Part shown: piece by piece, positions 1 to 64,000 of the stretch
How the letters are laid out: each line of letters starts with the position of its first letter
Numbering within the stretch: position 1 is the stretch's first letter
Source of the DNA: a virus
Lineage: Duplodnaviria > Caudoviricetes
Virus record (IMG/VR): IMGVR_UViG_3300028920_000023
Strand: one strand, 5' to 3'
Length of the DNA: 64,000 bases
Translations under genes and position numbers: made by a program
Notes under the pieces: generated by a model
Databases searched by the model: none
Told to the model about the DNA's origin: nothing
The model's input: the letters and a program-made list of their open reading frames with translations, nothing else

Positions 1-3347
<3,347 letters not shown>

Positions 3348-3356
3348 CGCATCATC

Positions 3357-3764
3357 TTATTCTAGTAGAAGCGGAGTTCTATCCGCAACGTAATTAACAT
3401 CCTCATTAACAACCACAATGTCCTCATACATCTTGAGGCCATTACGCCAGACACGCGCCAAATCTTTAACTTTATCAGATTTGCCCTGATTATTCCGAAC
3501 AAAATCCGAAATCTTCTCAGCGACCTTCTCAGTAATCTCCCGAGTAGGATTATCGAGAGTGCCAATGAAAATATAATCATCGACAACCTTCTCAGCCAAA
3601 GGCCTGCCTTTACGCAACTTGCAAAGAATCATACGATTCTTAGAAGTAGTCTGGATGGTGAGTCCAACCTTATTAAACTCCTCCTCCAACGCATAGAGAT
3701 TCTGAAAATCTATGCATTGAGAGATTTTGTACAAAAGCTTCTTAGTCATCTGCATTTTCAACAA
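3357..3764 (-). CDS. Hypothetical protein
   Basis: 135-aa ORF with GGAG RBS. Confidence 0.8.
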   Translation of the reverse strand: MLKMQMTKKLLYKISQCIDFQNLYALEEEFNKVGLTIQTTSKNRMILCKLRKGRPLAEKVVDDYIFIGTLDNPTREITEKVAEKISDFVRNNQGKSDKVKDLARVWRNGLKMYEDIVVVNEDVNYVADRTPLLLE

Positions 3765-3926
3765 TCTCCTCTTTCTAGGTTTGCACAGACACCCAGAAAT
3801 ACCCTGCCAAAACCAAACTCACCGATTATCTATCCAACACAGACTACCTTTATAAAAATATTTGAATCAATACCCACCAATTTCACAAATACTTCCAAGC
3901 GATACAATATAGCCGGAGGATATCCC

Positions 3927-4154
3927 ATGAGACACACTACATGCCCGATCTGCAAACAGAAAAAAGCCATCACCGGTTACCACAGAGACAACCCAAGACT
4001 GTCCTGTGGACACATCCTCACTATGAAAAGACAAGAAAAAAGAGACGAATTAAAACAAGACCTCTACGAAGCACTCAGAAACATAACATACGAACTGATG
4101 AGAGAAGAACACCTAGACTACATGCAAGCACAAAGAACAATGCTAGGAAAATGA
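3927..4154 (+). CDS. Small Cys/His protein (CPIC...SCGH)
   Basis: GGAGGA RBS then ATG at 3927. Confidence 0.7.
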   Translation: MRHTTCPICKQKKAITGYHRDNPRLSCGHILTMKRQEKRDELKQDLYEALRNITYELMREEHLDYMQAQRTMLGK

Positions 4155-4601
4155 TTGCATCTCATAAAAAACAGGGCCATTATAATCCTGCACAGAATCA
4201 AACAAAATCCTATCTAAAACCACATCCAAAGAATCGGTCTTAAGAGTCTTCATCCTCACCGAACGAATATGGTCAGCCTCCTTACGCATACCCTTCACCA
4301 AATCGATTAACTCGGCCTTAGCAGCCTCCTTATCACCCTTCTGCGTGCCCTTCAAAATCTTGGTATTAACACGCAATTTCTGAGCTAATTTCTTAGACAA
4401 CATAGGATCAATATTTTCCAGATCACCAACAAGATCCAAAACCAAAGAAGAAGCATCTTGGACAGTAGGAGAATTAGCTAACAGACGAACAGTCTGACCA
4501 CTCTTGGTAAGCAGCTTAACCCAATAATCCTTAGGAAGAATCTTAAATGCCTCTTCTTCCTTCTTACGCCCAAGAAACCTATCAAAAATACCTTCCTGCA
4601 T
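4143..4601 (-). CDS. Hypothetical protein
   Basis: AAGGGGG RBS then ATG at 4601 (MQEGIFDRFLG). Confidence 0.75.
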   Translation of the reverse strand: MQEGIFDRFLGRKKEEEAFKILPKDYWVKLLTKSGQTVRLLANSPTVQDASSLVLDLVGDLENIDPMLSKKLAQKLRVNTKILKGTQKGDKEAAKAELIDLVKGMRKEADHIRSVRMKTLKTDSLDVVLDRILFDSVQDYNGPVFYEMQSFS

Positions 4602-4614
4602 AATAGACCCCCTT

Positions 4615-6600
4615 TTAAATATTTTTAACAGCAAGCCTCTTCTCTAAAGGAAGTTTGCTCCTCTCCTCATAAATCTTAAAATCATCCACAGTAGCATCCT
4701 CTATAACAGAATCAACATCATCCTTATCACGTTTAGAATTATGCCAATGAATATGCTCAAACAAAACACTCTCACCCCTCAAATCCTTAAGAAGATCCAT
4801 CTCCTTCAAATTATCATATAACTCATTATCAGAATATTGATGCACATACGCAGGATGATAAATCACCCTATTCAAACGAATCAAACACAAAGAATCCATA
4901 ATAGGCAAAGTAACAATATCATTAGTCTGATACCCATCATTAATTATCAAACAACCATCAAAATCCTCAAACTGATCAATAACATACCTATCCCAAGACC
5001 TCATTCTAGGGACAAAATCATCAGAAGCCAAAATAACAATCTCACCAGGCAAGAAATCTAAAGACTTAGTCAACTGATGACAAGCATAAGTAACACCCTT
5101 CCGCTCGTCACCAACAACCAACACCTTCTCAATAGGCAAACCAGAATCCAGAACCTCCTTCTTCTGCTCCTCAGTATTCACAGCAACCACACACTCAATA
5201 CACTTAGAATTACCACAAAAATCCAACCACTGCTTATAAGATTCAGCAAACATCTTCGGGCGTACTGTAGGCCACAACAAATAAATCCTAGGATCCATCT
5301 TTTGAGCAGCCACAGAAGTCATCTTACGATGCATAAACTTAACATTCCCAGCCAATCTAGGATCAGAAGGATTCTTCCTCCAAGCATCAATAGCATGTTT
5401 CCGAGCCTCATGAACCAAACCAATCCTAGAACCACACAAACAAGCATAATCATGCGGAGTATGATCCCACGCAAAAGCCTCCGTAGTATAATGCTTAGGA
5501 CGATCAGTAATCTCCAAAGCCTTCATAGCAGCAAAATAACCCTCCAAATGCAAATTATGCTGCCAACAAAAACCAGCCAACTCAACCCACGGTTCACGTT
5601 CATACGGAGTCTCAGCCACAGACCTACGGAACCACGCATGCTGCTCCTTAGAATTACCCAAAGCACCATAACTCTTAGCAATATACCTCATAGAACAAGA
5701 ACGCTCAGCATCCCACTGAGCACGCGGTAAACTCAAATGCCTCTTACATTCAGCAATACACTCCTTGTGCTTACCATAAAAGAAATACTCCCTACCAAGA
5801 TAATAAGCCTTCCTATCATCATCCGGATCCTCAACCTTACTAGCCTCCAATAGGGGAAAATACTGAGAACGACTCTTAGAATTATCAGGATAATGCTCAA
5901 TCTTACAATCACACCAACCCTGAATCTCACGCTTAGGACCAATATAAGCCAAAACTTCATGCACAGGGTGCACCCACTTAAACTCATTCCGAGTATGAAT
6001 CTTATCAGCATAATAAATAATATCAGGCTCCTTACCAACCACCTTCCAACTCCAAGTATAAGGATACCTAAACCTATTACAACCCTGCTTAAAAGCCCTC
6101 TCGATATGCCCCCTCCATCCCTCAACCATAACCTCATCTAAATCCAAACAGATACAAATATCAAAATCTTTAGGAACCAACTCCAAAGAACGATTCCTAG
6201 CCACATCAAAACGCCAAGGCTTGCCCAGCCTCTTCTTCCACTCCTCAGTACGAGTACACTCAGGCCAATCATCCCAACTCAAAGTAACATTACCAACCTT
6301 AGCGCCACAATCCTTCAACAACTGAACCGTATTATCAGTACTACCCGTATCCCCAACAGCAATCAAATCCGCATCAGCACAACTCTTACAGAACCTCTCA
6401 ACAAAAGCTTCCTCATTCTTCGAAATAGTATAAACAGCAATCTTCAAAGGCTTATCCACCTTAATAATATTAGGTCCTTGCTTCTTAGCAACCTTCTTAA
6501 TAGTCTTCACCTTCGGAACACAACTCTCTTCAGGAACAGACTCACAAAACACCTTCTTAGCAGCCTTTTTAGCAGCCTTTTTAGTGACCTTTTTAGCCAT
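4615..6600 (-). CDS. Glycosyltransferase: Lys/Ala-rich N-tail, GT2 domain, TPR region, second GT-A-like domain
   Basis: IAVYTISKNEE, GDTGSTDNT, RFDVARN, CLDLDE (DXD); TPR-like YYLGREY/REPWVELA; C-terminal ILASDDF, NDG, YSDNEL, FEHIHW. Confidence 0.9.
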   Translation of the reverse strand: MAKKVTKKAAKKAAKKVFCESVPEESCVPKVKTIKKVAKKQGPNIIKVDKPLKIAVYTISKNEEAFVERFCKSCADADLIAVGDTGSTDNTVQLLKDCGAKVGNVTLSWDDWPECTRTEEWKKRLGKPWRFDVARNRSLELVPKDFDICICLDLDEVMVEGWRGHIERAFKQGCNRFRYPYTWSWKVVGKEPDIIYYADKIHTRNEFKWVHPVHEVLAYIGPKREIQGWCDCKIEHYPDNSKSRSQYFPLLEASKVEDPDDDRKAYYLGREYFFYGKHKECIAECKRHLSLPRAQWDAERSCSMRYIAKSYGALGNSKEQHAWFRRSVAETPYEREPWVELAGFCWQHNLHLEGYFAAMKALEITDRPKHYTTEAFAWDHTPHDYACLCGSRIGLVHEARKHAIDAWRKNPSDPRLAGNVKFMHRKMTSVAAQKMDPRIYLLWPTVRPKMFAESYKQWLDFCGNSKCIECVVAVNTEEQKKEVLDSGLPIEKVLVVGDERKGVTYACHQLTKSLDFLPGEIVILASDDFVPRMRSWDRYVIDQFEDFDGCLIINDGYQTNDIVTLPIMDSLCLIRLNRVIYHPAYVHQYSDNELYDNLKEMDLLKDLRGESVLFEHIHWHNSKRDKDDVDSVIEDATVDDFKIYEERSKLPLEKRLAVKNI

Positions 6601-6674
6601 AATAATCTCCTTTTACAAGTATATACGGATTCTATCGTCTCCCTTATAAGATACAATAAAATAAAGGAGACAAA

Positions 6675-7808
6675 ATGCTAACAATTATACACAGCTGCCC
6701 ACCAGAAAAACACGCACACTGTGCTACAATAGAGTGTGTTAAAACAGACGACATAAGAACATCAGGAACCTACATAGCATACTACGTAGGAAGCGAATGC
6801 ACAGACAAACAAAAAGTAAGAATAGACTTCCACCGAAACGAAAAAAACAACCACGAACTAAGAGCAACAACAGACCTACCATATAGAACAGGCAACTGCC
6901 TCCTGCTATCCAACCAAAACAAAGTCTACATCATCTACTCAGTATTCGAAGACATAGACGAACAAGGAAACACACCAAAAACACCAGTACAACGATGGGC
7001 CTACTGCTCAAACTGGATAAGAGAGATAACACTAACAGACACAATCGAACTAACAAAACCCAAAAAACTCAACCTAGAGCCAGGACACCTCGTACGCTGC
7101 CAAGCCATACAACACATAAACATAACCAGGATGATAACATACGCAATACCACTCTACAGAGAACACGACTGCTACGGCCTCATAATGGGAATGGGAATGG
7201 GATCAGGACTAATCGAACTAGGTAAAATAGGAAAATCAAAAGACGAATCCAAAACAAGATTCGGAAAAGGAAAACTCATACAACCAACACTATGGAACGA
7301 CCAAAACGGAAGACTACACTCCCTATCCAGGAACATAACACCAAAACCATACGCATGGTACAGCTACTCAGACACAAACGGAACATACTGGACAGAACCA
7401 GAACAAGTCAACGTAGACAACGCCAACAACTCACTAGTAACAATAAACCAAAACACCAAAAACCCAATACTAATCTGGAACCTAGGACACGACAGACACC
7501 GACTGGTACTAGGGAGATACGATACAGATACAAAAACCGCCACACCATACCTACAACTAAATATCGACACAGACATGGCAGGAACAGGCTCCTACCCCAA
7601 CTACGCAATAGACCACCTAAATAGACTACACATCGTATTCACAACAAACAGACGTGCAATCACAAGAATAATAATCGAAGAAAACGACCTAAAAACAATA
7701 GAAGAAAAAGCAAAAACCCTAGGAAAAATACTAACCTACAACGACCTAGACATGCCAGAATCACACCAACACGCATCATACCAACACGCAATGCAGAGAC
7801 GGAAATGA
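6675..7808 (+). CDS. Sialidase/BNR (Asp-box) beta-propeller glycoside-hydrolase-like protein
   Basis: HAHCATI N-terminus, Asp-box YSDTNGTYW, QPTL, C-terminal SYPNY..LHIVFT. Confidence 0.7.
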   Translation: MLTIIHSCPPEKHAHCATIECVKTDDIRTSGTYIAYYVGSECTDKQKVRIDFHRNEKNNHELRATTDLPYRTGNCLLLSNQNKVYIIYSVFEDIDEQGNTPKTPVQRWAYCSNWIREITLTDTIELTKPKKLNLEPGHLVRCQAIQHINITRMITYAIPLYREHDCYGLIMGMGMGSGLIELGKIGKSKDESKTRFGKGKLIQPTLWNDQNGRLHSLSRNITPKPYAWYSYSDTNGTYWTEPEQVNVDNANNSLVTINQNTKNPILIWNLGHDRHRLVLGRYDTDTKTATPYLQLNIDTDMAGTGSYPNYAIDHLNRLHIVFTTNRRAITRIIIEENDLKTIEEKAKTLGKILTYNDLDMPESHQHASYQHAMQRRK

Positions 7809-8311
7809 CCAAAATCCTAGACGTATGCTGCGGACCACGGTCCATGTGGTACGACCCAACAAACCCGAACGTAATATACGGAGACTGCAGAAACGAAACA
7901 ATAATAGTCAAAGACCAATCACACGGCAAAATAGGCGGAACAAGAAGTATACAAATCGCACCAGACATACTATTAGACTTCAGAACATTACCATTCTACA
8001 ACAACACATTCGACCTCGTAGCCTTCGACCCGCCCCACGCCAGAACAGGACCAAAAAGCTGGTTAGGAGCAAAATACGGAAAACTATCACCAAACTGGAA
8101 AGAAGATATCAAACAAGGATTCAAAGAATGCCTCAGAGTATTAAAAACAACAGGAACACTAATATTCAAATGGAACGAAACACACGTAAGACTGAGTCAA
8201 ATTATGAAACTCACCCCACATAAACCACTATTCGGGCAGGTAGCAGGAAGACACGGAAAAACACACTGGATGGTATTTATGAAGACTTCCTCTCATACTC
8301 CTCATACATAA
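7805..8311 (+). CDS. SAM-dependent methyltransferase (phage type, DPPH motif)
   Basis: ILDVCCGPRSMW motif I; DLVAFDPPH; FKWNE. Confidence 0.85.
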   Translation: MTKILDVCCGPRSMWYDPTNPNVIYGDCRNETIIVKDQSHGKIGGTRSIQIAPDILLDFRTLPFYNNTFDLVAFDPPHARTGPKSWLGAKYGKLSPNWKEDIKQGFKECLRVLKTTGTLIFKWNETHVRLSQIMKLTPHKPLFGQVAGRHGKTHWMVFMKTSSHTPHT

Positions 8312-8489
8312 CATACATCGTCTTCAACTCTTCCCGAGTCTCCATAATAATCTTCGCATTACTCTCATCATGTTTACCATATTCACCACCTACAGCATCA
8401 AGAAAACCTTCCCTATCACGAATAGCACAAAGCACAACATAAGACCTAAACTCATCCATATTCCTAAAATGCTTCGGAGCACGTGCCAT
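8277..8489 (-). CDS. Hypothetical protein
   Basis: Short ORF starting MARAPKHF, fills a gap. Confidence 0.5.
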   Translation of the reverse strand: MARAPKHFRNMDEFRSYVVLCAIRDREGFLDAVGGEYGKHDESNAKIIMETREELKTMYVMYEEYERKSS

Positions 8490-8540
8490 ACCAAATAATA
8501 CCACGAAACAATACAAATTAAAATTGTACATATAACAGTC

Positions 8541-9155
8541 ATGATTGGCTATATAATGTGCCTAGAATGCTCCGTAAAATACAGAGGAAGAGCCACCGGC
8601 GACCTCCCGCACGGAACATACCTAGTAATAATCAAACCAGACGGATCCATAAGCATACACAGCGCCAACTCACCACAACCAGTCAACCACCAATCCGGAG
8701 GATCTAAGTTTCAATACGGAGACAACCAAATTATAGCAACCAGAAAAAACGAAACAATTACAGTAAACATAACAAAAACCATCTGGGCACAACAAATCGA
8801 AAACTGGTCAACAAACAAACCAAAAATGAAGAAAACAGAAAACCACCTACGCGACAAAATAATAAGAAACATAGAAGAACTGCTAGAAGAACCAATCAAA
8901 AGCATAGAAAAAGAATTCAAAACACCATACGGCCCAGTAGACCTAGCAGCACTCGCAAGATCCGGAACACTGCACATTATAGAAATAAAACGCGGAAAAG
9001 CCAACATCAACGCCGCAACACAACTAAAGAAATACATAGAAGCACTAAATCAAGACAACATACAAGGATGGCTCATGAGTCCCGAGATATCGGAGGGAGC
9101 CCTTCGGCATCTTCACGATCACGACCTATCGTGGGTACCCGTGGAGCACGACTAG
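8541..9155 (+). CDS. nucS: Endonuclease NucS/EndoMS (mismatch-specific)
   Basis: CSVKYRGR, KPDGSISIH, PVN, ENHL, EFKTPYGPVDL, IEIKRG, QLKKY (intact PD-(D/E)XK and QxxxY residues). Confidence 0.88.
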   Translation: MIGYIMCLECSVKYRGRATGDLPHGTYLVIIKPDGSISIHSANSPQPVNHQSGGSKFQYGDNQIIATRKNETITVNITKTIWAQQIENWSTNKPKMKKTENHLRDKIIRNIEELLEEPIKSIEKEFKTPYGPVDLAALARSGTLHIIEIKRGKANINAATQLKKYIEALNQDNIQGWLMSPEISEGALRHLHDHDLSWVPVEHD

Positions 9156-9597
9156 AATCGCACACCGTGCAGGTATAAAACGCAGTCGCTATAGAATGCT
9201 TCGTATAAGCTTCACACAAATAACAATACTTGGAAACCAAAACACGATCCTCAGCAACAACTTCCTTTTTCTTCCGTTTCTTATTCTCCCTCACTATTAT
9301 AGCCCTAGATCTGCTCCCCCTAACGAAATCCTGCAACCAAGAATACCACAAACTAACCAACTCACTACGCCGCCTAGCGGAAGAATCACCAAACTCCATA
9401 CCATAAACCCTAGTAGGAATAACCTTAGAAACCAAAGCCCTACCATTGTCAAAAAATGGATACCATCTATCCACAAAATACGCAGGATACACCAAATCCT
9501 TATCAACAACAACTTTCAACTTTGTAGCTTTATCAGGTAAACGTTTAGGCTTATCGAATTTCTTATTAGTAAGAGACCTTCTAAGAGTAAAATTCAC
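9073..9597 (-). CDS. Hypothetical protein with C-terminal CxxC..CxxC
   Basis: 174-aa ORF; overlaps the nucS 3' end. Confidence 0.55.
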   Translation of the reverse strand: MNFTLRRSLTNKKFDKPKRLPDKATKLKVVVDKDLVYPAYFVDRWYPFFDNGRALVSKVIPTRVYGMEFGDSSARRRSELVSLWYSWLQDFVRGSRSRAIIVRENKKRKKKEVVAEDRVLVSKYCYLCEAYTKHSIATAFYTCTVCDSSRAPRVPTIGRDREDAEGLPPISRDS

Positions 9598-9926
9598 CGC
9601 CTCATTCTCGACTTAGCAAAAGCATCCCTAATCTGCTTATGAGGAGACTTATATTTCTTATCTTTATCAATCTTAAGATTCAAAGCAACCTGGAGAACCG
9701 GCTCAATCCTATCCTTAATCTCCTCCAAAGTCTTAGCATCACCAACAGAACCCTGCAACCAATATAACTTAGTATCGCCCTTAGAGGGCATTATAACTAA
9801 ATCCTCAATAGGTAAAACAGACTTATTAACCTTCAACCAATCCGCCATCTGCATAGATAAAGCCCTGGACATATACTCCGGAACACCAGCCATATCTATC
9901 GTCAATATCAAAGTCCTTCTATCCAT
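9594..9926 (-). CDS. Hypothetical protein
   Basis: 110-aa ORF with GAGGA RBS. Confidence 0.75.
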   Translation of the reverse strand: MDRRTLILTIDMAGVPEYMSRALSMQMADWLKVNKSVLPIEDLVIMPSKGDTKLYWLQGSVGDAKTLEEIKDRIEPVLQVALNLKIDKDKKYKSPHKQIRDAFAKSRMRR

Positions 9927-10040
9927 AACATCCTCATATCATCTTAATTAAAAAACCAACCACAAATATCGCCAAGAATATATACATCGCATATCGCAGA
10001 ATCTTATCAAAATGAGTTTTGTGCACATTATCATATTGCA

Positions 10041-10535
10041 TTATGGCCCTCTCCTAGGTCTGATTTTCTCAAGTTCCTCATTCAACCTATTAACAAACTT
10101 AGCTAACTTCTCATTATCAGAATGCAACTCAGACATCAATTGCGCAATATTATCTATGCGCCTATCCAACTGCCCTCCCCACCAGACCTTGACACCAGGT
10201 TGGTCCTGAATATTAACATCATGCCACTTATATAATTCTGTAACTTTTGAAGAGACATTATTAATAATAAGCTTTTGTTCTTCTTGAGCTCTAGCAATAC
10301 TTTCAAGACGACGATATACTTCCGCTTGGGGAAGCTCAATAATCTGGCTTTGAGACGGAGACTTCTCATCAGCAGACCCTTTCCTACGCTCCTGAAATAC
10401 CTTCAGAAAACCAAAAACCTCCTTAAGAATAAGTATAGCCAGAACACCGCCAGCGCCAAGAGCTGTTAACTTACTATCCCAATCAGCCTCGGCGACAACA
10501 AGATTATTGTAAGCCCAAAATATATTTTCGTACAT
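10041..10535 (-). CDS. Membrane-anchored coiled-coil protein (possibly holin-like)
   Basis: One hydrophobic helix LTALGAGGVLAILIL followed by coiled coil. Confidence 0.65.
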   Translation of the reverse strand: MYENIFWAYNNLVVAEADWDSKLTALGAGGVLAILILKEVFGFLKVFQERRKGSADEKSPSQSQIIELPQAEVYRRLESIARAQEEQKLIINNVSSKVTELYKWHDVNIQDQPGVKVWWGGQLDRRIDNIAQLMSELHSDNEKLAKFVNRLNEELEKIRPRRGP

Positions 10536-10607
10536 GAGGTTGCTCCAGTCAATCCCGGTTTGCACATCGGGCTTCCATAATATGTTTGGAGTAGAGTAAA
10601 TAAAAAC

Positions 10608-10973
10608 ATGAATGACAACCCACTAAAATCAATAAACAAACACTTCAAACCCCTAAGCTCGAAAATAACAGAACATCTCATATTCAACATAAGAAGAATC
10701 CGATGGGGCCAAAAAGAAGAAAACAAACAAAAATGCAAACAGAAATATCTAGAATTAATATACGCAACCACCTACCACCAATGGATAATCCAACACAACC
10801 AACTAATGTCCCAAGCTCAAATCGAATATCTAGGATGCTTCGGAGAAACGTGGATAATCCGATCCCTATTCGTACTAAAAGACTTCATAAACCGAGAATT
10901 TGAAGAACAATGGGAAAAAGCCGGAGAAAGACCCAAATGGCTCAACGCTTGCAAAACAAAATCCCAAAATTAA
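10608..10973 (+). CDS. Hypothetical protein
   Basis: 121-aa ORF. Confidence 0.6.
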   Translation: MNDNPLKSINKHFKPLSSKITEHLIFNIRRIRWGQKEENKQKCKQKYLELIYATTYHQWIIQHNQLMSQAQIEYLGCFGETWIIRSLFVLKDFINREFEEQWEKAGERPKWLNACKTKSQN

Positions 10974-11235
10974 ACATCACAGTAGTCCTATCATTCTTAC
11001 CCCGCTTGATAAGCATAAAAGCCGTCAAACCATTCCGAATACCAAAAGGACTATTTTGAGCAACCAAATCTTCAACCAAACCACTATAAATCTGTTTACA
11101 CAAACCCCTAGTCATATCCAACTTACAACCCTCAAACTCATGAGAAATATTCTTAGATGAAAAATACTCATAAGCATGCTCAGAAGCATGCTCAATCATA
11201 GGATCAAGATGAGTCAACAACTCAGTAATATTCAT
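10942..11235 (-). CDS. Hypothetical protein
   Basis: GGGAG RBS then ATG at 11235. Confidence 0.65.
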   Translation of the reverse strand: MNITELLTHLDPMIEHASEHAYEYFSSKNISHEFEGCKLDMTRGLCKQIYSGLVEDLVAQNSPFGIRNGLTAFMLIKRGKNDRTTVMFNFGILFCKR

Positions 11236-11287
11236 ACAAACTCCCAAAGGTATTTTTAAAGTATATAACAACAAAAAGGAGAACAAA

Positions 11288-11482
11288 ATGAACTACCGAG
11301 AAATCGTAAACCAAATAAGAGAAGCCAAAAACCACAAAATAACACCAAGCACACAACAAGGAAAAGTCAACATCGAAATACAAACACAAGACGGGAACTG
11401 GAAAAAGATCCTATCAGACGTATCACAAGGAATAGCAGAAGACACCGTCAGACAAGCACAAAACCGACTACTCCTAGGCTAA
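11288..11482 (+). CDS. Hypothetical protein
   Basis: AAGGAG RBS, 64 aa. Confidence 0.75.
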   Translation: MNYREIVNQIREAKNHKITPSTQQGKVNIEIQTQDGNWKKILSDVSQGIAEDTVRQAQNRLLLG

Positions 11483-11498
11483 AAGGATTAAAGACGTT

Positions 11499-12209
11499 CT
11501 ACCCCCCACACAACTTATTCAAATCCAGAAGATAATCACCTTCATCAACAGAAAATACCGATTGACAATCCTCACAATAATAAGAAGGACGCTCATAAGG
11601 ACCACCAGAACAGAAATTCAAATTCTCATGAGGACACTCCAACTGAATCCGGGACAATTCCCTCTCAAGATCCATTATCTCAGACTTCAAATCATCAATC
11701 TCAAGATGAATATTACGAACCCTAACAGAAACACGCTCCAACCTAGGCTCCATAACATTCTCAACACAACTCATCAAAGTACCTAAAGAACCATCATTCT
11801 TAATAACAGCCACAGAAGGAGCAGACGAAACATCATCCATAGTCAGAGGGTCAGTACTCCCAGGCTCCGTACGACCATGAACATAAATAACCAACTGAAA
11901 CCAAGACTTAACAGCATCAAACTCATTCTTAGGACGAACCCCAGAAACAACCCAACCACGCCTCAAACACTCCCTAACAAAATACCCAGGATCATCCTTC
12001 TGTTTTCCCTTACCGAACTCAAACAACCGCTCCCGAAAATCCTCTTTTCTCTCACAGACCTCCTCGGGAGTAATACCCAGACTATCGGCAAACTCCTTGA
12101 TAATGATCGCAGAACAATCGGTAGCCGTGGTACCGAGCATCTCAGCAACCTTATTAGCTACCGTAGTCTTGCCGCCCTTGCTAGGACCTACAACTAGGAC
12201 CCTGAACAT
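11499..12209 (-). CDS. P-loop kinase (deoxynucleoside monophosphate kinase-like) with C-terminal Zn ribbon
   Basis: VLVVGPSKGGKTT Walker A; KEDFRERL; VSGVR..NEF; IKNDGSL; CPHE..CEDC. Confidence 0.75.
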   Translation of the reverse strand: MFRVLVVGPSKGGKTTVANKVAEMLGTTATDCSAIIIKEFADSLGITPEEVCERKEDFRERLFEFGKGKQKDDPGYFVRECLRRGWVVSGVRPKNEFDAVKSWFQLVIYVHGRTEPGSTDPLTMDDVSSAPSVAVIKNDGSLGTLMSCVENVMEPRLERVSVRVRNIHLEIDDLKSEIMDLERELSRIQLECPHENLNFCSGGPYERPSYYCEDCQSVFSVDEGDYLLDLNKLCGG

Positions 12210-12210
12210 C

Positions 12211-12588
12211 TTATGGCTCCTTTCTGACTTCAGGTAATGAAGGAAGATACCCCAAAGCACTATTAATATTACGTTCTAAACCCATTCTACGTTTCTCTTG
12301 ATTATCAATAAATTTCTTCATCTCAGCTCTATTAGAAGCAAAGAAAAAACCTTTACTATTGCTAATAATAGGAACACCACAATCATTAAACAAGATTTTA
12401 ACAGCCTTCCTAATCAAATTATCCTGAGCAGAATCAATAAGACCAAGAGCATTAGAAATCTGCTTAGCAGTCTTAGAATTCTCACTACCATACGCGAACC
12501 TATGCACAAATATCGTAATAGATTCTAATAACTCTATAGGTACCTCAGAAGTATTCTTCTTGGGAACAGCAGAATGAATATTGGTCAT
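12211..12588 (-). CDS. Winged-HTH-like protein
   Basis: TAKQISNAL..IRKAVKIL..GVPIISNSKGFFFA pattern; ATG at 12588. Confidence 0.6.
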   Translation of the reverse strand: MTNIHSAVPKKNTSEVPIELLESITIFVHRFAYGSENSKTAKQISNALGLIDSAQDNLIRKAVKILFNDCGVPIISNSKGFFFASNRAEMKKFIDNQEKRRMGLERNINSALGYLPSLPEVRKEP

Positions 12589-12593
12589 TTGAA

Positions 12594-12682
12594 TGGTACC
12601 CGGAGCGGGACTTGAACCCGCACGATAGTTACCTATCAACGGATTTTAAGTCCGTTGCGTCTGCCAATTCCGCCATCCGGGC
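12594..12682 (-). tRNA. tRNA-Leu (UAA), CCA encoded
   Basis: GCCCGGA/TCCGGGT acceptor stem, anticodon arm ACGGA-CTTAAAA-TCCGT, long variable arm, GGTTCAAGTCC T-loop, ACCA 3' end. Confidence 0.96.
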
Positions 12683-12775
12683 TCCAAGACATAATATCAC
12701 GCCAAAATCACCACAAAAATGATCAGTGAATCTACAGCGAGAATTAAACATTGAACTGGTTTCTTTCTTAGGAGC

Positions 12776-14296
12776 TTATATGATTATCTGCCATTTCTTT
12801 TTACCTAGATCAAAGACCTTGTGAAAACCTTGTGAAGATCTAAGTTCTACTTCTGTCTTGCCCAAATCCTTTTCCGCCTTACTCTTCCTTAAGGCAGATT
12901 TATGAAACCTTGTAGAATTCTTGACCCAATAATAATCGGGTTTAACATCTGAGACGTAGGTCATCCCCATTATCTTATAAACATTCCCAACCATAAGACG
13001 ATTATCAGAGAAAGTAATCAATTTACCAGATATTATTCCCTTCTTCTTGATCCATTTCATGATATACGACCAAATACCATGGACTCTAAAGTCATAATTA
13101 CAGGCCATTCTAGATATTTCCCAATCTCCGGACTTCTGTCTGGTAGGCCTCTTTATGGATAAACAAGCAATTAATTCAAGATCGTAAAAAACACCAACAT
13201 GATAAACCGAATTAACATGCCCTTGATAATGAAATTTTTCGTAAAATGGTCTAACATCTCTGTTGGAACAGATTCTTAATTCACAATCCTTCGGCCTAAT
13301 ACTCCTAGTTTCAATAGATCCAATTTTATTACTAATTATCTTATTAAATAGTTCTCGTGATGAATTGAATTCATCACTATAAATTAATATATCTGGTCTA
13401 ACATTCAATGCATAAGGACAAGAAACATCATAAATTTCATACAAAATGCCCTCGCTATAAACCAGTTCATGAAAACAATGATTGTTTAATCTTGTAATCC
13501 ACCCCAATAATTCAGGTATTCTACTATCAATTTGGTTTCCATAATCAGAAGAACGAATTGTTGCGATTTCTAAAGCAAGAGATACCCTGTCATGCTTGAA
13601 CTTAATATACGGCAACAACTTAGGAACCCACCTCAATATAGCCCTGGACATCATTCGGATCTGTTTTGTATCTCTCCTGTTGCCTACGCCCCTACATGAA
13701 CCAACCTTCAGACTAAGTATCTTGGCTAAGTATTCTACACAAAAATGATCAGTAAGTGAAATCTTAATATATGGCTTCTTATTCTTACTATTAAATCTCC
13801 CAGTGGTTACAGTTCCATCACCATCAATAAGTCCAGCTAACCACGATAAAGAGAAAACATGATCCGAAACTCGCTCGCCAATATCAGCCTCCTTGCCACG
13901 TTTATTGATGTCTGACAATTTCAGTAATAAATCATCCCATTCTTTCTTTTGATCCTCAGTATATGGCGTAAAATCGTCAGAATCTTTTATATTTATAGCT
14001 TGAAGACAAATTTTAGCCTGTCTTCTCTTAACATACAAATAAGGTAATATACCTTGAATCAAAAACCTGAGTTTATTTCCATAAAAGGTAATCTCATAAT
14101 AAGACTTACCGGAATATTTGGCATCCAATAAACTAGCGATATATGGGACAATTATTTTGTCAGTGGTTTTAATTCTGGCTCTGACTCTTCTAATCGTTAC
14201 ATCATATTTTCCTCTCTTAGCTTTTTGATAATTCATCTGAAAAGAACCTTCAGCATCTACAACGCCAGCAATATAAGCCCAATCATCATTTGTCAT
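12776..14296 (-). CDS. Free-standing homing-endonuclease-like chimera: two LAGLIDADG motifs plus Hef-like/Mom-like C-terminal domain
   Basis: YIAGVVDAEGSF and WLAGLIDGDGTV; C-terminal FHYQG, WEISRMA, LITFSDNR, GNVY, PDYYW, RFHK, KVFDLGKKKW. Confidence 0.8.
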   Translation of the reverse strand: MTNDDWAYIAGVVDAEGSFQMNYQKAKRGKYDVTIRRVRARIKTTDKIIVPYIASLLDAKYSGKSYYEITFYGNKLRFLIQGILPYLYVKRRQAKICLQAINIKDSDDFTPYTEDQKKEWDDLLLKLSDINKRGKEADIGERVSDHVFSLSWLAGLIDGDGTVTTGRFNSKNKKPYIKISLTDHFCVEYLAKILSLKVGSCRGVGNRRDTKQIRMMSRAILRWVPKLLPYIKFKHDRVSLALEIATIRSSDYGNQIDSRIPELLGWITRLNNHCFHELVYSEGILYEIYDVSCPYALNVRPDILIYSDEFNSSRELFNKIISNKIGSIETRSIRPKDCELRICSNRDVRPFYEKFHYQGHVNSVYHVGVFYDLELIACLSIKRPTRQKSGDWEISRMACNYDFRVHGIWSYIMKWIKKKGIISGKLITFSDNRLMVGNVYKIMGMTYVSDVKPDYYWVKNSTRFHKSALRKSKAEKDLGKTEVELRSSQGFHKVFDLGKKKWQIII

Positions 14297-14410
14297 TATG
14301 TGCCTCCGTAATAAATATTATATTTTATCGTTAAAATTATTAATGTCAAATTTCCATGATATGAAAGCACGTACATAAAAACAAGAACACACCCAAAAGG
14401 AGCTACAAAC

Positions 14411-15637
14411 GTGTTAGCAGACTTCTTCTTCAAACAAAGAAAACTCTCAATACTACTAGACGGCTCAGCAGGAAGCTCCGGAAAAGGCAGAACAGGCTCC
14501 TGGATAACAGAAAACTCACAAAATTGGCAATTCTGCACAAACACCTTCGCACCGCAAGCCGGACACTGGGTCAAACTCCAAAACGGAAAACAATACTTCT
14601 ACCAAACCCTAAACAGCTGCGCATACCAAGAACACTATGAAAAAATGTACCTCGCCCCCGGCGCGATGATAGAACTACCGGCATTATGGCGAGAACTGGA
14701 AGAAAACAACATAAAACCACACAAACTAGGCATCCACCCACTAACACAAATCCTACAAGACATAGACGCCAAATTCGAACGAGGACAAGTAGACCTCGAC
14801 GGAAATGAACTAGAAAACATCCACGACGGAACGATGCGCGCAGGAACCACAGCACACGGCGTAGGAGCATGCCGAGCAAGACGAATACTCAGAAGAAAAG
14901 AAGCAAAATTCGCCAGAGATATACCAGAACTAAACGAATTTATCTGCGACACCAGCAAAGAAATAATGGACAGACTAGAATCAGGACAAGCCGGATTCAT
15001 GGAAATCGCACAAGGATACCAACTATCCTACATGCTATCCCAATTCTACCCATACTGCACAAGCCGAAACTGCACAGTCGCAGCAGCCATGGACGACTCC
15101 ATGCTCCCAGTCCACCTAGCCGGGAACGTAATGATAAACTTCAGAAGTTACCCAATACGAATCAACAGCAAAAAATACATATCACTAAAAGACGGACACC
15201 ACCTCACCTGGCAAGAAATCCAAAACGGAACAGAAGGAACAGACTACAAAATCATAAACAGCCCAAGCGGACACGGGTACCCAGACCAAGAAGAAACAAC
15301 CTGGGAACACGTAACAGAAACATCCGGATCAAAAGAACCAATCCTAGAAATGACCAGCGTCACCAAACTACCCAGACGCGTATTCACATTCAGCAAACAA
15401 AACGTAGAAGACGCCATACGAGCAAACAGAGCAAACGGAGAAGTCTACTGCAGCCTAAACTTCATAGACTACATAGACTCAAAATTAGCAGGAAAAAACG
15501 GCATCGACAAAACAACATCAAAAACACAAGAATGGATAGACAACAACTTCCCACAAAAACACAGACTAGCACTTCTCGGAACAGGACCACACACAGAAGA
15601 TACCATAATCAGATTGAGAGACACCATCCTACCATAA
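14411..15637 (+). CDS. purZ: PurZ-type adenylosuccinate-synthetase homolog (N6-succino-2-amino-dAMP synthase)
   Basis: DGSAGSSGKG (Ser where PurA has the catalytic Asp of GDEGKG), PQAGH, YPYCTSRNCT, RSYPIR, TSVTKLPRRVFTFS, SLNFIDY, GTGP; GTG start with AAAGGAG RBS. Confidence 0.85.
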   Translation: MLADFFFKQRKLSILLDGSAGSSGKGRTGSWITENSQNWQFCTNTFAPQAGHWVKLQNGKQYFYQTLNSCAYQEHYEKMYLAPGAMIELPALWRELEENNIKPHKLGIHPLTQILQDIDAKFERGQVDLDGNELENIHDGTMRAGTTAHGVGACRARRILRRKEAKFARDIPELNEFICDTSKEIMDRLESGQAGFMEIAQGYQLSYMLSQFYPYCTSRNCTVAAAMDDSMLPVHLAGNVMINFRSYPIRINSKKYISLKDGHHLTWQEIQNGTEGTDYKIINSPSGHGYPDQEETTWEHVTETSGSKEPILEMTSVTKLPRRVFTFSKQNVEDAIRANRANGEVYCSLNFIDYIDSKLAGKNGIDKTTSKTQEWIDNNFPQKHRLALLGTGPHTEDTIIRLRDTILP

Positions 15638-15711
15638 TCAGATCCTAAACAAACAAACCTAAAGAAACAAACACCCCAGAAACCCTGGGGTGTTTCCATA
15701 GGAAAACAACA

Positions 15712-16194
15712 ATGGACAACAGAATACAACTAACCAACGAACCAACAACAACCACCACCAAAGGACAATTATCCGACACATACCCAAACGCAGAAGACCC
15801 ACCCCGCTACGACCTAATGAAAAGCTACCTCATAGGCCTACTAACCCACCAAAGCGGAACAGAACAACCAACAGAATACCGAGAAGGAACACTCTGGTAC
15901 AACCTACAACAAATCAAAATCAACCTAACAGACCAATGGCACCCACTAACAACAATACTAAACCTACCAACAATAACACAACCACCACAAAAAGCACACT
16001 ACAGCGGAAAAACCACACAACAAACCACCACAATACCAATACCCGAAAAACTCCAACAAACAACCGGATGGAAATATACCATATGGGTAAACGGCCTACT
16101 ATGGCAAACAGGCCAAATCACAGAATGCACAATCAACCTACAAAACCCAACACCAGAAAACAGCCGATACACAACCCTACTCACGGAATACTAA
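15712..16194 (+). CDS. Hypothetical protein
   Basis: 160-aa ORF. Confidence 0.7.
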   Translation: MDNRIQLTNEPTTTTTKGQLSDTYPNAEDPPRYDLMKSYLIGLLTHQSGTEQPTEYREGTLWYNLQQIKINLTDQWHPLTTILNLPTITQPPQKAHYSGKTTQQTTTIPIPEKLQQTTGWKYTIWVNGLLWQTGQITECTINLQNPTPENSRYTTLLTEY

Positions 16195-16195
16195 A

Positions 16196-16486
16196 ATGAA
16201 CCCACAACAAATAGCACAACAAATGGACCAACAACTCTGCAAACACTGCAAAACACACCAAGTAGAACCAGGAAAAGACCTCTGCTCAGACTGCATCATA
16301 CCCTGCGCAGAATGCGGAGACGAAAACGCCCACCCAAGAAAAGACATAGACAACGAATACTACTGCGACAACTGCTACCAAGAAATACAAGACCTAATAG
16401 CCCAACACAAACACCAAATGACACCAGCACAAAAACAACGATACAACGCAGACATCTACGGAGACAACGACTATATACAACCCTGA
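16196..16486 (+). CDS. Cys-rich Zn-finger protein
   Basis: Four CxxC motifs. Confidence 0.7.
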   Translation: MNPQQIAQQMDQQLCKHCKTHQVEPGKDLCSDCIIPCAECGDENAHPRKDIDNEYYCDNCYQEIQDLIAQHKHQMTPAQKQRYNADIYGDNDYIQP

Positions 16487-17136
16487 CAATACAAACTATA
16501 ATAACTATCAAAATTAGACAACCTACGATCAGACGCAACAATCCGATCACTCATATTATCCGCCAAACCAACAACACTAAAAGGATCAAAACCAGGATCA
16601 AAAACATCCAAAACCCAATCACTATAAACCCCAAGCTTAACCCCAGGACCATCACTCAACAAACTAACACGATAACCATCAACCTTCAAAATAATATCCT
16701 CAGAAGACACATGACACCTATGTAAAGAAGCACAATCGCCAGGACCACCAGACGTATAAACAGAATACGTCAAACCACAATCCAACAACCTCCTATTAAC
16801 CAAAAAACAAAAAAGAACAGGAAAACCACCAACAAACTCCCTAACAATATCAGACCTCTCACGCTCCTCAATAAACCCAGACACCAAAGAACTAACCGAA
16901 AAAGCAAAATCACCATAATCCACCCTACCAACAAAACCCTCCCTAGGAAAACAAGAATAAGACAAAGAATCAACAACACAATACGCCAAAACACAAGTCA
17001 CCGGATATACAAAAAACACCAAATCCTGCTTCTCAAAAGAAATGCAAGGACCAACAGAATACCTAGGATCACGAGAAAGACCAACCTGACGATAACCACA
17101 ATAAGACAAACAAGCAATAATCTCAGAACAATCCAA
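16471..17136 (-). CDS. Hypothetical protein (start uncertain)
   Basis: ORF 16471-17211; probable TTG start at 17136 just after the upstream stop. Confidence 0.65.
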   Translation of the reverse strand: MDCSEIIACLSYCGYRQVGLSRDPRYSVGPCISFEKQDLVFFVYPVTCVLAYCVVDSLSYSCFPREGFVGRVDYGDFAFSVSSLVSGFIEERERSDIVREFVGGFPVLFCFLVNRRLLDCGLTYSVYTSGGPGDCASLHRCHVSSEDIILKVDGYRVSLLSDGPGVKLGVYSDWVLDVFDPGFDPFSVVGLADNMSDRIVASDRRLSNFDSYYSLYCQGCI

Positions 17137-17137
17137 C

Positions 17138-17491
17138 TCAGGAACCCCTAACAAGCTCAGGCGGAACCCTACTAACCCAATGCTCAGGAACCCAAATAAG
17201 CTTATCACCAAACTTCACACGATAATGAACATGATCCCTAGCAGCAACAACACCAAAACTCAAAAAATAAGGATGACGATCATTATTAACATAAACCCTA
17301 GTACCCTCCTCCATCGGAGGAATATCAGGCTCAATACTCAACTGACGATCAACCCCAGGAGAAACAACCTCAACAACCTCATCACCATCACCCATAAAAA
17401 ACCTATCACATCCAGAACAATACTCAGCACAAGGCAAAGCCTCATCCCACTTAACACGAATAGTAGAAGAACCACAAACAGAACAAATCAT
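17138..17491 (-). CDS. Zn ribbon plus SH3/KOW-like small protein
   Basis: CSVC..CSGC; GTRVYV..FGVV..YRVKFG..WVP. Confidence 0.7.
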   Translation of the reverse strand: MICSVCGSSTIRVKWDEALPCAEYCSGCDRFFMGDGDEVVEVVSPGVDRQLSIEPDIPPMEEGTRVYVNNDRHPYFLSFGVVAARDHVHYRVKFGDKLIWVPEHWVSRVPPELVRGS

Positions 17492-18027
17492 TTACATAAG
17501 AACCTAATCTGCTGAATCAAATCACACAACCTAATACGCAACAAATCATCAACATCACCAATAGCATCATTCAACAACTCAGACTCCTTAGCATATATCA
17601 TAAAAAACTTCCTACGATCCTCAGAAGCAGACTTAAAATCAGAAATCACCTCAGAAAGATTATCAATACGATCACACAACTTAATAACCTTAGCCTCGTT
17701 ACTAACCTTAGCAAGACGAGACCTATCCATAGCCTTACGCTTAGCCCTAGGCTCCTTACTATCCTTAGAAACATTCGTCAGCTCCTGGACAAGAGCAGTC
17801 ACACCACCACCAAACCTAGCAGTAATAATCTCAGGAGTCACCTTATCCGGATGATCCTCCAAAGAATCATGCAAAAGAGCAGCGACAACCATGTACTTCG
17901 TACACATCGGATGGGACATCACCGCCCCAGCCACACGAGTCAGGTGCGTCAAGTACGGCTTACCGTTATCCTTGCGCTTCTGCCCATTGTGCACCTGCTT
18001 GGCAAATTCCAAAGCCTCATAGATCAT
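17488..18027 (-). CDS. HD-domain hydrolase, SpoT/Mesh1 ((p)ppGpp hydrolase) type
   Basis: H.GQKRK..PYLTH, AALLHDSLED, KLCDRIDNL. Confidence 0.88.
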   Translation of the reverse strand: MIYEALEFAKQVHNGQKRKDNGKPYLTHLTRVAGAVMSHPMCTKYMVVAALLHDSLEDHPDKVTPEIITARFGGGVTALVQELTNVSKDSKEPRAKRKAMDRSRLAKVSNEAKVIKLCDRIDNLSEVISDFKSASEDRRKFFMIYAKESELLNDAIGDVDDLLRIRLCDLIQQIRFLCK

Positions 18028-18518
18028 GACAATACCTTCTTATCTATCCTCTCCGAACGGGCCGGCGTCGGTCCTATCTGACCACAGTATCTGCCCGTAT
18101 CAGCATACGAAAGTTCAGTACTCTCGCTCAGAGGAATAAACAACATCTGCGCAATCTTAATATCAGGATTCAAAACAACCGGCGTATTACTAGCATTATA
18201 CAACTCTAAAGTGCCCTGGCCCCGAAATCCAGGATCAAAAAACACACTCAAACAATGACTAACCCCCATACGACCAATCGTACTCTTCAAACGAAGTTCA
18301 CCAGCAAGATCCAAAGGAAAAACAAAAAACTCATTCGTAGTAGCAATAATAAACTCATGAGGCATAAGCTTAATAGGCAACAAAGCATCCTCATCACCCT
18401 TAACCAAAACATTCCTATTAAGCGTCACATCATAACTAGCAGGATTAACCATATTAGAATTAAAAGGCGTAATAATACTAGGACCGTGCTTTAGAATCCA
18501 CTGCGCCGGATGAAGCAT
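18024..18518 (-). CDS. dcd: dCTP deaminase
   Basis: NPASYDVTL, KSTIGRMG, DPGFRGQGTLEL, IAQMLF, Y.GQIGPT. Confidence 0.9.
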   Translation of the reverse strand: MLHPAQWILKHGPSIITPFNSNMVNPASYDVTLNRNVLVKGDEDALLPIKLMPHEFIIATTNEFFVFPLDLAGELRLKSTIGRMGVSHCLSVFFDPGFRGQGTLELYNASNTPVVLNPDIKIAQMLFIPLSESTELSYADTGRYCGQIGPTPARSERIDKKVLS

Positions 18519-19188
18519 TCTCTCTAATCTCCCTAGACCTCTTGCCCAAAACAGAAACAACCCTCTGAGCAGCATCAAAACCAACATCATACCTAGCAAC
18601 CTTACCCTGAAAATTAATAACAGTATCAGGACTAACATTACCACACAATTTAATAGGAACACCAGAACGCTCACGAATCATACGAATAGCATCCGCATGA
18701 TCCTTATCCTTAAACCTCTGCAACCGCAAATCAACATTCGTACGCAAAAAATCAGGCGGAAACTTCTTAAAATGCTTAAAAAACTTAATAATATCCTCAA
18801 ACTTCCTACCATGCAAATTCAAACAATACCTCAACTCCTTACCAGCCAAATCCTTACGAAAAAAACGATACAACTCAGATAACTCATTCTCACATTCTTT
18901 ATCAGTACGACCACTACTCAACAAAATCTCAAAACCATCCGCATTCAAAGCACCAGAAGGCAAAACACCAACCTTCTCACCAGCAAAACACCTACCCTCA
19001 GGAAAATCAACAGTACAAATAACCCTAAACTTATTCAAATACCCCTGGCGCAACATGATAGCAGAAGTAACCAACTCAGGAGGAACAACAATCGCGGGAA
19101 TGCGATTTTTAATAGCAAAAGAAGAAAGCCTAGAAACATCCGAACCAAGACCAACATTCACCTCAAGACGACTAAGCAAATTCAACAT
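18478..19188 (-). CDS. DeoC (deoxyribose-phosphate aldolase)-like TIM barrel, catalytically degenerate
   Basis: VICTVDFPEG, ADGFEIL, DFLRTNV (canonical DFxKTSTG), PIKLCG. Confidence 0.6.
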   Translation of the reverse strand: MLNLLSRLEVNVGLGSDVSRLSSFAIKNRIPAIVVPPELVTSAIMLRQGYLNKFRVICTVDFPEGRCFAGEKVGVLPSGALNADGFEILLSSGRTDKECENELSELYRFFRKDLAGKELRYCLNLHGRKFEDIIKFFKHFKKFPPDFLRTNVDLRLQRFKDKDHADAIRMIRERSGVPIKLCGNVSPDTVINFQGKVARYDVGFDAAQRVVSVLGKRSREIRENASSGAVDSKARS

Positions 19189-19233
19189 AACAAGGCCCCC
19201 AAAATAAAACTATATACCACCGGGAACCTAAAC

Positions 19234-19932
19234 CTACGAAGTCAAAGCCTTATACAAAGTCAACTGACCACTAAAAGTAGGCGAAGCAGCCTGCTTAATT
19301 ACACCAACAGTAATACCATTCAAAGCATTAGCATCAGCAGCCCTATAAGCACTAACCATCGCCACACTATAAAGACCACCATCAGGAACATAATGCAAAT
19401 TACCAATAACAGAAGAAGGAGTACTACTAACCGTGCCAATATGAACCCAAATAATACCATTAATAGGAGCAGAATTATCAACAGCCTCCGTCATATAAGA
19501 ATTAAGAGTATTAGAACCACTACCAGTACCAGATTGCCATCTAAAACGTTGAATATTAGAGTATGTGGTAGTACCACCCAAAGTCCTTTTCAACGACACA
19601 TAAAAAAGAGACACATCAATACTAATCGTAATATTATTCAAAATGAGACAATAACTAAAACCAGCATCTAAATTATCAAACGTAACATTCGCAGAACCAG
19701 AAACATTCTTATTCTCAACAAACTCCATATTCCCAGCAGCACCAGCCGGACCAGTAGCACCCTGGGCACCCTGCGAACCAGCAGGACCAGTAGCGCCCTG
19801 GACACCAGCAGCACCAGTAGGACCAGTAACGCTAGGACCAGTAGGCCCAATCGCACCCTGTGCACCAGCAGGACCCTGCGGACCAGAATCACCACGAAAA
19901 GCAACATTACTCAAACTAGTAGGAGAAACCAT
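19234..19932 (-). CDS. Short collagen-repeat protein with beta-rich C-terminal domain (fibre-like)
   Basis: About 18 G-X-Y triplets ([10 protein letters not shown]...). Confidence 0.85.
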
Positions 19933-19967
19933 AATAAACCCTCACATAAGACCCAAAATATATTTTT

Positions 19968-20540
19968 CTACCTCCTCAAAAACCTATGCCAACGCAACAT
20001 CTCCTCATAACCATCCGGACCCCACACATCATCATCACACCTACCATCATCCCAAAACTGCAACAAACCAAACAAATCAACCAAACTCTCAACACAATAC
20101 TTAGGCCAAACAGCACTCATACCCAACTGCTCCAACAACCACATCGACGGCATACCCTCACACACAATAAAAACAGGCTTATACCTACCAAACGTAATCT
20201 CCTCCAACGTACCATACGTCTTAGCACCACACAAATTAACAATCATCCAATCACACTGTGCAGCCCAAGTCAAACCAGCCAACCTCAAATCACGAACCCC
20301 AGACCACTCACGCTCCAAACGAACAAACTCACCATCCTCAAAACAAGCAACACGCCTACGATCCTCACGCTGCCTAACACCATCCACATCAGGAACAAAA
20401 TCAGGCTTCTTAAGAGGATCCCAAACACCAACATCCAAAGAACCCAAAAACCCAGAACACTCATCACGCCAAGAAGACGCATCACCCTCGAACTCAATAG
20501 GCCCAGACAAATAACACACAGAACCACCAAGAAAACCCAT
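19968..20540 (-). CDS. Nucleoside 2-deoxyribosyltransferase / dNMP N-glycosidase-like protein
   Basis: YLSGPIE..WR, DP, DLRL..CD.MIV, GTLEE. Confidence 0.75.
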   Translation of the reverse strand: MGFLGGSVCYLSGPIEFEGDASSWRDECSGFLGSLDVGVWDPLKKPDFVPDVDGVRQREDRRRVACFEDGEFVRLEREWSGVRDLRLAGLTWAAQCDWMIVNLCGAKTYGTLEEITFGRYKPVFIVCEGMPSMWLLEQLGMSAVWPKYCVESLVDLFGLLQFWDDGRCDDDVWGPDGYEEMLRWHRFLRR

Positions 20541-20627
20541 AACAGGTCCCCCACAAACAACACAAAATTTTAAAAAGAAAAACAACAACACTAAAATATC
20601 AAACAAACAACACCCAACAATACCAAA

Positions 20628-20828
20628 CTACGGAGTCAAACCAGACAAACTACCATTCATAAACTTATCATCATGACCCATCTGCACAAACTCCACAGAC
20701 GCATCAAAACGATGAGCACCAGAAGAAGACCTCCTCTTCTCACCATCAGCCTTAAAAGACTCAGGAGAATCACCCTCACAAACCAACCCCAAAGCCTCAT
20801 CCAACCTAACATCAAGATCACCCAACAT
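20628..20828 (-). CDS. Hypothetical protein
   Basis: GGGAGGG RBS, 66 aa. Confidence 0.6.
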   Translation of the reverse strand: MLGDLDVRLDEALGLVCEGDSPESFKADGEKRRSSSGAHRFDASVEFVQMGHDDKFMNGSLSGLTP

Positions 20829-20950
20829 AAACACACCCTCCCAAAATAACAACCAAAATATCTTTTACCAGATCCCTAAACATTACCCAATATCTTTTAC
20901 CACCAACCGCATAAGATAACATGATCGGACACCCTCGGGCTCAACCAAAC

Positions 20951-21253
20951 ATGCTCCAACAAATAGCACAACAACTAAACCTATCAACACAAGCAACCCA
21001 GAACAACCACCCACACATCCAACTAACACAAAACACACAACTAACCCAACCAAACCAAACCCTAACCATAACAACACAAAACGACCACAACAACACAACA
21101 ACCAAAATACTCAAAAAACACCACATAAGAACCACAGGAAAAAGCTGGACAATACCAACCAACACCCAAACCACAGAAATATACTGGCCAGACCCAAACC
21201 CCAAAGCAAACCTCATCGCAGCACTGAAAGAAATACAATGTTCCAACAAATAG
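20951..21253 (+). CDS. Hypothetical protein, tandem paralog 1 (WPDPNPKANLIAAL C-terminus)
   Basis: C-terminal DNA repeat shared with the next two ORFs. Confidence 0.65.
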   Translation: MLQQIAQQLNLSTQATQNNHPHIQLTQNTQLTQPNQTLTITTQNDHNNTTTKILKKHHIRTTGKSWTIPTNTQTTEIYWPDPNPKANLIAALKEIQCSNK

Positions 21254-21612
21254 CACAACAACTCCAGCTACCAATAATCACCCTAGAAGACCAACTACCA
21301 ATAATCACCCTAGAAGACCAACAAATCCGACTAACACCACACACAACCCTACACAACGCCCCAGAACGAATACGAATAAACCACGACGGAACACAAACCA
21401 AATACAACGGCCCAGAACTACTCCTAACAATCAACCCAGAAACACCAGAACACACAGAACAAATAACGAAAATCCTAGAAAAACACAACGTCCAATACGC
21501 CAAATGGCACGAGAATACAAGACATACAACCAAAATAGCCATAGTCTGGCCAGACCCAAACCCAAAAGCAAACCTCATCGCAGCACTACAAGAAATACAC
21601 AAAAATGGTTGA
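21238..21612 (+). CDS. Hypothetical protein, tandem paralog 2
   Basis: MFQQIAQQL start and WPDPNPKANLIAAL end match paralog 1. Confidence 0.7.
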   Translation: MFQQIAQQLQLPIITLEDQLPIITLEDQQIRLTPHTTLHNAPERIRINHDGTQTKYNGPELLLTINPETPEHTEQITKILEKHNVQYAKWHENTRHTTKIAIVWPDPNPKANLIAALQEIHKNG

Positions 21613-21910
21613 ACAAATAACACAAACACTCGGACTAACCGCATTCTACGACATCAAACACTGCAAATATCTCGACAAAGAATACGTGCTAGTCTACATC
21701 AAACTATCACCAAACACACAACTCATCAACGAACTAACAACCAACCAATACGAAATAAAAACAGAAAAAGAACACAAACAGAAAATAACACAAACACTCA
21801 ACAAACACCACATACCCCACAGAATAGAACACGCAACACACACCAACGAATGGGAAGAAATAACCTTCCACATAACCTGGCCAGACCCAACCCCAAAGCA
21901 AACCTCATAA
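21605..21910 (+). CDS. Hypothetical protein, tandem paralog 3 (1-nt deletion truncates the shared C-terminus)
   Basis: WPDPTPKQTS*; the shared motif continues out of frame. Confidence 0.6.
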   Translation: MVEQITQTLGLTAFYDIKHCKYLDKEYVLVYIKLSPNTQLINELTTNQYEIKTEKEHKQKITQTLNKHHIPHRIEHATHTNEWEEITFHITWPDPTPKQTS

Positions 21911-22001
21911 CAGCACTAAGAGAAATACAACACCCACAATTGCCAAAAAACCATCCCCAGATACAACAGCAATCGACCTCTAAACAATCTAAATAAAAAC
22001 A

Positions 22002-22268
22002 ATGACAAAACACATCAAAAGAATAATACAGCTAATACAAAACCCCTACTACAAACCATTCCCCGAACATCAACTATCAGACTGGGAACACAACAAAAAC
22101 GTAATATACCTACAACCATACAACCGACCACTATACCACCCACGAACATACCACCCAAAACCACTAGCAAAAGCCTTCAGACTATTCAACCTAAGAAAAC
22201 AAAACAAAATACCAGAAAAACAACTAGACCAAGTCTACAAATACTACAAAAAACAAATGTACGGCTAA
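22002..22268 (+). CDS. Hypothetical protein
   Basis: 88-aa ORF. Confidence 0.6.
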   Translation: MTKHIKRIIQLIQNPYYKPFPEHQLSDWEHNKNVIYLQPYNRPLYHPRTYHPKPLAKAFRLFNLRKQNKIPEKQLDQVYKYYKKQMYG

Positions 22269-22510
22269 CCAACTCAGGAGAAATTAATAATAAAATAATA
22301 AATGCACCTCATGTCGGGATTCTCGTTGCCCCTATAGAAAAGCCCCATCACAAGTGGGCACGGATTCTCAAAATAGGAAGATTCCATCTGGCTCTCGGAT
22401 TGAAATTGATGTGGGTAAATCAGGGCTACCTAATGAGATTGTCTTGAGTCGCGTTATTGGCGGTCGGAAGGTTTCTCGCATTTATATTCAGAAGAGTTGA
22501 TTTTCCGACC

Positions 22511-23707
22511 CTACCCCAACCCACCAACCAAATCCAAAATCCTCGGCACCGCATCCCGATGATCCCACCTATTAAAAAACCCCGTAAACGGCCAAGGATT
22601 ATAAGAACTACAAAAGAAAAACCTCCGCCTCAAAGACTCACACAAATTCCTACCAGCCCAATCATAACTCTCAGCCTCCGCAGCAAACCGCCTCCGCCTA
22701 TTCTCATCACTAACATCAGGATTCCTACCATAATGATGCAACCTACCACCCACAGCACACATATCCACACCAAACAAAAACACCCTCTCATAACCCATAT
22801 AAGCAATCACCTGCATAGCCGCATACGTACTCGACCTACCAATATGAAAACCCTCAGCAACATCCAAACAAAAACCACGACCCGCCCTAGCCCTAAACAC
22901 AAACTGATTACCACGCCTCACCCTAACATTCGTACTATTCAACACAACACCACCAAAACCATCAAACGCCTCAACATTCCTACGATACTGAGAATTATCA
23001 CAAAACATCCAAAACTCACAAGGCCACAACGGCAAAAACGGCTTATTCACACACATCACATCAACCAAACCACACCCACCAACACCAGAAAAATCAACCT
23101 CACCAACACTAGGACCACAAGCCACCACAACCAAAAACCTACCACGACCCCTACCCAACAAACACTCACGCACACGAGCAGCACAAGTAACACCACCCCC
23201 ACCACCACGAACCCTACCACCACCCCTCACAACACCACCCCTCACAACACCACCCCCACCCAACAACCTACGACGCCGCTCCACCACAGCCCCAACCCCA
23301 GACCTAACCCTAGACCTAGACTCCACAACCCCCTTAGACTCAACCCTAGGCTTAGACTTAGACTTAGACTCCACAACCCCCTTAGACTCAACCCTAGGCT
23401 TAGACTTAGACTCCACAACCCCCTTAGACTCAACAACCCTCACAGGCTCCCTAGACCTAGGCTCAACAACCCTAACCCTAGACTTAACAAGCCTCACAGG
23501 CCCAACCACAGACCTAACAGACCTAGGCCTCACAGACCTAGGCCTCACCACCACAGCAGACCCAGACACCCCACCCCTAGAATACACAGGCACACCCACA
23601 CGCCTACCCGCACCCACATTACAAGCAGCCACACCAAACCTACCAAAATCACCAGGACACAAACGACGAACCCTCACACCAACACCCATAAACACCCCCA
23701 ACCCCAA
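22511..23707 (-). CDS. Basic repeat N-terminus (VESK/PR) plus DUF115/MptE-like (glycosylation-associated) domain
   Basis: VVACGPSV, CVN, WMFCD, GRSSTYAAMQVIAYMGYERVFLFGVDM, HHYG. Confidence 0.7.
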   Translation of the reverse strand: MGLGVFMGVGVRVRRLCPGDFGRFGVAACNVGAGRRVGVPVYSRGGVSGSAVVVRPRSVRPRSVRSVVGPVRLVKSRVRVVEPRSREPVRVVESKGVVESKSKPRVESKGVVESKSKSKPRVESKGVVESRSRVRSGVGAVVERRRRLLGGGGVVRGGVVRGGGRVRGGGGGVTCAARVRECLLGRGRGRFLVVVACGPSVGEVDFSGVGGCGLVDVMCVNKPFLPLWPCEFWMFCDNSQYRRNVEAFDGFGGVVLNSTNVRVRRGNQFVFRARAGRGFCLDVAEGFHIGRSSTYAAMQVIAYMGYERVFLFGVDMCAVGGRLHHYGRNPDVSDENRRRRFAAEAESYDWAGRNLCESLRRRFFFCSSYNPWPFTGFFNRWDHRDAVPRILDLVGGLG

Positions 23708-23797
23708 TCAAACATCACCAAAAACCCGCTCCAAAACCCGCTCCAAACCCCCCACAAAAACCCAACAAACCACAATATCTTTGCAACACCAACACCC

Positions 23798-24181
23798 TCA
23801 CACAAAATTCTCAGGAAACAACCGCCGAACATCCTCCAACACCAAACCACAAAAACACCCAAAATGCTCCCTACCCCTCCTCAACTTATTCATCTTACTA
23901 AACAACACCCTAAACACAGTAGTCGTAACCAAATTAAACACCGGAGCACGACCAGGCTCAAAACACAACCTACCCGAACCAATCTTATCCAACACCACCA
24001 CAAACGCATCCTGCACATGCTCACAAAACTCATCCTCATCCCTAGGATGAAACCGCCTAGCCACACCCTCACAAATCCTAAACACCAACACACCAACACG
24101 CTCCCAAGCCACAACACAACCCGTCTCCAACCAACCACCCCACCACTCCTCCAACTCCACCGAATCAACATAAAAACCCAT
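23798..24181 (-). CDS. Sigma-factor region-2-like protein (T4 gp55-like late sigma candidate)
   Basis: EHVQDAFVVVLDKI..F.P..APVFNLVTTTVFRVLFSKMNKL resembles the gp55/sigma region 2 pattern. Confidence 0.55.
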   Translation of the reverse strand: MGFYVDSVELEEWWGGWLETGCVVAWERVGVLVFRICEGVARRFHPRDEDEFCEHVQDAFVVVLDKIGSGRLCFEPGRAPVFNLVTTTVFRVLFSKMNKLRRGREHFGCFCGLVLEDVRRLFPENFV

Positions 24182-24295
24182 AACAAAACCCCCAAACAAA
24201 AACCCAAAAAACAAAAAATACCACCCCACAACAAAACAACAACCCCCAATTCCCCCCAAAACAAAACACGATAACAAACCCAAAAAGGAAAAACC

Positions 24296-24553
24296 ATGCA
24301 CCACAACCCACCACCAAACCCCACAACCCAAGACACCTACCAAACACTACAACAAAGACTACCAAAAAACGCACAAACACTACTACACATACTCAACCCC
24401 GACACAAGACCACACAACTACACACAACAATACGGAAACACCACACCCAAAAACACACACCTAGCAAAATACCTAAACACCACACCCAAACAAATCAAAA
24501 AACTCAAAAAAACAATCCAACACCACGCACAACTACTACAACTAGGACACTAA
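24296..24553 (+). CDS. Small HTH-like protein
   Basis: HLAKYLNTTPKQIKKLKKTI; AAGGA RBS. Confidence 0.5.
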   Translation: MHHNPPPNPTTQDTYQTLQQRLPKNAQTLLHILNPDTRPHNYTQQYGNTTPKNTHLAKYLNTTPKQIKKLKKTIQHHAQLLQLGH

Positions 24554-24618
24554 CACCCCCTACCTAACTAACCTAGGTGTAGATAATAGAACAAAGAAAA
24601 ACCAAAAGGAGAAAGAAA

Positions 24619-24855
24619 ATGTTAGTAAACGGAACAAAAACTAACGGAAAGATAATCAAGAAAGTTTCAGGAAGTAGCATATCACTAGATCTCATAACAT
24701 CTTCAGCAGAATTATCGAAAGTACCATTGGATAAAATTGAACAAGAAATCAAAATAAACGGCGCAACTGTGTCTGGGCAGATATATTCTATCACAGGCAG
24801 AGTCGTGAAAATCAGAATCTACGGAGATCAGGAAGAACAAAGAAAAATCGCTTAA
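24619..24855 (+). CDS. Hypothetical protein
   Basis: AAAGGAG RBS, 78 aa. Confidence 0.7.
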   Translation: MLVNGTKTNGKIIKKVSGSSISLDLITSSAELSKVPLDKIEQEIKINGATVSGQIYSITGRVVKIRIYGDQEEQRKIA

Positions 24856-24894
24856 ACAATTTAGTGTGTTTTCTGCGCACGATACCACAGTCAC

Positions 24895-27333
24895 ATGCGC
24901 AGAAAACACACCATCCCAAACATAATCGACACATCCGCCTTCGAAACAAACACCGACGCCAGACGGCCAACTAGACGCCAAACAAAAGCCGAAAACATAC
25001 AGCTCAGACCCTATCAAAAAGAACCACTACAAGCAGCACAGAAAAACCACGACCACACGCTCATTGTGCACCCGTGCGGTGCCGGAAAAACACTAATTGC
25101 TCAGGCCCTAGCCAAGCACTACCTAGATAAGCAATACAAAGTACTCATAGCGACACCTAAACGGATAATCCTAACAAACTTCGAAAACCCACCCAAAATA
25201 GATGGACACCACATACCTCGACCAATAATATTCGAACATTCAAGAATAGAAGAATTAAAGAAAGCACTACACAAACCACACCCAGTGGATATCTACTGCG
25301 CATGCCATGACAGCACAACAGAAGTATTAGAAGAACCACAAAATACAAGACTTTGCCTCATTATCGATGAAGCACACTACCTCGGAGGAAAAACCAAATT
25401 AGGCCAACTCATACACCAAATATCAAGACAACACCCAACACACCTATTGACAGCCACAGACTTCAGAACAGACAACTACGACATCTGCGATAGAAATAAA
25501 TACCACATAATAAAAAGAACAATACACCAACATCATATAGAAGGCTACTGCCCAAACATCAACATCCACTTCAGACTAAGACAAGACCAAGAACAATTAA
25601 TAGACGCAATCGTAAGAGAATTGAAATCACAACACAAAAAAGGAATCAAAAACAAAACAATCATATACGCCTGCACAGAAGAAACACAGACAGACTACAG
25701 AACATTCGCCTACGAACTAGAAAAACGACTAAAAGCAGAAATTCCAAATATCAGAATACTCAACCTTGGATCAACAGACGGAAAGAAACTCGTCTCCGAA
25801 ACATCCCAGGCCAAAAAGCAATACCGCAAATTAAAAAACAGCAACTACGACGTAGTAATCAACATCAACGTACTAAAGGAAGGAATAGATTGGCCACCAT
25901 GTAACCAAGTCTTCCTACCAAAAGTACCAAACTCAATGAACACCCTAATCCAATGCATCGGTAGAACCCTCAGACCAAAAGAGAAAACATCAGACATATA
26001 CTTCTTCGAACCTATCAGAGACACACCAGAAAACAAACAGGAACTAAACTGGCCATTATTCAAGCTATTGGCAAGACTAGCAGCATTCATACTCGGTGAA
26101 GAATTCAATCAACCATTTCGTGGCTTAGAAATAGACGAAAAATTAAGGCAAAAAACCCAAAAAGACCAACAACAAACCACACAACAAAAACAACAAGCTT
26201 TAACAGAAGCAATAATGGACATCCACCAAGAGAGATCGACCAACACACAAACAATACAACAACTCCAAGAAGAACTGGAAATAACGCAATACAAAGCAAC
26301 CGAACTAACATATAGTACGTTAGACGACACTAAAAAAGAATTCAAGGACAAATTAGAAGAATTCTCTAGAAATAAAATCATAAATGAAAAAGATTTCAAA
26401 GAATTCATAGAACAACCAGAAATACAAGAAATATTTAACAGGTTAAAACCTAAGAAAACTCTTCTCGAAACTTATGGTATAATAACATCCAACACAACCC
26501 ACGAAGTAAAGAAAATACTAGAGCAATCCTCACATCTAGAAAGACTAGACCAATGTGAAGAATTCAAAAGAAAACACAACCGAAAACCATCCCACGATAT
26601 CCCAGAAGAAAGAAGCCTAGCACAATACATCACCCGCACAATAACTGGTATCTACAAACCACCAAAATGGTTCTGGGATAAAAACGATCCCCGAAGCATG
26701 CACGCAAGAGGACTAGCAGATTGGTTTACACCAAAACCAAACGCAGAAGAATTAGACAAAAAATTATGCCAAGAATTGCTAAAATTAGGGAAAAGACCAG
26801 AAAAAGGACACCCTCTATTCGATAAAACAGTAAAACTTAGGAGCAAAATCAAAAGAAAAGAAACAACACCAAAAATAAACGACGCTATTAATCAGAATCC
26901 CATACTACAAGAAATATTATCACCACAATCCGACCACAGATATGAGCAAGTATTCACAAAATGCCTAGAATTAACAAAAGAATGGATAAAGAAAAACCCA
27001 GACGGAAGAAAACCAACGAAAGCATACCCAAGAAACACGCTTGAAAGCAAATTGGCTCAATACCTTAGCCACATAAGAAACAGATGTCCAGAAAAACCAC
27101 CATGGTTCCTAGATGAAATGGCCAAAATCCACCCAAACACCATCAACTGGCTAAACAAAATCCAAAGAAAAACGAATCAAGAAAGAAACAAAGAATATGA
27201 CGAATTTGTCAAAAAAGAAAGGCGAAAACCCTCCAAAAGGTCAAGAAACAAAGAAGAACGCAATCTCGCCACCTTTAAACAAAACCAAAAAAGAAAACAG
27301 AAACAACAAAAAACACCACTACAAACAACATAA
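24895..27333 (+). CDS. Superfamily 2 helicase with C-terminal helicase-associated-like repeats
   Basis: LRPYQ, HPCGAGKT, IIDEAH, TAT, LKEGIDWP, IQCIGRTLR; repeated RKPS...E..LA.(Y/F). Confidence 0.88.
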   Translation: MRRKHTIPNIIDTSAFETNTDARRPTRRQTKAENIQLRPYQKEPLQAAQKNHDHTLIVHPCGAGKTLIAQALAKHYLDKQYKVLIATPKRIILTNFENPPKIDGHHIPRPIIFEHSRIEELKKALHKPHPVDIYCACHDSTTEVLEEPQNTRLCLIIDEAHYLGGKTKLGQLIHQISRQHPTHLLTATDFRTDNYDICDRNKYHIIKRTIHQHHIEGYCPNINIHFRLRQDQEQLIDAIVRELKSQHKKGIKNKTIIYACTEETQTDYRTFAYELEKRLKAEIPNIRILNLGSTDGKKLVSETSQAKKQYRKLKNSNYDVVININVLKEGIDWPPCNQVFLPKVPNSMNTLIQCIGRTLRPKEKTSDIYFFEPIRDTPENKQELNWPLFKLLARLAAFILGEEFNQPFRGLEIDEKLRQKTQKDQQQTTQQKQQALTEAIMDIHQERSTNTQTIQQLQEELEITQYKATELTYSTLDDTKKEFKDKLEEFSRNKIINEKDFKEFIEQPEIQEIFNRLKPKKTLLETYGIITSNTTHEVKKILEQSSHLERLDQCEEFKRKHNRKPSHDIPEERSLAQYITRTITGIYKPPKWFWDKNDPRSMHARGLADWFTPKPNAEELDKKLCQELLKLGKRPEKGHPLFDKTVKLRSKIKRKETTPKINDAINQNPILQEILSPQSDHRYEQVFTKCLELTKEWIKKNPDGRKPTKAYPRNTLESKLAQYLSHIRNRCPEKPPWFLDEMAKIHPNTINWLNKIQRKTNQERNKEYDEFVKKERRKPSKRSRNKEERNLATFKQNQKRKQKQQKTPLQTT

Positions 27334-27934
27334 CCCCTGGAGACAACACCTCCTTAAAATTATCCTAGACGAACAAATCGACCTAACACAATACCATATA
27401 CACACCCTAGGCGGAAAAGAATGGCACGAATACCACTACCTAGTACAATACGGCATCAAATTCGGAATAGAAACCTACCACAACATTAATATAGGATCAA
27501 TCGACCCACTGAACGACCCCCACACCAAAGCACACCCAAACCAAGACTTCCTAGACATAAGATGGTGGCAACACCCACCCAGAATACTCGCCTACGACAG
27601 CACACAAGCACTAACACCAAACAACCGACACATCATACAACACCTAGCATCCATCGCAGCATACGCCTGCAACCAACACCCAGATAAAACAGCATACCTA
27701 AGCATGAACTTCATGCTAACCCTAGAAGGAAACATCACCCCCGAGGGCCTCAAAACCCCCCAGCAACTAGAAGACGAATACAACACCTGGATCGATCTAG
27801 CCGAAAACCAAATACTAGCAAGACATCTAAAACCAATCTTATTACACGACCAAGGCCTGATAACCCAAATACAAGGAAAAAACACCAAAATGATAGCCAT
27901 ACACCTCAAAATCACGCACAACTACTACAACTAG
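27197..27934 (+). CDS. Hypothetical protein (true start probably near 27330-27350)
   Basis: 245-aa ORF whose 5' part overlaps the helicase. Confidence 0.6.
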   Translation: MTNLSKKKGENPPKGQETKKNAISPPLNKTKKENRNNKKHHYKQHNPWRQHLLKIILDEQIDLTQYHIHTLGGKEWHEYHYLVQYGIKFGIETYHNINIGSIDPLNDPHTKAHPNQDFLDIRWWQHPPRILAYDSTQALTPNNRHIIQHLASIAAYACNQHPDKTAYLSMNFMLTLEGNITPEGLKTPQQLEDEYNTWIDLAENQILARHLKPILLHDQGLITQIQGKNTKMIAIHLKITHNYYN

Positions 27935-27987
27935 GACACTAACACCAAAACACAAAAATACAACACAAAACACAGAGCAGAAAAAAC

Positions 27988-28476
27988 ATGAACCACAAAC
28001 TCCAAACCAAACTACAACAAACACTCCAAACCCAACTAACCAAACAACAACTACAACAATACCTAACCAAAAAAGGCCACACCAACCCACACCAACCCAT
28101 CAACCCACAAACCATACAAGACCTACCCCAACAAATACCCACACTCACACACAACACCGAAATACAACCCACAATCCAAAACATCAACCCCCAAACCAAC
28201 ACAACCACCATCCAATGGAACCTCTACACCAACGCAACAAACCGCCTAAACCTAGGAACCACAACCCACACCAACCTAAACAACATCAACACCCCAATAC
28301 ACACCACACCACAACAACAAACAAACCCAAACTGGACAACACCACACAAACTCACACAATTCATAACCAAAACCCTACAAAAACACAAAACCCAACAACA
28401 AACCCAAAACACACAACAAACAACCCCACCACCACAAACACAAAACCCAACCACAAACCAACACCAACCCACATAA
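27988..28476 (+). CDS. Low-complexity Q/T/N-rich ORF
   Basis: Possibly a product of the extreme A/C skew. Confidence 0.35.
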   Translation: MNHKLQTKLQQTLQTQLTKQQLQQYLTKKGHTNPHQPINPQTIQDLPQQIPTLTHNTEIQPTIQNINPQTNTTTIQWNLYTNATNRLNLGTTTHTNLNNINTPIHTTPQQQTNPNWTTPHKLTQFITKTLQKHKTQQQTQNTQQTTPPPQTQNPTTNQHQPT

Positions 28477-28510
28477 AACCCCCAAAACCCACCACAAACC
28501 CAACACACAA

Positions 28511-28824
28511 AAACCACACACTCGCAAAAAAACAAACCGGGTCCTACATAACACATAAAAACCAACGCACGGAAACCACACACTCGCAAAAAAACAAACC
28601 GGGTCCTACATAACACATAAAAACCAACGCACGGAAACCACACACTCGCAAAAAAACAAACCGGGTCCTACATAAAAACCAACACTCGCTAAAAAACGAT
28701 ACAAAACCCAACGCACGGAAACCACACACTCGCAAAAAAACAAACCGGGTCCTACATAAAAACCAACACTCGCTAAAAAACGATACAAAACCCAACGCAC
28801 GGAAACCACACGCTCGCTAAAAAA
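28511..28824. repeat. Non-coding tandem repeat (periods 62, 62, 84, 84 nt; core AAACCGGGTCCTACATA)
   Basis: AAACCACAC unit starts at 28511, 28573, 28635, 28719, 28803. Confidence 0.9.
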
Positions 28825-28918
28825 GGGCCTGACCCCCTCACCAAGAATATCCACCACATGTGCGCCATAATTCGGTAGATAATCCCCCCTTATGGCGGAC
28901 AGCCCCGTTCAGCGGCCA

Positions 28919-29156
28919 CGGTCGCCAGACAAAGCTGCCCGCCACAAACCCCACAGCGCAGAAAACAAAGACACGCTGGAAGGGCGGTCGCCAGACAAAG
29001 CTGCCCGCCACAACACCAGCAGAACGGGGACAGCAGGCCACCGGACAAGCCGGTCGCCAGACAAAGCTGCCCGCCACAAACCCCACAGAGGGGACGCAAC
29101 ACCGGCACAGCAGGCCACCGGACAAGCCGGTCGCCAGACAAAGCTGCCCGCCACAA
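28919..29156 (+). repeat. Four 29-nt direct repeats CGGTCGCCAGACAAAGCTGCCCGCCACAA
   Basis: Starts at 28919, 28985, 29051, 29128 (periods 66, 66, 77). Confidence 0.93.
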
Positions 29157-29229
29157 ACCGAACAGGACGGAAGCCACTGGAGGCAACCGCCCACAAACCC
29201 CAGAGCCCAAAAGGGCAAGGAGACAGAAC

Positions 29230-29589
29230 ATGGACAAGGCAATCGCAGAATTGGTGAAGAACAACGGCCTCACCGAAGAGCAAGCCACAATCGTCATCAA
29301 AGCTCAAGAGGTCCAGGCCAAGAAAAACCAGAAGGCCCTGGAAAAGGTGAGCAAATACCCACACGCCATCACTGAGACCCTTCGCCACGATCCCGTTGCG
29401 AAGAAGAATCAGGTCCAAATTCGCTGCGTCGAGTGCGGCGACACCACACGCTGGGTCTACACCTCAGACCTCTTCCAGGTCAAGCACTGCACAGAGTGCG
29501 GAAAGAAAGCTCGGGCCGAGAAGGCCAAGCAGAAGGCAGCCGAAACCAAAGCGGCCCTCGAGGCTTACAGGCAGAGCCTCCTGAAATAA
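29230..29589 (+). CDS. Zn-ribbon protein (paralog of 32515-32874)
   Basis: CVECG..HCTECG; AAGGAG RBS. Confidence 0.85.
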   Translation: MDKAIAELVKNNGLTEEQATIVIKAQEVQAKKNQKALEKVSKYPHAITETLRHDPVAKKNQVQIRCVECGDTTRWVYTSDLFQVKHCTECGKKARAEKAKQKAAETKAALEAYRQSLLK

Positions 29590-29598
29590 GGAGACTTT

Positions 29599-29630
29599 CC
29601 TCCGGGGAAAGCTCAAGCTTTCCCCGGAGG
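29599..29630 (+). other. Perfect 14-bp hairpin immediately before hammerhead 1 (no U-tract)
   Basis: CCTCCGGGGAAAGC-TCAA-GCTTTCCCCGGAGG. Confidence 0.8.
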
Positions 29631-29633
29631 GCA

Positions 29634-29687
29634 CCCAACTGAAGAGGCCAGGCGGTCCCTGGCCGAAACACCCTCGGGTGTCTTGGG
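29634..29687 (+). ncRNA. Canonical type I hammerhead ribozyme, copy 1
   Basis: Stem I CCCAA/UUGGG; CUGAAGA; stem II GGCCAGG-CGGUC-CCUGGCC; GAAA; stem III CACC-CUCG-GGUG; GUC cleavage site after 29682. Confidence 0.92.
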
Positions 29688-29737
29688 AAACCACAGTCTT
29701 TCCAGCGAGGACAACCACAGAACACAAGGAGACCATC

Positions 29738-29929
29738 GTGGAATTCGTCTTCAGAGCCAGAGAACTTATGCATCTTCAATCTTTCGCCTTGCTTGTCACC
29801 AAGCTTAAGCGCTTGCACATCGAGTTCCACCTTAAGTGGACTGACGATGCTATGCAAGTGTCTTTGATTACAAACACAAAGATCGACCTTTGTATAGTCT
29901 CTAGACCATATCTGCGTGAACCCAACTGA
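29738..29929 (+). CDS. 63-aa ORF between two identical hammerheads
   Basis: AAGGAG RBS, GTG start; stop TGA is the hammerhead core UGA. Confidence 0.55.
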   Translation: MEFVFRARELMHLQSFALLVTKLKRLHIEFHLKWTDDAMQVSLITNTKIDLCIVSRPYLREPN

Positions 29930-29974
29930 AGAGGCCAGGCGGTCCCTGGCCGAAACACCCTCGGGTGTCTTGGG
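29921..29974 (+). ncRNA. Canonical type I hammerhead ribozyme, copy 2 (identical 54 nt)
   Basis: Same sequence as 29634-29687; cleavage after 29969. Confidence 0.92.
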
Positions 29975-29998
29975 AAACCACATTGAAAGGAGGCAGAA

Positions 29999-30328
29999 AT
30001 GCCAAACCAGATCCCAAGCAACCTCCCCGGACACGTGCAGCGGAGGCTGCTTTCCCAGGTGGAAAGGCCCGCAAGGGCTTTCTTGCTTGCGACGGAACTC
30101 GCGAAATCCTGGAAGACCTCTTCATTCCTTGAGGAAGACAACATTGAGCAAAAATTCCTCACGGCCTATGGGGCCTGCGAGCCCAACCTCCAGAAGCGCC
30201 TCTCACAGGCTCTCAAGAGATATCGAAGAGCCTGCAGGCAAGCCAACATTTCGCCGGATGACCGCTTCAGCGTCCTCCGATACACCCACCTCAAGCCGAA
30301 GAAAATCCCAGTGAACAGCTTGGCCTGA
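29999..30328 (+). CDS. Hypothetical protein
   Basis: AAAGGAGG RBS. Confidence 0.8.
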   Translation: MPNQIPSNLPGHVQRRLLSQVERPARAFLLATELAKSWKTSSFLEEDNIEQKFLTAYGACEPNLQKRLSQALKRYRRACRQANISPDDRFSVLRYTHLKPKKIPVNSLA

Positions 30329-30388
30329 ACCAAGCGAAGCCCTTTCCTCTCTGGAAAGGGCAGGGACACAGAAGGAGAAAGGAGAAGG

Positions 30389-30589
30389 ATGACAAACGCA
30401 GAACTCATCGAGCTGCTCCAGAAGCAGCCGCCCGAGCAGGAAGCCCTGCTCACGATAGTGGACGAAGACACAATGACAACCTCGGTGGAGGCCCTCCACC
30501 GGGTTGACAAAGAAGAACTCATCCAGGATGGGTTCGACCTCGAAGACGCTAAAGATGCCGAGCCTATCGGTATCTTCATCAAGCGATAA
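30389..30589 (+). CDS. Small acidic protein
   Basis: AAGGAG RBS; MTNAELIELLQKQPPE pattern. Confidence 0.8.
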   Translation: MTNAELIELLQKQPPEQEALLTIVDEDTMTTSVEALHRVDKEELIQDGFDLEDAKDAEPIGIFIKR

Positions 30590-30767
30590 ATCTGTGCTCG
30601 AAAAACCCGCATGGAGCGCCTGCCAAGGCCCCATGAGATGGGGGACTCACATCGGCACCGACCGGAAACCGGTACGGGGTTTCCCCGAGCACTTGAAAAG
30701 AACGAAGCCCTTTCCTCACTGGAAAGGGCCGGGGCAACAGAAAGGAGAAAACATGCAAGTCGTTAGT

Positions 30768-30811
30768 TCCTGATGAGTTTTCGAAACCCTCTCCCACCGG
30801 AGAGGGTAGGG
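30768..30811 (+). ncRNA. Minimal hammerhead-like motif (family A), canonical core, GUA site
   Basis: CUGAUGA-G(UUUU)C-GAA-ACCCUCUCC/GGAGAGGGU-A-GGG. Confidence 0.7.
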
Positions 30812-30829
30812 ACACAGAAAGGAGAAAAC

Positions 30830-31217
30830 ATGAACGAAGAACAATTCATCACGAACCTGCTTACGGAGATCGTTAAACCCGAGTACGACATCCAGCAGGG
30901 GGAAGCAGTCGCAGTCAAATACGTCCCTGGGGACGTCCCAGCTTACGATTTGATCGTAAACGTCAAAGAGAAGAACTATGGACAAATGAAACTATCAGTC
31001 CTTGGGTTCTTCATCCAGAAAGGAGAACGAGAGAGCTTTCATGCTGATATCGAGCGGGATCACCTCGACGCCAAAGGAACCTTCACCTACTGGAGAAGCC
31101 TACTTCGATGAACTGGAAGAAAATCTGGAGCAAGTCCCAGACAAGAAAGCCGTCATCCAATACTTCTCCGAGACATTCGACGTATACACTACAACCGCTC
31201 TTGAAATGAACACCTGA
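30830..31217 (+). pseudogene. Hypothetical gene apparently split by a +1 frameshift near 31085
   Basis: ORF 30830-31111; protein-like text EAYFDELEENLEQ.. continues in the +1 frame to 31217. Confidence 0.5.
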
Positions 31218-31245
31218 AACACCTTATCAATCCTTGCTATATGCA

Positions 31246-31318
31246 ATTTGGCAGCTCTTGCTATCTCAAAATATTTTGACCCATATGATTCAGAACTCGA
31301 TTTGGCAGCTCTTGCTAT
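31246..31318. repeat. Pair of ATTTGGCAGCTCTTGCTAT 19-mers, 54 nt apart
   Basis: Copies at 31246 and 31300. Confidence 0.85.
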
Positions 31319-31353
31319 GTTGCTGTTAATACCCCCATACAAGAGAAGACAAG

Positions 31354-31397
31354 CCCTGACGAGAAAAGAAACCCTTTCCTCTCTGGAAAGGGTAGGG
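31354..31397 (+). ncRNA. Hammerhead-like motif (family A)
   Basis: CUGACGA-GAAAA-GAA-ACCCUUUCC/GGAAAGGGU-AGGG. Confidence 0.55.
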
Positions 31398-31417
31398 ACA
31401 CAGAAAAAGGAGAAAAC

Positions 31418-31852
31418 ATGGCCAAATACGTCTCGAAAGACAGAACGATGATCGTAGGAGTCCACAGCCTCAAACCCATCAAAAGACAAGACGGAAGAAA
31501 AAGACCACTCCAAGACATCCTCATCTCTCGCAAAGATGTCCTGGAATTAGAACTAACAACAAATTTCTACGACTTCCGAGAAGATCCAGGAAAACACCTG
31601 GCAGACCCAAACATCCAAGTAGCCCATCAATTCCAAGGGCTAAAAGCCCTCGGACGAACCAGTACCTGGTACTTCCTCATCGAGAACAAACTCTACCGAC
31701 GTCTCAGCTACACCGACCTCGGAATAAAAGGCAAACGGCGCGGGTTATGCAATCAAAAACAAAACCGCCCCGTCTACTACGTCGTCGAAATGAGCACCAC
31801 AGCCCTCGACGACATCAAAGCAGAACTGAAGAAAACCAAATCCAACATCTGA
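31418..31852 (+). CDS. Hypothetical protein
   Basis: AAGGAG RBS; stop lies inside the next motif. Confidence 0.8.
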   Translation: MAKYVSKDRTMIVGVHSLKPIKRQDGRKRPLQDILISRKDVLELELTTNFYDFREDPGKHLADPNIQVAHQFQGLKALGRTSTWYFLIENKLYRRLSYTDLGIKGKRRGLCNQKQNRPVYYVVEMSTTALDDIKAELKKTKSNI

Positions 31853-31889
31853 CGAGAAACGAATCCCTTTCCCAACTGGAAAGGGAAGA
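31848..31889 (+). ncRNA. Hammerhead-like motif (family A, U15.1-A16.1)
   Basis: CUGACGA-G(AAA)C-GAA-UCCCUUUCC/GGAAAGGGA. Confidence 0.55.
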
Positions 31890-31909
31890 ACCCAAACAAG
31901 GAGGAACAC

Positions 31910-32107
31910 ATGGCAACAGTAAAATACAAAATCAGATTCTTCACCGGACACTTCGCAGGACACACCCTCACCCAAGAACTCAGCTTCCCAAACACCAGAA
32001 TAGCAAGAAACTGGATACAAAACGTCCAACTCCGCATACTCCCAGAGAACTACTTCGATAACGAACGCTTCCTAGGCGACTTCGAAATCTCCGAGCTATG
32101 CCCCTGA
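31910..32107 (+). CDS. Hypothetical protein
   Basis: AAGGAGG RBS. Confidence 0.8.
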   Translation: MATVKYKIRFFTGHFAGHTLTQELSFPNTRIARNWIQNVQLRILPENYFDNERFLGDFEISELCP

Positions 32108-32142
32108 CGACGAGAAAACCACCCAAAACAGGGTGGTTAGGG
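32101..32142 (+). ncRNA. Hammerhead-like motif (family A, stem II lost)
   Basis: CCC-CUGACGA-CGA-GAAA-ACCACCC/GGGUGGU-UA-GGG. Confidence 0.45.
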
Positions 32143-32182
32143 ACAAACCAGGAGGAAAACACATGCGCTAAAGGAGAAAAAC

Positions 32183-32374
32183 ATGCTCGCAGACAAAAAA
32201 GACAGAGACAAACTAGCCAAACTGCTCAACCAAATACAAGCAACACCACAAACAGTAGAGCAACTAGGCTACAAAATCACAGAGACACACCACACTCTGT
32301 GCAGAGTTGAAGACAACCAAGGCCACCACGCCTACTGGCTAGGCGGCAAAGAATGGCGAACAGTCTTCAACTAA
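32183..32374 (+). CDS. Hypothetical protein
   Basis: AAGGAG RBS. Confidence 0.7.
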   Translation: MLADKKDRDKLAKLLNQIQATPQTVEQLGYKITETHHTLCRVEDNQGHHAYWLGGKEWRTVFN

Positions 32375-32514
32375 CCTTCCTCACAGGAAACACGTCACAC
32401 AAAGCCACACGCCACAACACGAATACGCAGGACGGGGACATCCCCGTCCAAACACACGGGCAGGGATGTCCCCCGCCCAAACACATACGGGCAAAAGCCC
32501 AAAGGAGACAGACC

Positions 32515-32874
32515 ATGCAAGAACGAATCACAGAACTCGTCGAGAACAACGGCCTGAGCCAGGAGCAAGCAACAATCGTCGCCAAGGCTGAAGAGACCCA
32601 GGCCAAGAAAGCCCAGAAGGCCCTGGAAAAGGTGAGCAAATACCCACACGCCATCATCAACACCCTCACCCACGACCCAGTGGCCAAAAAGAACAAAGTG
32701 CAGATCGAGTGCGTCGAGTGCGGCGACACCACACGCTGGGTCTACACCTCGGACCTCTTCCAAGTTCGTCACTGCACAGAGTGTGGCAAGAAGGCCAAGG
32801 CCGAGAAGGCCAAGCAGAAGGCAGCCGAAACCAAGGCAGCCCTCGAAGCCTACCGCGCAAGCCTGAAGGACTAA
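32515..32874 (+). CDS. Zn-ribbon protein (paralog of 29230-29589)
   Basis: Near-identical to the 29230 protein. Confidence 0.85.
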   Translation: MQERITELVENNGLSQEQATIVAKAEETQAKKAQKALEKVSKYPHAIINTLTHDPVAKKNKVQIECVECGDTTRWVYTSDLFQVRHCTECGKKAKAEKAKQKAAETKAALEAYRASLKD

Positions 32875-32875
32875 A

Positions 32876-32916
32876 CCTGACGAGGTACGAATCCCTTTCC
32901 CTAGTGGAAAGGGAAG
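32876..32916 (+). ncRNA. Hammerhead-like motif (family A)
   Basis: CUGACGA-G(GUA)C-GAA-UCCCUUUCC/GGAAAGGGA. Confidence 0.55.
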
Positions 32917-32938
32917 AAACCAAACAAGGAGAACAAAA

Positions 32939-33256
32939 ATGGTCGAATACAAATTCACCAACGTCAAATTCCACGTCGACGAAGAAAACATCATCATCTG
33001 CGACCTGGAATTCGTCAACGAACACGGACACCCACTCAAACGCTGCGAGAACGTCCTCTTCCAAGTCGGAAGAGAAGGCATCCTAACCGACGGGGAGATA
33101 GGCGTTCGAGATGACGAGGAAGGGCCGTACATGGAACGCGCTCGAGAGAAGTACGGCAAGAACTATCCAGGTTGGGATGTTTACAACAAAGAGGATTTCG
33201 AGAGGGCTTACCTCACATGGTGCAATGAAGGCAACGATAACGAGGTTCCATTCTAA
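32939..33256 (+). CDS. Hypothetical acidic protein
   Basis: AAGGAG RBS. Confidence 0.8.
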   Translation: MVEYKFTNVKFHVDEENIIICDLEFVNEHGHPLKRCENVLFQVGREGILTDGEIGVRDDEEGPYMERAREKYGKNYPGWDVYNKEDFERAYLTWCNEGNDNEVPF

Positions 33257-33267
33257 CCGAATCCTCA

Positions 33268-33340
33268 ATAGCAAGAGCTGCCAAATGAGATCCTTCGGGA
33301 ACCGGGTTAGAATATTTCAATACAGCAAGAGCTGCCAAAT
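33268..33340. repeat. Inverted pair of the same 19-mer (AYAGCAAGAGCTGCCAAAT), 54 nt apart
   Basis: Copies at 33268 and 33322; reverse complement of the 31246 pair. Confidence 0.85.
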
Positions 33341-33344
33341 GAGA

Positions 33345-33386
33345 CCTGACGAGGTACGAATCCCCTTTCCACTAGGGAAAGGGAAG
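33345..33386 (+). ncRNA. Hammerhead-like motif (family A)
   Basis: CUGACGA-G(GUA)C-GAA-UCCCCUUUCC/GGGAAAGGGA. Confidence 0.55.
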
Positions 33387-33407
33387 AAACCAAACAAGGG
33401 AGGTAAC

Positions 33408-33644
33408 ATGGAAAAATTGACTGATGAGGAGCTGGAAGTGGTCCAGGATTATTTTCTGGATAGTGATGTTACTTCTGTTGTCTGGATTGAGGCTCATGAT
33501 GATGTTCGGATTGTTAAGCAGACGGTTGAGGAGGTCATTCGTGGAGTGAGGGAGAACAAGTTGGTGTCTGCTTATTTTAAGCTCAAGGGTGAGTCTATGG
33601 ATTGGTGGGTTGAGGCTTTGGAGAAGAGCTTGAGGGGTGTTTGA
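33408..33644 (+). CDS. Hypothetical protein
   Basis: AAGGGAGG RBS; first fully G/T-biased gene. Confidence 0.75.
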   Translation: MEKLTDEELEVVQDYFLDSDVTSVVWIEAHDDVRIVKQTVEEVIRGVRENKLVSAYFKLKGESMDWWVEALEKSLRGV

Positions 33645-33669
33645 GTTTGGTCCGAAGGACAGGGCGAAT

Positions 33670-33710
33670 TCTGATGAGTTTCGAATCTCTTTCCTGAGTG
33701 GAAAGGGATG
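33670..33710 (+). ncRNA. Hammerhead-like motif (family A)
   Basis: CUGAUGA-G(UUU)C-GAA-UCUCUUUCC/GGAAAGGGA. Confidence 0.55.
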
Positions 33711-33834
33711 TTCTTTAGAGGGGTTCTTGGGTAATTCTTACCTGGTGTTTGGAGGGAGGAATTATTCCTATTTTGTTGATATTACGCTGTGTGTATTTCT
33801 ACACAGTGTGCGCGATGTTTGGCTTGTTGTTTAA

Positions 33835-33863
33835 TTGTATCGTATATGTCAAGGGGATATAAG
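33835..33863 (+). promoter_or_regulatory. Sigma70-type promoter candidate
   Basis: TTGTAT-17 nt-TATAAG in a non-coding gap. Confidence 0.45.
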
Positions 33864-34161
33864 TTCGATACCCCCTTCGAGGTATTTTTGTGGCCAGTCA
33901 ATATATGCGCGAGGGCAACGAAGTATAAATCGGTCCCCCTCTTCTTTTGTGTTTGGAGGGGTGTTGTTGATGGGGTAGTGTTCTCGAGTTGTGGATCAAG
34001 AGTTGACCGAGAGATGTTTTTCTGTTTTTGTTCTACGTGGAACGTGTTTCTGTTTAGCAGGTGCGGCCCATTTCCACACAGGAAATGATGAGGCTTTGGT
34101 TGAAACAGAGGGGTTTTTCTTTGTTTGTGTTGTTTGGGGTTTGATCTGTGTTTTTCTTGTT

Positions 34162-34204
34162 CTCTGATGAGGTGTCGAATCCTTTTCCTGTGTGGAGGGG
34201 GATG
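34162..34204 (+). ncRNA. Hammerhead-like motif (family A)
   Basis: CUGAUGA-G(GUGU)C-GAA-UCCUUUUCC/GGAGGGGGA (G.U wobbles). Confidence 0.5.
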
Positions 34205-34236
34205 TTTTTCTGTTTTCCTGTTTAGAGGAGGTGGTG

Positions 34237-34720
34237 ATGGGCGAAACAAAAGCAACAGATACAGGTGTAGTGGCTTGTGTCTGGGAAGGAGACGAAAAGG
34301 GGATTTTCCCTGTCTTCGTCGTCGAGGACGCTAGGGGAGTGTGTGAACATTTCCTAAGTTTTGGGCGAACAGAAACCGGCGGGGTGGTTTTATCTCTCCT
34401 ACTTGGTGCAGAAAGGAAAAGGAAGATATGCTATTGGTCTCTTCCCCAACCTGCCGGAGGACGTCGGTACTTTGCTCTTTCGGCCCTTGGTTTTCTTGGG
34501 CCGGGATATGGGGCATGGGCTGACGTCTTTTGTGTTTGCGAATACTTATGGGGAGATCGAAGAACAGGGGGGAGTGAGGGTTGGGTTTCTAGATGTTAGG
34601 GATTTTGATGCGGGTGAGTTTAGCAGGGGCGGTTTATTTTCGCCGTATGCGATCGATGGGGTGAATGTTTCTTTGGATGAGCGTTATCGACGTTACCTCC
34701 GGAGGCTGTTGGGGGTGTAA
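34237..34720 (+). pseudogene. Frameshifted paralog of 49468-50079
   Basis: CVW.G..GIFP.F then +1 shift at AGTTTTGGG (about 34360) to EQKP..FYLSY..YAIGLFPNL. Confidence 0.7.
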
Positions 34721-34887
34721 CGGCGGGAGGGTATCAAGACAGAGGTCATTAATTCGTTGTTGGGTGATTATCAGCTGGAGGTTGATGGGAGCAAAAGGAG
34801 AGGGTTTGATCCTTTTGCTCCTTCGAGGTATGATCTTGATTCTGCGGTGGCTACGGCGGAGGAGCTTGGTTATTGTTAGTCGTGGGG

Positions 34888-34928
34888 CCTGATGAGTTTC
34901 GAATCCTTTTCCTGGGTGGAGGGGGATG
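34888..34928 (+). ncRNA. Hammerhead-like motif (family A)
   Basis: CUGAUGA-G(UUU)C-GAA-UCCUUUUCC/GGAGGGGGA. Confidence 0.5.
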
Positions 34929-35040
34929 TGTTTTCTTGAGTGGAAAGGGGGTGGTGAGTTTCGGATCCTCTCGAGTGGAGGGATGTTTTTCTTTGTGTTT
35001 TTCTGTTGTTATTTGGGGTCTGTGATTGGGGGAGTGAGCA

Positions 35041-35251
35041 ATGCCGAGTTTTGATATTGTTTCTTGGATTCAGTCGAATACGGAGATTGTGGATAAGTTG
35101 CAGGCTGAGGGGTTATGAAGCGATTACTGATGGGTATGTGAAGCGTTGGGTTGAGTCGAATCGTGAGGTTTGGGATGAGGATGAGTCGGATTTTGATAGT
35201 TATGAGGAGGAGGTTGTTAGTAGTCTTAGGGATCATTTCGGGCAGGGTTAG
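35041..35251 (+). pseudogene. Small acidic gene with a +1 frameshift in a G-run (about 35108)
   Basis: MPSFDIVSWIQSNTEIVDKLQAEG / YEAITDGYVKRWVESN.. Confidence 0.5.
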
Positions 35252-35256
35252 GTTGT

Positions 35257-35309
35257 GGGTTCTGATGAGGCTTTGGCCGAAACAGAGGGGTGTTTTTCTC
35301 TGTTTGTGT
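35257..35309 (+). ncRNA. Hammerhead-like motif (family B)
   Basis: CUGAUGA-GGC(UUUG)GCC-GAAA-CAGAG..CUCUG-UU. Confidence 0.6.
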
Positions 35310-35349
35310 TTGGTGTTTTTCTGTTGTTAGCTTTAGTGAGGGGGTGGGT

Positions 35350-35670
35350 ATGTCTGTTGTTTCTGTTGATGTTGGGTTGGTTCCTCAGCGGAAGGTTGTG
35401 GGTGATGATGTGGAGTTGGAGGTGGTTGTTTATTTGTGTTCGGATGATGTGGAGGATGTGGATACTGTGCCGCTTGTTGATTGTTTTGATGATGAGTGTT
35501 GTGTTCCTGCCCTATCGATTCCGGGTTTGGGTGAGGGGGAGTCGTGGGCTGTTGTGGGGGAGGGTGAGGTGTCGACGGTTTATCCGGGGAACCGTCATTG
35601 GTTTTTGTTTAATAGGTTTCCGAAGAATATGGGGGAGGCTTGGAAAGTGGTTGAGAATTATTTGTTTTGA
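35350..35670 (+). CDS. Hypothetical acidic protein
   Basis: GAGGGGT RBS. Confidence 0.7.
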   Translation: MSVVSVDVGLVPQRKVVGDDVELEVVVYLCSDDVEDVDTVPLVDCFDDECCVPALSIPGLGEGESWAVVGEGEVSTVYPGNRHWFLFNRFPKNMGEAWKVVENYLF

Positions 35671-35678
35671 GTGTGTTT

Positions 35679-35719
35679 TCCTGATGAGTGTCGAATCCTT
35701 TCCTGGGTGGAAAGGGATG
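35679..35719 (+). ncRNA. Hammerhead-like motif (family A)
   Basis: CUGAUGA-G(UGU)C-GAA-UCCUUUCC/GGAAAGGGA. Confidence 0.5.
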
Positions 35720-35885
35720 TTTTTCTTGTTGGAGGTTGTTGGTTTTGTTAATCTCGGGTTCGGGATCTGAAAGGAGCGTTTTGAGTGCGGTATTCAATCG
35801 GGACTTGTAAGACTGCCCCAAGACAGAGATCATTTTAGTAAGACTCGACCCTGTGAATTTGTCCAGCAAAACATTCAGATTAGGT

Positions 35886-35927
35886 TCCTGATGAGTGTCG
35901 AATCCTTTTCCTGGGTGGAAAGGGATG
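35886..35927 (+). ncRNA. Hammerhead-like motif (family A)
   Basis: CUGAUGA-G(UGU)C-GAA-UCCUUUUCC/GGAAAGGGA. Confidence 0.5.
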
Positions 35928-35977
35928 TTACTCCAAATCTATTTTGGGGCACACATTGTGCACGGAAAGGAGAACTG

Positions 35978-36257
35978 ATGAATGACAACAATTACTGCAG
36001 TCAGTGTGGTCGGACGACCAGACACAGTGTGTCCGGGATCATCTACACTTGCGAAAGATGTGGAGTCCGGCGGTTCCGCATACCAAATAGACGGCCCTGG
36101 GATAATAAGGACTGTAAATCTTTTTTGCCCAAAGTGCAAAACTTGCACAAGGCATGATATTAAGACGGCTAAAGAGAGAGCCTGTACTGTTTGTGGGCAC
36201 CGGCTGTTTACTAGAGGGACTGGTCGGGTGAGTCAGAGGATTTTTATTCGTTTGTAG
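35978..36257 (+). CDS. Double Zn-ribbon protein split across two frames (+1 near CCC-UGG, about 36096)
   Basis: CSQCGRTTRH..CERCG and CPKCKTCTRH..CTVCG are homologous halves; AAAGGAG RBS. Confidence 0.55.
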
Positions 36258-36737
36258 TTCTTCCTTTTGTTTTTTCCGCTTTTTTCTTTTTCTTTTTCTT
36301 TTTCTTTTTCTTTTACTGCTTCTGTGTGTCAGGGGTGGGGTGGTGTGTGTTTATGGGGAATTCGATTGGAGAGGAGTGTGTGTGTGAGTTTGGCTTTTTT
36401 GCTTGCGTCTTTGGCGTTGCCTCCTGTGCGTCAGCCGTTGGTTGCGGGGGTGCGTCATCGGGCGTCTAAGAAGCTTCGGAGGGTTAGGAAGCGGCAGCGT
36501 CAGAATAGAAAGAGAGGTAGAAGAAGATGAGGGGTTCGGTTACGCCGGCGAAACGGACTAGGGAGGGTGTTAGGGTTTTTTTGTGGGATAATCCTGAGTT
36601 GAGGAGGGCTTGGAGGGAGGCTTGTCAGAGGGAGCGTAAGGAGTGTCAGGTTGAGCGGGCTTGGCGGGGGAAGAAGTCTTGAGTGTGGGTGTGGTTACTT
36701 ACGTTTTTTTTCTTTGGCGGGGTAGGGTGGTGTGGTT

Positions 36738-36790
36738 GTTTTCTGATGAGGCTTTGGCCGAAACAGAGGAGGGTGTTTCTCTGTTTGTGT
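36738..36790 (+). ncRNA. Hammerhead-like motif (family B)
   Basis: CTGATGAGGCTTTGGCCGAAACAGAGGAGGGTGTTTCTCTGTT. Confidence 0.6.
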
Positions 36791-36825
36791 TGGACAGGTA
36801 ACCGTTCTGGGAGGGAGGAAGGAAC

Positions 36826-37263
36826 ATGCCGGAAGAGAGTAAATTCGAGATAGGTCAGCGTGTGAGCCATAAGGGCTGTCCGGGGACGCTCGAGGGTTTC
36901 CGTACGGACGCGCCTGGTGGTTTCCGTTCGGGTGTGCCTGGGGATGCGCCTGTGGCGATTGTCAGGTGGGATGACGGGAAGACGGGTGATGTTGTGTTGG
37001 GTGAGTTGAAGCCAAGGCCGTATCCTTATGATTATGTGGTTAAGGTTGTGGCTGTGAATGGTGTGAGTCGTTGTGTTATCTACACGGACGATACGGCGTT
37101 TGGGTTTAAGGATGAGGAGGAGGCTTTCGCCAGAGCCAGGGAACTTGCCAAGAAGTATGTTGGGGAACTTGGGGGCGTGTTGCTCGGGCTTACCGTTCGG
37201 TTCGGGGGTGTGTTTGATAGTGATAATCTCTTTTTTAGGGTAGAGGTTATTCCGGTTCCTTGA
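36826..37263 (+). CDS. Hypothetical protein (N-terminal SH3-like)
   Basis: GGAGGAAGG RBS. Confidence 0.75.
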   Translation: MPEESKFEIGQRVSHKGCPGTLEGFRTDAPGGFRSGVPGDAPVAIVRWDDGKTGDVVLGELKPRPYPYDYVVKVVAVNGVSRCVIYTDDTAFGFKDEEEAFARARELAKKYVGELGGVLLGLTVRFGGVFDSDNLFFRVEVIPVP

Positions 37264-37461
37264 TGAGTTTCGGGTTTCTTCTTTTGTGGAGGGGTTGTGT
37301 TGGTTTCGTTTTGGTGCTTTGGTTGTTTTGGGAGGGGGTTGTGATGTGTGAGCCTTAGTTGTGGGGTTTTTGGTGTTTTTTGTGTGTTCTTTTGGCTTCT
37401 TGGTATTTTGGGAGGGGGGTTGTGATGTGTGAGCCGTGATGTTGCGAATCAATAGGGGGAA

Positions 37462-37515
37462 TGCGACTGATGAGGCTTTGGCCGAAACAGAGGAGGGTGT
37501 TTCTCTGTTTGTGTT
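37462..37515 (+). ncRNA. Hammerhead-like motif (family B)
   Basis: Core identical to the 36738 copy. Confidence 0.6.
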
Positions 37516-37539
37516 TTCCTGTGAGGAAGGGGGTTTGTG

Positions 37540-38145
37540 ATGTCGATTGCTGATTTTGATGTTCGATATCGTTTTGTGCCGAAGGATCAGCTGGTGCGGT
37601 TGGATGCGGATGTGGGGTCTTTTGAGGTTAGGGAGCAGCTCACGAGGGCTGTGGCTTGTGGTTTTGGTACGTTTCGGGTGGTGGGGTTGGCTGTTCCGGA
37701 GTTTGATGGGGAGATGAGTGCGGAGTTGCGTGCTCGGTTGGATGCGGGTTTTTGGGTTGTTGAGGAAGGTGATGTGTTGTATGATCGGACTTTTGTGGCT
37801 GTGTTGTTTGAGCCTAAGTGTTTGGTGTTTGTGCCTTTTGGTAGGGATGGGGTGGCTGGGGATTCGGGGTTTTTTCCTTCTTCGGAGGATCTTGGTTCGG
37901 TGTATCGTGAGGGGATGAGTTTTGAGGAGATGCTTGCTGTTCCTGCGTATTTGCAGGGCGATGGTGTTCCGCTTACTCCTGAGGAGGTGGCTGGTTTTTG
38001 GGTGTTGGAGCGGGATAAGCTGGAGACGATGCTTGGTGTTTGTCCTGATGATCTTGATGATGATGGTGCTGTGTATGCGGCGAATTGTGGTCTGAAGACG
38101 GGTATTGCTCATGCTGCTGTGCGGATTGTGGAGCGTCCTGTCTGA
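37540..38145 (+). CDS. Hypothetical protein
   Basis: GAGGAAGG RBS, 201 aa. Confidence 0.75.
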   Translation: MSIADFDVRYRFVPKDQLVRLDADVGSFEVREQLTRAVACGFGTFRVVGLAVPEFDGEMSAELRARLDAGFWVVEEGDVLYDRTFVAVLFEPKCLVFVPFGRDGVAGDSGFFPSSEDLGSVYREGMSFEEMLAVPAYLQGDGVPLTPEEVAGFWVLERDKLETMLGVCPDDLDDDGAVYAANCGLKTGIAHAAVRIVERPV

Positions 38146-38150
38146 GTTGG

Positions 38151-38203
38151 GTAGGCTGATGAGGCTTTGGCCGAAACAGAGGAGGGTGTTTCTCTGTTTG
38201 TGT
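38151..38203 (+). ncRNA. Hammerhead-like motif (family B)
   Basis: Core identical to the 36738 copy. Confidence 0.6.
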
Positions 38204-38237
38204 TTTCTTGGGAACGGGAAGTGTTTTGGAGGAAATA

Positions 38238-38756
38238 ATGATGTATGAGGTTACGATGTTTGAGAGCAGTATTGAGGCTGCGGTGACTCGTCGGGATAAG
38301 GATTTGGAAACGGCGATTCTTGCGGCTCATAATGAGTTGATGAGGCGGCACCAGGGTGATGATTCGTGTAGGCTGAATCGTTATTGTGGGGCTTGGTCGA
38401 AGCCATCTAATCCCGAGGAGCGGCATAATCTTAGTGGGTCTGAGCCGGATTTTAGTGAGGGGGTTGTGTTGATTTGGTGTTTTGACCGGATGACGGTTGT
38501 GGAGGGTGTTGCCAGGAAGATTTTGGACAGGTCGGTTGTGTTTGTGGTGATTTCTGATCAGGAAGGTGATTTGGATGCTAGGGAGTTTGGTGGTTTGGGG
38601 GAGGCTTTGGTTTATTTTAATGAGATGCGTGAGGTGTTTGGTCTTACTGTTGGTGATTGCGGGCATGATCCTGGTTTGGTGACTGAGGAGTGGTTGGCTT
38701 CGTATAATTTGATGGCTGATGATGGGGAGGCGCGTGTTTGCTTGAGGTCTAGGTGA
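38238..38756 (+). CDS. Hypothetical protein
   Basis: GGAGG RBS. Confidence 0.75.
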   Translation: MMYEVTMFESSIEAAVTRRDKDLETAILAAHNELMRRHQGDDSCRLNRYCGAWSKPSNPEERHNLSGSEPDFSEGVVLIWCFDRMTVVEGVARKILDRSVVFVVISDQEGDLDAREFGGLGEALVYFNEMREVFGLTVGDCGHDPGLVTEEWLASYNLMADDGEARVCLRSR

Positions 38757-38760
38757 GGGG

Positions 38761-38813
38761 TTGTGCTGATGAGGCTTTGGCCGAAACAGAGGAGGGTTTT
38801 TCTCTGTTTGTGT
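38761..38813 (+). ncRNA. Hammerhead-like motif (family B; stem I all G.U wobble)
   Basis: UGUG-CUGAUGA...CUCUG-UU-UGUG. Confidence 0.6.
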
Positions 38814-38985
38814 TGTTTGTGTTGTTTGTGTTGTTTTTGTTTTGTGGAAGGAGGTTTTCATGTCTACAGGTTGTTAGGAAGGGGAGTGGTGATGTTCTTG
38901 GTGATTGTTATGAGGCTTTGGCCGAAACAGAGGAGGGTGTTTCTCTGTTTGGTTTGTACGTGGTTCTCGATTCGGAGGTGGGATT

Positions 38986-39186
38986 ATGACGAGCTTTGAT
39001 GGAAGGACGTGGATTCAGCAGACTGGGGCTGTGCTTCGGTTGGGGCGGGATGGCAATATGCGTCCTGCTGGTAAAAACCAGGCCAGGCGGGCTATTCGCC
39101 GCTTGGGTGGTCAGGAGCGTGCTGAGATGTGTAGGTTGTGCTTGGCGCGGGCGCTGCGGTTTGCTTTTCCTGGGAGGAAATGTTGA
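38986..39186 (+). CDS. Small basic protein
   Basis: GGAGG RBS. Confidence 0.55.
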   Translation: MTSFDGRTWIQQTGAVLRLGRDGNMRPAGKNQARRAIRRLGGQERAEMCRLCLARALRFAFPGRKC

Positions 39187-39259
39187 GGCTTTGGCCGAAA
39201 TAGAGGGATGTTTTTCTCTCTGTTTGTGTTTCTGAGTTGTTTGTGGAAAGGAGGTGGGT

Positions 39260-39605
39260 ATGGCTGGGCGGGTTCTGGAGGATGGTTTCGAGATTGGTGA
39301 TCTTAAGGATGAGTTTGGGGCGGAGGCGCTGGAGTGATCTTAAGGATGAGTTTGGGGCGGAGGCGCTGGAGAAGTTGGAGTTGATGGATCCTGCTAGCCT
39401 CAAGACGTCGAAGATTCAGAAGCAGAAGGTTGAGGGTGTTGGGCGTGTTGAGTGCTGGGTGGATGCGTGCTCGGTGGATGCGGATATGGGCCATGTTCGT
39501 TTCTGGCGTCTTCTCGATGTTGTCGATGGGGAGGGGGTTCCGGTTGTTCTTGAGGAGGATTATGGTGAGGGTTTGCTTTTTTATGGGCGGAATTACACTC
39601 TCTGA
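39260..39605 (+). pseudogene. Gene broken by an exact 37-nt tandem duplication
   Basis: 39298-39334 duplicated at 39335-39371; creates a stop and a frameshift. Confidence 0.75.
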
Positions 39606-39641
39606 TGAGTTTCGAATCCTTTTCCTTCGTGGAGGGGGATG
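39601..39641 (+). ncRNA. Hammerhead-like motif (family A)
   Basis: CUGAUGA-G(UUU)C-GAA-UCCUUUUCC/GGAGGGGGA. Confidence 0.5.
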
Positions 39642-39665
39642 TTAACCTTAACAAAGGAGGTGGTG

Positions 39666-40028
39666 ATGGCGAAGGGTGAAGAGAACAAGAAGGACAGTCT
39701 CTTGCGTGCTTACGATGAGTTTTGTGAATTGCTTGATAAAATTCAGGATGGCGAGGGGAGGATTCTCGAGGACGAAGAGAAGAATGCTCTTCTTGGATTG
39801 TTGATGAACAGTGGAGACAAGGAGTTGGCGTGTGTTGGTTTGTTGATTGGTTCTTTGGATAAGGTGAGGTTGTCTTCTTCTGGGGGTGTTTGGTCGATAG
39901 GTCTCGGCGTTCTGGGCGATTTTGATGTTGTTTTGTCGTTCAGAGAGTCCGAGCATGATGAGCTGGGTCGTGGCGATGAGAAGAGTGGCGATCCAAAGGA
40001 TAAAACAGTTCTTAGGAAAAACAATTGA
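39666..40028 (+). CDS. Hypothetical protein (may continue in the +1 frame to 40200)
   Basis: AAAGGAGG RBS. Confidence 0.65.
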   Translation: MAKGEENKKDSLLRAYDEFCELLDKIQDGEGRILEDEEKNALLGLLMNSGDKELACVGLLIGSLDKVRLSSSGGVWSIGLGVLGDFDVVLSFRESEHDELGRGDEKSGDPKDKTVLRKNN

Positions 40029-40294
40029 GGGCAGATATGAGCAAGGGCTCCTTCACATCTGTTGCAATGGCGAACAGATGTCAAGTGTTACTGTGTCCGA
40101 TTCCGAAGGATCCAGAAAAATCTTCGAGGGTATTCTCGGAGCTATTGACAAGATAAAAGTTTCCGATATAGACTTTACCAATAACCAACCAAAATCCTAG
40201 GGGGTGTCATGGAGCATTTTTTCGTTTGCGAGGGGCCGTGTATTTGTCATCAGACGATCGAAACCCTCCGCCACGAAAGGTGCTGGTGAGGAAT

Positions 40295-40335
40295 CCTGAT
40301 GAGTTTCGAATCCTTCTCCTGACTGGAGGGGGAAG
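40295..40335 (+). ncRNA. Hammerhead-like motif (family A)
   Basis: CUGAUGA-G(UUU)C-GAA-UCCUUCUCC/GGAGGGGGA. Confidence 0.5.
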
Positions 40336-40386
40336 TGTTTTCCTTGTTGGAAATTGGTTGGTTTGTTAACCTCGGGAGGATTTGGT

Positions 40387-40674
40387 ATGACCAGGATCTA
40401 CAGAGTGACGGAGGAGGAGAAGGAGATTTTGGTGGCTTTGCGCCGGAAGGGTGAGAAGTGTAGCCAGATGATCGCTCGTCTCACCGCAGCGATTGCCGAA
40501 CTTGATTCGGTTCCTCCTAAACCTATTCGGGCCGTTAGTCATCGGTTCGATTTTGAGCGATCTGAACTTGAGACTATCAAAGCAAAGGCCGAGGAGCTTG
40601 AGACCACCGTGATCCATTTGCTCATTTACACGGCACGACAATTGGTGGAAAAGGAAAAGGCCGGCAAGCTCTGA
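40387..40674 (+). CDS. Small DNA-binding protein (tandem ribbon-helix-helix-like)
   Basis: RIYRVTEEEKEIL.. and RFDFERSELETIKAKAEEL.. Confidence 0.6.
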   Translation: MTRIYRVTEEEKEILVALRRKGEKCSQMIARLTAAIAELDSVPPKPIRAVSHRFDFERSELETIKAKAEELETTVIHLLIYTARQLVEKEKAGKL

Positions 40675-40690
40675 TATTTGTTCACGTTCC

Positions 40691-40731
40691 TCTGATGAGT
40701 TTCGAATCCTTTTCCTTCGTGGAGGGGGAAG
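40691..40731 (+). ncRNA. Hammerhead-like motif (family A; duplicate of 39601)
   Basis: Near-identical to 39601, including the downstream RBS. Confidence 0.5.
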
Positions 40732-40752
40732 TTACCCTAACAAAGGAGGACA

Positions 40753-40992
40753 TTGATGATGCGATGGAAGATGCTGCCCCGAAATAAAAGGAAGTCGATC
40801 AGGAAGAAGTTTAGCGAGAAGGTTAATGCGCTGATCCACTATCTGGAGTCGTACGTCGGGGACAACTACGCAGGGAATTCCTCTGTGAGTCAGTTGAATA
40901 ATGTCTGGGGCAAGTTCAACGACTGTTGTCCTTTGGACTTCGATGGTATTGGTGATGAGAGTAGGAATCAAGATGGCGGGAAGTTACCCTAA
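40753..40992 (+). CDS. Hypothetical protein
   Basis: AAAGGAGG RBS. Confidence 0.65.
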   Translation: MMMRWKMLPRNKRKSIRKKFSEKVNALIHYLESYVGDNYAGNSSVSQLNNVWGKFNDCCPLDFDGIGDESRNQDGGKLP

Positions 40993-41031
40993 CAAAGACG
41001 ATGAGGACGATGAGGACGATGAGGACTGAAT

Positions 41032-41071
41032 CCTGACGAGTTCGAATCCTTCTCCTAAATGGAGGAGGAAG
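41032..41071 (+). ncRNA. Hammerhead-like motif (family A; duplicate of 40295)
   Basis: CUGACGA-G(UU)C-GAA-UCCUUCUCC/GGAGGAGGA. Confidence 0.5.
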
Positions 41072-41157
41072 TGTTTTCCTTGTTGGAAATTGGCTGGTTT
41101 TGTTAACCCTCGGGAAGATTACCGAGAAATGAAGAACCCGTTTTGAAAGGAGAGGCG

Positions 41158-41448
41158 ATGAACACCAAGAGCGTCGAGTTTGGGATTTTGATCCAGGGCT
41201 GCACTTACAGGGACCTTCGTGCCGTCCTGCCGCTGAGCAAGGACGGAGATCCTTGTTTGGCATGTGAAGATCATGTGGTTGAGTCTGCAAATGAAGATGG
41301 TCCTGAGCACTATGTTAGTTTCGGTGTCTTGCAGCATGGCGCTGAGGTTCCTGTTGTTGGTCCTAATGTTGAGTATTGGACCAATGCGATTAAGTCTGGT
41401 GTGAAGGGGGCTAGGGCCAAGTTTGCTATTCTTGAGGTTTGGCGGTGA
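41158..41448 (+). CDS. Hypothetical protein
   Basis: AAAGGAG RBS. Confidence 0.75.
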   Translation: MNTKSVEFGILIQGCTYRDLRAVLPLSKDGDPCLACEDHVVESANEDGPEHYVSFGVLQHGAEVPVVGPNVEYWTNAIKSGVKGARAKFAILEVWR

Positions 41449-41664
41449 TTTAGGGGTTTTTATTTGTGTTTTTCTGTTTGGTGTGGGTGGTTGGTGTTTG
41501 TTTTTATATGCTTTGTGTGGGGGGTTTGTATTTGTTCTTATATTCTTGATTGAGGGAGTTGTTTGACAAGGGGTTTCTTTAGGCTGACAAGTATTTGTGT
41601 GGGGGCAGGGGGATACGACTGCACTGGGTGTTTTTTGACTGGAAACCTTGCTGAGGAGGTTGTG

Positions 41665-41886
41665 ATGTTTGTGATTACTGGTCGAGATGGTTCTGGCAAG
41701 ACTTGGTATTGGCGGAAGTGGACTGGGGCCTGCAGCAGTGGCCATCCGAAATGGGTGGAGCGGTTCTCTCCTAAGTGCATCTACGCACAACGGAAGGTCG
41801 CCGAGAAGACTGCGGCAGGGAGTGCGGTCATTAACGCATTTCGCAAGGGAGATCCGGTCCCTTTATCCGATGTTAGAGTGCTTTGA
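41665..41886 (+). CDS. Hypothetical protein
   Basis: GAGGAGG RBS. Confidence 0.6.
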   Translation: MFVITGRDGSGKTWYWRKWTGACSSGHPKWVERFSPKCIYAQRKVAEKTAAGSAVINAFRKGDPVPLSDVRVL

Positions 41887-42056
41887 TCCTGTTATGACAG
41901 CAAATCCGAAAAAGAGGCAGAAGGTGCAGAAGATAGCCAGCAGAGACCTCATTTTGGGCAAGCGTCTGCTGGACCTCTAGAGAGGAGGATGTGGCTGAGT
42001 ACTGTGGTTTGATGCGGAGGCGGAAACGGTCGAACGAGAGGATACGGAGGAGCATT

Positions 42057-42386
42057 ATGCTTATTTGGGATAGCGAAAGTGAGAATGATCAACCTACACC
42101 GATCGAGGAAGATCGGTTTTACCGGTCTCTGGGTGAGGATAATGGCGTCTTAATTGTGGACAGTTGTGAGACGTCTGATTCACGAACGACGGTTTTGTTG
42201 TTTGTGGGTCCGAATTCCAAGGAGAATTGGACTAAGTGGAATGAGTTTGCCCGCCTCATCCGCCTCATTGCAGATGAGGAAGTCGTTACCGAATGGCCGG
42301 ATGAGGAGTTGGATCTGGACGATATAAGCAAGTGCCTCAAGAAGTGTTTTGACCCACCAACCCAACCATCTTGTGCGTGCACATGA
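42057..42386 (+). CDS. Hypothetical acidic protein
   Basis: GGAGGAG RBS. Confidence 0.7.
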   Translation: MLIWDSESENDQPTPIEEDRFYRSLGEDNGVLIVDSCETSDSRTTVLLFVGPNSKENWTKWNEFARLIRLIADEEVVTEWPDEELDLDDISKCLKKCFDPPTQPSCACT

Positions 42387-42439
42387 AACACGTTGCATTT
42401 GTCAAGCATTAAACTAATCCCAGGAAAGGAATTCGCGCC

Positions 42440-42610
42440 ATGAAAAAAGATATCAGGATTGGAATGCAGGTTAGTTGGTCCATTTGTCACGGAAAAAGGA
42501 TTTTGAAAGGCACCGTAGTCGGCGTGAACCTAGGACGTAAATGGGATATGCTTACCGTGAAATTGCCTAACGGTGTTCTTATCACGGTTCCGGACTACGA
42601 ATGCAGATAG
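42440..42610 (+). CDS. 56-aa SH3/KOW-like protein (not in the ORF track)
   Basis: AAAGGA RBS; MKKDIRIGMQVSW..KGTVVGVN..LTVKL. Confidence 0.6.
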   Translation: MKKDIRIGMQVSWSICHGKRILKGTVVGVNLGRKWDMLTVKLPNGVLITVPDYECR

Positions 42611-42647
42611 TTTCGCGCAACTAAATTCGGCAAAGGAAATAACCACC

Positions 42648-42791
42648 ATGGTTTCGATGACTGTCGTGCTGTTCTGCAATGGGACAGAGAAGAAAATTGG
42701 TCATCAGCTCGATGCGAAATCTCTACCTATCTTGAACAACTTGAGAAAGAACGCAAAGAACTGGCCTGAGGAAGCTCGGGTTATCTGGTGA
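42648..42791 (+). CDS. Hypothetical 47-aa protein
   Basis: AAAGGA RBS; stop lies inside the next motif. Confidence 0.5.
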   Translation: MVSMTVVLFCNGTEKKIGHQLDAKSLPILNNLRKNAKNWPEEARVIW

Positions 42792-42830
42792 GGCTGGCCG
42801 AAACAGAGAGATGTTCTTCTCTGTTTGTGT
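42784..42830 (+). ncRNA. Hammerhead-like motif (family B, A6G)
   Basis: CUGGUGA-GG(CUGG)CC-GAAA-CAGAGA..UCUCUG-UU. Confidence 0.45.
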
Positions 42831-42856
42831 TGTCTGTTTTTCTTTAAGGAGGGTTA

Positions 42857-43174
42857 GTGATGAGTGAGAAGAGTGGTGACTATAAAGCAAGTTTTCTTGT
42901 GGTTGAACGAGATGATGCCATCTTGATTCCGGAAGATTCGGTTCCCGGATTTACTTCAGTCCTGTTGGAATTTGGGGACGGGGTCACACTCGGACAAATC
43001 GAAGAAAGCGATGTAGTTCTTTTGGAGAACCAAAACACACTCAGATTCGAACGATGCACTCCCGGTGACTGGGACAGCAAATACACGCAGTGGGAAAGAG
43101 CCGGATGGGATCCGATAGGGTTCGAGTCAGTAAGGCTGTACTCGACTTACGAGGAATATCAAAAGATTTGTTGA
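42857..43174 (+). CDS. Hypothetical protein
   Basis: AAGGAGG RBS. Confidence 0.75.
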   Translation: MMSEKSGDYKASFLVVERDDAILIPEDSVPGFTSVLLEFGDGVTLGQIEESDVVLLENQNTLRFERCTPGDWDSKYTQWERAGWDPIGFESVRLYSTYEEYQKIC

Positions 43175-43241
43175 CGGGTCGTGGAGGGCATTGCCAGGAA
43201 GGATTACTGTTTTCCAATGATTCTTGCGAAAGGAGCTGTTC

Positions 43242-43727
43242 ATGTCTACAGATTATGAGTCTTCTGCAGTTCACGGTTTTTGGCTAGATGTTGAAGACCT
43301 TGGGTCTCTAAAGAAGATCCGGGAAGAGAAGAGCCATATGGAGCCCCGCTACGACCCAAAGACCGGCGAGAAGAGGGAAGTAAAGGTCATCGACGTACAC
43401 GGGGGAGATTTCTATTTTCTAGACGGCATCTGGTGCGAGACGCCCTATGACCTGGCAGAAGCGATCCGAAGTAAGCTGCGCCAGTATCGCACCAGACCAA
43501 CAACGGCCCCGCACGCCCCAGCCGATGACCCCGATGTCCACATCCACCAGGAAAAGGACGGCAGCATAACAGCTCTCGTCATTGGCTACGAGATCAGCCA
43601 CAAGCCACTACAAGAGATACAACTCACAGATGCAAAATTGAAGTCTTGTTTGCCTCGTGTTCAGGAGTTGCTATCTGGTGTCGATTTGGGGTTGACAGGA
43701 GTACATCCGACGTTGCTTGTTGGGTGA
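43242..43727 (+). CDS. Hypothetical protein
   Basis: AAAGGAG RBS. Confidence 0.75.
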   Translation: MSTDYESSAVHGFWLDVEDLGSLKKIREEKSHMEPRYDPKTGEKREVKVIDVHGGDFYFLDGIWCETPYDLAEAIRSKLRQYRTRPTTAPHAPADDPDVHIHQEKDGSITALVIGYEISHKPLQEIQLTDAKLKSCLPRVQELLSGVDLGLTGVHPTLLVG

Positions 43728-43854
43728 GTCTTTTGGTCCGTCAAGGAGGACAGCATGAGCGACTTAAAGATCTTTAACGGTCTAGCCTGTCCTGACCCCA
43801 ATGTGGACCTTGCTGGTGCCGTGAAACGTTCGCTAAATGGTGAAAGCTAGTTCT

Positions 43855-43905
43855 ATTCTGAAGAGGCTCCTGCCGAAACCGAGAATTACACTTCTCTGTT
43901 ATTCC
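43855..43905 (+). ncRNA. Hammerhead-like motif (family B)
   Basis: CUGAAGA-GGC(UCCU)GCC-GAAA-CCGAGAA..UUCUCUG-UU. Confidence 0.5.
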
Positions 43906-43974
43906 TGCATTACCTGATTCCATGCCAGACACAACACTGGCTAGACGGAACTTCCATACCACAAAGGAGAAAAC

Positions 43975-45039
43975 ATGAACAACACACAACTACTAGAGAA
44001 GCTCAATAAAACCGGCAAACTAACCCAAAAACAAATGGAAAAACTAGCCAGACACATGACAAGGGCATCCAGGGAAAGGCAGCTAGAAGCCATAAGGCAA
44101 TGTGGATACGCTCTCTGCTTTATCGAAAACCCAACAGAAGAAATAGAACTAGAAGCCGTAAAACAAAACGGCTACGCTATCGACTATATCAAGAACCCAA
44201 CAGAAGAAGTACAACTAGAAGCCGTAAAACAAAACGGCGGAGCTGTCAAGTTTATTGACAACCCATCCGAGACTGTCCAGTTAGAGGCAGTAAAGCAAAA
44301 CGGAGAAGCCATCAGACGTATCGAAAGCCCATCCAAGGAAGTGCAGCTAGAAGCCGTAAAACAAAACGGATTCGCTATCCAGTATATCGATAACCCATCC
44401 AGAGAAGTCCAGCTAGAAGCCGTAAAACAAAATGGCTACGCTCTCCAACATATCACTATCCCATCTAGGGAAGTACAGCTAGCGGCAATAAAACAAGCCG
44501 GAGGTGCTATCCGATACCTTGAGAACCCAACAGAAGAAATACAACTAGAAGCAGTAAAGAAAGCTGGCACAACCATCAGACATATCAAAAACCCAACAGA
44601 AGAAATACAACTAGAAGCAGTAAAACAAAACGGCGGAGCTGTCAGGTTCATCAAGAACCCAACACAAGAAATACAACTAACAGCAGTAAAACAAACTGGA
44701 ATGGCCATCGAGCATATCGAAAACCCAACAGAAGAAATAAAACTAGCAGCCGTAAAACAAGACGGAAATGTTATCCGGTATATCGAAAACCCAACCAAAG
44801 AAGTACAGCTAGAAGCCGTAAAACAAAACTGCGCAGCAATCCGGCATATTAGGAGCCCCACAGGAGATCTGGAAGTATTATCCCTAATGCTCAGGCTTAA
44901 TGGCGATTACGACATGGCACACAGAACAGCCAAAACCCTATACGAAGACATGAGCAAAGACGACCGAGAAAAACTCAAGGACAGCCTAACCAGATCCAGA
45001 AGCGCATTGGCTGGCGGTGGCCGCACACTGGACATCTGA
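43975..45039 (+). CDS. DUF4116-like 22-aa repeat protein, paralog 1
   Basis: Repeated QLEAVKQNGYAI.YI.NPTEE. Confidence 0.88.
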   Translation: MNNTQLLEKLNKTGKLTQKQMEKLARHMTRASRERQLEAIRQCGYALCFIENPTEEIELEAVKQNGYAIDYIKNPTEEVQLEAVKQNGGAVKFIDNPSETVQLEAVKQNGEAIRRIESPSKEVQLEAVKQNGFAIQYIDNPSREVQLEAVKQNGYALQHITIPSREVQLAAIKQAGGAIRYLENPTEEIQLEAVKKAGTTIRHIKNPTEEIQLEAVKQNGGAVRFIKNPTQEIQLTAVKQTGMAIEHIENPTEEIKLAAVKQDGNVIRYIENPTKEVQLEAVKQNCAAIRHIRSPTGDLEVLSLMLRLNGDYDMAHRTAKTLYEDMSKDDREKLKDSLTRSRSALAGGGRTLDI

Positions 45040-45094
45040 CGCTAGACAGACCCGCTACGGTAGCTGGAACTTTCCAAACCACAAAGGAGAAAAC

Positions 45095-46456
45095 ATGAAC
45101 AACACACAACTACTAGAGAAGCTCAATAAAACCGGCAAACTAACCCAAAAACAAATGGAAAAACTAGCCAGATATGTAGTAAAGGAAGATAAGTACGGGT
45201 TAGTAAAGGTATGGAGTGAGGAATTCCAGCTGGCTGTAATTAACAGATCTGGTTATGTTATCCGATATATCGAGAACCCTTCTATGGAAGTACAATTGGC
45301 AGCCGTAAAACAAAACGGCTACGCTATCGAGCACATCGAGAACCCAACAGAAGAAATCCAACTAGAAGCTGTAAAACAAAACAGATCTGGTTATGTTATC
45401 CGATATATCGAGAACCCTTCTATGGAAGTACAATTGGCAGCCGTAAAACAAAACGGCTACGCTATCGAGCACATCAGGAACCCAACAGAAGAAATGAAAC
45501 TAGCAGCAGTAAAACAAAACGGACGAGCCATCAGGTACATCAAAAACCCAACAGAAGAAATGAAGCTAGCAGCCGTAAAACAAAACGGCTACGCTATCAA
45601 GTATATCAAGAACCCTTCTATGGAAGTACAATTGGCAGCAGTACGAGAAAACGGACTCACTATCAAGTACATCAAGAACCCAACAGAAGAAATCCAGATG
45701 GCAGCAGTAAAACAAGACGAAGAAGCCATCAAGCATATCAAGAACCCAACAGAAGAAGTACAGCTAGAAGCCGTAAAACAAGACGGAGAAGCCATCGAGT
45801 ATATCAAGAACCCAACAGAAGAAATGAAACTAACAGCAGTAAAACAAAACGGACGAGCCATCAGGTACATCAAAAACCCAACAGAAGAAGTGAAGCTAGA
45901 AGCCGTAAAACAAAACAGCTACGCTATCGACTATATCAAGAACCCAACAGAAGAAATGAAGCTAGCAGCCGTAAAACAAAACGGCTATGCTATCAAGCAT
46001 ATCGAGAACCCATCCATAGAAGTACAACTGGCAGCCGTAAAACAAGACGGAGAAGCCATCGGGTACATCAAAAACCCAACAGAAGAAATCCAGATGGCAG
46101 CCGTAAAGCAAGACGGCTACGCTATCGAGTACATCGAAAAACCAGCCAGAGAAGCACAACTAGCGGCCGTAAAACAAGCTGGCGAAATTATCAAGTATAT
46201 CAAGAACCCAACCAAAGAAGTACAACTAGAAGCCGTAAAACAAGACTGCATAGCAATCCGACACATAAAAGAACCATCCGAAGAAATAACAATCTTATCC
46301 CTAATGCTCAGGCTCAATGGCGATTACGACATAGTGCACAGAACAGCCAAAACCCTATACGAAGACATGAGTAAAAACGACCGAGAAAAACTCAGGGACA
46401 GTCTGATCAGATCCAGAAGTGTATTGGCTGGTGGTGGTCGCGCACTGGACATCTGA
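45095..46456 (+). CDS. DUF4116-like 22-aa repeat protein, paralog 2
   Basis: RBS and N-terminus identical to paralog 1, C-terminus similar, more repeats. Confidence 0.88.
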   Translation: MNNTQLLEKLNKTGKLTQKQMEKLARYVVKEDKYGLVKVWSEEFQLAVINRSGYVIRYIENPSMEVQLAAVKQNGYAIEHIENPTEEIQLEAVKQNRSGYVIRYIENPSMEVQLAAVKQNGYAIEHIRNPTEEMKLAAVKQNGRAIRYIKNPTEEMKLAAVKQNGYAIKYIKNPSMEVQLAAVRENGLTIKYIKNPTEEIQMAAVKQDEEAIKHIKNPTEEVQLEAVKQDGEAIEYIKNPTEEMKLTAVKQNGRAIRYIKNPTEEVKLEAVKQNSYAIDYIKNPTEEMKLAAVKQNGYAIKHIENPSIEVQLAAVKQDGEAIGYIKNPTEEIQMAAVKQDGYAIEYIEKPAREAQLAAVKQAGEIIKYIKNPTKEVQLEAVKQDCIAIRHIKEPSEEITILSLMLRLNGDYDIVHRTAKTLYEDMSKNDREKLRDSLIRSRSVLAGGGRALDI

Positions 46457-46474
46457 CAAGAACAGGAGGGAGAA

Positions 46475-46732
46475 ATGAATTTGGTGTTCGTGGACAAACA
46501 CATCGATTTGGTTAGGTGTGGGGATTTGGTGTTGTGCGAAGATGGTGTCGTGCGGACCGTGTGCCCCAGAGACATTCGCCGTTGTTCTTTCATGGGGGTA
46601 ACCTTGTGGGGCGATTCGTATCGCCTTGGCACAAGACCCGTCAAGGTCGCGTTACCTCGTAACCCCTGTAGTGAGGTAGAATCTTATGAAGACAATCTTG
46701 AAATCTGTCGAGGAAGTACGAGACTTCCTTGA
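46475..46732 (+). CDS. Hypothetical protein
   Basis: AGGAGGG RBS. Confidence 0.55.
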   Translation: MNLVFVDKHIDLVRCGDLVLCEDGVVRTVCPRDIRRCSFMGVTLWGDSYRLGTRPVKVALPRNPCSEVESYEDNLEICRGSTRLP

Positions 46733-46880
46733 AGAGGCCACTACCGAACACATAATGGCCAATGACCTCGACATTGAGATCACAACATTCGAATCAGAAG
46801 GCATTCTTTCTGGAAACGAAGGTCTTGTCATCAGAAGCAAAGACAGGGAATGGCAGATCTCTATCGTGAGATCTGCCTAA
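46686..46880 (+). CDS. Hypothetical protein
   Basis: GAGG RBS, 64 aa. Confidence 0.65.
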   Translation: MKTILKSVEEVRDFLEEATTEHIMANDLDIEITTFESEGILSGNEGLVIRSKDREWQISIVRSA

Positions 46881-46930
46881 CTTTCGCCGACACGCAGACA
46901 CGATACAACATGACACAAAAAGGATAACAC

Positions 46931-47485
46931 ATGAAAAACGCAAAACAAGACCTTAGAGGACTAATCGCAGCACTAGGACAAAGTTATCTCAGCGACTCCG
47001 AATTTAACCAAGAACTGACAGACCTCGTGTCCATAGCAAAAAGCGACTTCGACAGCGACGGAACACCAGCCAAATTATGCGTAATCTGCGACGAGGAAGA
47101 CGGGAAATCAAAATACCTAATCCTACTAAGCGACGAAGCCCTGCAGGACCGCTACAACGCACTTCACTCAATCGGAGCGAAATTCTACCAAGACAAAACA
47201 CGACCAATAGCGATTTTCATGATAAGCGAAGCCTGGACATCTCCATCAACGAGCCTACCACCCAGCAAAGCCCCAGATCGGAAAGAAATACTCTCTGTGT
47301 TTGGATGCACGATCGACCTACGATCGAATATGGCCAGTATCGAAATAAAAAGAAACCCAGACCAACTGGGCGAAGAAAACATCACCCTTTACGACGACAA
47401 CACGAAATGTCAAACAAACTTATTATCACAGTTCTTCAGAGGATATATAGAAGAACTGATAAACATAACCAGAGAATCAAATTAG
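46931..47485 (+). CDS. Hypothetical protein
   Basis: AAAGGA RBS; ISEAW motif. Confidence 0.75.
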   Translation: MKNAKQDLRGLIAALGQSYLSDSEFNQELTDLVSIAKSDFDSDGTPAKLCVICDEEDGKSKYLILLSDEALQDRYNALHSIGAKFYQDKTRPIAIFMISEAWTSPSTSLPPSKAPDRKEILSVFGCTIDLRSNMASIEIKRNPDQLGEENITLYDDNTKCQTNLLSQFFRGYIEELINITRESN

Positions 47486-47880
47486 GCTCTTCGCAAAAGA
47501 CCCTCTATATTGGCCAACTCCTTATCCGACAACAACTCTTTAATATCCTCACCATCGGACACAGAACCAACAGTATTGCCGTCCTTGTCCGTGATCCTGA
47601 CATTGTCTTGATTTTCATCATACGCTATGACATGATAGATATTCGGAACGTACCTGGGGGTCTCGTTTGGGTCATGCGTGGCATATTGTTCCTCGGCCTC
47701 CAGGTAGACCACGACATGATCAACATTGATGAAATTACCGTCTTTGGTCTCAAGATAACCGTCCGGAATATCGAGCTCGTATTCGTCCAGGGTCGTATCT
47801 AACTCCTCATTGAATATGCCTAATTCTCCGGGTCTAAGCTCTTCGTCGAGTAAATTAGCGATTTGCTTTGGTGTCTGCAT
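47482..47880 (-). CDS. Hypothetical acidic protein (inverted gene)
   Basis: 132-aa ORF with natural composition. Confidence 0.7.
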   Translation of the reverse strand: MQTPKQIANLLDEELRPGELGIFNEELDTTLDEYELDIPDGYLETKDGNFINVDHVVVYLEAEEQYATHDPNETPRYVPNIYHVIAYDENQDNVRITDKDGNTVGSVSDGEDIKELLSDKELANIEGLLRRA

Positions 47881-47992
47881 TGTTTTATCCCGTTGTTTTT
47901 CCTATTTTTGGACAGGACGCCATACAAAGCCAGGAGCCACAACCAGTTCCGCCACGGGTAGCAGCCGGTACAACGATACAAAGGAGACTAAC

Positions 47993-48688
47993 ATGGATCT
48001 AAGTAAGGAGCTTGTTGCAAAGCTCAGGGAAATCTTCGCAACAACGCCAGACGTCAAAATAGTCATAGGAGAAGAGAGGATCTGTGTCAAAAGACCAGGT
48101 ACGATCCTTGACTACAGAGCAGATGGCTACATCAGGCTCCTATTTAGAGGCAGAGGAACTGCCTATAGAGAAGACAGATCGAGGTATATCGAACACGACC
48201 TAAGAAACCTATCTGCGGTCGAAGCAGCAGCTCTTATCTGCGATGATCCGCCCGTGCAAGACATGATATCAAGCTTTAAGGAACACACCTACACGGAGAA
48301 AAAAGAAATACCGAAGATCCTAATAAAACCAGCCACCTCATACGAACTGCGCAATGGTTTCGTGTACGCCCCAAAAAGACATGTCCTCGCAATATACGAG
48401 ATCAGGCTGGTCGGTCACAAAAAAGGCTCAAAGTACTTCGTCGACCCGAAAGTGCCGGGAACAGAGATCCTCTACCAGATACACTGTGCGAACGAAGAAA
48501 ACGCTTTGTTCACGTTCGTAACAGACGCCAAATCCTATGTCATGCCCTGCACCGACAAGATGTTCTCCACGTTAGACCGCCCAAAGCCATCAGCGGATCT
48601 TCACCAGATCAACGAACTGGACCTAGAACTGATCAGGTTCGCCATCGATAACATGGCCATAGGTTGTTTGGATACAAACAGAACCTGA
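47993..48688 (+). CDS. Hypothetical protein, tandem paralog A
   Basis: AAAGGAG RBS; C-terminus shared with 48703-49449. Confidence 0.8.
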   Translation: MDLSKELVAKLREIFATTPDVKIVIGEERICVKRPGTILDYRADGYIRLLFRGRGTAYREDRSRYIEHDLRNLSAVEAAALICDDPPVQDMISSFKEHTYTEKKEIPKILIKPATSYELRNGFVYAPKRHVLAIYEIRLVGHKKGSKYFVDPKVPGTEILYQIHCANEENALFTFVTDAKSYVMPCTDKMFSTLDRPKPSADLHQINELDLELIRFAIDNMAIGCLDTNRT

Positions 48689-48702
48689 TAAAGGAGACCG
48701 AA

Positions 48703-49449
48703 ATGAAGATCATCAGTCGAGAAATCATAAACGAGGCCAAAAACCTCTTCAGCGCCGACCAAGACACCAAAATAGCTGTAAAGAACCGCGAGTACAAAGT
48801 CAGACTTTCTGGAGGAATCAAAACTGTCAGAGAATACGAAATCCGCATCAAACGACCCGGAACGATCCTCGAAATCAGTGAAAGTAACAACAATTGCTTG
48901 GTCAGACTAATGTTTAGAACCGACAAAGGCGGCTATCGTGTAGACAAGACAATCGTACTAGAAACAAAACTGTTTAAAAACAAACCGGCAAAAACAGTCA
49001 TCTTCGGATCACCGAACGTCCAAAATCTCATATCAAGATTCAGGGAACACACCTACACCCCCAGAAAAATACAGAAGATCCTCATCAAACCCGCCGGCAA
49101 ATGCAGACTCATCCAAGGCTTTGCCTTCATACCAGAACAACAAATCTCGCAGATCCTTCGGATAACAGTTGTAGGATATAAAGAAGGCTCCAAACACTTC
49201 GTAGATCCGAAAGTTCCAAACACCACAGTCCTCTATCAGATCGAATGCGTAAACAATCTTGGTGCGAAATTCAAATTCGTAACAGATGCCAAATCCTACG
49301 TCATACCCTGCACCGAGAGAATGCTAACAGCTGATACCTCACCAAAGGACTCTGTGGACCTAAACGAAATCAACGAACTAGACCTAGAACTCATCAAGTT
49401 CGCCGTCGATAACATGGCCATAGGTTGTTTGGATACAAACAGAACCTGA
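48703..49449 (+). CDS. Hypothetical protein, tandem paralog B
   Basis: Both end DNMAIGCLDTNRT. Confidence 0.8.
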   Translation: MKIISREIINEAKNLFSADQDTKIAVKNREYKVRLSGGIKTVREYEIRIKRPGTILEISESNNNCLVRLMFRTDKGGYRVDKTIVLETKLFKNKPAKTVIFGSPNVQNLISRFREHTYTPRKIQKILIKPAGKCRLIQGFAFIPEQQISQILRITVVGYKEGSKHFVDPKVPNTTVLYQIECVNNLGAKFKFVTDAKSYVIPCTERMLTADTSPKDSVDLNEINELDLELIKFAVDNMAIGCLDTNRT

Positions 49450-49467
49450 CCAACAAAGGAGATAAAG

Positions 49468-50079
49468 ATGTCCAAATTGCTAGTCGTCAGCTACGTACCC
49501 GGTTTAGACCTGGATGAACCCAAATTCCTCAACGCAAAACCAGAAGAAATCAAGAAACACCTACCAGAAATGCCAGACGCGAACATCGAAGGCTGCGTCT
49601 GGTTTGGAACCGAAGAACAAGGAATAATGCCCGGCTTTATAATAGAAAAAGCCGAAGAAGTACGAAACCACATAACCAGATGGTCAGAAAACAAACCAAA
49701 AGAATATTTCTATGTCTCCTACTACCATGACCAAGAAAACTACGCCATAGGACTGTTCCCAAACCTCGAAGCCTCCAAAGAAAGAAACCGATTAGCTTAC
49801 AAAATACTGCACATGAAAGATCTGCCGGACGATACAGAATATGTATTCCTGTTCGTACCCTGGTTGTTCCTAAGTCCCAAGCCGGGACAATTCCCAATGG
49901 TCGTAAAAGAAATCGAGAAAAAGAAGAAATTAAGCGTAGCATTCGTTGAGAAAAGCACATTCGACCCACAACACCCAGAAAAGATGACCTATTACACAAT
50001 AGACGACATCGAGATCAGCCTCGACGGATACTACATACAACACATCAAAAACGAACTGGAACGGATGAACAGGAGTTAG
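49468..50079 (+). CDS. Hypothetical protein (intact paralog of 34237-34720)
   Basis: AAAGGAG RBS. Confidence 0.8.
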   Translation: MSKLLVVSYVPGLDLDEPKFLNAKPEEIKKHLPEMPDANIEGCVWFGTEEQGIMPGFIIEKAEEVRNHITRWSENKPKEYFYVSYYHDQENYAIGLFPNLEASKERNRLAYKILHMKDLPDDTEYVFLFVPWLFLSPKPGQFPMVVKEIEKKKKLSVAFVEKSTFDPQHPEKMTYYTIDDIEISLDGYYIQHIKNELERMNRS

Positions 50080-50114
50080 GGGAATTCGAAGTAGGGCGCG
50101 AAAGGGGAGAACAA

Positions 50115-51359
50115 ATGCGTAAATATATGCTCGTATTTCTGTTAACACCATCTTTGCTCCTAGCCTCATCAAGGTTATGGGACGCCAAAGAAGAAGCCAA
50201 CATCGTAAGGAAAGATTACACAGGGAAAGAAGTCACGATAGCTGTCATCGGCACGCGAATAACCGATGACGGCACCAACTTTCAAAACAGAATAATACAC
50301 ACAGAACTGATAGCAGACACAGAAAGATCAGACCACGAAACCCATGTGGCATCAATCATAGCCAGCAACGGTGTCCATTACGGAATAGCCCCAGACTCCA
50401 AAATCATATCAGTCGTAATCTATGGAGATCCAAGCACAGAGAACATCCTGAAAGCCCTAAATTGGATCGCTGACAACAAAGAAAACTTTAGTATCGACAT
50501 AATAAACTTCAGTTCCGCATTCCGGGAAACCCCCTATGAGACCACCAAAAAACCCGGAATGTTATCCTTAACACTAGAAAGATTAAAAAAACTAGGCATC
50601 TTAATTATCTGTTCAAGCGGTAACAAACCAATCGACAGTATGGCTTACCCAGCATACGACCCGTCAGTGGTATCTGTGGCTGGGTACGACAAAGGAAACA
50701 CCATCTCCTCGTTCAGTTATAGTTCGATTTTCGCACCCGGCAACATCCTAGCAGCAAGCCACGAAGCCCCCTGGTCAGCCATCCGAAGAGACGGCTCATC
50801 TATGGCCGCTCCCGTAGTCACAGGAGCTTGCGCAAGATACATCGAAGCATATCGCAAGAACTACGGAACAACACCAAGCCCAGACAAAGTACAAAACATA
50901 ATCTTCGCGACAGCAAGAAGCGAATTCCTAAATGATGGCAAACTGCTCAGAAGGCTGCTCGATGCAGACAAGATGCTAGCCGAATTCCCAACATCGAACT
51001 ACGGAGAACTAACAGTACACACATCAAGATCCCGCACGAAAATCAGAAGAGCATCTATAATGCTCAAAGCAAGATACGAAGGCGAATTGACACTCCCTTT
51101 CACACTGGAATCCGGCCACTTCAGATACCGAGTAACTTCCTGGGAACAGAAAAAACCTGTTAAACTCAGAAAAACCAAAAGAACCATCAGACTCAAAATA
51201 AGGTGGCCCGAAGCATTCGTGTGGAAAAATCTGATCGGACAATCCGTCAAAATAATCCTCGATAAAGAAGTGAGGACATCACGCAAAGATGACCGCCACA
51301 ATACGAGCAGAAAGGAGGACGACCGGTGCAAACAACCGAAGAAATACAGGAGACAATAG
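50115..51359 (+). CDS. S8 subtilisin-family protease with signal peptide (catalytic Asp replaced by Gly)
   Basis: AVIGTRI (canonical AVIDTGI), HETHVAS, SSGN, GSSMAAPVVTG. Confidence 0.8.
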   Translation: MRKYMLVFLLTPSLLLASSRLWDAKEEANIVRKDYTGKEVTIAVIGTRITDDGTNFQNRIIHTELIADTERSDHETHVASIIASNGVHYGIAPDSKIISVVIYGDPSTENILKALNWIADNKENFSIDIINFSSAFRETPYETTKKPGMLSLTLERLKKLGILIICSSGNKPIDSMAYPAYDPSVVSVAGYDKGNTISSFSYSSIFAPGNILAASHEAPWSAIRRDGSSMAAPVVTGACARYIEAYRKNYGTTPSPDKVQNIIFATARSEFLNDGKLLRRLLDADKMLAEFPTSNYGELTVHTSRSRTKIRRASIMLKARYEGELTLPFTLESGHFRYRVTSWEQKKPVKLRKTKRTIRLKIRWPEAFVWKNLIGQSVKIILDKEVRTSRKDDRHNTSRKEDDRCKQPKKYRRQ

Positions 51360-60349: not shown

Positions 60350-60804
60350 TGGACATAGGAAGCCCAGAATTCGAAAACTTCGTCTTCTGTAAAACCATAT
60401 GGCGCAATATCCTCCACCACTATAGGGAGAGCCTTGACAGAAAGAAAGCCGTCGAGCAATGTATCAAGATGGCCAATGACGCTCACGAAGACGGCTTCAT
60501 AACAGAAAGCCAGAAAGAAACCATACTCGCCAAAATAAAGGACTGGGAATTTATGACCTTCGAGCAATTCAAGGAACAGTACGAAACAGGACTCGAGCAA
60601 ATCCTGTACGAAGTGTACACAAAAGCCCGAGAACACTTCAAAGAATGCCCAGGGGACTTTTGTGTACAGCACATCGGAGAAACCAGCATCGTGTTCGGAA
60701 GTACAAACCGGTTGATCTGGTCAATCCATAACGGGTTCGTAGTGGACATGAGTTACTGCACCGAAACATTCATCGACCACGCCAAGAAGATCAAAAGGAG
60801 ATGA
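60349..60804 (+). CDS. Hypothetical protein
   Basis: AAGGAGG RBS. Confidence 0.75.
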   Translation: MDIGSPEFENFVFCKTIWRNILHHYRESLDRKKAVEQCIKMANDAHEDGFITESQKETILAKIKDWEFMTFEQFKEQYETGLEQILYEVYTKAREHFKECPGDFCVQHIGETSIVFGSTNRLIWSIHNGFVVDMSYCTETFIDHAKKIKRR

Positions 60805-60805
60805 C

Positions 60806-61003
60806 ATGGCCAAATGTGCTACATGCGGTAAAGAAATGCCAGACGAACGACTAGAATACGGCCTCACGCACTGCAGCAACTGCACCAACCAAACCAAAGC
60901 ATACGGCGTGATGGAATACGGCCACAAAACAGCAGGAGTACTGATCATCACCGACGAAAGCGGATACCACGAACTACGAAAAACCGCCAGTCAGAGGAGA
61001 TGA
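60806..61003 (+). CDS. TraR/DksA-like C4 zinc-finger protein
   Basis: CATCGKEMPDERL......CSNC. Confidence 0.7.
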   Translation: MAKCATCGKEMPDERLEYGLTHCSNCTNQTKAYGVMEYGHKTAGVLIITDESGYHELRKTASQRR

Positions 61004-61004
61004 C

Positions 61005-61406
61005 ATGGACCAAGCACAAGAAATAACCAAAATCCTAATCCAATCTGGCATACTGAAACACAAGCACATCCTGCAGACCATAGAGACAGCAAGCAAATCA
61101 AACGAAATTGCAGGAACAAAAGTCGCTCACCTCCTCGGCTTCCATCAACTCGAATCGAAAGGCCCAGACCTAACAAGAAACATGGCAGAACTTCTAGAGA
61201 TACAACTTCTGGAAGAAGGAATCTATCCGGAAGAAATCGAAGAAACTTTGACCGGGCACCAGCGGATCAAAATAGGGAACAAAGACGTTGAAATCAGCCC
61301 CTATTATATGGATGGGGAAAAGAAATATGTCTACGTGATTATCAACAACGAACAATCCTTCGTAATGCCAGCAATACCAAAAATGCTGGCCCGCTACTTG
61401 TCCTGA
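61005..61406 (+). CDS. Hypothetical protein
   Basis: GAGGAG RBS. Confidence 0.75.
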   Translation: MDQAQEITKILIQSGILKHKHILQTIETASKSNEIAGTKVAHLLGFHQLESKGPDLTRNMAELLEIQLLEEGIYPEEIEETLTGHQRIKIGNKDVEISPYYMDGEKKYVYVIINNEQSFVMPAIPKMLARYLS

Positions 61407-61423
61407 AGGGACCATAAGCCGAC

Positions 61424-61711
61424 GTGAGCACTTTCATCATTAGCAACAAAGACGATGATCGCACCTGGATCTGTCAAAATATCAATGATCTGGTCAAGGA
61501 CTTATGGGGGAAGGATCTCGATAACTGGGCAATTTATCTCGTACACAAAGGACAGGTACGCGAAATCGTCTTGAAATCTCGCAATCTGCATCTTGTTCTA
61601 GAACAATTAGACGAGGCTGTGGTTACAGCCGCTCTAGAAAACAAAGGACAAAAAGATAGCCTCGATAAATCAAGAGCAGCTATCATCAACAGCCGCATAC
61701 TGGACCTCTAG
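61424..61711 (+). CDS. Hypothetical protein
   Basis: GTG start, 95 aa. Confidence 0.6.
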   Translation: MSTFIISNKDDDRTWICQNINDLVKDLWGKDLDNWAIYLVHKGQVREIVLKSRNLHLVLEQLDEAVVTAALENKGQKDSLDKSRAAIINSRILDL

Positions 61712-61720
61712 GAGAAACAA

Positions 61721-62134
61721 ATGCAATTCAAGATACTCAAAAGATCGGTACGACCGCACGAAGAACTTAAACTAATCGAAGCAGATAACCCTGAGCAGGC
61801 AAAACAGAGGGCGCTCTGCGGAGATGGCAGAACAGTGAAGGAAGAAACCCTACCCTCACACACAACAGTATACTTCGAACACGAACGGGGCAAAATCATC
61901 GACCCCAAACACATCAACGACCTATGGGAAGCCCTACACGAAGCAGATACAGCATTCGCCTGTATCGCAATCTGCGATAAACAGGGTGGGAAATTGGTCC
62001 TCACGCCACAAGCAGAAAAGGCGTTTCTAGAAGCGCGAGAGAAAGTACAGGACGCTATTGCTGCAGTGAGACCCAACGGGATGTACGCCCTAGCGGTAGA
62101 GAACGCAAGAAAAATACGTAAGCAAACCCAATAA
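61721..62134 (+). CDS. Hypothetical protein
   Basis: AGGAG RBS. Confidence 0.75.
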   Translation: MQFKILKRSVRPHEELKLIEADNPEQAKQRALCGDGRTVKEETLPSHTTVYFEHERGKIIDPKHINDLWEALHEADTAFACIAICDKQGGKLVLTPQAEKAFLEAREKVQDAIAAVRPNGMYALAVENARKIRKQTQ

Positions 62135-62144
62135 CGGAGGAAAC

Positions 62145-62333
62145 ATGGCCAAAGCAACTCGACGAAATCTCTGGAAAGCAGCGGAACGAATTATCAAAAG
62201 AGATAAAGAATTAATCAATCAAGTAGGACAAGGCAAAACCGGAGACGAACTGATCTTAGAAGTCGCAAACCACATCAGAGCACGCACCGGAAAATACCTA
62301 CACCTGCCGCCTTTGGTTAAGCCACCAGTATAA
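62145..62333 (+). CDS. Hypothetical protein
   Basis: GGAGG RBS. Confidence 0.7.
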   Translation: MAKATRRNLWKAAERIIKRDKELINQVGQGKTGDELILEVANHIRARTGKYLHLPPLVKPPV

Positions 62334-62427
62334 TCTTTCTAGGCGGTAAGCGCCACGATTGAGCGCGGGCGGGGCGTATCCGCACCCGCCCACGGGCGCT
62401 GCTTGCCGCCCCGTAAGCGACGCGCCG

Positions 62428-62479
62428 CCCGCCACCGGCACCCGCCACCGGCACCCGCCACCGGCACCCGCCACCGGCA
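62428..62479. repeat. 4 x 13-nt repeat CCCGCCACCGGCA in a GC-rich non-coding gap
   Basis: Copies at 62428, 62441, 62454, 62467. Confidence 0.9.
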
Positions 62480-62553
62480 GGGCACCACCAAGGACACCGG
62501 GCCAAGCTACGCGCCACAATACGGGCACGACCAGCACAAAAGGAGACAAGGAC

Positions 62554-63621
62554 ATGCTAAAAGCCCTCAACATACTGGCCAAAGAACTCGGCATCAAAAA
62601 ACAAAGCGGAACAGGAGCAATAACCTACGGAGACCTCTTCATAAAATCCAACCCATACCCGGACAAAATGGAATTACAACTAACGACAATACACAGAGCA
62701 CTCTGGTGCGACGGGAACTACATCAAATACGTGTTGAACCCAACAGAAGAACAAAAAAGACAAGCGATACTATCAAACTCTATGGCGATTCGCTTCATCA
62801 AAGACATTTCGGAAGATCTCATTGAGCTGGCCCTGGGGCTCTCCACAAACGGAGATGTGCTCAAATTCATCCCACAATATACAGAAGACCAGGGACAAGA
62901 TCTAGTCATGAGACAATCCGAGCGCAGAATCTTCACAGCGCTAAGAAAAAACGGATCAGCAATCAAACACGTAAAAGAACCAACCAAAGCAATGAAACTA
63001 ACCGCAGTAGCCAGATCCAAAGGCGCTCTAAAATGGATCAAAGACCTCGACCCAGAAATAATCAGAGAGGCAATATCGAACGGAGCAAGCCTAAAGCTGG
63101 TCCCCCCGGAACAAAGAACTCTCGATATGTGTTATATCGCCTCACGCAAAGCATACCTGACGTTGCCGTTGAACGAGCATATACCAACAGAACACAGACT
63201 GAAAGTCCTCGAATTCATCCTAGAACGACAACCATACATCCAGGGCAAATTGACCGACAAAGCCCGTGTTGTTCTCTCGATTGCCCTGTCTAGAAGTTCG
63301 GGCCAGAGTCTCTATCATATAAGAGACTACATAAAGCAAATGCTCCCCCGGATGGGGAATCCAACAGACAAACAGATGGAAGCTATAGAACGCTATATCA
63401 TGGCATATCAAGACCATTACGACCCCTGTTGCTGGACTGTCTTAGCCAGAATAGGAGTAGACAGCGCAAAAATCGCCCTAGACCTGAAAGACACCGGTCT
63501 TAATATGCTCGTGACCGGGACCATGGTCCAAGTTGACCTAAACGAGCCCAACCCCGAAGTTGACCCCGTCGAGATTTTGTTGAACTACATCAGAACAGCC
63601 AGAAAGGAGAAAACAACTTAA
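62554..63621 (+). CDS. DUF4116-like repeat-containing protein
   Basis: GNYIKYVLNPTEE, NSMAIRFI, NGSAIKHVKEPT; AAAGGAG RBS. Confidence 0.75.
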   Translation: MLKALNILAKELGIKKQSGTGAITYGDLFIKSNPYPDKMELQLTTIHRALWCDGNYIKYVLNPTEEQKRQAILSNSMAIRFIKDISEDLIELALGLSTNGDVLKFIPQYTEDQGQDLVMRQSERRIFTALRKNGSAIKHVKEPTKAMKLTAVARSKGALKWIKDLDPEIIREAISNGASLKLVPPEQRTLDMCYIASRKAYLTLPLNEHIPTEHRLKVLEFILERQPYIQGKLTDKARVVLSIALSRSSGQSLYHIRDYIKQMLPRMGNPTDKQMEAIERYIMAYQDHYDPCCWTVLARIGVDSAKIALDLKDTGLNMLVTGTMVQVDLNEPNPEVDPVEILLNYIRTARKEKTT

Positions 63622-63665
63622 ACAAGAATGCTAGACAGGTAGAACAACCAAAAAGGAGAGAAAGC

Positions 63666-63857
63666 ATGGCCAAAATAATCGTCAAGATCAATAAAGAAGG
63701 AACCAAGACAACCGCCAAAGTGGAGGGAGTCTACGGAAGCGGTTGTCAGGACCTGACCAAAGCCCTAGAGGATCGACTGGGCATGGTCGAAGAGGATCAA
63801 GAAACAGAAGATATGTACCTCGACCAAGCGACCGAAACACAAGAATTAGGTCTGTGA
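63666..63857 (+). CDS. DUF2997-like protein
   Basis: I.V.I...G.....VEGV.GSGC..LT..LE..LG. Confidence 0.78.
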   Translation: MAKIIVKINKEGTKTTAKVEGVYGSGCQDLTKALEDRLGMVEEDQETEDMYLDQATETQELGL

Positions 63858-64000
63858 TATACTCCGTAAGCTCGGGACACACCCGAAAAATAGTAATGAA
63901 CGACACCTTCGGGCACCTTGCGCCCGAAGAGAGAAGGAAATATCACGGCACAATAGTAGCTGCCCTGGGGTGCTTTGGCTACACAGCCTGTATCGAATGC

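Follow-up and report, generated by a model that had tools for sequence, protein, structure and literature searches.

The 64,000-nt stretch of DNA analysed here (the window), part of a giant sediment phage genome of roughly 355 kb, carries an extreme A+C versus G+T skew, which our data support as belonging to the DNA strand rather than to the genes encoded on it. The skew is carried by synonymous sites, is specific to this lineage, and its boundaries could be mapped (Table 1). As its cause we favour, tentatively and with a probability of about 0.4, a very strong mutation pressure, specific to the lineage and unequal between the strands, with a polarity that is determined locally and probably depends on the direction in which the DNA is synthesised.

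Table 1. Compositional domains and selected features of the window.
Feature	Position	Strand	Remarks
Strong A+C domain of the plus strand (= G+T-rich minus strand)	3781..28800		genes on both strands
NucS/EndoMS mismatch endonuclease	8541..9155	+	Pfam NucS_N, E 7e-14; NucS_C, E 1e-18
Island without skew	12061..14370	-	A+C 0.55
tRNA-Leu(TAA)	12594-12682		inside the unskewed island
LAGLIDADG/Mom-like homing-endonuclease gene	12776-14296	-	inside the unskewed island
PurZ-like adenylosuccinate-synthetase homologue	14411..15637	+	Pfam Adenylsucc_synt, E 6e-14
Most extreme gene	22511..23689	-	G/T-ending codons 392/393
Tandem 62/84-nt A+C-rich repeats (families D7, D8)	28500..28870	+	right edge of the strong A+C domain
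First part of small-gene array, weak to moderate A+C skew	28801..33407	+	GC about 0.5-0.55
151-nt spacer holding the sign flip	33257..33407	+	one ribozyme-like motif copy with RBS
Strong G+T domain of the plus strand	33408..39990		all genes +; segmentation A+C 0.31
Coding-strand reference gene of the G+T domain	37537..38145	+	homologue P0126
Stepwise return from G+T to neutral	39991..43860	+	cumulative minimum 43,305
Moderate A+C skew of ordinary strength	43861..64000	+	DUF4116 repeat genes, subtilase, AAA, DUF2201

The first-pass annotation had drawn attention to the skew by hand counts in three 60-nt segments, all of which are exact: 52/60 A+C at 28321-28380, 44/60 A+C at 20101-20160 and 54/60 G+T at 37321-37380. 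With the window mean of 0.587 A+C as the expectation, binomial tests give P values of 2.5e-6, 0.013 and 4e-15, respectively. In a 1-kb profile, A+C content ranges from 0.83 (28-29 kb) to 0.25 (37-38 kb). The cumulative skew, which the annotation had suggested as a check, places the sign switches at 33,416 (maximum of cumulative (A+C)-(G+T)) and 43,305 (minimum). The former agrees with the flip annotated at 33.1-33.4 kb between genes that stay on the plus strand. The latter agrees with the annotated return near 43.3 kb, although this return proceeds stepwise over 40-43.9 kb and is not a single switch.

Within the A+C domain, the plus strand is 65-93% A+C (0.65-0.88 by segmentation), and the extreme codon phase reaches 0.8-1.0 throughout. 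Read on the plus strand, third positions are 83-99.7% A/C for genes of both directions: Pfam-supported plus genes (BNR_2, NucS, PurZ, helicase) have 83-92% A/C at this position, and minus genes (the Pfam-supported HD and DCD genes, plus others) 88-99.7% G/T, so that the skew is indeed independent of gene direction, as had been proposed. The 2-fold and 4-fold sites are both affected, and the plus-strand composition of 4-fold sites (A.62-.72, C.22-.25, G.04-.07, T.02-.06) is alike whether taken from plus or minus genes. Codon positions 1 and 2 show A+C near 0.45-0.65; weakly constrained ORFs and stretches without convincing genes have 0.88-0.93 A+C across all three phases. Being carried by synonymous sites, the skew is an imprint of evolution, left by mutations of the C>T and A>G type on one of the strands. 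At the sites left unconverted, the flanking-base preference does not exceed about 2-fold, which fits a general polymerase or chemical process rather than a motif-specific enzyme.

Two genes illustrate the effect. The PurZ gene has 375 A/C-ending codons out of 409, with Met or Trp accounting for 17 of the other 34; its orthologues, at 28-56% identity, have a third-position A+C of 0.46-0.53. The most extreme gene of the window is real, as it shares 42% identity over 206 aa with a syntenic relative devoid of skew (L001) and has a sialyltransferase-like PHROG match (E 7e-8). Protein composition follows the skew, as annotated: in the A+C domain, K+N+T+P+H+Q and G+V+F+L+W+C residues make up 0.39 and 0.20, respectively, of the plus-gene products, as against 0.20 and 0.37 for minus genes; for the G+T domain, the fractions are 0.15 and 0.41.

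Within the A+C domain lies an island without skew, whose homing-endonuclease gene has 62% G/T at third positions versus 88-99.7% in its neighbours. The island reads as a recent mobile insertion that rewriting has not yet reached. A mobile element almost free of skew is what one would expect if mutation is still rewriting, slowly, the DNA already in place.

At the right edge of the A+C domain, two shorter assemblies stop within the tandem repeats (at 28,617 and 28,681), and an 81-kb contig passes through these repeats with 0 mismatches. In the following array, genes at 29.2-30.6 kb have a third-position A+C of 0.59-0.63, and those at 31.4-32.4 kb one of 0.85-0.92. The sign then flips at 33,408 between adjacent plus genes, from a third-position A+C of 0.72 (gene 32939-33256) to 0.14, with the steepest step at 33,417. 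This boundary lies a few bases from a start codon, right after the intergenic motif and RBS common to the array cassettes. The spacer preceding it contains two exact 21-bp direct repeats (33270-33290 and 33324-33344), for which shuffled sequences gave 0 chance matches. An inverted copy with 3 mismatches is found at 31242-31262, and exact inverted copies of the 19-nt core are located at 31246 and 31300.

Genes of the G+T domain have a third-position A+C of 0.03-0.25, and their 4-fold sites consist of T.47, G.41, C.08 and A.04. The reading direction was established with gene 37537-38145 (third-position A+C 0.03, 197/203 G/T-ending codons), which is 46% identical over its full length (E 1.6e-35) to a homologue whose contig shows no strong skew, and which has 12 more matches with E below 1e-3. 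A 488-aa minus-strand ORF overlapping this gene is of low complexity and lacks a Pfam match. Third-position phase in the block agrees with the plus frames, and the oriented intergenic RNA motif remains on the plus strand throughout. Its stem changes from TCCCTTTCC/GGAAAGGGA to TCCTTTTCC/GGAGGGGGA here, with G.U pairs kept; this drift is seen only in the G+T block and thus points to A>G and C>T on the plus strand there, the directional decay that the annotation had described.

Along the return, genes at 40.4-42.4 kb have a third-position A+C of 0.26-0.36 and those at 42.4-43.7 kb one of 0.47-0.51, and A+C richness is regained by 43.9 kb. Beyond, third-position A+C amounts to 0.6-0.8, with C/T ratios of 0.71/0.29 and A/G ratios of 0.66/0.34 at 2-fold sites. 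The patchy flips of about 100 nt that had been noted were confirmed in part; they are mostly constrained intergenic motifs and small islands. Examples are a neutral stretch at 35.8-36.2 kb and one that is strongly G+T at 41.4-41.56 kb.

Sign changes are not confined to the window. At least five were found in 81 kb, at 2.3, 33.4, 43.3, about 69.8 and 71.9 kb. One flip falls within an intact 652-codon gene just outside the window, whose third positions form A/C plateaus of 0.85, 0.54 and 0.15; hence, a single origin is not the whole story. The G+T patch at 70.1-71.9 kb has a sharp right edge and fades leftward, whereas the block at 33.4-43.9 kb has its sharp edge on the left.

None of the trivial causes named in the annotation holds. 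An assembly artefact is ruled out by the third-position bias in proteins with homologues and by four other assemblies from several samples (JGI, two ENA, Logan), which cover 26.9-43.7 kb with 0 mismatches. A simple inversion is ruled out because genes and the oriented intergenic motif stay on plus, and a skew tracking transcription because both gene directions share one strand bias and plus genes occur in both states. No skew was detected in about 20 PurZ loci of relatives (L001-L005, L010-L024), nor in a 320-kb relative (L009) and a ligase-syntenic one (L034); the nearest relatives, with 56-61% protein identity, are unskewed. The trait therefore belongs to this lineage, and a Z-genome by itself does not account for it. 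This weakens the earlier idea that, if A is really Z, its deamination to guanine could intensify A>G; the unskewed PurZ-bearing loci include one in a syntenic relative.

Among known systems, vertebrate mitochondrial DNA with its A+C-rich L and G+T-rich H strand shares the loss of G+T from one strand at synonymous sites, the independence from the coding strand and the adjusted protein composition. There, the asymmetry is explained by C>T and A>G on the opposite strand. In the phage, however, T is no less depleted than G (2-7% each at 4-fold sites), some genes reach 97-99.7%, the sign changes several times in 81 kb and also inside a gene, and no distance gradient exists over 25 kb of a far larger genome. 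Bacterial replication skew, with a keto-rich leading strand and a switch at origin and terminus, is likewise independent of gene orientation and changes sign sharply. The direction of change is also that of the bacterial transition-error asymmetry, the leading strand gaining A>G and C>T at about 3:1 in Streptomyces, C. glutamicum, M. smegmatis and E. coli (PMC11109965, PMC6159521). On the other hand, the two transition asymmetries multiply to 42-154 here versus about 6-7 computed from published counts (PMC6159521, PMC11109965), there are many switch points instead of two, the blocks are short (2-30 kb), and the return is stepwise.

The phage further encodes a clear homologue of NucS/EndoMS (PDB matches 2VLD, E 2e-26, and 5GKE, E 1e-20), known from non-canonical mismatch repair in Actinobacteria and Archaea. 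Enzymes of this family cut G/T, G/G and T/T mismatches, not those of A and C, so that the two transition routes are handled unequally (PMC6159521). The phage NucS is a candidate modifier of the mutation spectrum. However, a skew this large has not been reported for any organism that bears NucS, and NucS alone would act strand-symmetrically, so that a second, asymmetric step is needed. APOBEC-type clusters around breaks resemble the phage pattern in their kilobase-scale blocks with one strand changed and a switch of the affected strand at a point. Yet these are single events of C>T in TC context, whereas the phage shows both C>T and A>G without context preference, at equilibrium, selection-filtered at codon positions 1-2 and inherited.

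According to our preferred explanation, net G>A and T>C on one strand, equivalent to C>T and A>G on the other, would result from a pressure on the DNA itself that drives nearly all selectively free sites to two letters, while first and second codon positions would be held by selection. The polarity, which follows neither transcription nor gene order, is most likely set locally by which strand is copied discontinuously or left single-stranded, either in replication or at forks primed by recombination or repair; the keto-rich strand would have leading-strand polarity, similar to the known replication-error asymmetry. We infer this link to DNA synthesis, as well as any role of NucS, which may sharpen the bias by repairing G/T but not A/C mismatches. 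The position at 33.4 kb would be a fixed start from which forks go right, fading over 40-43.9 kb, with 3.8-33.4 kb copied leftward. Low-skew stretches (the endonuclease island, 28.8-31.4 kb and 42.4-43.7 kb) would have arrived more recently and so far escaped rewriting.

The sign at 33.4 kb agrees with the published direction of replication-error asymmetry, and to its right the skew declines with distance, in steps. With A+C to the left and G+T to the right, as the keto-rich-leading-strand rule predicts for an origin, 33.4 kb is a plausible replication origin. The origin-like switch of the first-pass annotation has in its favour this polarity and the two 21-bp repeats, the only origin hallmark detected at this site; no motif common to the switch points was found. 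The strand-displacement mode with deamination of single-stranded DNA that the annotation had envisaged is not supported, and no distance gradient of skew is present across the A+C domain (4.8-28.7 kb); a few origins as the cause are at odds with the number of sign changes and the flip inside a gene. Several of these observations also weigh against our own explanation: the asymmetry product is far above measured replication-error asymmetry, the opposite sharp edges at 70.1-71.9 and 33.4-43.9 kb defeat one simple polarity rule, the sign changes are too many for ordinary origins and termini, and the missing gradient counts against it as well, as do the lack of further origin hallmarks at 33.4 kb and of a motif common to the switch points.

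The leading alternative, although unlikely, is a recombination mosaic, in which resident DNA is A+C-rich through one genome-wide pressure and the opposite or neutral blocks are imports, with switches as joints. Imports would have arrived by homologous or cassette recombination from relatives or genome positions with reversed orientation, or from unskewed sources. The boundary at 33,408, placed after the shared motif and RBS near a start codon, is an obvious crossover site, and the endonuclease island shows imported DNA arriving unskewed. Skew plateaus (0.03-0.25, about 0.3, about 0.5 and 0.77, and those in the 652-codon gene) instead of smooth gradients are expected for segments differing in history or age. 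However, no donor or relative with opposite skew was found, the nearest relatives being unskewed, DNA of opposite skew differs at almost every third position, which should hamper homologous exchange, and a mosaic accounts for the patchwork, not for the underlying pressure.

Quite improbable is selection at the DNA or RNA level for strands unable to self-pair. Lacking Watson-Crick self-complementarity, an A+C-only or G+T-only strand would form no hairpins and contain no palindromic restriction sites, and its local sign would be arbitrary with domain walls anywhere. This would suit the nearly complete saturation (392/393 codons) and a sign that ignores gene direction and can flip within genes. 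Phage populations are big enough for weak selection at synonymous sites, but the effect per site would be tiny. Palindromic 4-mers and 6-mers occur in the skewed domains at about half their frequency in the unskewed island, a drop that follows automatically from composition with no excess beyond it demonstrated. Moreover, the phage tolerates the moderate skew of 44-64 kb and the neutral stretches, relatives from similar habitats lack the skew, and no precedent was found described in the literature searched.

Less probable again is a transcription-start or R-loop process, by which one strand is exposed and repaired or resynthesised differently downstream of promoters, the polarity following (partly antisense or read-through) transcription units rather than annotated genes. 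The patch at 70.1-71.9 kb does begin abruptly in an intergenic region upstream of two minus genes and fades downstream, and in several minus genes the bias at third positions is relaxed or reversed over the first 25-75 codons. However, plus genes of the window include both states, some with 0.83-0.92 A/C at third positions and others with 0.03-0.25, the codons of minus genes end in G/T across 25 kb, and antisense transcription would have to dominate over 6.5 kb to produce the G+T block, for which our scan gave no particular support. An A/C-rich coding strand near minus promoters is also opposite to what deamination of an exposed non-template strand predicts.

Very unlikely is a hypermutation of single strands while exposed, be it by a DNA deaminase of host or phage that acts on C and A or through chemical deamination or alkylation, recurring in many generations with selection as a filter. 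In its favour, the net outcome on one strand is precisely C>T plus A>G, and sign-switching, strand-coordinated blocks resemble clustered damage of single-stranded DNA around breaks. But the weak flanking-base preference argues against it, a deaminase-type zinc motif is absent from all ORFs of the window, and a burst would strike all codon positions, yet the genes are intact with conserved domains; to our knowledge, no natural enzyme deaminates both DNA bases so efficiently. Finally, an artefact by chimeric assembly or by strand-specific base conversion of modified DNA during library preparation or sequencing can practically be discounted: two short assemblies do stop close to a boundary, at 28.6-28.7 kb, and the DNA may carry modified bases, judging from PurZ and the Mom-like domain, but these contig ends sit in a tandem repeat, the JGI, ENA and Logan contigs match over 26.9-43.7 kb, and conversion would hit all codon positions equally, whereas positions 1-2 stay close to 0.5 and the encoded proteins have Pfam and PDB matches.

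In this phage, one strand has thus been almost stripped of G and T, and elsewhere of A and C, at freely variable sites, an imprint much stronger and patchier than any replication or transcription bias that we found described in the literature searched.

The first-pass annotation described an extreme A+C versus G+T skew, and its three hand-counted 60-mers proved exact on recount (52/60 and 44/60 A+C; 54/60 G+T). The observation is confirmed, and the skew is more extreme than stated there. In total, the window contains 21,509 A, 16,052 C, 13,351 G and 13,088 T. The window and the adjoining 17 kb on its right were divided by likelihood segmentation into the blocks listed in the table. Cumulative (A+C)-(G+T) peaks at 33,416 and has its next minimum at 43,305, close to where the sign changes had been read by eye. 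At 4-fold sites of the A+C domain (3781..28800), the plus strand has A.62-.72, C.22-.25, G.04-.07 and T.02-.06, whichever strand is coding. The bias is 85-95% at 2-fold pyrimidine sites and 89-90% at purine sites; the plus-strand ratios at 2-fold sites (A/G 9-19, C/T 5.7-8.1) correspond to about 6.5-12 fold per transition class. All three phases are skewed in weakly constrained ORFs and in stretches without convincing genes, for example 27,950-28,500 (A.50, C.41, G.03, T.06), and protein composition tracks the local skew, as had been claimed. Two collagen-like repeat genes are located at 1-2,435 (plus) and 19,234-19,932 (minus); the former has a GC content of 0.63 and mildly G/T-rich third positions, and a cumulative skew minimum at 2,309 corresponds to its end.

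Gene orientation turned out to be irrelevant: plus- and minus-strand genes of 3.8-28.8 kb have a common plus-strand bias at 83-99.7% of third positions. In the A+C domain, minus genes have 88-99.7% G/T-ending codons, and plus genes 83-92% A/C-ending codons; half of the exceptions in PurZ, the adenylosuccinate-synthetase homologue, are Met or Trp codons, where G at the third position is obligatory. Plus genes of the G+T block have only 3-25% A/C third positions, so that transcription does not account for the skew. In the most extreme gene (22511-23689, minus), 392 of 393 codons end in G or T; this is a real gene, matched in PHROG and, at 42% identity, by a homologue in a relative that is syntenic and unskewed. 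Codon positions 1 and 2 stay at 0.45-0.65 A+C in conserved genes, and the proteins are intact. As stop codons require both T and A, two-letter DNA gives rise to spurious ORFs as long as 605 aa that overlap real genes or lie opposite them, e.g. 22,457-24,274 (plus) and 36,646-38,112 (minus). Automatic gene calls of 27.6-29.8 kb appear unreliable. A nucleotide-metabolism cluster at 14,411-19,188 comprises the PurZ-like gene, an HD_4 phosphohydrolase, a dCTP-deaminase/dUTPase-like gene and an unassigned 236-aa gene whose homologue lies beside PurZ in a relative (L001).

Misassembly or chimeric joins do not explain the switches: four contigs of the same phage from other assemblies (L029, L030, L031 and L032) span them with 0 mismatches and only repeat-number indels. 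All or parts of 26,861-43,660 are matched with 0 mismatches by contigs from JGI 3300031111 (81 kb), ENA ERZ27252208, ERZ27252236 and Logan SRR8554434, and 14.9-28.7 kb is reproduced by a JGI 3300028883 contig, a second ERZ27252208 contig and a Logan contig. The longer two of these end in the 62/84-nt tandem repeats (28.5-28.87 kb), which explains the contig breaks there. A base-conversion artefact would hit all codon positions, whereas the bias is specific to the third. No SNPs were found between assemblies; the eleven contigs of this phage (L006-L008, L025-L032) equal the window apart from repeat-number indels, and the population looks clonal across samples. Outside tandem repeats, the samples differ over 17 kb only by a 12-nt TTTTTC-repeat indel and a 4-nt indel (36,281 and 37,219). 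Unit numbers of the two tandem arrays vary between assemblies, and a 136-kb ENA contig is 223 bp shorter somewhere within 27.3-37.5 kb.

Beginning at 29.6 kb, small genes on the plus strand form an array whose members are separated by a conserved ribozyme-like motif found on the plus strand only. The third-position A+C values per gene define the left edge of the G+T block (33408..39990) as a step inside a 151-nt spacer and its right edge as a staircase over 4 kb. The boundary at 33,408 sits exactly on a cassette junction. The spacer holds two exact 21-bp direct repeats (33270 and 33324, 54 nt apart), with a looser inverted copy at 31242; the 19-nt core has perfect inverted copies at 31246 and 31300. 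Neither an AT-rich element nor an initiator gene was identified at this switch, and no motif common to the switch points was found. A 300-nt direct duplication (81% identity) lies within a paralogous gene pair (66% aa identity) that flanks the strongly skewed 31.4-32.4 kb stretch.

The coding strand of the G+T block is plus, because the biased phase is the third position of plus frames and the genes carry ribosome-binding sites. Gene 37537-38145 argues in the same direction, being matched by a homologue over its full length (46% identity, E 1.6e-35), with a family of shorter relatives besides, and using G or T at residues in common with the homologue where the latter has A or C; the overlapping 488-aa minus ORF was rejected as a gene, being a low-complexity product of the composition. 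Pfam gave no matches for G+T-domain genes. A promoter/terminator scan of 32.5-45 kb gave no particular support for antisense promoters; its many plus-strand stem-plus-T-run sites are the intergenic motif itself. A simple recent inversion would have turned genes and motif, but both remain on plus.

The motif copies also provide an internal record of the direction of change. The stem TCCCTTTCC/GGAAAGGGA of the A+C part becomes TCCTTTTCC/GGAGGGGGA in the G+T block, i.e. C>T and A>G on the plus strand, the direction read in the first-pass annotation. These stem changes retain G.U pairs in the RNA, and the unconstrained loop and tail positions follow the local skew. That the G+T-block stems still pair via G.U wobble argues that the motifs act as RNA. 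Two families of such hammerhead-like stem-loops lie between nearly all small plus-strand genes of 29,600-59,300. Only tRNA exceeded the Rfam threshold; the intergenic motif gave a sub-threshold Hammerhead_3 match (38135-38182). A DUF4116-like repeat-protein family with near-identical 5' ends is encoded at 43,975-46,456 and 62,359-63,621, with several copies also in a 320-kb relative (L009).

Features of the window: composition blocks, third-position bias, Pfam-annotated genes, RNA motifs, repeats and indels
Feature	Position	Strand	Value or remark
Block	1-2,310		plus-strand A+C 0.41; collagen-like repeat gene
Block	3,781-12,060		plus-strand A+C 0.65
Block	12,061-14,370		plus-strand A+C 0.55
Block	14,371-20,010		plus-strand A+C 0.70
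Block	20,011-24,570		plus-strand A+C about 0.8
Block	24,571-27,900		plus-strand A+C 0.70
Block	27,901-28,800		plus-strand A+C 0.88
Block	28,801-33,420		plus-strand A+C 0.61
Block	33,421-39,990		plus-strand A+C 0.31
Block	39,991-43,860		plus-strand A+C 0.45
Block	43,861-66,390		plus-strand A+C 0.54-0.62
Third positions, per gene	29.2-30.6 kb	+	A+C 0.59-0.63
Third positions, per gene	31.4-32.4 kb	+	A+C 0.85-0.92
Third positions	32939-33256	+	A+C 0.72
Third positions	33408-33644	+	A+C 0.14
Third positions, per gene	to 39.6 kb	+	A+C mostly 0.03-0.21; neutral island 35.8-36.2 kb
Third positions	39666-40028	+	A+C 0.25
Third positions, per gene	40.4-42.4 kb	+	A+C 0.26-0.36
Third positions, per gene	42.4-43.7 kb	+	A+C 0.47-0.51
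Third positions	from 43,975	+	A+C 0.77
BNR_2	6675-7808	+	Pfam
NucS	8541-9155	+	Pfam
LAGLIDADG/Mom-like	12776-14296	-	Pfam
PurZ-like	14411-15637	+	Pfam
HD_4	17488-18027	-	Pfam
DCD-like	18024-18518	-	Pfam
DEAD/ResIII helicase	24895-27333	+	Pfam
Motif copies, e.g.	31356, 31849, 32877, 33346, 33671, 35888, 40692	+	
Second motif family, copies	34082, 35259, 36740, 37464, 38153, 38763	+	
Tandem array	28,500-28,870		62/84-nt units
Tandem array	28,887-29,172		66/77-nt units
Direct duplication	29,217-29,516 and 32,502-32,801		300 nt
Indel between assemblies			42-bp
Indel between assemblies			12-nt TTTTTC unit
Indel between assemblies			4 nt
Indel between assemblies	29.0-29.1 kb		66/77-nt units

The region 64-81 kb to the right of the window was also analysed (the genome is roughly 355 kb). 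Here, the skew changes sign inside an intact 652-codon minus-strand gene (69,093-71,051 in window coordinates): on its coding strand, third-position A/C is 0.8-1.0 over codons 25-300, about 0.54 over codons 300-475 and 0.12-0.20 over codons 475-650. The reversed patch, in which the plus strand is G+T-rich, extends over 70.1-71.9 kb, includes the upstream 159-codon gene and has an abrupt end between genes at 71.89-72.01 kb. Rightward of this end, plus-strand third positions are again 0.9 A/C, declining to 0.6-0.7 at 77-81 kb. In all, the 81 kb contain at least five sign changes (about 2.3, 33.4, 43.3, 69.8 and 71.9 kb). The first 9,642 nt of the contig L027, which runs past the right end of the window (71.4-81 kb, minus strand), encode co-directionally an AAA ATPase, DUF6744, a WGR-domain protein, an NAD-dependent DNA ligase and DUF1257. 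A relative has, at the corresponding position, an AAA ATPase gene with an intein that contains a LAGLIDADG domain.

It had been suggested that a Z genome, with a modified base in place of A, could intensify A>G change. Among about 20 PurZ loci (27-56% identity), not one contains a 300-nt window that approaches the skew of this phage. The best relatives by PurZ, DUF2201 and ligase (40-61% protein identity) are unskewed, and so are L001, with three neighbouring genes in common besides PurZ, the 320-kb relative found via its DUF2201 gene, and a ligase-syntenic relative (L034, 59% identity). A 60%-identical ligase is found on two ENA contigs. No close relatives were found by megablast against phages or by an exact-word scan of IMG/VR, and no helicase relatives above 27% identity. 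Judging from these sequence comparisons, the skew is a derived trait that a Z genome alone does not explain, and a part played by Z is not supported.

A tRNA-Leu and homing-endonuclease island (12.06-14.37 kb) has only 62% G/T at third positions, as expected of a recent mobile insertion that is yet to be rewritten. Its minus-strand gene 12,776-14,296, the one clearly unskewed gene of the A+C domain, encodes two LAGLIDADG domains and a Mom-like C-terminal domain and adjoins tRNA-Leu(TAA) at 12594-12682. When PurZ was polarised against three orthologues, third positions were saturated (T>C 40, T>A 15, G>A 9, G>C 3), and positions 1-2 gave a 32:22 excess towards A/C with transversions equal in number to transitions, a signal too faint to assign a mutation class. 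The search for paralogues in different domains yielded a single pair, which at 30% identity is uninformative.

The data support a strand-specific, transcription-independent mutational imprint, as had been proposed. They require a strong bias acting on DNA strands and filtered by selection, for which a mutational cause is the economical reading. On its keto-rich strand the change runs C>T and A>G, as is known from deamination of single-stranded DNA and also from replication errors. We used the product (G/A)x(T/C) on the keto-rich strand at 2-fold sites, which is independent of GC pressure and equals the product of the two transition asymmetries. It amounts to 42-154 in the strong domains and 4.7 at 44-56 kb, compared with about 6-7 from published counts, so that the strong domains lie 6-20 times beyond ordinary replication asymmetry. 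On the leading strand of mismatch-repair-deficient Streptomyces, A>G exceeds T>C by 1150:412 and C>T exceeds G>A by 715:274 (PMC11109965), with the same leading-strand trend in E. coli, M. smegmatis and C. glutamicum (PMC11109965, PMC6159521). Replication-associated asymmetry likewise ignores gene orientation, but its measured range is about 2-4 fold per class (about 2.6-3 fold in the published counts), and it should involve few switches, at origins and terminus only and none gene-internal, whereas one switch here lies within an intact gene. Mitochondrial-type asymmetry resembles the present case in the loss of G and T from one strand at 4-fold sites whichever strand codes; however, it forms a gradient with single-stranded time, while across 4.8-28.7 kb we see gene-by-gene differences and no gradient.

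Among alternatives, a recombination mosaic of segments with different histories would fit both the plateaus of skew and the position of the 33,408 boundary on a cassette junction, and it could exist side by side with a root cause linked to replication. The origin at 33.4 kb inferred in the first-pass annotation is possible: the switch has origin polarity and a suggestive repeat pair, and the right flank of the block fades with distance. A simple origin model is nevertheless disfavoured, because the switches are too numerous and one is gene-internal, the sharp and fading sides of the 70-72 kb patch are opposite to those of the 33.4-kb block, no gradient exists over 25 kb, and the skew levels are plateaus with the 33,408 boundary at a cassette junction. 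Strand-displacement-like replication, also suggested there, is unsupported: across 4.8-28.7 kb the skew does not change monotonically, fading is confined to the right flank of the G+T block, where it is stepwise, and no protein-primed or rolling-circle replication genes were seen among the window ORFs scanned. Motif-specific hypermutation by an APOBEC/AID-like deaminase was rejected, as the identity of the 5' or 3' neighbour alters the unconverted fraction by less than about 2-fold and positions 1-2 remain near 0.45-0.65; no deaminase zinc motif occurs in window ORFs, and PHROGs gave no matches for nine ORFans of the A+C domain. A palindrome-anchored sawtooth was likewise rejected, with no 4- or 6-mer palindrome marking a skew step (all |z| < 2).

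The phage encodes a clear homologue of NucS/EndoMS, a family that cleaves G/T, G/G and T/T mismatches, but not C/A (PMC6159521). With such an enzyme, transitions could come mainly from A/C mispairs left unrepaired, which would sharpen any leading/lagging difference; since NucS itself is strand-symmetric, its role is a conjecture. A more novel reading of the mutational imprint, given a probability of roughly 0.3, is a so far undescribed strand-specific DNA transaction anchored at fixed sites, for instance repeated resynthesis or exposure of one strand from fixed starts, with two-letter rewriting of all free sites in lineages with NucS-type (G/T only) repair. This would be common to the present giant phage, some actinophages and several sediment or thermophilic archaea. 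In the part of the literature searched, an orientation-independent, gene-internal keto/amino mosaic is undescribed in phages.

Besides distorting protein composition and yielding long spurious ORFs on both strands, a composition of this kind will lead gene callers astray, and with them host prediction from codon usage and k-mer-based binning. Strand skews are the standard readout of genome copying and damage, and the present skew goes far beyond those known, two letters making up as much as 99.7% of synonymous sites. As it ignores gene direction and flips sign between and inside co-directional genes, neither one origin plus terminus nor transcription explains it. The unskewed mobile element offers a built-in clock for the rate at which resident DNA is rewritten. 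If the phage NucS is involved, the mismatch preference of a repair enzyme would be linked to genome composition; and if the polarity marks starts of DNA synthesis, the sequence alone would map the start sites of replication or recombination in an uncultured giant phage.

Follow-up and report, generated by a model that had tools for sequence, protein, structure and literature searches.

Extreme strand-fixed A+C versus G+T skew, with a sharp reversal of sign, in a large phage-like genome

The window analysed here, 64,000 nucleotides long, is part of a large, uncultured phage-like genome (136-kb contigs are on record, and a 355-kb one in a protein index) and carries a very large strand asymmetry. 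Almost all freely changeable positions are A or C on the plus strand and G or T on the minus strand, whatever the gene direction, and one 10-kb block shows the opposite. The skew is real, fixed to the DNA strand, filtered by selection and larger with longer residence. Segment totals and cumulative skew confirmed the extreme asymmetry of the original prediction, and its three hand counts were exact on recount (A+C 52/60 at 28321-28380 and 44/60 at 20101-20160; G+T 54/60 at 37321-37380). Plus-strand A+C by segment was as follows:
3357-28830: 0.688 (z=60 against 0.5), with GC skew -0.38 and AT skew +0.37
14411-28830: 0.734
28831-33407: 0.615
33408-40028: 0.309 (z=-31)
40029-43305: 0.431
43306-64000: 0.592; plus-strand genes with moderate A+C (59%) and position-3 A+C of 0.6-0.85
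Per 250 nt, the extremes were 0.94 at 28251-28500 and 0.20 at 35251-35500, and in single 1-kb windows the GC and AT skews both reached ~0.6-0.7 at once. Cumulative keto skew and third-position skew, the checks proposed with the prediction, were both computed. The cumulative curve begins its rise at ~2.3 kb, reaches its maximum at 33,416 and turns again at a local minimum at 43,305, with a detrended excursion of 5,484 (mean 309 and maximum 568 in 200 shuffles), and the skew is strong at position 3. We know of no stronger strand asymmetry in double-stranded DNA.

That the skew might simply track transcription was checked and does not hold, because genes of both orientations between 3.4 and 33.4 kb (~37 in all) share one plus-strand sign. 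The ~10 plus-strand and 18 minus-strand genes of 3.4-28.8 kb are interleaved, with at least 11 orientation changes, and nine small plus-strand genes at 28.8-33.3 kb have the sign of the A+C block. The predicted independence from gene direction holds over 3.4-33.4 kb for homology-backed genes of both strands alike. Genes with the A+C-block sign include:
4615-6600, minus strand: GT2/TPR gene, homology-backed
6675-7808, plus strand: BNR gene, homology-backed
17488-18027, minus strand: HD gene, homology-backed
18024-18674, minus strand: dCTP deaminase gene, homology-backed
19234-19932, minus strand: collagen-like fibre gene, homology-backed
22511-23707, minus strand: gene that shares 42% identity with a homologue in related locus L001, homology-backed; its PHROG match, to a sialyltransferase, is weak
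24895-27333, plus strand: helicase gene, homology-backed
In the gene at 22511-23707, every one of the 397 third positions scored is G or T on the coding strand; a bias above 100 to 1 (0/397) is, to our knowledge, without precedent for replication skew and counts against replication as the cause. We regard as very unlikely an origin of the skew in transcription, with the non-template strand exposed (for instance in R-loops, which G-rich RNA favours) and both blocks flanking a divergent promoter region at ~33.3 kb. All genes of the G+T block are on the plus strand, so that their non-template strand is the G+T-rich one, and the spacer in which the sign flips contains a weak leftward promoter-like match (33338-33311). 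However, promoter matches barely exceed the shuffled expectation (19 vs 10.4, sd 4.3), the ~10 plus-strand genes of 3.4-28.8 kb (among them PurZ-like, helicase, NucS and BNR) have a coding-strand composition opposite to that of their 18 minus-strand neighbours, and at 28.8-33.3 kb and 44-64 kb the plus-strand genes are rich in A+C instead of G+T.

As predicted, the skew belongs to the DNA strand. It peaks at synonymous and non-coding sites: third codon positions and spacers are near saturation, and codon positions 1-2 and protein homology are preserved, which supports a mutation pressure. Plus-strand position-3 A+C is 0.75-1.00 in ~28 genes of both orientations in the A+C block (3357..28830). 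At four-fold sites A is 0.5-0.9 and C 0.1-0.45, A far exceeding C, and in most genes neither G nor T is above 0.1. The PurZ-like gene (14411..15637, plus strand), a homology-backed adenylosuccinate-synthetase homologue, has 92% A/C at position 3 (A 0.53, C 0.39, G 0.06, T 0.02), and its positions 1-2 agree with unskewed relatives of 40-56% identity. The most skewed sequence consists of spacers and unconstrained open frames (A+C 0.94 at 28251-28500). Protein composition tracks the skew, as had been claimed: the shares of residues K/N/T/Q/H/P and G/V/W/C/F/L are 41% vs 21% in plus-strand genes of the A+C block, 22% vs 36% in its minus-strand genes and 17% vs 40% in the G+T block.

The explanation that we tentatively place first is a long-acting, strand-fixed mutation pressure arising from single-stranded exposure in replication, filtered by selection and stronger than that on the mitochondrial heavy strand. 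We infer such exposure as the cause of the skew, and likewise any reason for its strength. One DNA strand would steadily lose A and C over evolutionary time, mainly to T and G, with the forward pressure so far above the reverse changes that a two-letter alphabet is nearly reached wherever selection permits, namely at third codon positions, spacers and loosely constrained residues. The end state would be a G/T affected strand and an A/C partner, with protein sequences and RNA hairpins kept by purifying selection. The affected strand would be the minus strand over 3.4-33.4 kb and, weakly, over most of the remaining readable sequence, and the plus strand from 33.4 to ~43 kb. One parental strand may remain single-stranded far longer in replication, gathering damage such as C to U, A or Z to a G-pairing base, and purine loss giving T. 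Damage of single-stranded DNA is the accepted source of skew for the mitochondrial heavy strand and bacterial leading strands. The direction of the skew agrees with that on the heavy strand, as originally proposed, A and C being lost from the G+T-rich strand. In the older block T is the main sink on the affected strand (four-fold T 0.5-0.9), which fits deamination and purine loss on single-stranded DNA. The purine and pyrimidine axes are both saturated, an observation at odds with single-stranded exposure. At 28.8-31.1 kb the pyrimidine axis is strong (C far above T) and the purine axis is not, the opposite of what would be expected if C deamination were fastest.

In animal mitochondrial DNA, under the strand-displacement model, G+T likewise predominates on one strand and A+C on the other; gene orientation does not affect the skew, which is strongest at four-fold sites, is tracked by protein composition and is attributed, as here, to damage of the single-stranded strand. 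In contrast to animal mitochondrial DNA, both axes are essentially saturated here (0/397 minority bases; four-fold G and T at most 0.1), the element is phage-like and at least 136 kb long, the sign flips amid genes of a single orientation, the strength differs from one module to the next, and no strand-displacement machinery was identified in the ~97 kb examined. This stretch also showed neither a DNA polymerase nor a replication-mode gene, a point against the exposure model. The mitogenome of Galdieria sulphuraria has a GC skew of 0.74, published as the highest among eukaryotic mitogenomes, and its authors infer mutation bias with one-directional replication, the same kind of cause (PMC4316638). 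There too the extreme skew pervades the genome, is not inverted by antisense genes and is greatest at four-fold sites (PMC4316638). The Galdieria skew is, however, one of purines against pyrimidines (G and A together), whereas here amino bases (A with C) are set against keto bases, the GC and AT skews reach ~0.6-0.7 together per 1-kb window, and a block of opposite sign is present.

Further features within 3.4-33.3 kb are:
8541..9155, plus strand: NucS/EndoMS mismatch-endonuclease homologue, homology-backed, with the D..E.K nuclease motif aligned
12594-12682: tRNA-Leu, adjoining the next gene
12776..14296, minus strand: LAGLIDADG and Mom-like gene, homology-backed, weakly skewed (position-3 A+C 0.62) within the saturated block
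27988..28476, plus strand: open frame of nearly all A and C, with a 97-nt pure A/C run at 28377-28473
28496-28824, plus strand: 62/84-nt tandem repeats, followed by four 29-nt iterons (28921-29160)
28831..33256, plus strand: small genes with hammerhead-like spacers, with the sign of the A+C block but uneven
The LAGLIDADG-Mom gene is read as a younger insertion, and its weak skew is what would be expected of a mobile-type gene if skew grows with residence time. The open frame, whose hypothetical product contains T/Q/N/P/H/K only, is probably unconstrained sequence at the end point of the pressure. Position-3 A+C in the small genes is lowest (0.60-0.69) at 29.2-31.1 kb and in the paralogue at 32515-32874, is highest (0.87-0.95) at 31.4-32.4 kb, and stands at 0.74 in the gene next to the flip.

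The NucS homologue is a candidate modifier of the mutation spectrum. NucS-family enzymes act on G/T-type mismatches (G/T, G/G and T/T). Missed A.C, A.A and C.C mispairs (Z.C if A is replaced by Z) could thus add A or C to the nascent strand, and a strand copied by a less accurate route would turn A+C-rich through uncorrected mispairs rather than damage. We consider this unlikely. The gene is rare in phages (4/50,697 records) and lies within the A+C block, the recognised and ignored mismatch classes split along the G/T versus A/C axis, which would account for transitions and transversions together, and a PurZ-like gene is present. Yet the specificity comes from literature on archaeal and actinobacterial enzymes, the filter is strand-symmetric and so needs a replication asymmetry besides, other PurZ-carrying relatives are unskewed, and the sign flips are unexplained. 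The evidence for the Z-base idea is the one PurZ-like gene, which scores below the NCBIfam PurZ cut-off (136.8 vs 300 bits). The neighbouring HD protein looks like a small alarmone hydrolase and gave no match to DatZ in the PDB, and no DatZ, MazZ or DpoZ was found among the scanned window proteins or the stored family hits of flanking gene calls, to ~97 kb.

Somewhat less probable still is selection for the composition itself, in which A/C and G/T strands lacking palindromes, mixed amino/keto sites or hairpins would escape restriction and other defences directed at sequence, or gather base modifications on a single strand. Palindromic hexamers thin out to 5.9-7.3 per kb where the skew is greatest (9.4 per kb in 43-64 kb; 15.6 expected in random equal-base sequence), transversions and transitions both go toward the favoured letters, and base-modification genes (the Mom-like domain and the PurZ-like gene) are present. 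However, palindrome loss is an automatic result of composition, selection per synonymous site would be minute, most of the genome, likely structural regions included, is only mildly skewed, and the younger insert, with its weak skew, is explained as well or better by slow mutational drift.

The sign reverses sharply at 33.4 kb. The flip, originally placed at ~33.1-33.4 kb with genes staying on the plus strand, exists and is refined here to a single spacer, across which position-3 A+C falls from 0.74 (gene ending 33256) to 0.14 (gene from 33408):
33257..33407: flip spacer; contains a spacer element that was duplicated recently, and the motif AGCAAGAGCTGCCAAAT twice
33408..43305, plus strand: G+T block of ~20 small genes
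43975-46456, plus strand: DUF4116-repeat genes, the first of the moderate A+C segment
Genes at 33.4-43.7 kb were assigned to the plus strand by codon periodicity, purine-rich first positions, Shine-Dalgarno-like sites and public gene calls, and had no family matches. Position-3 A+C is 0.03-0.15 at 35.3-39.6 kb and reaches 0.5 by 43 kb, and four-fold sites have G ~0.45 and T ~0.5. The return to A+C was predicted at ~43.3 kb; the turn lies at 43,305 but is gradual over 38-44 kb rather than abrupt.

The flip is not a misassembly, because independent assemblies cross it without mismatches: four assemblies or contigs from separate samples span 33.4 kb and two independent assemblies span the 43.3-kb turn, with 0 mismatches in each case, which rules out a chimeric join at either turn. 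One contig spans 28.5-28.9 kb, also with 0 mismatches. Several assemblies break at the repeats of 28496..29160 (some at 28.5-28.8 kb), where copy number differs among samples, and the composition confuses gene callers. Nonetheless three pipelines (JGI, ENA MEGAHIT-style and Logan) and several samples gave the same sequence, repeat lengths aside, and post-replication conversion would strike all codon positions equally, yet positions 1-2 and homology are intact. An artefact of chimeric assembly, or of modified or chemically converted bases misread, is therefore extremely improbable.

Under the mutation-pressure explanation the 33.4-kb flip would be a change of replication polarity, origin-like or from a moved block. 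In bacterial and phage genomes the leading strand is G- and T-rich, and the sign changes at origin and terminus. The skew here is likewise independent of transcription: the 33.4-kb turn, with A+C to its left and G+T to its right on the plus strand, has the polarity expected of an origin and fits diverging forks, and the graded 43.3-kb turn has that of a terminus. In contrast to those genomes, where skews are typically several times smaller, the implied replichores are 10 kb and the whole remainder, and lone-gene flips elsewhere misfit. The predicted origin-like switch near 33.3 kb agrees in polarity, but no DnaA-box cluster or initiator gene was found at 33.4 kb, and iterons lie 4.3 kb away (28.9-29.2 kb); this want of independent origin marks weighs against the exposure model, and an origin there is possible but unproven. 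The ~100-nt patchy flips do exist; they follow individual genes and spacer elements. Multiple initiation zones are not needed, since the patches are single genes, the weakly skewed homing-endonuclease gene and spacer elements, a pattern that points to modules differing in age or orientation.

The two sides of the flip share a family of spacer elements. Against the zone-3 consensus, the G+T-block copies show 79 changes to G/T and 12 to A/C, as expected of the directional decay claimed originally. The claim that this decay consists of A>G and C>T did not stand: 53 of 98 changes are transversions, with A>T and C>G common. Since about half of the changes are transversions, deamination alone is insufficient for the motif decay, and as the whole cause of the skew it also fails to match the excess of A over C at four-fold sites. 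The transversion share of these directional changes is a point against single-stranded exposure as well. The G+T-block spacer hairpins still pair, via G.U wobbles, which is the signature of a pressure filtered by structure. APOBEC- and ADAR-type hypermutation resembles this in its strand-coordinated changes to T and G and its blocks with sign switches. Unlike such hypermutation, the sequence here shows long selection filtering, with codon positions 1-2 intact, and many transversions, and the changes are identical across samples, between which no SNPs were found.

Module rearrangement also makes flips, because lone genes of extreme skew and either sign occur farther along beside ordinary neighbours, at 86.6 and 95.4 kb (position-3 A+C 0.14) and 92.7 kb (0.93). 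No replication-polarity model accounts for these, so the G+T block may itself be rearranged, and block rearrangement is a live alternative for its source. Position-3 A+C also ranges over 0.35-0.94 among co-oriented neighbours at 69-81 kb; such unevenness within a presumed replichore does not sit well with the exposure model. It is possible, if doubtful, that history rather than an origin explains the reversal: a genome-wide, one-directional pressure (for example from unidirectional or rolling-circle replication) would leave the plus strand A+C-rich, the G+T block would be a long-resident module later inverted or moved, or imported reversed from a similarly skewed relative, single flipped genes would have the same origins, and ordinary-looking genes would be recent arrivals. 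Consistent with this, skew changes are module-sharp without a change of gene orientation, the left edge of the block is sharp (<150 nt) and coincides with the recent spacer-element duplication, and the homing-endonuclease gene, weakly skewed, shows that composition reflects residence time. Against it, an inversion requires ~20 co-oriented genes and sense-strand spacer elements to have pointed leftward before, the right edge is a smooth gradient across 11 genes with no breakpoint, no convincing inverted repeats flank the block (the best is an 18-nt match, 34266/43595, without extended homology), and the blocks are not simple mirror images, G being about equal to T here and T far above G on the affected strand of the other. 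Beyond both blocks, most genes of either orientation lean to plus-strand A+C, including the minus-strand DNA-ligase cluster (0.86-0.94), as a genome-wide pressure would have it. The skew arose in this lineage, because 23 related loci (20 PurZ-related and 3 ligase-related) are unskewed, with A+C of 0.42-0.58 per kb.

The original prediction had described, from three hand counts, an extreme A+C versus G+T skew of the + strand, and all three counts were exact on recount. The A+C content of the + strand is listed below by segment. Single 250-nt windows reached extremes of 0.94 and 0.20, and positions 28377-28473 form a 97-nt run of A and C only, where a run of about 16 nt would be expected by chance. 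Cumulative keto skew, which had been proposed as a check, had its maximum at 33,416 and a local minimum at 43,305, an excursion 10 times the largest among 200 shuffles.

Table. A+C content of the + strand.
3357-28830 (A+C block): 0.688
14411-28830: 0.734
28831-33407: 0.615
33408-40028 (G+T block, first part): 0.309
40029-43305 (G+T block, second part): 0.431
43306-64000: 0.592

The window appears to belong to a large uncultured tailed-phage genome and has the following features.
1-2608 (gene 2-2608), - strand: collagen-repeat fibre gene, more than 869 codons
8541-9155, + strand: NucS/EndoMS mismatch-endonuclease homologue
12594-14296, - strand: LAGLIDADG-Mom fusion and tRNA-Leu(TAA)
14411-15637, + strand: PurZ-like adenylosuccinate-synthetase homologue
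17488-18027, - strand: HD protein, small-alarmone-hydrolase-like
24895-27333, + strand: SF2 helicase
29-44 kb, + strand: run of about 30 small genes
Elsewhere in the window: a GT2/TPR protein; a BNR protein; a dCTP deaminase; a collagen-like tail-fibre protein; DUF4116-repeat proteins, subtilase, AAA and DUF2201 proteins

No relative of the helicase above 27% identity was found, megablast with 20-32 kb of the window gave no match among GenBank phages, and no report of such a phage was found in the literature or through the sample identifiers. The collagen-repeat gene at 1-2608 comprises about 260 Gly-X-Y-coding units of 9 nt, has 61% G+C and lacks the skew; a public 136-kb contig terminates within it.

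The skew is independent of gene direction, as had been claimed. Between 3.4 and 28.8 kb, about 10 + strand and 18 - strand genes, with at least 11 changes of orientation, share one sign: + strand A+C at third codon positions (position-3 A+C, whatever the gene orientation) was 0.75-1.00 in all of them, compared with 0.45-0.75 at positions 1-2, and at four-fold sites neither G nor T exceeded about 0.1. Position 3 of the PurZ-like gene had A 0.53, C 0.39, G 0.06 and T 0.02, while its positions 1-2 were as in unskewed relatives of 40-56% identity. All 397 scored third positions on the coding strand of the - strand gene 22511-23707 were G or T; this gene was confirmed by a 42%-identical homologue in a related locus, L001. 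The + strand genes at 35.3-39.6 kb had position-3 A+C of 0.03-0.15, with four-fold G of about 0.45 and T of about 0.5. The most extreme skew was found in spacers and apparently unconstrained ORFs.

Since the skew is strongest at position 3 and in spacers, in both gene orientations, it is a property of the DNA strand, and codon choice for translation was rejected as its source. Two gene classes with different codon usage were also rejected: in the A+C block the class would have to alternate with every change of orientation, and the spacers have the same skew. The sign does not track transcription direction, the outcome that the original prediction had named as counting against it; interleaved + and - genes at 3.4-28.8 kb are opposite in coding-strand composition, and + genes at 28.8-33.3 kb and 33.4-43 kb have opposite skew signs. 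Transcription, selection for composition and artefact are the weaker candidates as causes. Protein composition follows the skew as predicted, with amino-acid usage pulled opposite ways on the two strands. The skew accumulated over evolutionary time, filtered by selection on proteins, and a post-replication origin was rejected.

Matching sequence is available from two JGI samples, in three ENA assemblies and in Logan assemblies of two runs; its longest contigs measure 136,479 nt and, per the protein index, 354,787 nt. The overlaps compared had no base mismatch to the window, repeat-length differences apart. The misassembly check showed that the flip at 33.4 kb is crossed, likewise with no base mismatch, by four contigs from different samples or pipelines.
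L034, JGI 3300031111: covers 26939-39272
L035, ERZ27252208
L036, ERZ27252236
L037, Logan SRR8554434
One of these four extends across the repeats at 28.5-28.9 kb as well, and two further contigs cross the turn at 43.3 kb. The sign flips are not an assembly artefact. Contigs differed from the window in repeat-unit copy numbers and two short indels and in nothing else; no SNPs were found between samples, and mismatches between samples in the BLAST tables were off-register alignments of repeats. A 12-nt sample difference at 36281-36292 lies within a (TTTTTC)n run. A 4-nt indel between samples at 37219-37222, near the 3' end of gene 36826-37263, shortens the called product, otherwise 145 residues long, to 137.

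The G+T block begins abruptly on its left side: position-3 A+C is 0.74 in the + gene ending at 33256 and 0.14 in the + gene starting at 33408. The spacer element at 32877 is duplicated, nearly identically, in the 150-nt spacer at the flip, where a 17-nt motif also occurs twice. The motif AGCAAGAGCTGCCAAAT is present as two direct copies at 33271-33347, in this spacer, and as one inverted copy at about 31240-31262; its copies overlap weak sigma-70-like promoter matches. The region at 28.8-33.3 kb is not neutral and has the sign of the A+C block, with position-3 A+C of 0.60-0.95. The right edge is graded over eleven genes between 37.5 and 43.2 kb (position-3 A+C 0.03, 0.09, 0.15, 0.27, 0.37, 0.33, 0.25, 0.35, 0.35, 0.52 and 0.51), and the value then reaches 0.78 at the DUF4116 gene. 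A monotonic trend is absent from the A+C block, the only smooth gradient being that on the right of the G+T block (0.03 to 0.5, 38-43 kb). Apparent patches of 100 nt correspond to genes of ordinary composition (e.g. at about 35.8-36.25 kb) and G/T-rich spacer elements.

An origin-like switch had been placed near 33.3 kb. Its polarity is indeed that of diverging forks, and the G+T/A+C axis of mitochondrial-type strand displacement is matched here; an independent mark at the site was not found. A DnaA-box search gave no cluster, the flip spacer lies outside the AT-richest 100-nt windows, and iterons and tandem repeats are at 28.5-29.2 kb, away from the flip. To our knowledge, phage origins have no universal signature. 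A change of replication polarity behind the flip is quite possible, at slightly under even chances. Rearrangement of blocks under a genome-wide pressure, which we consider somewhat less likely as the source of the flip, can reverse the sign on its own, as single-gene flips elsewhere in the genome show; the search for inversion footprints around the G+T block found an 18-nt inverted match without extended homology and nothing more.

Positions 28496-29160, upstream of the first small gene, hold five tandem repeats of 62/84 nt, in each of which a - strand hairpin precedes a run of T, and then four 29-nt iterons. Samples differ here in the iterons, by one 77-nt unit, and in the tandem array, by 146 nt, and several assemblies end in this region. 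Its role could be regulatory, or it could be an origin or an end of the genome.

About 33 kb to the right of the window was read in other contigs of the same genome. Most genes there, in both orientations, have a + strand A+C lean of 0.55-0.8, and the strength of the skew shifts module by module without a change of gene orientation. A DNA-ligase cluster at 72.0-75.4 kb (- strand; 13309-16743 of contig L031), comprising an NAD-dependent DNA ligase and three small neighbours, is as skewed as the A+C block, with position-3 A+C of 0.86-0.94, and among its co-oriented neighbours the value is 0.35-0.47 on one flank and 0.62-0.74 on the opposite one. Three single genes are extreme: those at 86.6 and 95.4 kb have 0.14, and one at 92.7 kb has 0.93. 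Sign and strength are thus not uniform within a presumed replichore, with values of 0.14-0.94 among neighbours at 69-96 kb and isolated genes of opposite sign. Within the A+C block, the weak skew of the LAGLIDADG-Mom gene (0.62) suggests a recent mobile insertion. From the module-wise strengths and single-gene flips, the genome is a mosaic of modules that differ in their time and orientation under the pressure. This mosaic weakens the proposal of multiple initiation zones wherever each flip is taken to mark one.

The direction of change was read in spacer elements with hammerhead-like cores, of which there are about 22, located between the small genes (29639-43900 on the + strand, and also 57314 and 59205). 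The elements have the core CUGANGAG...CGAA (CGAAAC or CGAAUC) followed by a hairpin, as in these examples.
29631-29693, + strand: spacer element
29926-29980, + strand: spacer element
36743-36790, + strand: spacer element
Copies 29639 and 29926 fold as a textbook three-stem hammerhead with a GUC site, and an Rfam search of the elements returned no hammerhead even at E up to 1. One family occupies both sides of the flip. Over 40 well-aligned columns, copies in the G+T block differed from a consensus built on those at 30.8-33.4 kb by 79 changes towards G/T versus 12 towards A/C (C>T 27, A>T 24, A>G 15, C>G 13), with transversions making up 53 of 98 directional changes. The predicted drift of decayed motif copies towards G/T is thus present, but it is not exclusively A>G and C>T, about half of the changes being transversions. 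Pairing in the hairpin stems is kept as C-G and U-A pairs become U.G wobbles. The skew illustrates the extent to which proteins and RNA structures can accommodate extreme mutation pressure, through opposite amino-acid usage on the two strands and this G.U-wobble rescue of hairpins.

At four-fold sites of the A+C block, A greatly exceeds C in either gene orientation; T is therefore the main sink on the affected strand, the one losing A and C. At 28.8-31.1 kb the C/T axis of the + strand is strong and the A/G axis is not. These two observations, together with the transversions, contradict a spectrum of deamination only. The changes fit single-strand damage that includes purine loss plus deamination, and also fit any process disfavouring A and C on the affected strand. 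Hypermutation by APOBEC/ADAR-like editing was rejected, as positions 1-2 are conserved, transversions are common and sample assemblies show no mismatches. Rare variants in the DUF4116 repeats had no directional bias (0.40 versus 0.38 per site), and polarised amino-acid replacements against relatives (20 events in the ligase, 11 in PurZ) had no clear direction and were dominated by selection. The collagen repeats are too constrained for reading the direction of change, and singletons among the G+T-block spacer copies are too few for a spectrum.

Best supported as a cause is a mutation pressure of the mitochondrial heavy-strand kind that is strong, long-acting and asymmetric between the strands. 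On this account the exposed or poorly corrected strand would be the G+T-rich one, the polarity at 33.4 kb would reflect diverging forks, and the graded return would be the diffuse end of a short rightward replichore.

Mismatch escape is a further lead, in which NucS-type specificity would set the A/C versus G/T axis. The NucS family acts on G/T, G/G and T/T mismatches. Such specificity would leave exactly the A/C-type mispairs uncorrected, all adding A or C to the nascent strand. This would yield the axis seen here and account for transitions as well as transversions, provided that some further asymmetry distinguishes the two strands. The homologue at 8541-9155 matches Pyrococcus abyssi NucS at E 2e-26 with the D..E.K motif aligned, and NucS homologues were found in 4 of 50,697 phage records, the best being archaeal Halogranum tailed virus 1.

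The PurZ-like gene scored 136.8 bits against the NCBIfam PurZ model (cut-off 300) and 139.9 bits against the archaeal-type PurA model (cut-off 368). The best solved relatives of its product were 6FM1/6FKO (87 bits), named 'adenylosuccinate synthetase' by the depositors, which we take to be cyanophage S-2L PurZ; the chain named PurZ, 7ODX, scored 68.5 bits. The nearest isolate was Flavobacterium phage MaF61 (35% identity). No MazG-like or PolA families or MazZ/DpoZ-like genes were found among the scanned window proteins or the family matches of flank gene calls, to about 97 kb, and the HD protein had no PDB match to DatZ. Unskewed relatives also carry a PurZ-like gene. This DNA may contain Z, which may or may not bear on the skew. 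The HD protein, phage-encoded and closest to small alarmone ((p)ppGpp) hydrolases of the Mesh1/SAH type, adjoins the dCTP deaminase and a kinase-like gene.

This lineage could have a replication or base chemistry without a described counterpart, a reading we regard as distinctly unlikely. Over large parts of the genome, one strand would be so exposed or poorly corrected that neutral sites reach a two-letter alphabet per strand, possibly because deamination yields bases that are legitimate in this DNA (G from Z and, in a U-containing genome, perhaps U from C) and the sole mismatch nuclease sees G/T-type mismatches. An A/C-versus-G/T duplex, in which palindromes and mixed recognition sites can hardly occur, may then be retained as a general means of evading defences.

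The public gene-call index lacks the PurZ-like gene and has the opposite-strand ORF 14635-15000 (-) in its place; the mis-assignment arises because stop codons are scarce on both strands. Standard gene callers fail on this DNA, this gene being the one case checked, and surveys may therefore mis-annotate or overlook similar genomes.

Twenty loci carrying PurZ relatives (27-56% identity) had A+C of 0.42-0.58 per kb, and three carrying ligase relatives (35-38% identity) were also unskewed, at 0.43-0.57 per kb; the skew is therefore lineage-specific, as far as collections show. Ligase relatives at 56-61% identity keep the local gene order AAA / DUF6744 / WGR / ligase and have amino-acid usage that looks ordinary, the closest having 60% identity and the same local synteny. 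Scanned for in viral contigs, the spacer motif matched once, an unrelated chance occurrence.

We know of no stronger strand asymmetry in a double-stranded DNA genome, and synonymous-site saturation is complete in places. The closest known cases are mitochondrial strand asymmetries, of which the Galdieria mitogenome is the published record; its GC skew of 0.74 was attributed to mutation bias combined with one-directional replication (PMC4316638). In contrast to these, the A/G and C/T axes are both near saturation in this phage, the genome is large and phage-like, and the sign changes partway along a series of co-oriented genes. We class the phenomenon as known in kind and unprecedented in magnitude. 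It offers a natural system in which to separate the sources of strand bias, namely single-stranded damage, polymerase error, mismatch-repair specificity and non-canonical bases.

Two paralogous small + strand genes, 29230-29589 and 32515-32874, are 81% identical over 300 nt and encode CxxC...CxxC zinc-ribbon-like motifs.

Follow-up and report, generated by a model that had tools for sequence, protein, structure and literature searches.

The 64-kb window analysed here (the whole 64,000-nucleotide stretch of caudoviricete DNA) carries an open reading frame (ORF) that, on the whole, probably encodes an intact adenylosuccinate-synthetase-fold enzyme, predicted to be active, of a third Ser-type (PurZ-like) 'long-form' lineage in large phages. 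PurZ, a deoxyguanylosuccinate (succinoaminodeoxyadenylate) synthase, is the enzyme by which some phages swap adenine for 2-aminoadenine (Z) in their DNA. Known Z-DNA phages carry PurZ or PurZ0, along with DatZ/MazZ or DutZ/DmtZ, and, to our knowledge, those shown to contain Z-DNA so far are all small, at ~40-80 kb. If our assignment is true, Z-DNA or Z-nucleotide chemistry would extend to jumbo phages and megaphages of 150 to >400 kb, and the curated NCBI PurZ model, NF038379, would be scoring an abundant third lineage far under its cut-off.

The PurZ-like gene and its active site

The ORF occupies the coordinates given in the initial annotation, starts with GTG and encodes 408 residues, and all the motifs quoted there can likewise be read directly in the sequence. 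The features of the gene are as follows.

14397..14402, + strand: Shine-Dalgarno-like AAGGAG, 8 nt 5' of the GTG start, read directly in the sequence
14411..15637, + strand: PurZ-like ORF (Ser-type adenylosuccinate-synthetase superfamily), 408 aa, of the long-form clade, from sequence matches, tree and AF2/Foldseek
14471..14488, + strand: P-loop GSSGKG, residues 21-26, with the S22 codon (14474-14476) in place of the catalytic Asp13 of PurA
15047..15067, + strand: YPYCTSR substrate-pocket motif, residues 213-219, aligning with Y203-C204-T205 of S-2L
15143..15160, + strand: RSYPIR, residues 245-250, with I249 in the column of PurA T271
15161-15163, + strand: I251, one residue past R250, in the column of PurA V273, beside the sugar 2' position
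15167..15265, + strand: ~33-residue insertion relative to phiVC8/S-2L PurZ (residues 253-285, from the alignment), typical of the long-form clade
15353..15394, + strand: TSVTKLPRRVFTFS, residues 315-328, in which T315 corresponds to phiVC8 T262, L320 to PurA R303 and R322 to PurA R305
15458..15472, + strand: phosphate-donor base site NFIDY, residues 350-354, with the D353 codon at 15467-15469

The family assignment is not due to chance. The protein scores 52 bits against Pfam PF00709 (cut-off 27) and matches PHROG 1211 at E 3.8e-35, its best match in a PDB sequence search has an E of 1e-23, and its AF2 model has a pLDDT of 95.3, falling to 78 across the ~33-residue insertion. The best Foldseek matches of the model are to 6FM1 PurZ (4e-24) and 5K7X archaeal PurA (2.4e-23), followed by 7ODX PurZ (2.6e-23) and 7VF6 PurZ0 (9.6e-22). 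The best matches among solved structures are thus the PurZ of phiVC8, the PurA of Pyrococcus horikoshii and the PurZ of S-2L.

Residues were mapped on a 157-sequence MAFFT alignment. A smaller alignment had placed Escherichia coli PurA three columns off, but the larger one, together with the 'TMLD' rows of PurZ0, backs the register originally proposed. S22 shares its column with Asp13 of E. coli PurA, S14 of phiVC8 and S23 of S-2L, which confirms the Ser noticed earlier at the catalytic Asp site of PurA. N350, F351, D353 and Y354 align with T330, K331, D333 and V334 of E. coli, with N294, F295, N297 and Y298 of phiVC8, and with N305, F306, Q308 and Y309 of S-2L. The catalytic residues (K16, H41, T129, R143, Q224, T239 and R305 in E. 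coli numbering) are all retained, as K25, H52, T147, R161, Q201, T217 and R322, and the enzyme is probably active. Compared with PurA, the alignment reveals the PurZ-type substitutions D13S, T271I, R303L, K331F and V334Y. The substrate-site changes linked to dGMP, namely T271 to Ile, R303 to Leu or Lys, and T262 of phiVC8, are present as I249, L320 (Leu as in S-2L) and T315, and vary little or not at all across the family.

Against NF038379 (amino_Aden_PurZ) the protein scores 136.8 bits, under the curated cut-off of 300, while the controls, phiVC8 PurZ and the PurZ0 of Wayne, reach 397.2 and 366.7 bits. The archaeal PurA model NF003295 gives a level 139.9 bits, and the protein lies under the cut-off of each of the five NCBIfam PurA models. 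Such similar scores on the archaeal PurA and PurZ models are what one might expect of an ordinary auxiliary PurA, converting IMP to adenylosuccinate and boosting AMP/dATP supply. Relatives are indeed named adenylosuccinate synthase in source annotations, and Flavobacterium phage MaF61 has an adenylosuccinate lyase 10 kb from its gene. However, a Z route needs a lyase too, T271I, R303L and K331F are PurZ-type, and 99% of genuine PurA sequences keep Asp13 (PMC12884076), yet Ser replaces it in 119 of 120 close relatives. We therefore regard an auxiliary PurA as very improbable.

Approximately 8 of the 12 PurZ marker positions of the metaGPA study agree in the PurZ-like protein, differences being seen at F12, N38 and T42 (here A20, Q49 and W53). 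Z phages are not alone in carrying Ser at the site of Asp13: a bacterial chromosomal family (GSEGKG, NHxDY; 6261 matches), recovered by a search seeded with a basal sequence (P0264), shares it. Inteins are present in relatives of the gene at two active-site motifs, one site being directly ahead of the Cys of YPYCTSR, and were counted as a sign of selection.

The long-form clade and its phosphate-donor site

The gene falls in an extensive and uncharacterised lineage, found in big phages and accompanied by other helper genes. Its relatives comprise 405 metagenomic clusters at E<=1e-5, on contigs of up to 370 kb, and one more on a 441-kb Pirellulales MAG contig; that MAG has two PurA genes, both frameshifted. 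Megablast of 10-22 kb against phage records gave no match. Trees were rooted on E. coli PurA alone; the top 150 matches among cluster representatives were all Ser-type. In the maximum-likelihood tree the long-form clade (GSSGKG, ~400-470 aa; 25 rows including MaF61) has support of 100/99 and is nested in a crown of NFx(N/Q)Y sequences (94/81; further 88/91 and 81/95), apart from both the characterised PurZ clade (99/96) and PurZ0 (100/100). The AU test does not reject placing the long-form clade deepest among Ser-type lineages (p 0.29), the sole outgroup being the very long E. coli PurA branch, while union with PurZ0 is marginally rejected, at 45.6 lnL worse (AU p 0.042). The original proposal of a PurZ-like enzyme, of Ser type and from the adenylosuccinate-synthetase superfamily, in a large phage lineage is supported.

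In the donor site NFIDY, N350, F351 and Y354 are of the PurZ (ATP) type and D353 is of the PurA/PurZ0 type. Three positions of the PurZ motif N-F-x-(N/Q)-Y match and the fourth is Asp353; the full motif is found in 91% of close relatives. The initial annotation rightly recognised a retained Asp after NF, equivalent to the guanine-recognising Asp of PurA, since D353 aligns with Asp333. It went further in suggesting an intermediate PurZ/PurZ0-like enzyme, possibly GTP-using; on such a reading the enzyme stands between PurZ0/PurA and PurZ, kept the guanine-reading Asp and uses GTP. D353 aligns also with the Asp of PurZ0 (TMLD/SFAD), Asp is present in all basal Ser-type lineages, and the corresponding N297 of phiVC8 and Q308 of S-2L are reported to exclude guanine through their amide (PMC8342488; donor-site residue roles are also treated in bioRxiv 10.1101/2025.10.22.683976). 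The sequence T391-G-P, as in PurA and PurZ0 and unlike the G(F/Y/W)GP of characterised PurZ, might be taken for a second hybrid trait, but most Ser-type clades have GTGP, which is therefore uninformative, and this idea was rejected.

The distribution of the residue argues against an intermediate. Among the 120 closest cluster representatives, Asn is found at the D353 position in 109 and Asp in 11, the latter through at least seven independent changes. Asn characterises each sub-clade of the long-form lineage, as well as the nearest kin of the window protein. The ATP-type residues N350, F351 and Y354 are retained, the P-loop is GSSGKG, not the GSEAKG of PurZ0, and joining PurZ0 carries the likelihood cost given above, all of which makes an intermediate highly unlikely. 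Because Asn predominates so among relatives and Asp has arisen repeatedly, D353 is, on this comparative evidence, a secondary, recurrent minority variant within an Asn-type clade, not a relic or evolutionary intermediate.

A changed phosphate-donor preference is a reasonable idea for this secondary variant, because D353 takes up the place of Asp333, with which PurA reads guanine, and it is here that guanine is reportedly excluded in PurZ. D353 stands in for an Asn or Gln whose amide is thought to repel the 2-amino group of guanine, and the variant may accept GTP besides ATP. Natural Asn/Asp variants at the one residue thought to decide between ATP and GTP would make for a clean donor-specificity experiment.

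Neighbouring genes and a possible route to Z

The following genes lie near the PurZ-like gene.

11499..12260, - strand: P-loop kinase resembling dNMP kinases (PHROG 139 E 1.7e-10; Pfam weak)
12776..14296, - strand: free-standing double-LAGLIDADG endonuclease, its C-terminal domain Mom-like, oriented divergently to the PurZ-like gene
17488..18027, - strand: small SpoT/Mesh1-type HD hydrolase (Pfam HD_4 67.6 bits; TIGR00691 76 bits)
18024..18674, - strand: dCTP deaminase-family gene (Pfam DCD 92 bits; TIGR02274 102.6 bits, cut-off 92.8)
18478..19188, - strand: DeoC-like (deoxyribose-phosphate aldolase) TIM barrel (Atlas structure TM 0.79-0.83 to DeoC clusters)
19968..20540, - strand: NDT-like (nucleoside 2-deoxyribosyltransferase) gene (Atlas structure TM 0.77-0.82 to viral NDT clusters; Pfam PF05014 E 0.02; synteny)

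The most constant neighbour is the DeoC-like gene, found no more than 10 kb from the PurZ-like gene in the window and in five of seven related contigs; the NDT-like gene is nearby in the window and in four of the seven. Membership of the latter in the NDT superfamily is likely and it is a possible analogue of DmtZ, which accompanies PurZ0 in PurZ0 phages (PMC12884076). Orthology with the DmtZ of Wayne was considered and not adopted, the matches being weak (BLAST E 0.05; hhalign to the DmtZ domain, probability 38%). The dCTP deaminase-family gene, whose real start is probably Met53, near 18518, has counterparts near the PurZ-like gene in two relatives (L015 and L024). A role for it as a DutZ analogue is unsupported, since it scores above the dCTP deaminase equivalog cut-off of TIGR02274, and against Wayne DmtZ-DutZ it gives only a short dUTPase-fold match. 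The HD protein was rejected as DatZ, being SpoT-type (Pfam HD_4, TIGR00691) and without similarity to phiVC8 DatZ. The initial annotation had named datZ, mazZ and the polymerase as genes to look for elsewhere in the genome; no DatZ, MazG/MazZ, DUF550 or Pol I (DpoZ) was found among the ~60 ORFs scanned in the 64-kb window. A PADLOC scan of the cluster proteins gave zero matches. In one relative (L026), the PurZ-like gene is followed, one gene on, by a YfbR-like HD gene with homology to phiVC8 DatZ (E 3e-7).

In the pathway that we infer from homology with phiVC8 and S-2L PurZ, the enzyme would phosphorylate O6 of dGMP with a nucleoside triphosphate. Aspartate would then displace the phosphate, yielding N6-succino-2-amino-2'-deoxyadenylate, which a PurB-type lyase and kinases would convert to dZTP. 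Rather than DatZ and MazZ, the lineage has retained the NDT-like and DeoC-like genes beside the PurZ-like one. Their products might clear dAMP, which is what DmtZ does in PurZ0 phages, and get rid of deoxyribose 5-phosphate. Z-DNA in this lineage is plausible, if unproven.

Alternatively, the Ser-type enzyme and the dCTP deaminase, NDT-like, DeoC-like and kinase genes could remodel or deplete (d)GMP/(d)AMP pools, for host takeover, counter-defence or partial modification, while virion DNA keeps ordinary adenine. The lack of DatZ, MazZ and DpoZ in the 64-kb window fits such a role, as does a score under the PurZ model cut-off. Moreover, bacterial chromosomal Ser-type relatives share an operon with a DCD-like gene, a deoxynucleoside kinase and a protein similar to PADLOC's dCTPase model, which looks like pool manipulation or defence more than genome modification. 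Against this, S-2L is also without a Z-selective polymerase yet has a full Z genome (PMC8342488), a DatZ-like gene adjoins the PurZ-like gene in L026, and the PurZ-type substrate-site substitutions are retained in 120/120 relatives. NDT-type enzymes, too, are reported as parts of Z pathways and as feeding them, in PMC12884076 and, as far as its abstract goes, a bioRxiv paper. A pool enzyme without a Z genome is thus possible, though we consider it doubtful.

A more ambitious reading, which we treat as one claim and to which we give only a slim chance, is that megaphages of this lineage replace adenine with Z via a third PurZ lineage. The NDT-like/DeoC-like pair would dispose of dAMP instead of DatZ and MazZ, the Z genome would be replicated by a DnaE-type polymerase, and the repeated alternation of Asn and Asp at residue 353 would change the donor between ATP and GTP. 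Z would be deaminated straight to G, and C to T, on the strand staying single-stranded; such deaminations would account in part for the genome's extreme strand asymmetry (A+C versus G+T), and the phage NucS, a G/T mismatch endonuclease, would be the matching repair function. That the strand skew arose as a bisulfite-type artefact was rejected by reasoning, since two different transitions would be needed and the LAGLIDADG gene is exempt. That gene is probably a recent mobile arrival, because it is without local strand skew.

Comparison with known systems

The PurZ enzymes of Vibrio phage phiVC8 (6FM1, 6FKO, 6TNH) and cyanophage S-2L (7ODX) share with the window protein their fold (TM 0.81-0.82 by target), Ser for Asp13, Ile for T271, all the catalytic residues and an N-F-x-x-Y donor site with adenine-stacking Phe and Tyr; Leu for R303 is shared with S-2L. 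However, identity is only 24-28%, and the window protein is 40-65 residues longer, with its insertion at 253-285. It has GSSGKG where they have GSTGKG, A20 for F12, Q49 for N38, W53 for T42, GTGP for G(F/Y/W)GP and D353 for N297/Q308, and its NF038379 score is 137 bits against ~400. The long form occurs in phages of >150 kb, without adjoining datZ-mazZ.

PurZ0 is likewise a Ser-type enzyme with Asp at the D333 position, and has an NDT-superfamily gene nearby, DmtZ in PurZ0 phages. It is recognised by a GSEAKG P-loop, a T/S-(M/F)-x-D-Q donor motif, membership of its clade and DutZ/DmtZ partners, and of these the window protein shares only the Asp and the NDT-like neighbour. PurZ0 has GSEAKG and T-M-x-D-Q, without the Phe/Tyr pair, compared with GSSGKG and NFIDY; it forms a separate clade (100/100), with union marginally rejected (AU p 0.042), and is the weakest of the solved matches (PDB sequence search E 1e-12). 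The window is without a DutZ-type dUTPase fusion, and its dUTPase-fold neighbour passes the dCTP deaminase model.

An equally good match in sequence and structure is the archaeal-type short PurA (P. horikoshii PH0438; 5K7X, 2D7U; NF003295), with E 5e-22 in the PDB sequence search, TM 0.85-0.87 by target and 139.9 bits. It too has Asp at the guanine-reading position. PurA is marked by the catalytic Asp13 and a (T/N)KxD guanine motif, and the P. horikoshii enzyme has Asp13 and T-K-x-D, whereas the window protein has Ser22, and Phe351 for Lys331.

Finally, the putative adenylosuccinate synthetase of MaF61 (PQ858689, ORF141) falls in the same long-form clade (100/99), has GSSGKG and the insertion in common with the window protein, and is 35% identical to it across 95% of the protein. 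It has the majority NFVNY motif and F20, compared with NFIDY and A20. ORF141 lies among structural genes, beside terminase, and the MaF61 genome has its own adenylosuccinate lyase, 10 kb off; it gave no match to NDT (PF05014) and a weak match only to YfbR-like proteins. MaF61 is the only cultured member of the long-form clade found, so that the presence of dZ in its DNA is directly testable.

The PurZ-like gene, its product and its relatives

The open reading frame described in the initial annotation, and every motif quoted there, were found in the translated window sequence. The frame begins with GTG, AAGGAG lies at 14397-14402 with a spacing of 8 nt, and homologues align with the product from its N-terminus.

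The PurZ-like ORF and motifs of its product
14411-15637, + strand, PurZ-like ORF, 408 codons
Residues 21-26, GSSGKG
Residues 213-219, YPYCTSR
Residues 245-250, RSYPIR
Residues 315-328, TSVTKLPRRVFTFS
Residues 350-354, NFIDY

The protein matches Pfam PF00709 with 52 bits (cut-off 27) and PHROG 1211 ('2-aminooxy adenylosuccinate synthetase') with E = 3.8e-35. The top solved sequence in a PDB sequence search was phiVC8 PurZ (6FM1/6FKO/6TNH, E about 1e-23), with further matches to Pyrococcus horikoshii PurA (5e-22), S-2L PurZ (5e-18) and PurZ0 (7VF6, 1e-12); PurA of bacteria and eukaryotes appeared only at E >1e-4. An AlphaFold2 model built with 79 relatives (pLDDT 95.3, pTM 0.93) retrieved 6FM1 (4e-24), 5K7X (2.4e-23), 7ODX (2.6e-23) and 7VF6 (9.6e-22) as top Foldseek ranks, PurZ and short archaeal PurA being so nearly equal that the fold cannot tell them apart. 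Against the curated NCBIfam models, the protein scores below cut-off both for PurZ (NF038379, 136.8 bits, cut-off 300) and for archaeal PurA (NF003295, 139.9 bits, cut-off 368); on NF038379, phiVC8 PurZ scores 397 bits, PurZ0 of phage Wayne 367 and the Flavobacterium phage MaF61 protein 145. The lineage is thus equally distant from the PurZ/PurZ0 profile and from archaeal PurA, and yet carries PurZ signature residues. We class the protein as PurZ-like, a new variant and only a putative member of PurZ.

Relatives are numerous. A word-indexed search gave 405 clusters at E<=1e-5, many 50-62% identical and on contigs of 60-370 kb, and an exhaustive search gave 1405 representatives at E<=1e-3; among the best 150 of these 1405 the P-loop, wherever readable, is of Ser or Gly type and never has Asp. 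Of the carriers found, MaF61 (167.8 kb, 35% identity) alone is in culture. The proposal of a large phage lineage is supported. A gene 51-53% identical lies on the 441 kb Pirellulales MAG contig CAVTYW010000027.1 (L017:7983-10540), in a region of 55-65% GC without skew, where an IS-type transposase ORF breaks it between residues about 296 and 289; this copy may be a decayed prophage remnant and may hint at planctomycete hosts. About a dozen representatives carry an intein (about 370-400 aa) at one of two sites, immediately ahead of the Cys in either YPxC|TSR (P0121, P0123, P0125, P0131, P0179, P0221, P0237) or GST|CHG (P0122, P0127, P0130, P0134). Both sites are active-site motifs, where inteins usually sit. 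The window protein is intein-free, with Ala at the second site. The ORF at 14411-15637 is a real, intact gene for a PurZ-like enzyme from an abundant, uncharacterised lineage of large phages.

Phylogenetic position of the Asp variant

The Asp of NFIDY had been read as the possible mark of an intermediate PurZ/PurZ0-like enzyme, a view that the wider comparison does not sustain. Of the 120 nearest cluster representatives (49-62% identity), 109 have Asn and 11 have Asp in the D353 column, and their tree shows no fewer than seven independent changes there. N350, Y354 and D356 do not vary in this set, and 119 members have F351. The closest kin of the window protein have NFVNY, NFANY or NFMNY.

A 75-row tree (IQ-TREE, LG+C20+F+G4), whose only outgroup is E. 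coli PurA (branch length 2.8), recovers with support of 100/99 a long-form clade of 25 rows (GSSGKG, about 400-470 aa) that includes both the window protein and the putative synthetase of MaF61. In the maximum likelihood tree this clade lies within a crown group having NFx(N/Q)Y in common (94/81), apart from the clade of every characterised PurZ (99/96) and from PurZ0 (100/100). Basal positions are taken by PurZ0 and by a number of GSEGKG lineages with N(F/H)xDY, all of them bearing Asp. Constraining PurZ0 and the long-form clade to form one group is 45.6 lnL worse (AU p 0.042); placing the long-form clade as the deepest Ser-type branch is 11.98 lnL worse and not rejected (AU p 0.29), the root being E. 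coli PurA alone. Since Asn runs throughout the long-form clade, D353 is secondary wherever that clade lies at depth. The 'hybrid' Asp is therefore a variant that recurs in a minority of the clade, at a site that matters for function, and not an evolutionary intermediate.

Genomic setting and a possible Z pathway

The window genes listed next all lie less than 10 kb from the PurZ-like gene.

Neighbours of the PurZ-like gene
11499-12260, dNMP-kinase-like P-loop protein (PHROG 139)
12776-14296, - strand, free-standing double-LAGLIDADG endonuclease fused to a Mom-like domain (PF25680, 27.5 bits, cut-off 27.1)
17488-18027, SpoT/Mesh1-type HD hydrolase (profile matches)
18024-18674, dCTP deaminase-family gene (TIGR02274, 102.6 bits, cut-off 92.8)
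18478-19188, - strand, DeoC-like TIM-barrel protein (Atlas TM 0.79-0.83)
19968-20540, NDT-like protein (Atlas TM 0.77-0.82; Pfam PF05014, E 0.02)

The HD protein was considered as DatZ and rejected, being unrelated to phiVC8 DatZ, and no MazG, DUF550, YfbR-like HD protein or Pol I was seen among about 60 scanned window ORFs. Of seven related contigs, five have the DeoC-like gene near the PurZ-like gene, four the NDT-like gene and two NucS. Read by eye, VICTVDFPEG and PIKLCGN in the DeoC-like protein resemble DERA motifs, and Arg (FLRTNV) may stand at the expected Schiff-base Lys. A NucS/EndoMS mismatch endonuclease lies <10 kb from the PurZ-like gene at 8541-9155 (+) in the window, and at L024:4505-5122 and L027:14637-15293 in related large-phage contigs. 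By hhalign, the T-x-G-T-x-E-E core of the NDT-like protein weakly matches phage Wayne's DmtZ domain. In PurZ0 phages, DmtZ hydrolyses dAMP and passes deoxyribose phosphate on to the Z base (PMC12884076); the same paper and a bioRxiv preprint newly link NDT-superfamily enzymes to Z synthesis, the preprint associating dZ-enriched contigs with an NDT domain.

In one related contig, the next gene but one downstream of a long-form PurZ-like gene encodes a YfbR-like HD protein with homology to phiVC8 DatZ (L026:11604-12314, 27% identity, E 3e-7). The PurZ-like protein of this contig likewise carries Asp in the D353 column (NFLDY), and genes for NAMPT, NUDIX and radical-SAM proteins are located upstream.

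Ser-type proteins also occur in bacteria. Those of the basal GSEGKG/NHxDY type constitute a large family (6261 matches at E<=1e-10), some members of which are encoded on the chromosomes of Lacibacter, Thalassolituus and Bacteroidales, so that Ser at the Asp13 position alone is no proof of a Z genome. In Lacibacter sp. MH-610 (CP116002.1, L030:4956-9801) the gene (GSEGKG, NHCDY) stands in an apparent operon, flanked by an RNase H/P-loop protein weakly matching the PADLOC dCTPase model and, on the other side, by a DCD-like gene and a deoxynucleoside kinase; the whole might be a module acting on nucleotide pools or in defence. The window neighbourhood, as analysed here, is consistent with a Z pathway that uses other helpers and, equally, with a broader purine-deoxynucleotide remodelling module. 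We regard a Z pathway as the best single reading, dGMP-directed chemistry being somewhat more likely than not and full A-to-Z replacement less likely.

Between 4000 and 44000 the window shows extreme strand asymmetry independent of gene direction, third codon positions being 84-96% A+C in + strand genes and 81-92% G+T in - strand genes. The pattern corresponds to C-to-T plus A-to-G on one strand, reverses sign near 33 kb and weakens after 44 kb; comparable skew is absent from L014, L015 and L017, which are related contigs that also carry the PurZ-like gene. The LAGLIDADG gene, divergent from the PurZ-like gene, does not share the skew of its surroundings (A.27, C.11, G.19, T.43 at third positions) and is thus probably a recent mobile insertion. 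Elsewhere in the window are tandem DUF4116 repeat genes (43975-46456), and an AAA (MoxR-like) ATPase then a DUF2201 metallopeptidase/VWA protein (54138-56886 (+) and 50115-51359 (+)) with a subtilase upstream.

Active-site residues compared with PurA, PurZ and PurZ0

In the alignment, with PurA in E. coli numbering, the catalytic and substrate residues K16, H41, T129, R143, Q224, T239 and R305 are retained in the window protein as K25, H52, T147, R161, Q201, T217 and R322. PurZ-type substitutions are D13->S22, the Ser noted earlier at the PurA catalytic Asp, T271->I249, R303->L320 (Leu also in S-2L PurZ), K331->F351 and V334->Y354. The phiVC8 PurZ markers Y244, W252, T262 and P233 are shared (Y290, W298, T315, P248); the protein is unlike PurZ at F12->A20, N38->Q49, T42->W53 and N297->D353.

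D353 falls in the column of the guanine-reading D333 of PurA, as the initial annotation rightly held, and of the Asp of PurZ0 (TMLD or SFAD). PurZ0 is reportedly a GTP user, according to Tong et al. in 2023. One sentence of PMC12884076 gives 'ATP and GTP, respectively' as preferred by PurZ0 and PurZ; this order reads reversed, the phiVC8 and S-2L PurZ structures holding ATP or dATP. In S-2L PurZ, F306 and P336 stack on the dATP adenine, whose 6-amino group is held by N305, Q308 and the G335 backbone, and the amide at Q308 (N297 in phiVC8) is reported to keep guanine out (PMC8342488); F295 and Y298 of phiVC8 PurZ are likewise cited as adenine-stabilising (bioRxiv 10.1101/2025.10.22.683976). Given these S-2L contacts and the alignment, D353 occupies the sole position proposed for guanine exclusion, and it is a fair hypothesis that it relaxes or changes the donor preference of the window enzyme.

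Follow-up and report, generated by a model that had tools for sequence, protein, structure and literature searches.

Twin predicted type I hammerhead ribozymes around one short gene in a large uncultured phage from marine sediment

At the head of an array of small genes in a large uncultured phage, two identical motifs that qualify, judged by their core and helices, as bona fide type I hammerhead ribozymes bracket a single short gene. Double cleavage would release from this locus a 287-nt RNA carrying one gene, with a 5′-OH and a 2′,3′-cyclic phosphate at its ends. We regard as probable the whole of the following explanation, where active hammerheads cut the phage message into single-gene mRNAs, and either the gain of a cassette or a gene conversion has left two identical ribozymes behind. 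A layout of this kind was described in phages as early as 2011, and the locus reported here is a clean further example of it. The locus leaves our knowledge of hammerheads unchanged and does not support the existence of phage circular RNAs. To our knowledge, the function of the many hammerheads encoded in phage genomes is unproven fifteen years after their discovery, and this locus makes an unusually clean test case. An assay in vitro or in E. coli would be easy to read because the two ribozymes are identical, a single short gene with its own ribosome-binding site (RBS) lies between them, and the sizes of the products are defined.

The window (the whole stretch of DNA that was analysed, 64 kb in length) belongs to a large uncultured phage of marine sediment. 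Its gene content includes a purZ-like gene, a LAGLIDADG-Mom fusion, collagen-like and DUF4116 proteins and a helicase, together with matches to PHROG families. The locus heads a plus-strand array of small genes, which follows two blocks of tandem repeats, and is laid out in the order stop codon, ribozyme, RBS, open reading frame (ORF), ribozyme, RBS and next gene. The features that define it are the following:

29230..29589, plus strand: upstream gene, encoding a 119-aa zinc-ribbon-like protein, the first gene after the repeat block (ORF list)
29599..29630, plus strand: 15-bp hairpin, perfectly paired and lacking a U-tract; it directly follows the upstream stop codon and closely precedes ribozyme 1 (inverted repeat, fold)
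29633..29695, plus strand: repeat copy 1, a predicted complete ribozyme module (repeat search, descriptor, fold, model R1)
29634-29687, plus strand: predicted type I hammerhead 1, with predicted cleavage at 29682/29683 and a 3′ tail at 29688-29695
29696..29919, plus strand: unique insert of 224 nt between the repeats, GC 0.46 vs 0.55-0.57 in the flanking genes
29726..29731, plus strand: Shine-Dalgarno AAGGAG, separated by 6 nt from the GTG start (sequence)
29738..29929, plus strand: 63-codon ORF with a GTG start and a UGA stop (ORF list, composition)
29920..29982, plus strand: repeat copy 2, 100% identical to copy 1 (repeat search, descriptor, fold, model R1)
29921-29974, plus strand: predicted type I hammerhead 2, with predicted cleavage at 29969/29970 and a 3′ tail at 29975-29982
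29987..29993, plus strand: Shine-Dalgarno AAGGAGG serving the downstream gene, separated by 5 nt from the ATG and following stem I of ribozyme 2 at a distance of 13 nt
29999..30328, plus strand: downstream gene, 109 aa (ORF list)

The two copies form an exact direct repeat of 63 nt, with 287 nt from start to start, whose 31-nt core occurs only at these two sites in the 64-kb window and did not turn up in 100 shuffles. Both hammerheads show a 5-bp stem I (CCCAA/UUGGG), a 7-bp stem II capped by a CGGUC loop and a 5-bp stem III, which starts at A15.1-U16.1 and is capped by a CUCG loop. Stem I is open and stems II and III are closed by loops, as in the type I topology. The conserved core of the type (C3 U4 G5 A6 N7 G8 A9, G12 A13 A14, H17) is found in both copies as CUGAAGA at C3-A9, GAA at G12-A14 and C17 at the cleavage site, and is flanked by the pairs G10.1-C11.1, A15.1-U16.1 and N1.1-N2.1. 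A strict type I descriptor retrieved 2 motifs from the window, against 0.015 in simulated windows. An earlier note on this DNA had described identical copies of 54 nt placed 287 nt apart; identity and spacing hold, but the exact repeat extends over 63 nt. The canonical core nucleotides, 5-bp stem I and 7-bp stem II that it listed are all present in both copies, according to the descriptor and the sequence alike. The excised RNA that it predicted (29683-29969, 287 nt) agrees with the positions of C17, 29682 and 29969. It had also placed an RBS and a 63-codon ORF between the copies, which we recover as AAGGAG at 29726-29731, GTG at 29738 and a stop codon at 29927-29929.

For the isolated 54-mer, the three-way junction is the minimum free energy (MFE) structure, at -24.6 kcal/mol. 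In the native context, the hammerhead fold lies 0-1.7 kcal/mol above the MFE and has an ensemble probability of 9-32%, before any tertiary stabilisation, and, going by the models, either copy can reach it thermodynamically in its own surroundings. In the MFE of the 287-nt unit, the core of ribozyme 2 pairs with positions 29750-29756 rather than forming the hammerhead. The heptamer UCUUCAG, which occupies these positions within the ORF, is complementary to the ribozyme 2 core CUGAAGA (29926-29932), and their predicted pairing may be either a competing fold or a matter of chance.

A search of the whole window with Rfam at the gathering threshold returned one tRNA and no other match. At the E-value threshold, no model of the hammerhead clan matched the two copies save RAGATH-1-hammerhead (RF03152), below its cut-off; this was the best Rfam score on the locus, with 19.8 bits against a cut-off of 56.3 bits. 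An alignment to LAGLIDADG-2, obtained at the same E-value threshold, was discarded as spurious. Because the curated Rfam hammerhead models stayed below threshold, we built a covariance model of our own (R1) from 59 phage type I hammerheads found in viral and metagenome contigs, with the window excluded. When R1 was run over the whole 64-kb window with the filters off, both copies scored 65.3 bits (E about 1e-18), and the next best hit in the window reached 14.9 bits.

A tertiary contact between the side of stem I and loop II is needed by hammerheads for fast cleavage at physiological Mg2+ concentrations. The repeat includes, after stem I, an 8-nt 3′ tail (AAACCACA), whose ACC can pair with the GGU of loop II, although only 3 bp are predicted in this locus. 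Across the class, the pairs between loop II and the tail are GGU:ACC (in this locus, in contigs L127-L130 and in L073), GGC:GCC, GGA:UCC and UUGAC:GUCAA. For the 64 distinct combinations of loop and tail in the class, the mean complementary run is 3.30, vs 2.46 ± 0.09 after permutation of the partners, and none of 1000 permutations reached the observed value. By this comparison loop II and the tail covary across the class, and the 8-nt tail appears to be functional. Such complementarity fits the pseudoknot-type tertiary contact that Perreault et al. (2011, PMC3088659) describe in hammerheads of each of the three types. Because the tail contact belongs to the module, the extent of the repeat is accounted for, and the 63 nt are, on this prediction, exactly one complete ribozyme module.

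The class as a whole tells more about the selection that these motifs may be under. In alignment A2, the stems vary yet stay paired, at 94.5% of pairs, a figure that is not independent evidence because the descriptor by which the sequences were picked requires the pairing. The covariation that preserves structure in the class indicates selection acting at the level of the RNA. Contigs L127-L130 and L073 are unrelated to the present locus, and yet they have stem I, stem III and the AAACC tail in common with it. L128-L130 carry the motif between a stop codon and an RBS followed by an ATG.

The gene enclosed by the two ribozymes differs from those around it. Third-position T reaches 0.27 in the 63-codon ORF vs 0.00-0.14 in ten in-frame neighbour genes, this avoidance being a hallmark of the strand skew of the phage, and the GC content of the ORF is 0.44 vs 0.55-0.56 in the two adjoining genes. 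In terms of composition, the insert is foreign. The final codons of the ORF are encoded by stem I of ribozyme 2, and its stop codon is the UGA of the CUGA core of the same ribozyme; a ribosome translating the ORF enters ribozyme 2 and could disturb its folding. No homologue of the ORF but itself was found among 5.8 billion protein clusters, nor a paralogue of the insert in the 64-kb window, nor a match of the 63-aa protein in PHROG. The ESM Atlas offers a low-confidence ferredoxin-like lead for this protein, and a single-sequence AlphaFold prediction gives one long helix; because these structural hints contradict each other, we assign it no function.

The zinc-ribbon-like protein encoded upstream has homologues with 46-51% identity in other metagenome contigs, and its gene has a paralogue at about 32515-32874 with 82% nucleotide identity. 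The first of these paralogues is followed by the hairpin and a canonical hammerhead motif, and the second by a reduced boundary motif. We read the 15-bp hairpin as probably a stem that protects a 3′ end, and not as a terminator, because it has no U-tract. A wetland relative of the phage carries at this position a different, self-complementary (compensated) sequence, which suggests that the structure of the hairpin is conserved. No terminator-like site was found on the plus strand in 28400-31500, and no promoter-like site on this strand before 31248. On the 3′ side of the locus, the mRNA of the 109-aa gene is predicted to keep, after cleavage, a leader of 29 nt with a 5′-OH.

Other traits of this region were observed along the way. 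The blocks of tandem repeats directly upstream of the gene array (28500-28870 and 28887-29172) are made of A/C-rich units of 62 and 84 nt, and then of units of 66 and 77 nt that share a 29-mer. Their copy number differs between independent assemblies, and these blocks may be promoter or origin arrays. At about 33000, the plus strand turns from A/C-rich to G/T-rich, and GC skew goes from -0.14 to +0.28. Boundary motifs, and apparently the genes too, remain on the plus strand across this point, so the skew does not simply track the coding strand. In another part of the window, an adenylosuccinate-synthetase-like (PurZ-type) gene and the LAGLIDADG-Mom fusion adjoin each other (14411-15637 and 12776-14296), a pair that hints at a genome with modified bases.

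Motifs of the CUGANGA type are found at many later gene boundaries of the same strand. A recurrent form, located between a stop codon and the next RBS, consists of CUGA(U/C)GA-G, 2-4 nt, C-GAA and a strong hairpin of the CCCUUUCC/GGAAAGGG type. It occurs on the plus strand at 30765-30822, 31353-31406, 31849, 32099-32153, 32875-32925, 33346, 33671, 34164, 34889, 35681, 35888, 39597-39647, 40296, 40687-40737 and 41033. These motifs keep the core of the hammerhead, with a stem II of about 1 bp, a stem I that is barely pairable and R1 scores of at most 14.9 bits. By such measures the other boundary motifs are much reduced, and the two copies of this locus are the only canonical ones in the window. 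A set of five identical cores with a 3-bp stem II, a 6-bp stem III and G+T-rich flanks lies at 35262, 36743, 37467, 38156 and 38766, where no convincing stem I was seen in the type I register. The Rfam model Hammerhead_3 scores 21 bits at 38135-38182.

A scan of IMG/VR with a degenerate pattern retrieved at least 119 loci. Among the matches listed, at least 36 locus-strands carry two or more type I hammerheads on the same strand, and at least 34 non-redundant pairs of adjacent, same-strand type I motifs lie no more than 700 nt apart. In most of these listed pairs (26 of 34), an ORF of 42-190 codons lies between the two motifs and is closely preceded by an RBS-like word; roughly one in three ORFs within listed pairs ends inside the next ribozyme, as in the locus reported here. 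One of the 34 is 100% identical, in contig L126, with its copies 351 nt apart. The same contig (L126:96-6075) holds eleven near-identical type I hammerheads on one strand at spacings of 323-1151 nt, with stems I and II nearly constant and a stem III that varies. Four hammerheads at spacings of 284, 257 and 494 nt are found in contig L035. As far as sequence patterns can tell, phage contigs commonly carry type I hammerheads on the same strand, spaced by a single gene. [quoted passage not shown] 2011, PLoS Comput Biol, PMC3088659). Three multi-hammerhead transcripts of that study cleave in vitro into the expected pieces, with one case in vivo, and a processing into single-gene mRNAs was proposed. 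The defining arrangement of those clusters, at least two same-strand hammerheads in phage intergenic gaps that bracket a gene, is present in our locus.

In the explanation that we favour, both motifs would be active type I hammerheads of this phage-common class, which has a stem I of 4-5 bp and a 3′ tail pairing with loop II. Both would be part of a long polycistronic transcript of the plus strand, each ribozyme placed after one stop codon and ahead of the following RBS. Self-cleavage during transcription, or just after it, would give linear single-gene mRNAs. The pieces upstream of each cut would end in a compact ribozyme fold with a 2′,3′-cyclic phosphate, and those downstream would start with a 5′-OH a few dozen nucleotides before the RBS. 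The 287-nt piece would then be the monocistronic mRNA of the homologue-less 63-codon ORF. As for the 63-nt duplication, it is best taken as the trace of one of two recent events, the acquisition of a foreign gene plus ribozyme by homologous exchange at a resident ribozyme, or a gene conversion between the two ribozyme copies. The parts that we infer are cleavage in vivo, the course of recombination and a stabilising effect of the ends that cleavage would create.

A cassette history of this kind has a parallel in two other contigs. The flanks of L035:4247-5331 and of L028 (reverse strand, about 4375-5710) are 91-93% identical and include a shared 140-aa gene, and unrelated ORFs occupy two hammerhead-delimited slots. 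At the level of sequence comparison, this is direct evidence of cassette replacement with breakpoints at the ribozymes, and it supports the idea that hammerhead modules bound exchangeable gene slots. In our locus, the unit is present in 4 of 4 other assemblies, all of them of the same phage, and no close relative without the unit was recovered. Wetland and marsh runs contributed only fragments of relatives. In those of the wetland relative, which is 92% identical, the sequence after the ribozyme apparently matches the insert over its first 16 nt and then diverges, so the slot may exist there with other content and, given this relative, may be older than the word recent implies.

Searches further afield were also made for this locus. 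For the downstream gene, a single distant homologue was found, a 44% match, and the gap of 140 nt upstream of it is too short for the unit. In the relatives L006 and L007, a terminator hairpin or the end of the contig takes the place of a ribozyme. The 1.2-kb locus had no match among GenBank phages. Searches of IMG/VR with the upstream protein and the exact ribozyme retrieved nothing, the insert was likewise absent from 2.9 million viral contigs, and a scan of JGI metagenomes with an alignment of the downstream protein gave nothing. The earlier note had proposed a recently inserted cassette. The exact repeat, the foreign codons, the lack of homologues and the swapping seen elsewhere speak for it, whereas the wetland relative, in which the slot may predate such an event, speaks against it; a recently acquired, ribozyme-bounded cassette is in our opinion plausible. 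The companion proposal, that the exact duplication is an insertion footprint, fits a homologous exchange or a duplication at the ribozyme module, but not a target-site duplication of the transposase type, which is ruled out by a length of 63 nt, far too long for it.

The tandem arrangement itself could be thought of as an assembly artefact, caused either by a wrong join at the repeat or by a de Bruijn loop that was collapsed or expanded, as the unitigs of short k-mers do break at the repeat. Against it, an identical interval of 410 nt is shared by three independent assemblies, one from JGI and two from ENA. The k141 names of the two ENA contigs presumably stand, by MEGAHIT convention, for a k-mer of 141, longer than the 63-nt repeat. 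The 284-nt unitig of the insert and the downstream unitig have equal depths in X1 (45.9 vs 44.8) and in X2 (71.5 vs 69.1). Contigs from two marine-sediment DNA runs cover the locus and break at the repeat; none of them joins across the unit, and no deletion joint skipping it was seen in these runs. The tandem arrangement is not an assembly artefact, a possibility to which we give next to no weight. Another explanation would take the repeats as recombination modules only, 63-bp blocks of DNA homology in which cleavage is slow, conditional or irrelevant. An exact repeat with a foreign insert in between, the slot swapping at hammerhead boundaries in L035 vs L028 and the degenerate look of the other boundary motifs of the array, at 14.9 bits or less, all agree with this proposal. 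Yet the catalytic nucleotides, the three helices and the tail of the tertiary contact are intact in both copies, and the structure-preserving covariation of the class again points to selection on RNA, so we consider it unlikely that recombination is the whole story.

Two further explanations would make the excised RNA a circle or a mobile element. Stem I could hold together the ends of the 287-nt RNA, and either the host RtcB or self-ligation by the hammerhead could then seal a translatable or exonuclease-resistant circle, which, if true, would give DNA phages their first natural circular mRNA. Ends of the 5′-OH and 2′,3′-cyclic phosphate type are the substrate of RtcB, and those predicted here fit this ligase; moreover, the unit has its own RBS and ORF, and any monomer released by a tandem pair of type I hammerheads rebuilds a complete ribozyme where its two ends meet. 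This last property, however, would be common to every hammerhead-flanked phage gene and is not specific to the locus. The 287-nt unit is 60% paired (z = -1.84 vs shuffles), folding it as a circle brings no gain over the linear form, and it is neither rod-like nor unusually stable. The earlier note had called for a search for RtcB or reverse transcriptase, and neither of them, nor any RNA ligase, was found with Pfam and PHROGs among the 14 ORFs longer than 350 aa of the window. A ligase of the Rnl2 type would require RNA ends that have been healed. Circular or spliced prophage products were raised, looked for and not detected by Perreault et al. (2011, PMC3088659), and our search for later literature on phage circular RNAs derived from hammerheads found none. 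We judge the circular mRNA decidedly improbable, and the circular-RNA framing unsupported. A version in which the 287-nt RNA is ligated into a closed translatable mRNA, and the ribozyme module doubles as a DNA recombination linker between phages, seems to us very improbable; circularisation is rated this low because the fold is ordinary, the unit is coding and single-copy, and no ligase or reverse transcriptase appears among the scanned ORFs. A retrozyme-like retroelement would have its hammerhead-bounded RNA reverse-transcribed and reinserted, with the ribozyme as an LTR-like repeat, and the layout is formally alike, a direct repeat with a hammerhead and a short unit in between. The unit is present in a single copy in the window, with two ribozymes and one insert in 64 kb instead of a multi-copy family, and the insert and the exact ribozyme are both absent from the 2.9 million viral contigs. 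Moreover, it encodes a protein, whereas retrozymes are non-coding, it lacks their highly paired, rod-like or branched structure, the long ORFs that were scanned contain no reverse transcriptase, and the context is a prokaryotic phage. With a unit that is single-copy, protein-coding and not rod-like, in a phage array with boundary motifs, the retrozyme framing of the earlier note is unsupported, and we take such an origin to be extremely improbable.

Cleavage of a polycistronic message by active hammerheads, together with cassette gain or gene conversion, stays as our preferred explanation, and what it adds is modest. One addition is a covarying contact between loop II and the tail that would explain the extent of the repeat. 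The other, which is modestly new, is that hammerhead modules may bound exchangeable slots and act as boundaries for the exchange of gene cassettes, a notion supported by the foreign gene and the swapping of slots.

Some known systems resemble this locus in part. In the RAGATH-1 hammerhead family (RF03152), where a 5′ hairpin precedes a type I-like motif, copy 1 with its upstream hairpin can be aligned end to end; stem II has 1 bp there, in contrast with 7 bp here, and copy 2 has no 5′ hairpin. With the retrozymes and viroid-like RNAs (Cervera and de la Peña 2020, PMC7229834), the locus shares tandem hammerheads, a unit of a few hundred nucleotides and ends of the type joined by RtcB. Those are non-coding elements of eukaryotes, multi-copy and highly base-paired, that depend on a reverse transcriptase, whereas ours is a single-copy, RBS-led, protein-coding cassette with an ordinary fold (z = -1.84), carried by a DNA phage.

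The promoter-early stem-loop (PeSL) cassettes, which shuffle small genes in T4-type phages (Arbiol et al. 2010, PMC2839356), are another point of comparison. In both systems, short repeated regulatory modules flank small homologue-less genes in a plastic region. Recombination between neighbouring PeSL modules can insert, delete or swap single genes, and a similar exchange may have occurred at the module described here. PeSLs are made of promoter and terminator signals that act as DNA and as RNA, whereas our module is a predicted self-cleaving ribozyme, and, unlike in that system, no mini-circle or presence/absence variant of the unit was found among the recovered assemblies.

The closest relatives of the layout are the prophage clusters of Perreault et al. 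(2011). Their likeness to this locus extends to the same-strand intergenic hammerheads with a canonical core, one small gene of unknown function between them, a predicted contact of the pseudoknot type and the predicted single-gene mRNAs. Unlike those clusters, the present one belongs to a large uncultured sediment phage with reduced motifs at its other gene boundaries, and its cleavage is predicted. Its own distinctive traits are two copies that are 100% identical over a 63-nt module and a bracketed gene that is, by its composition, foreign to the phage.
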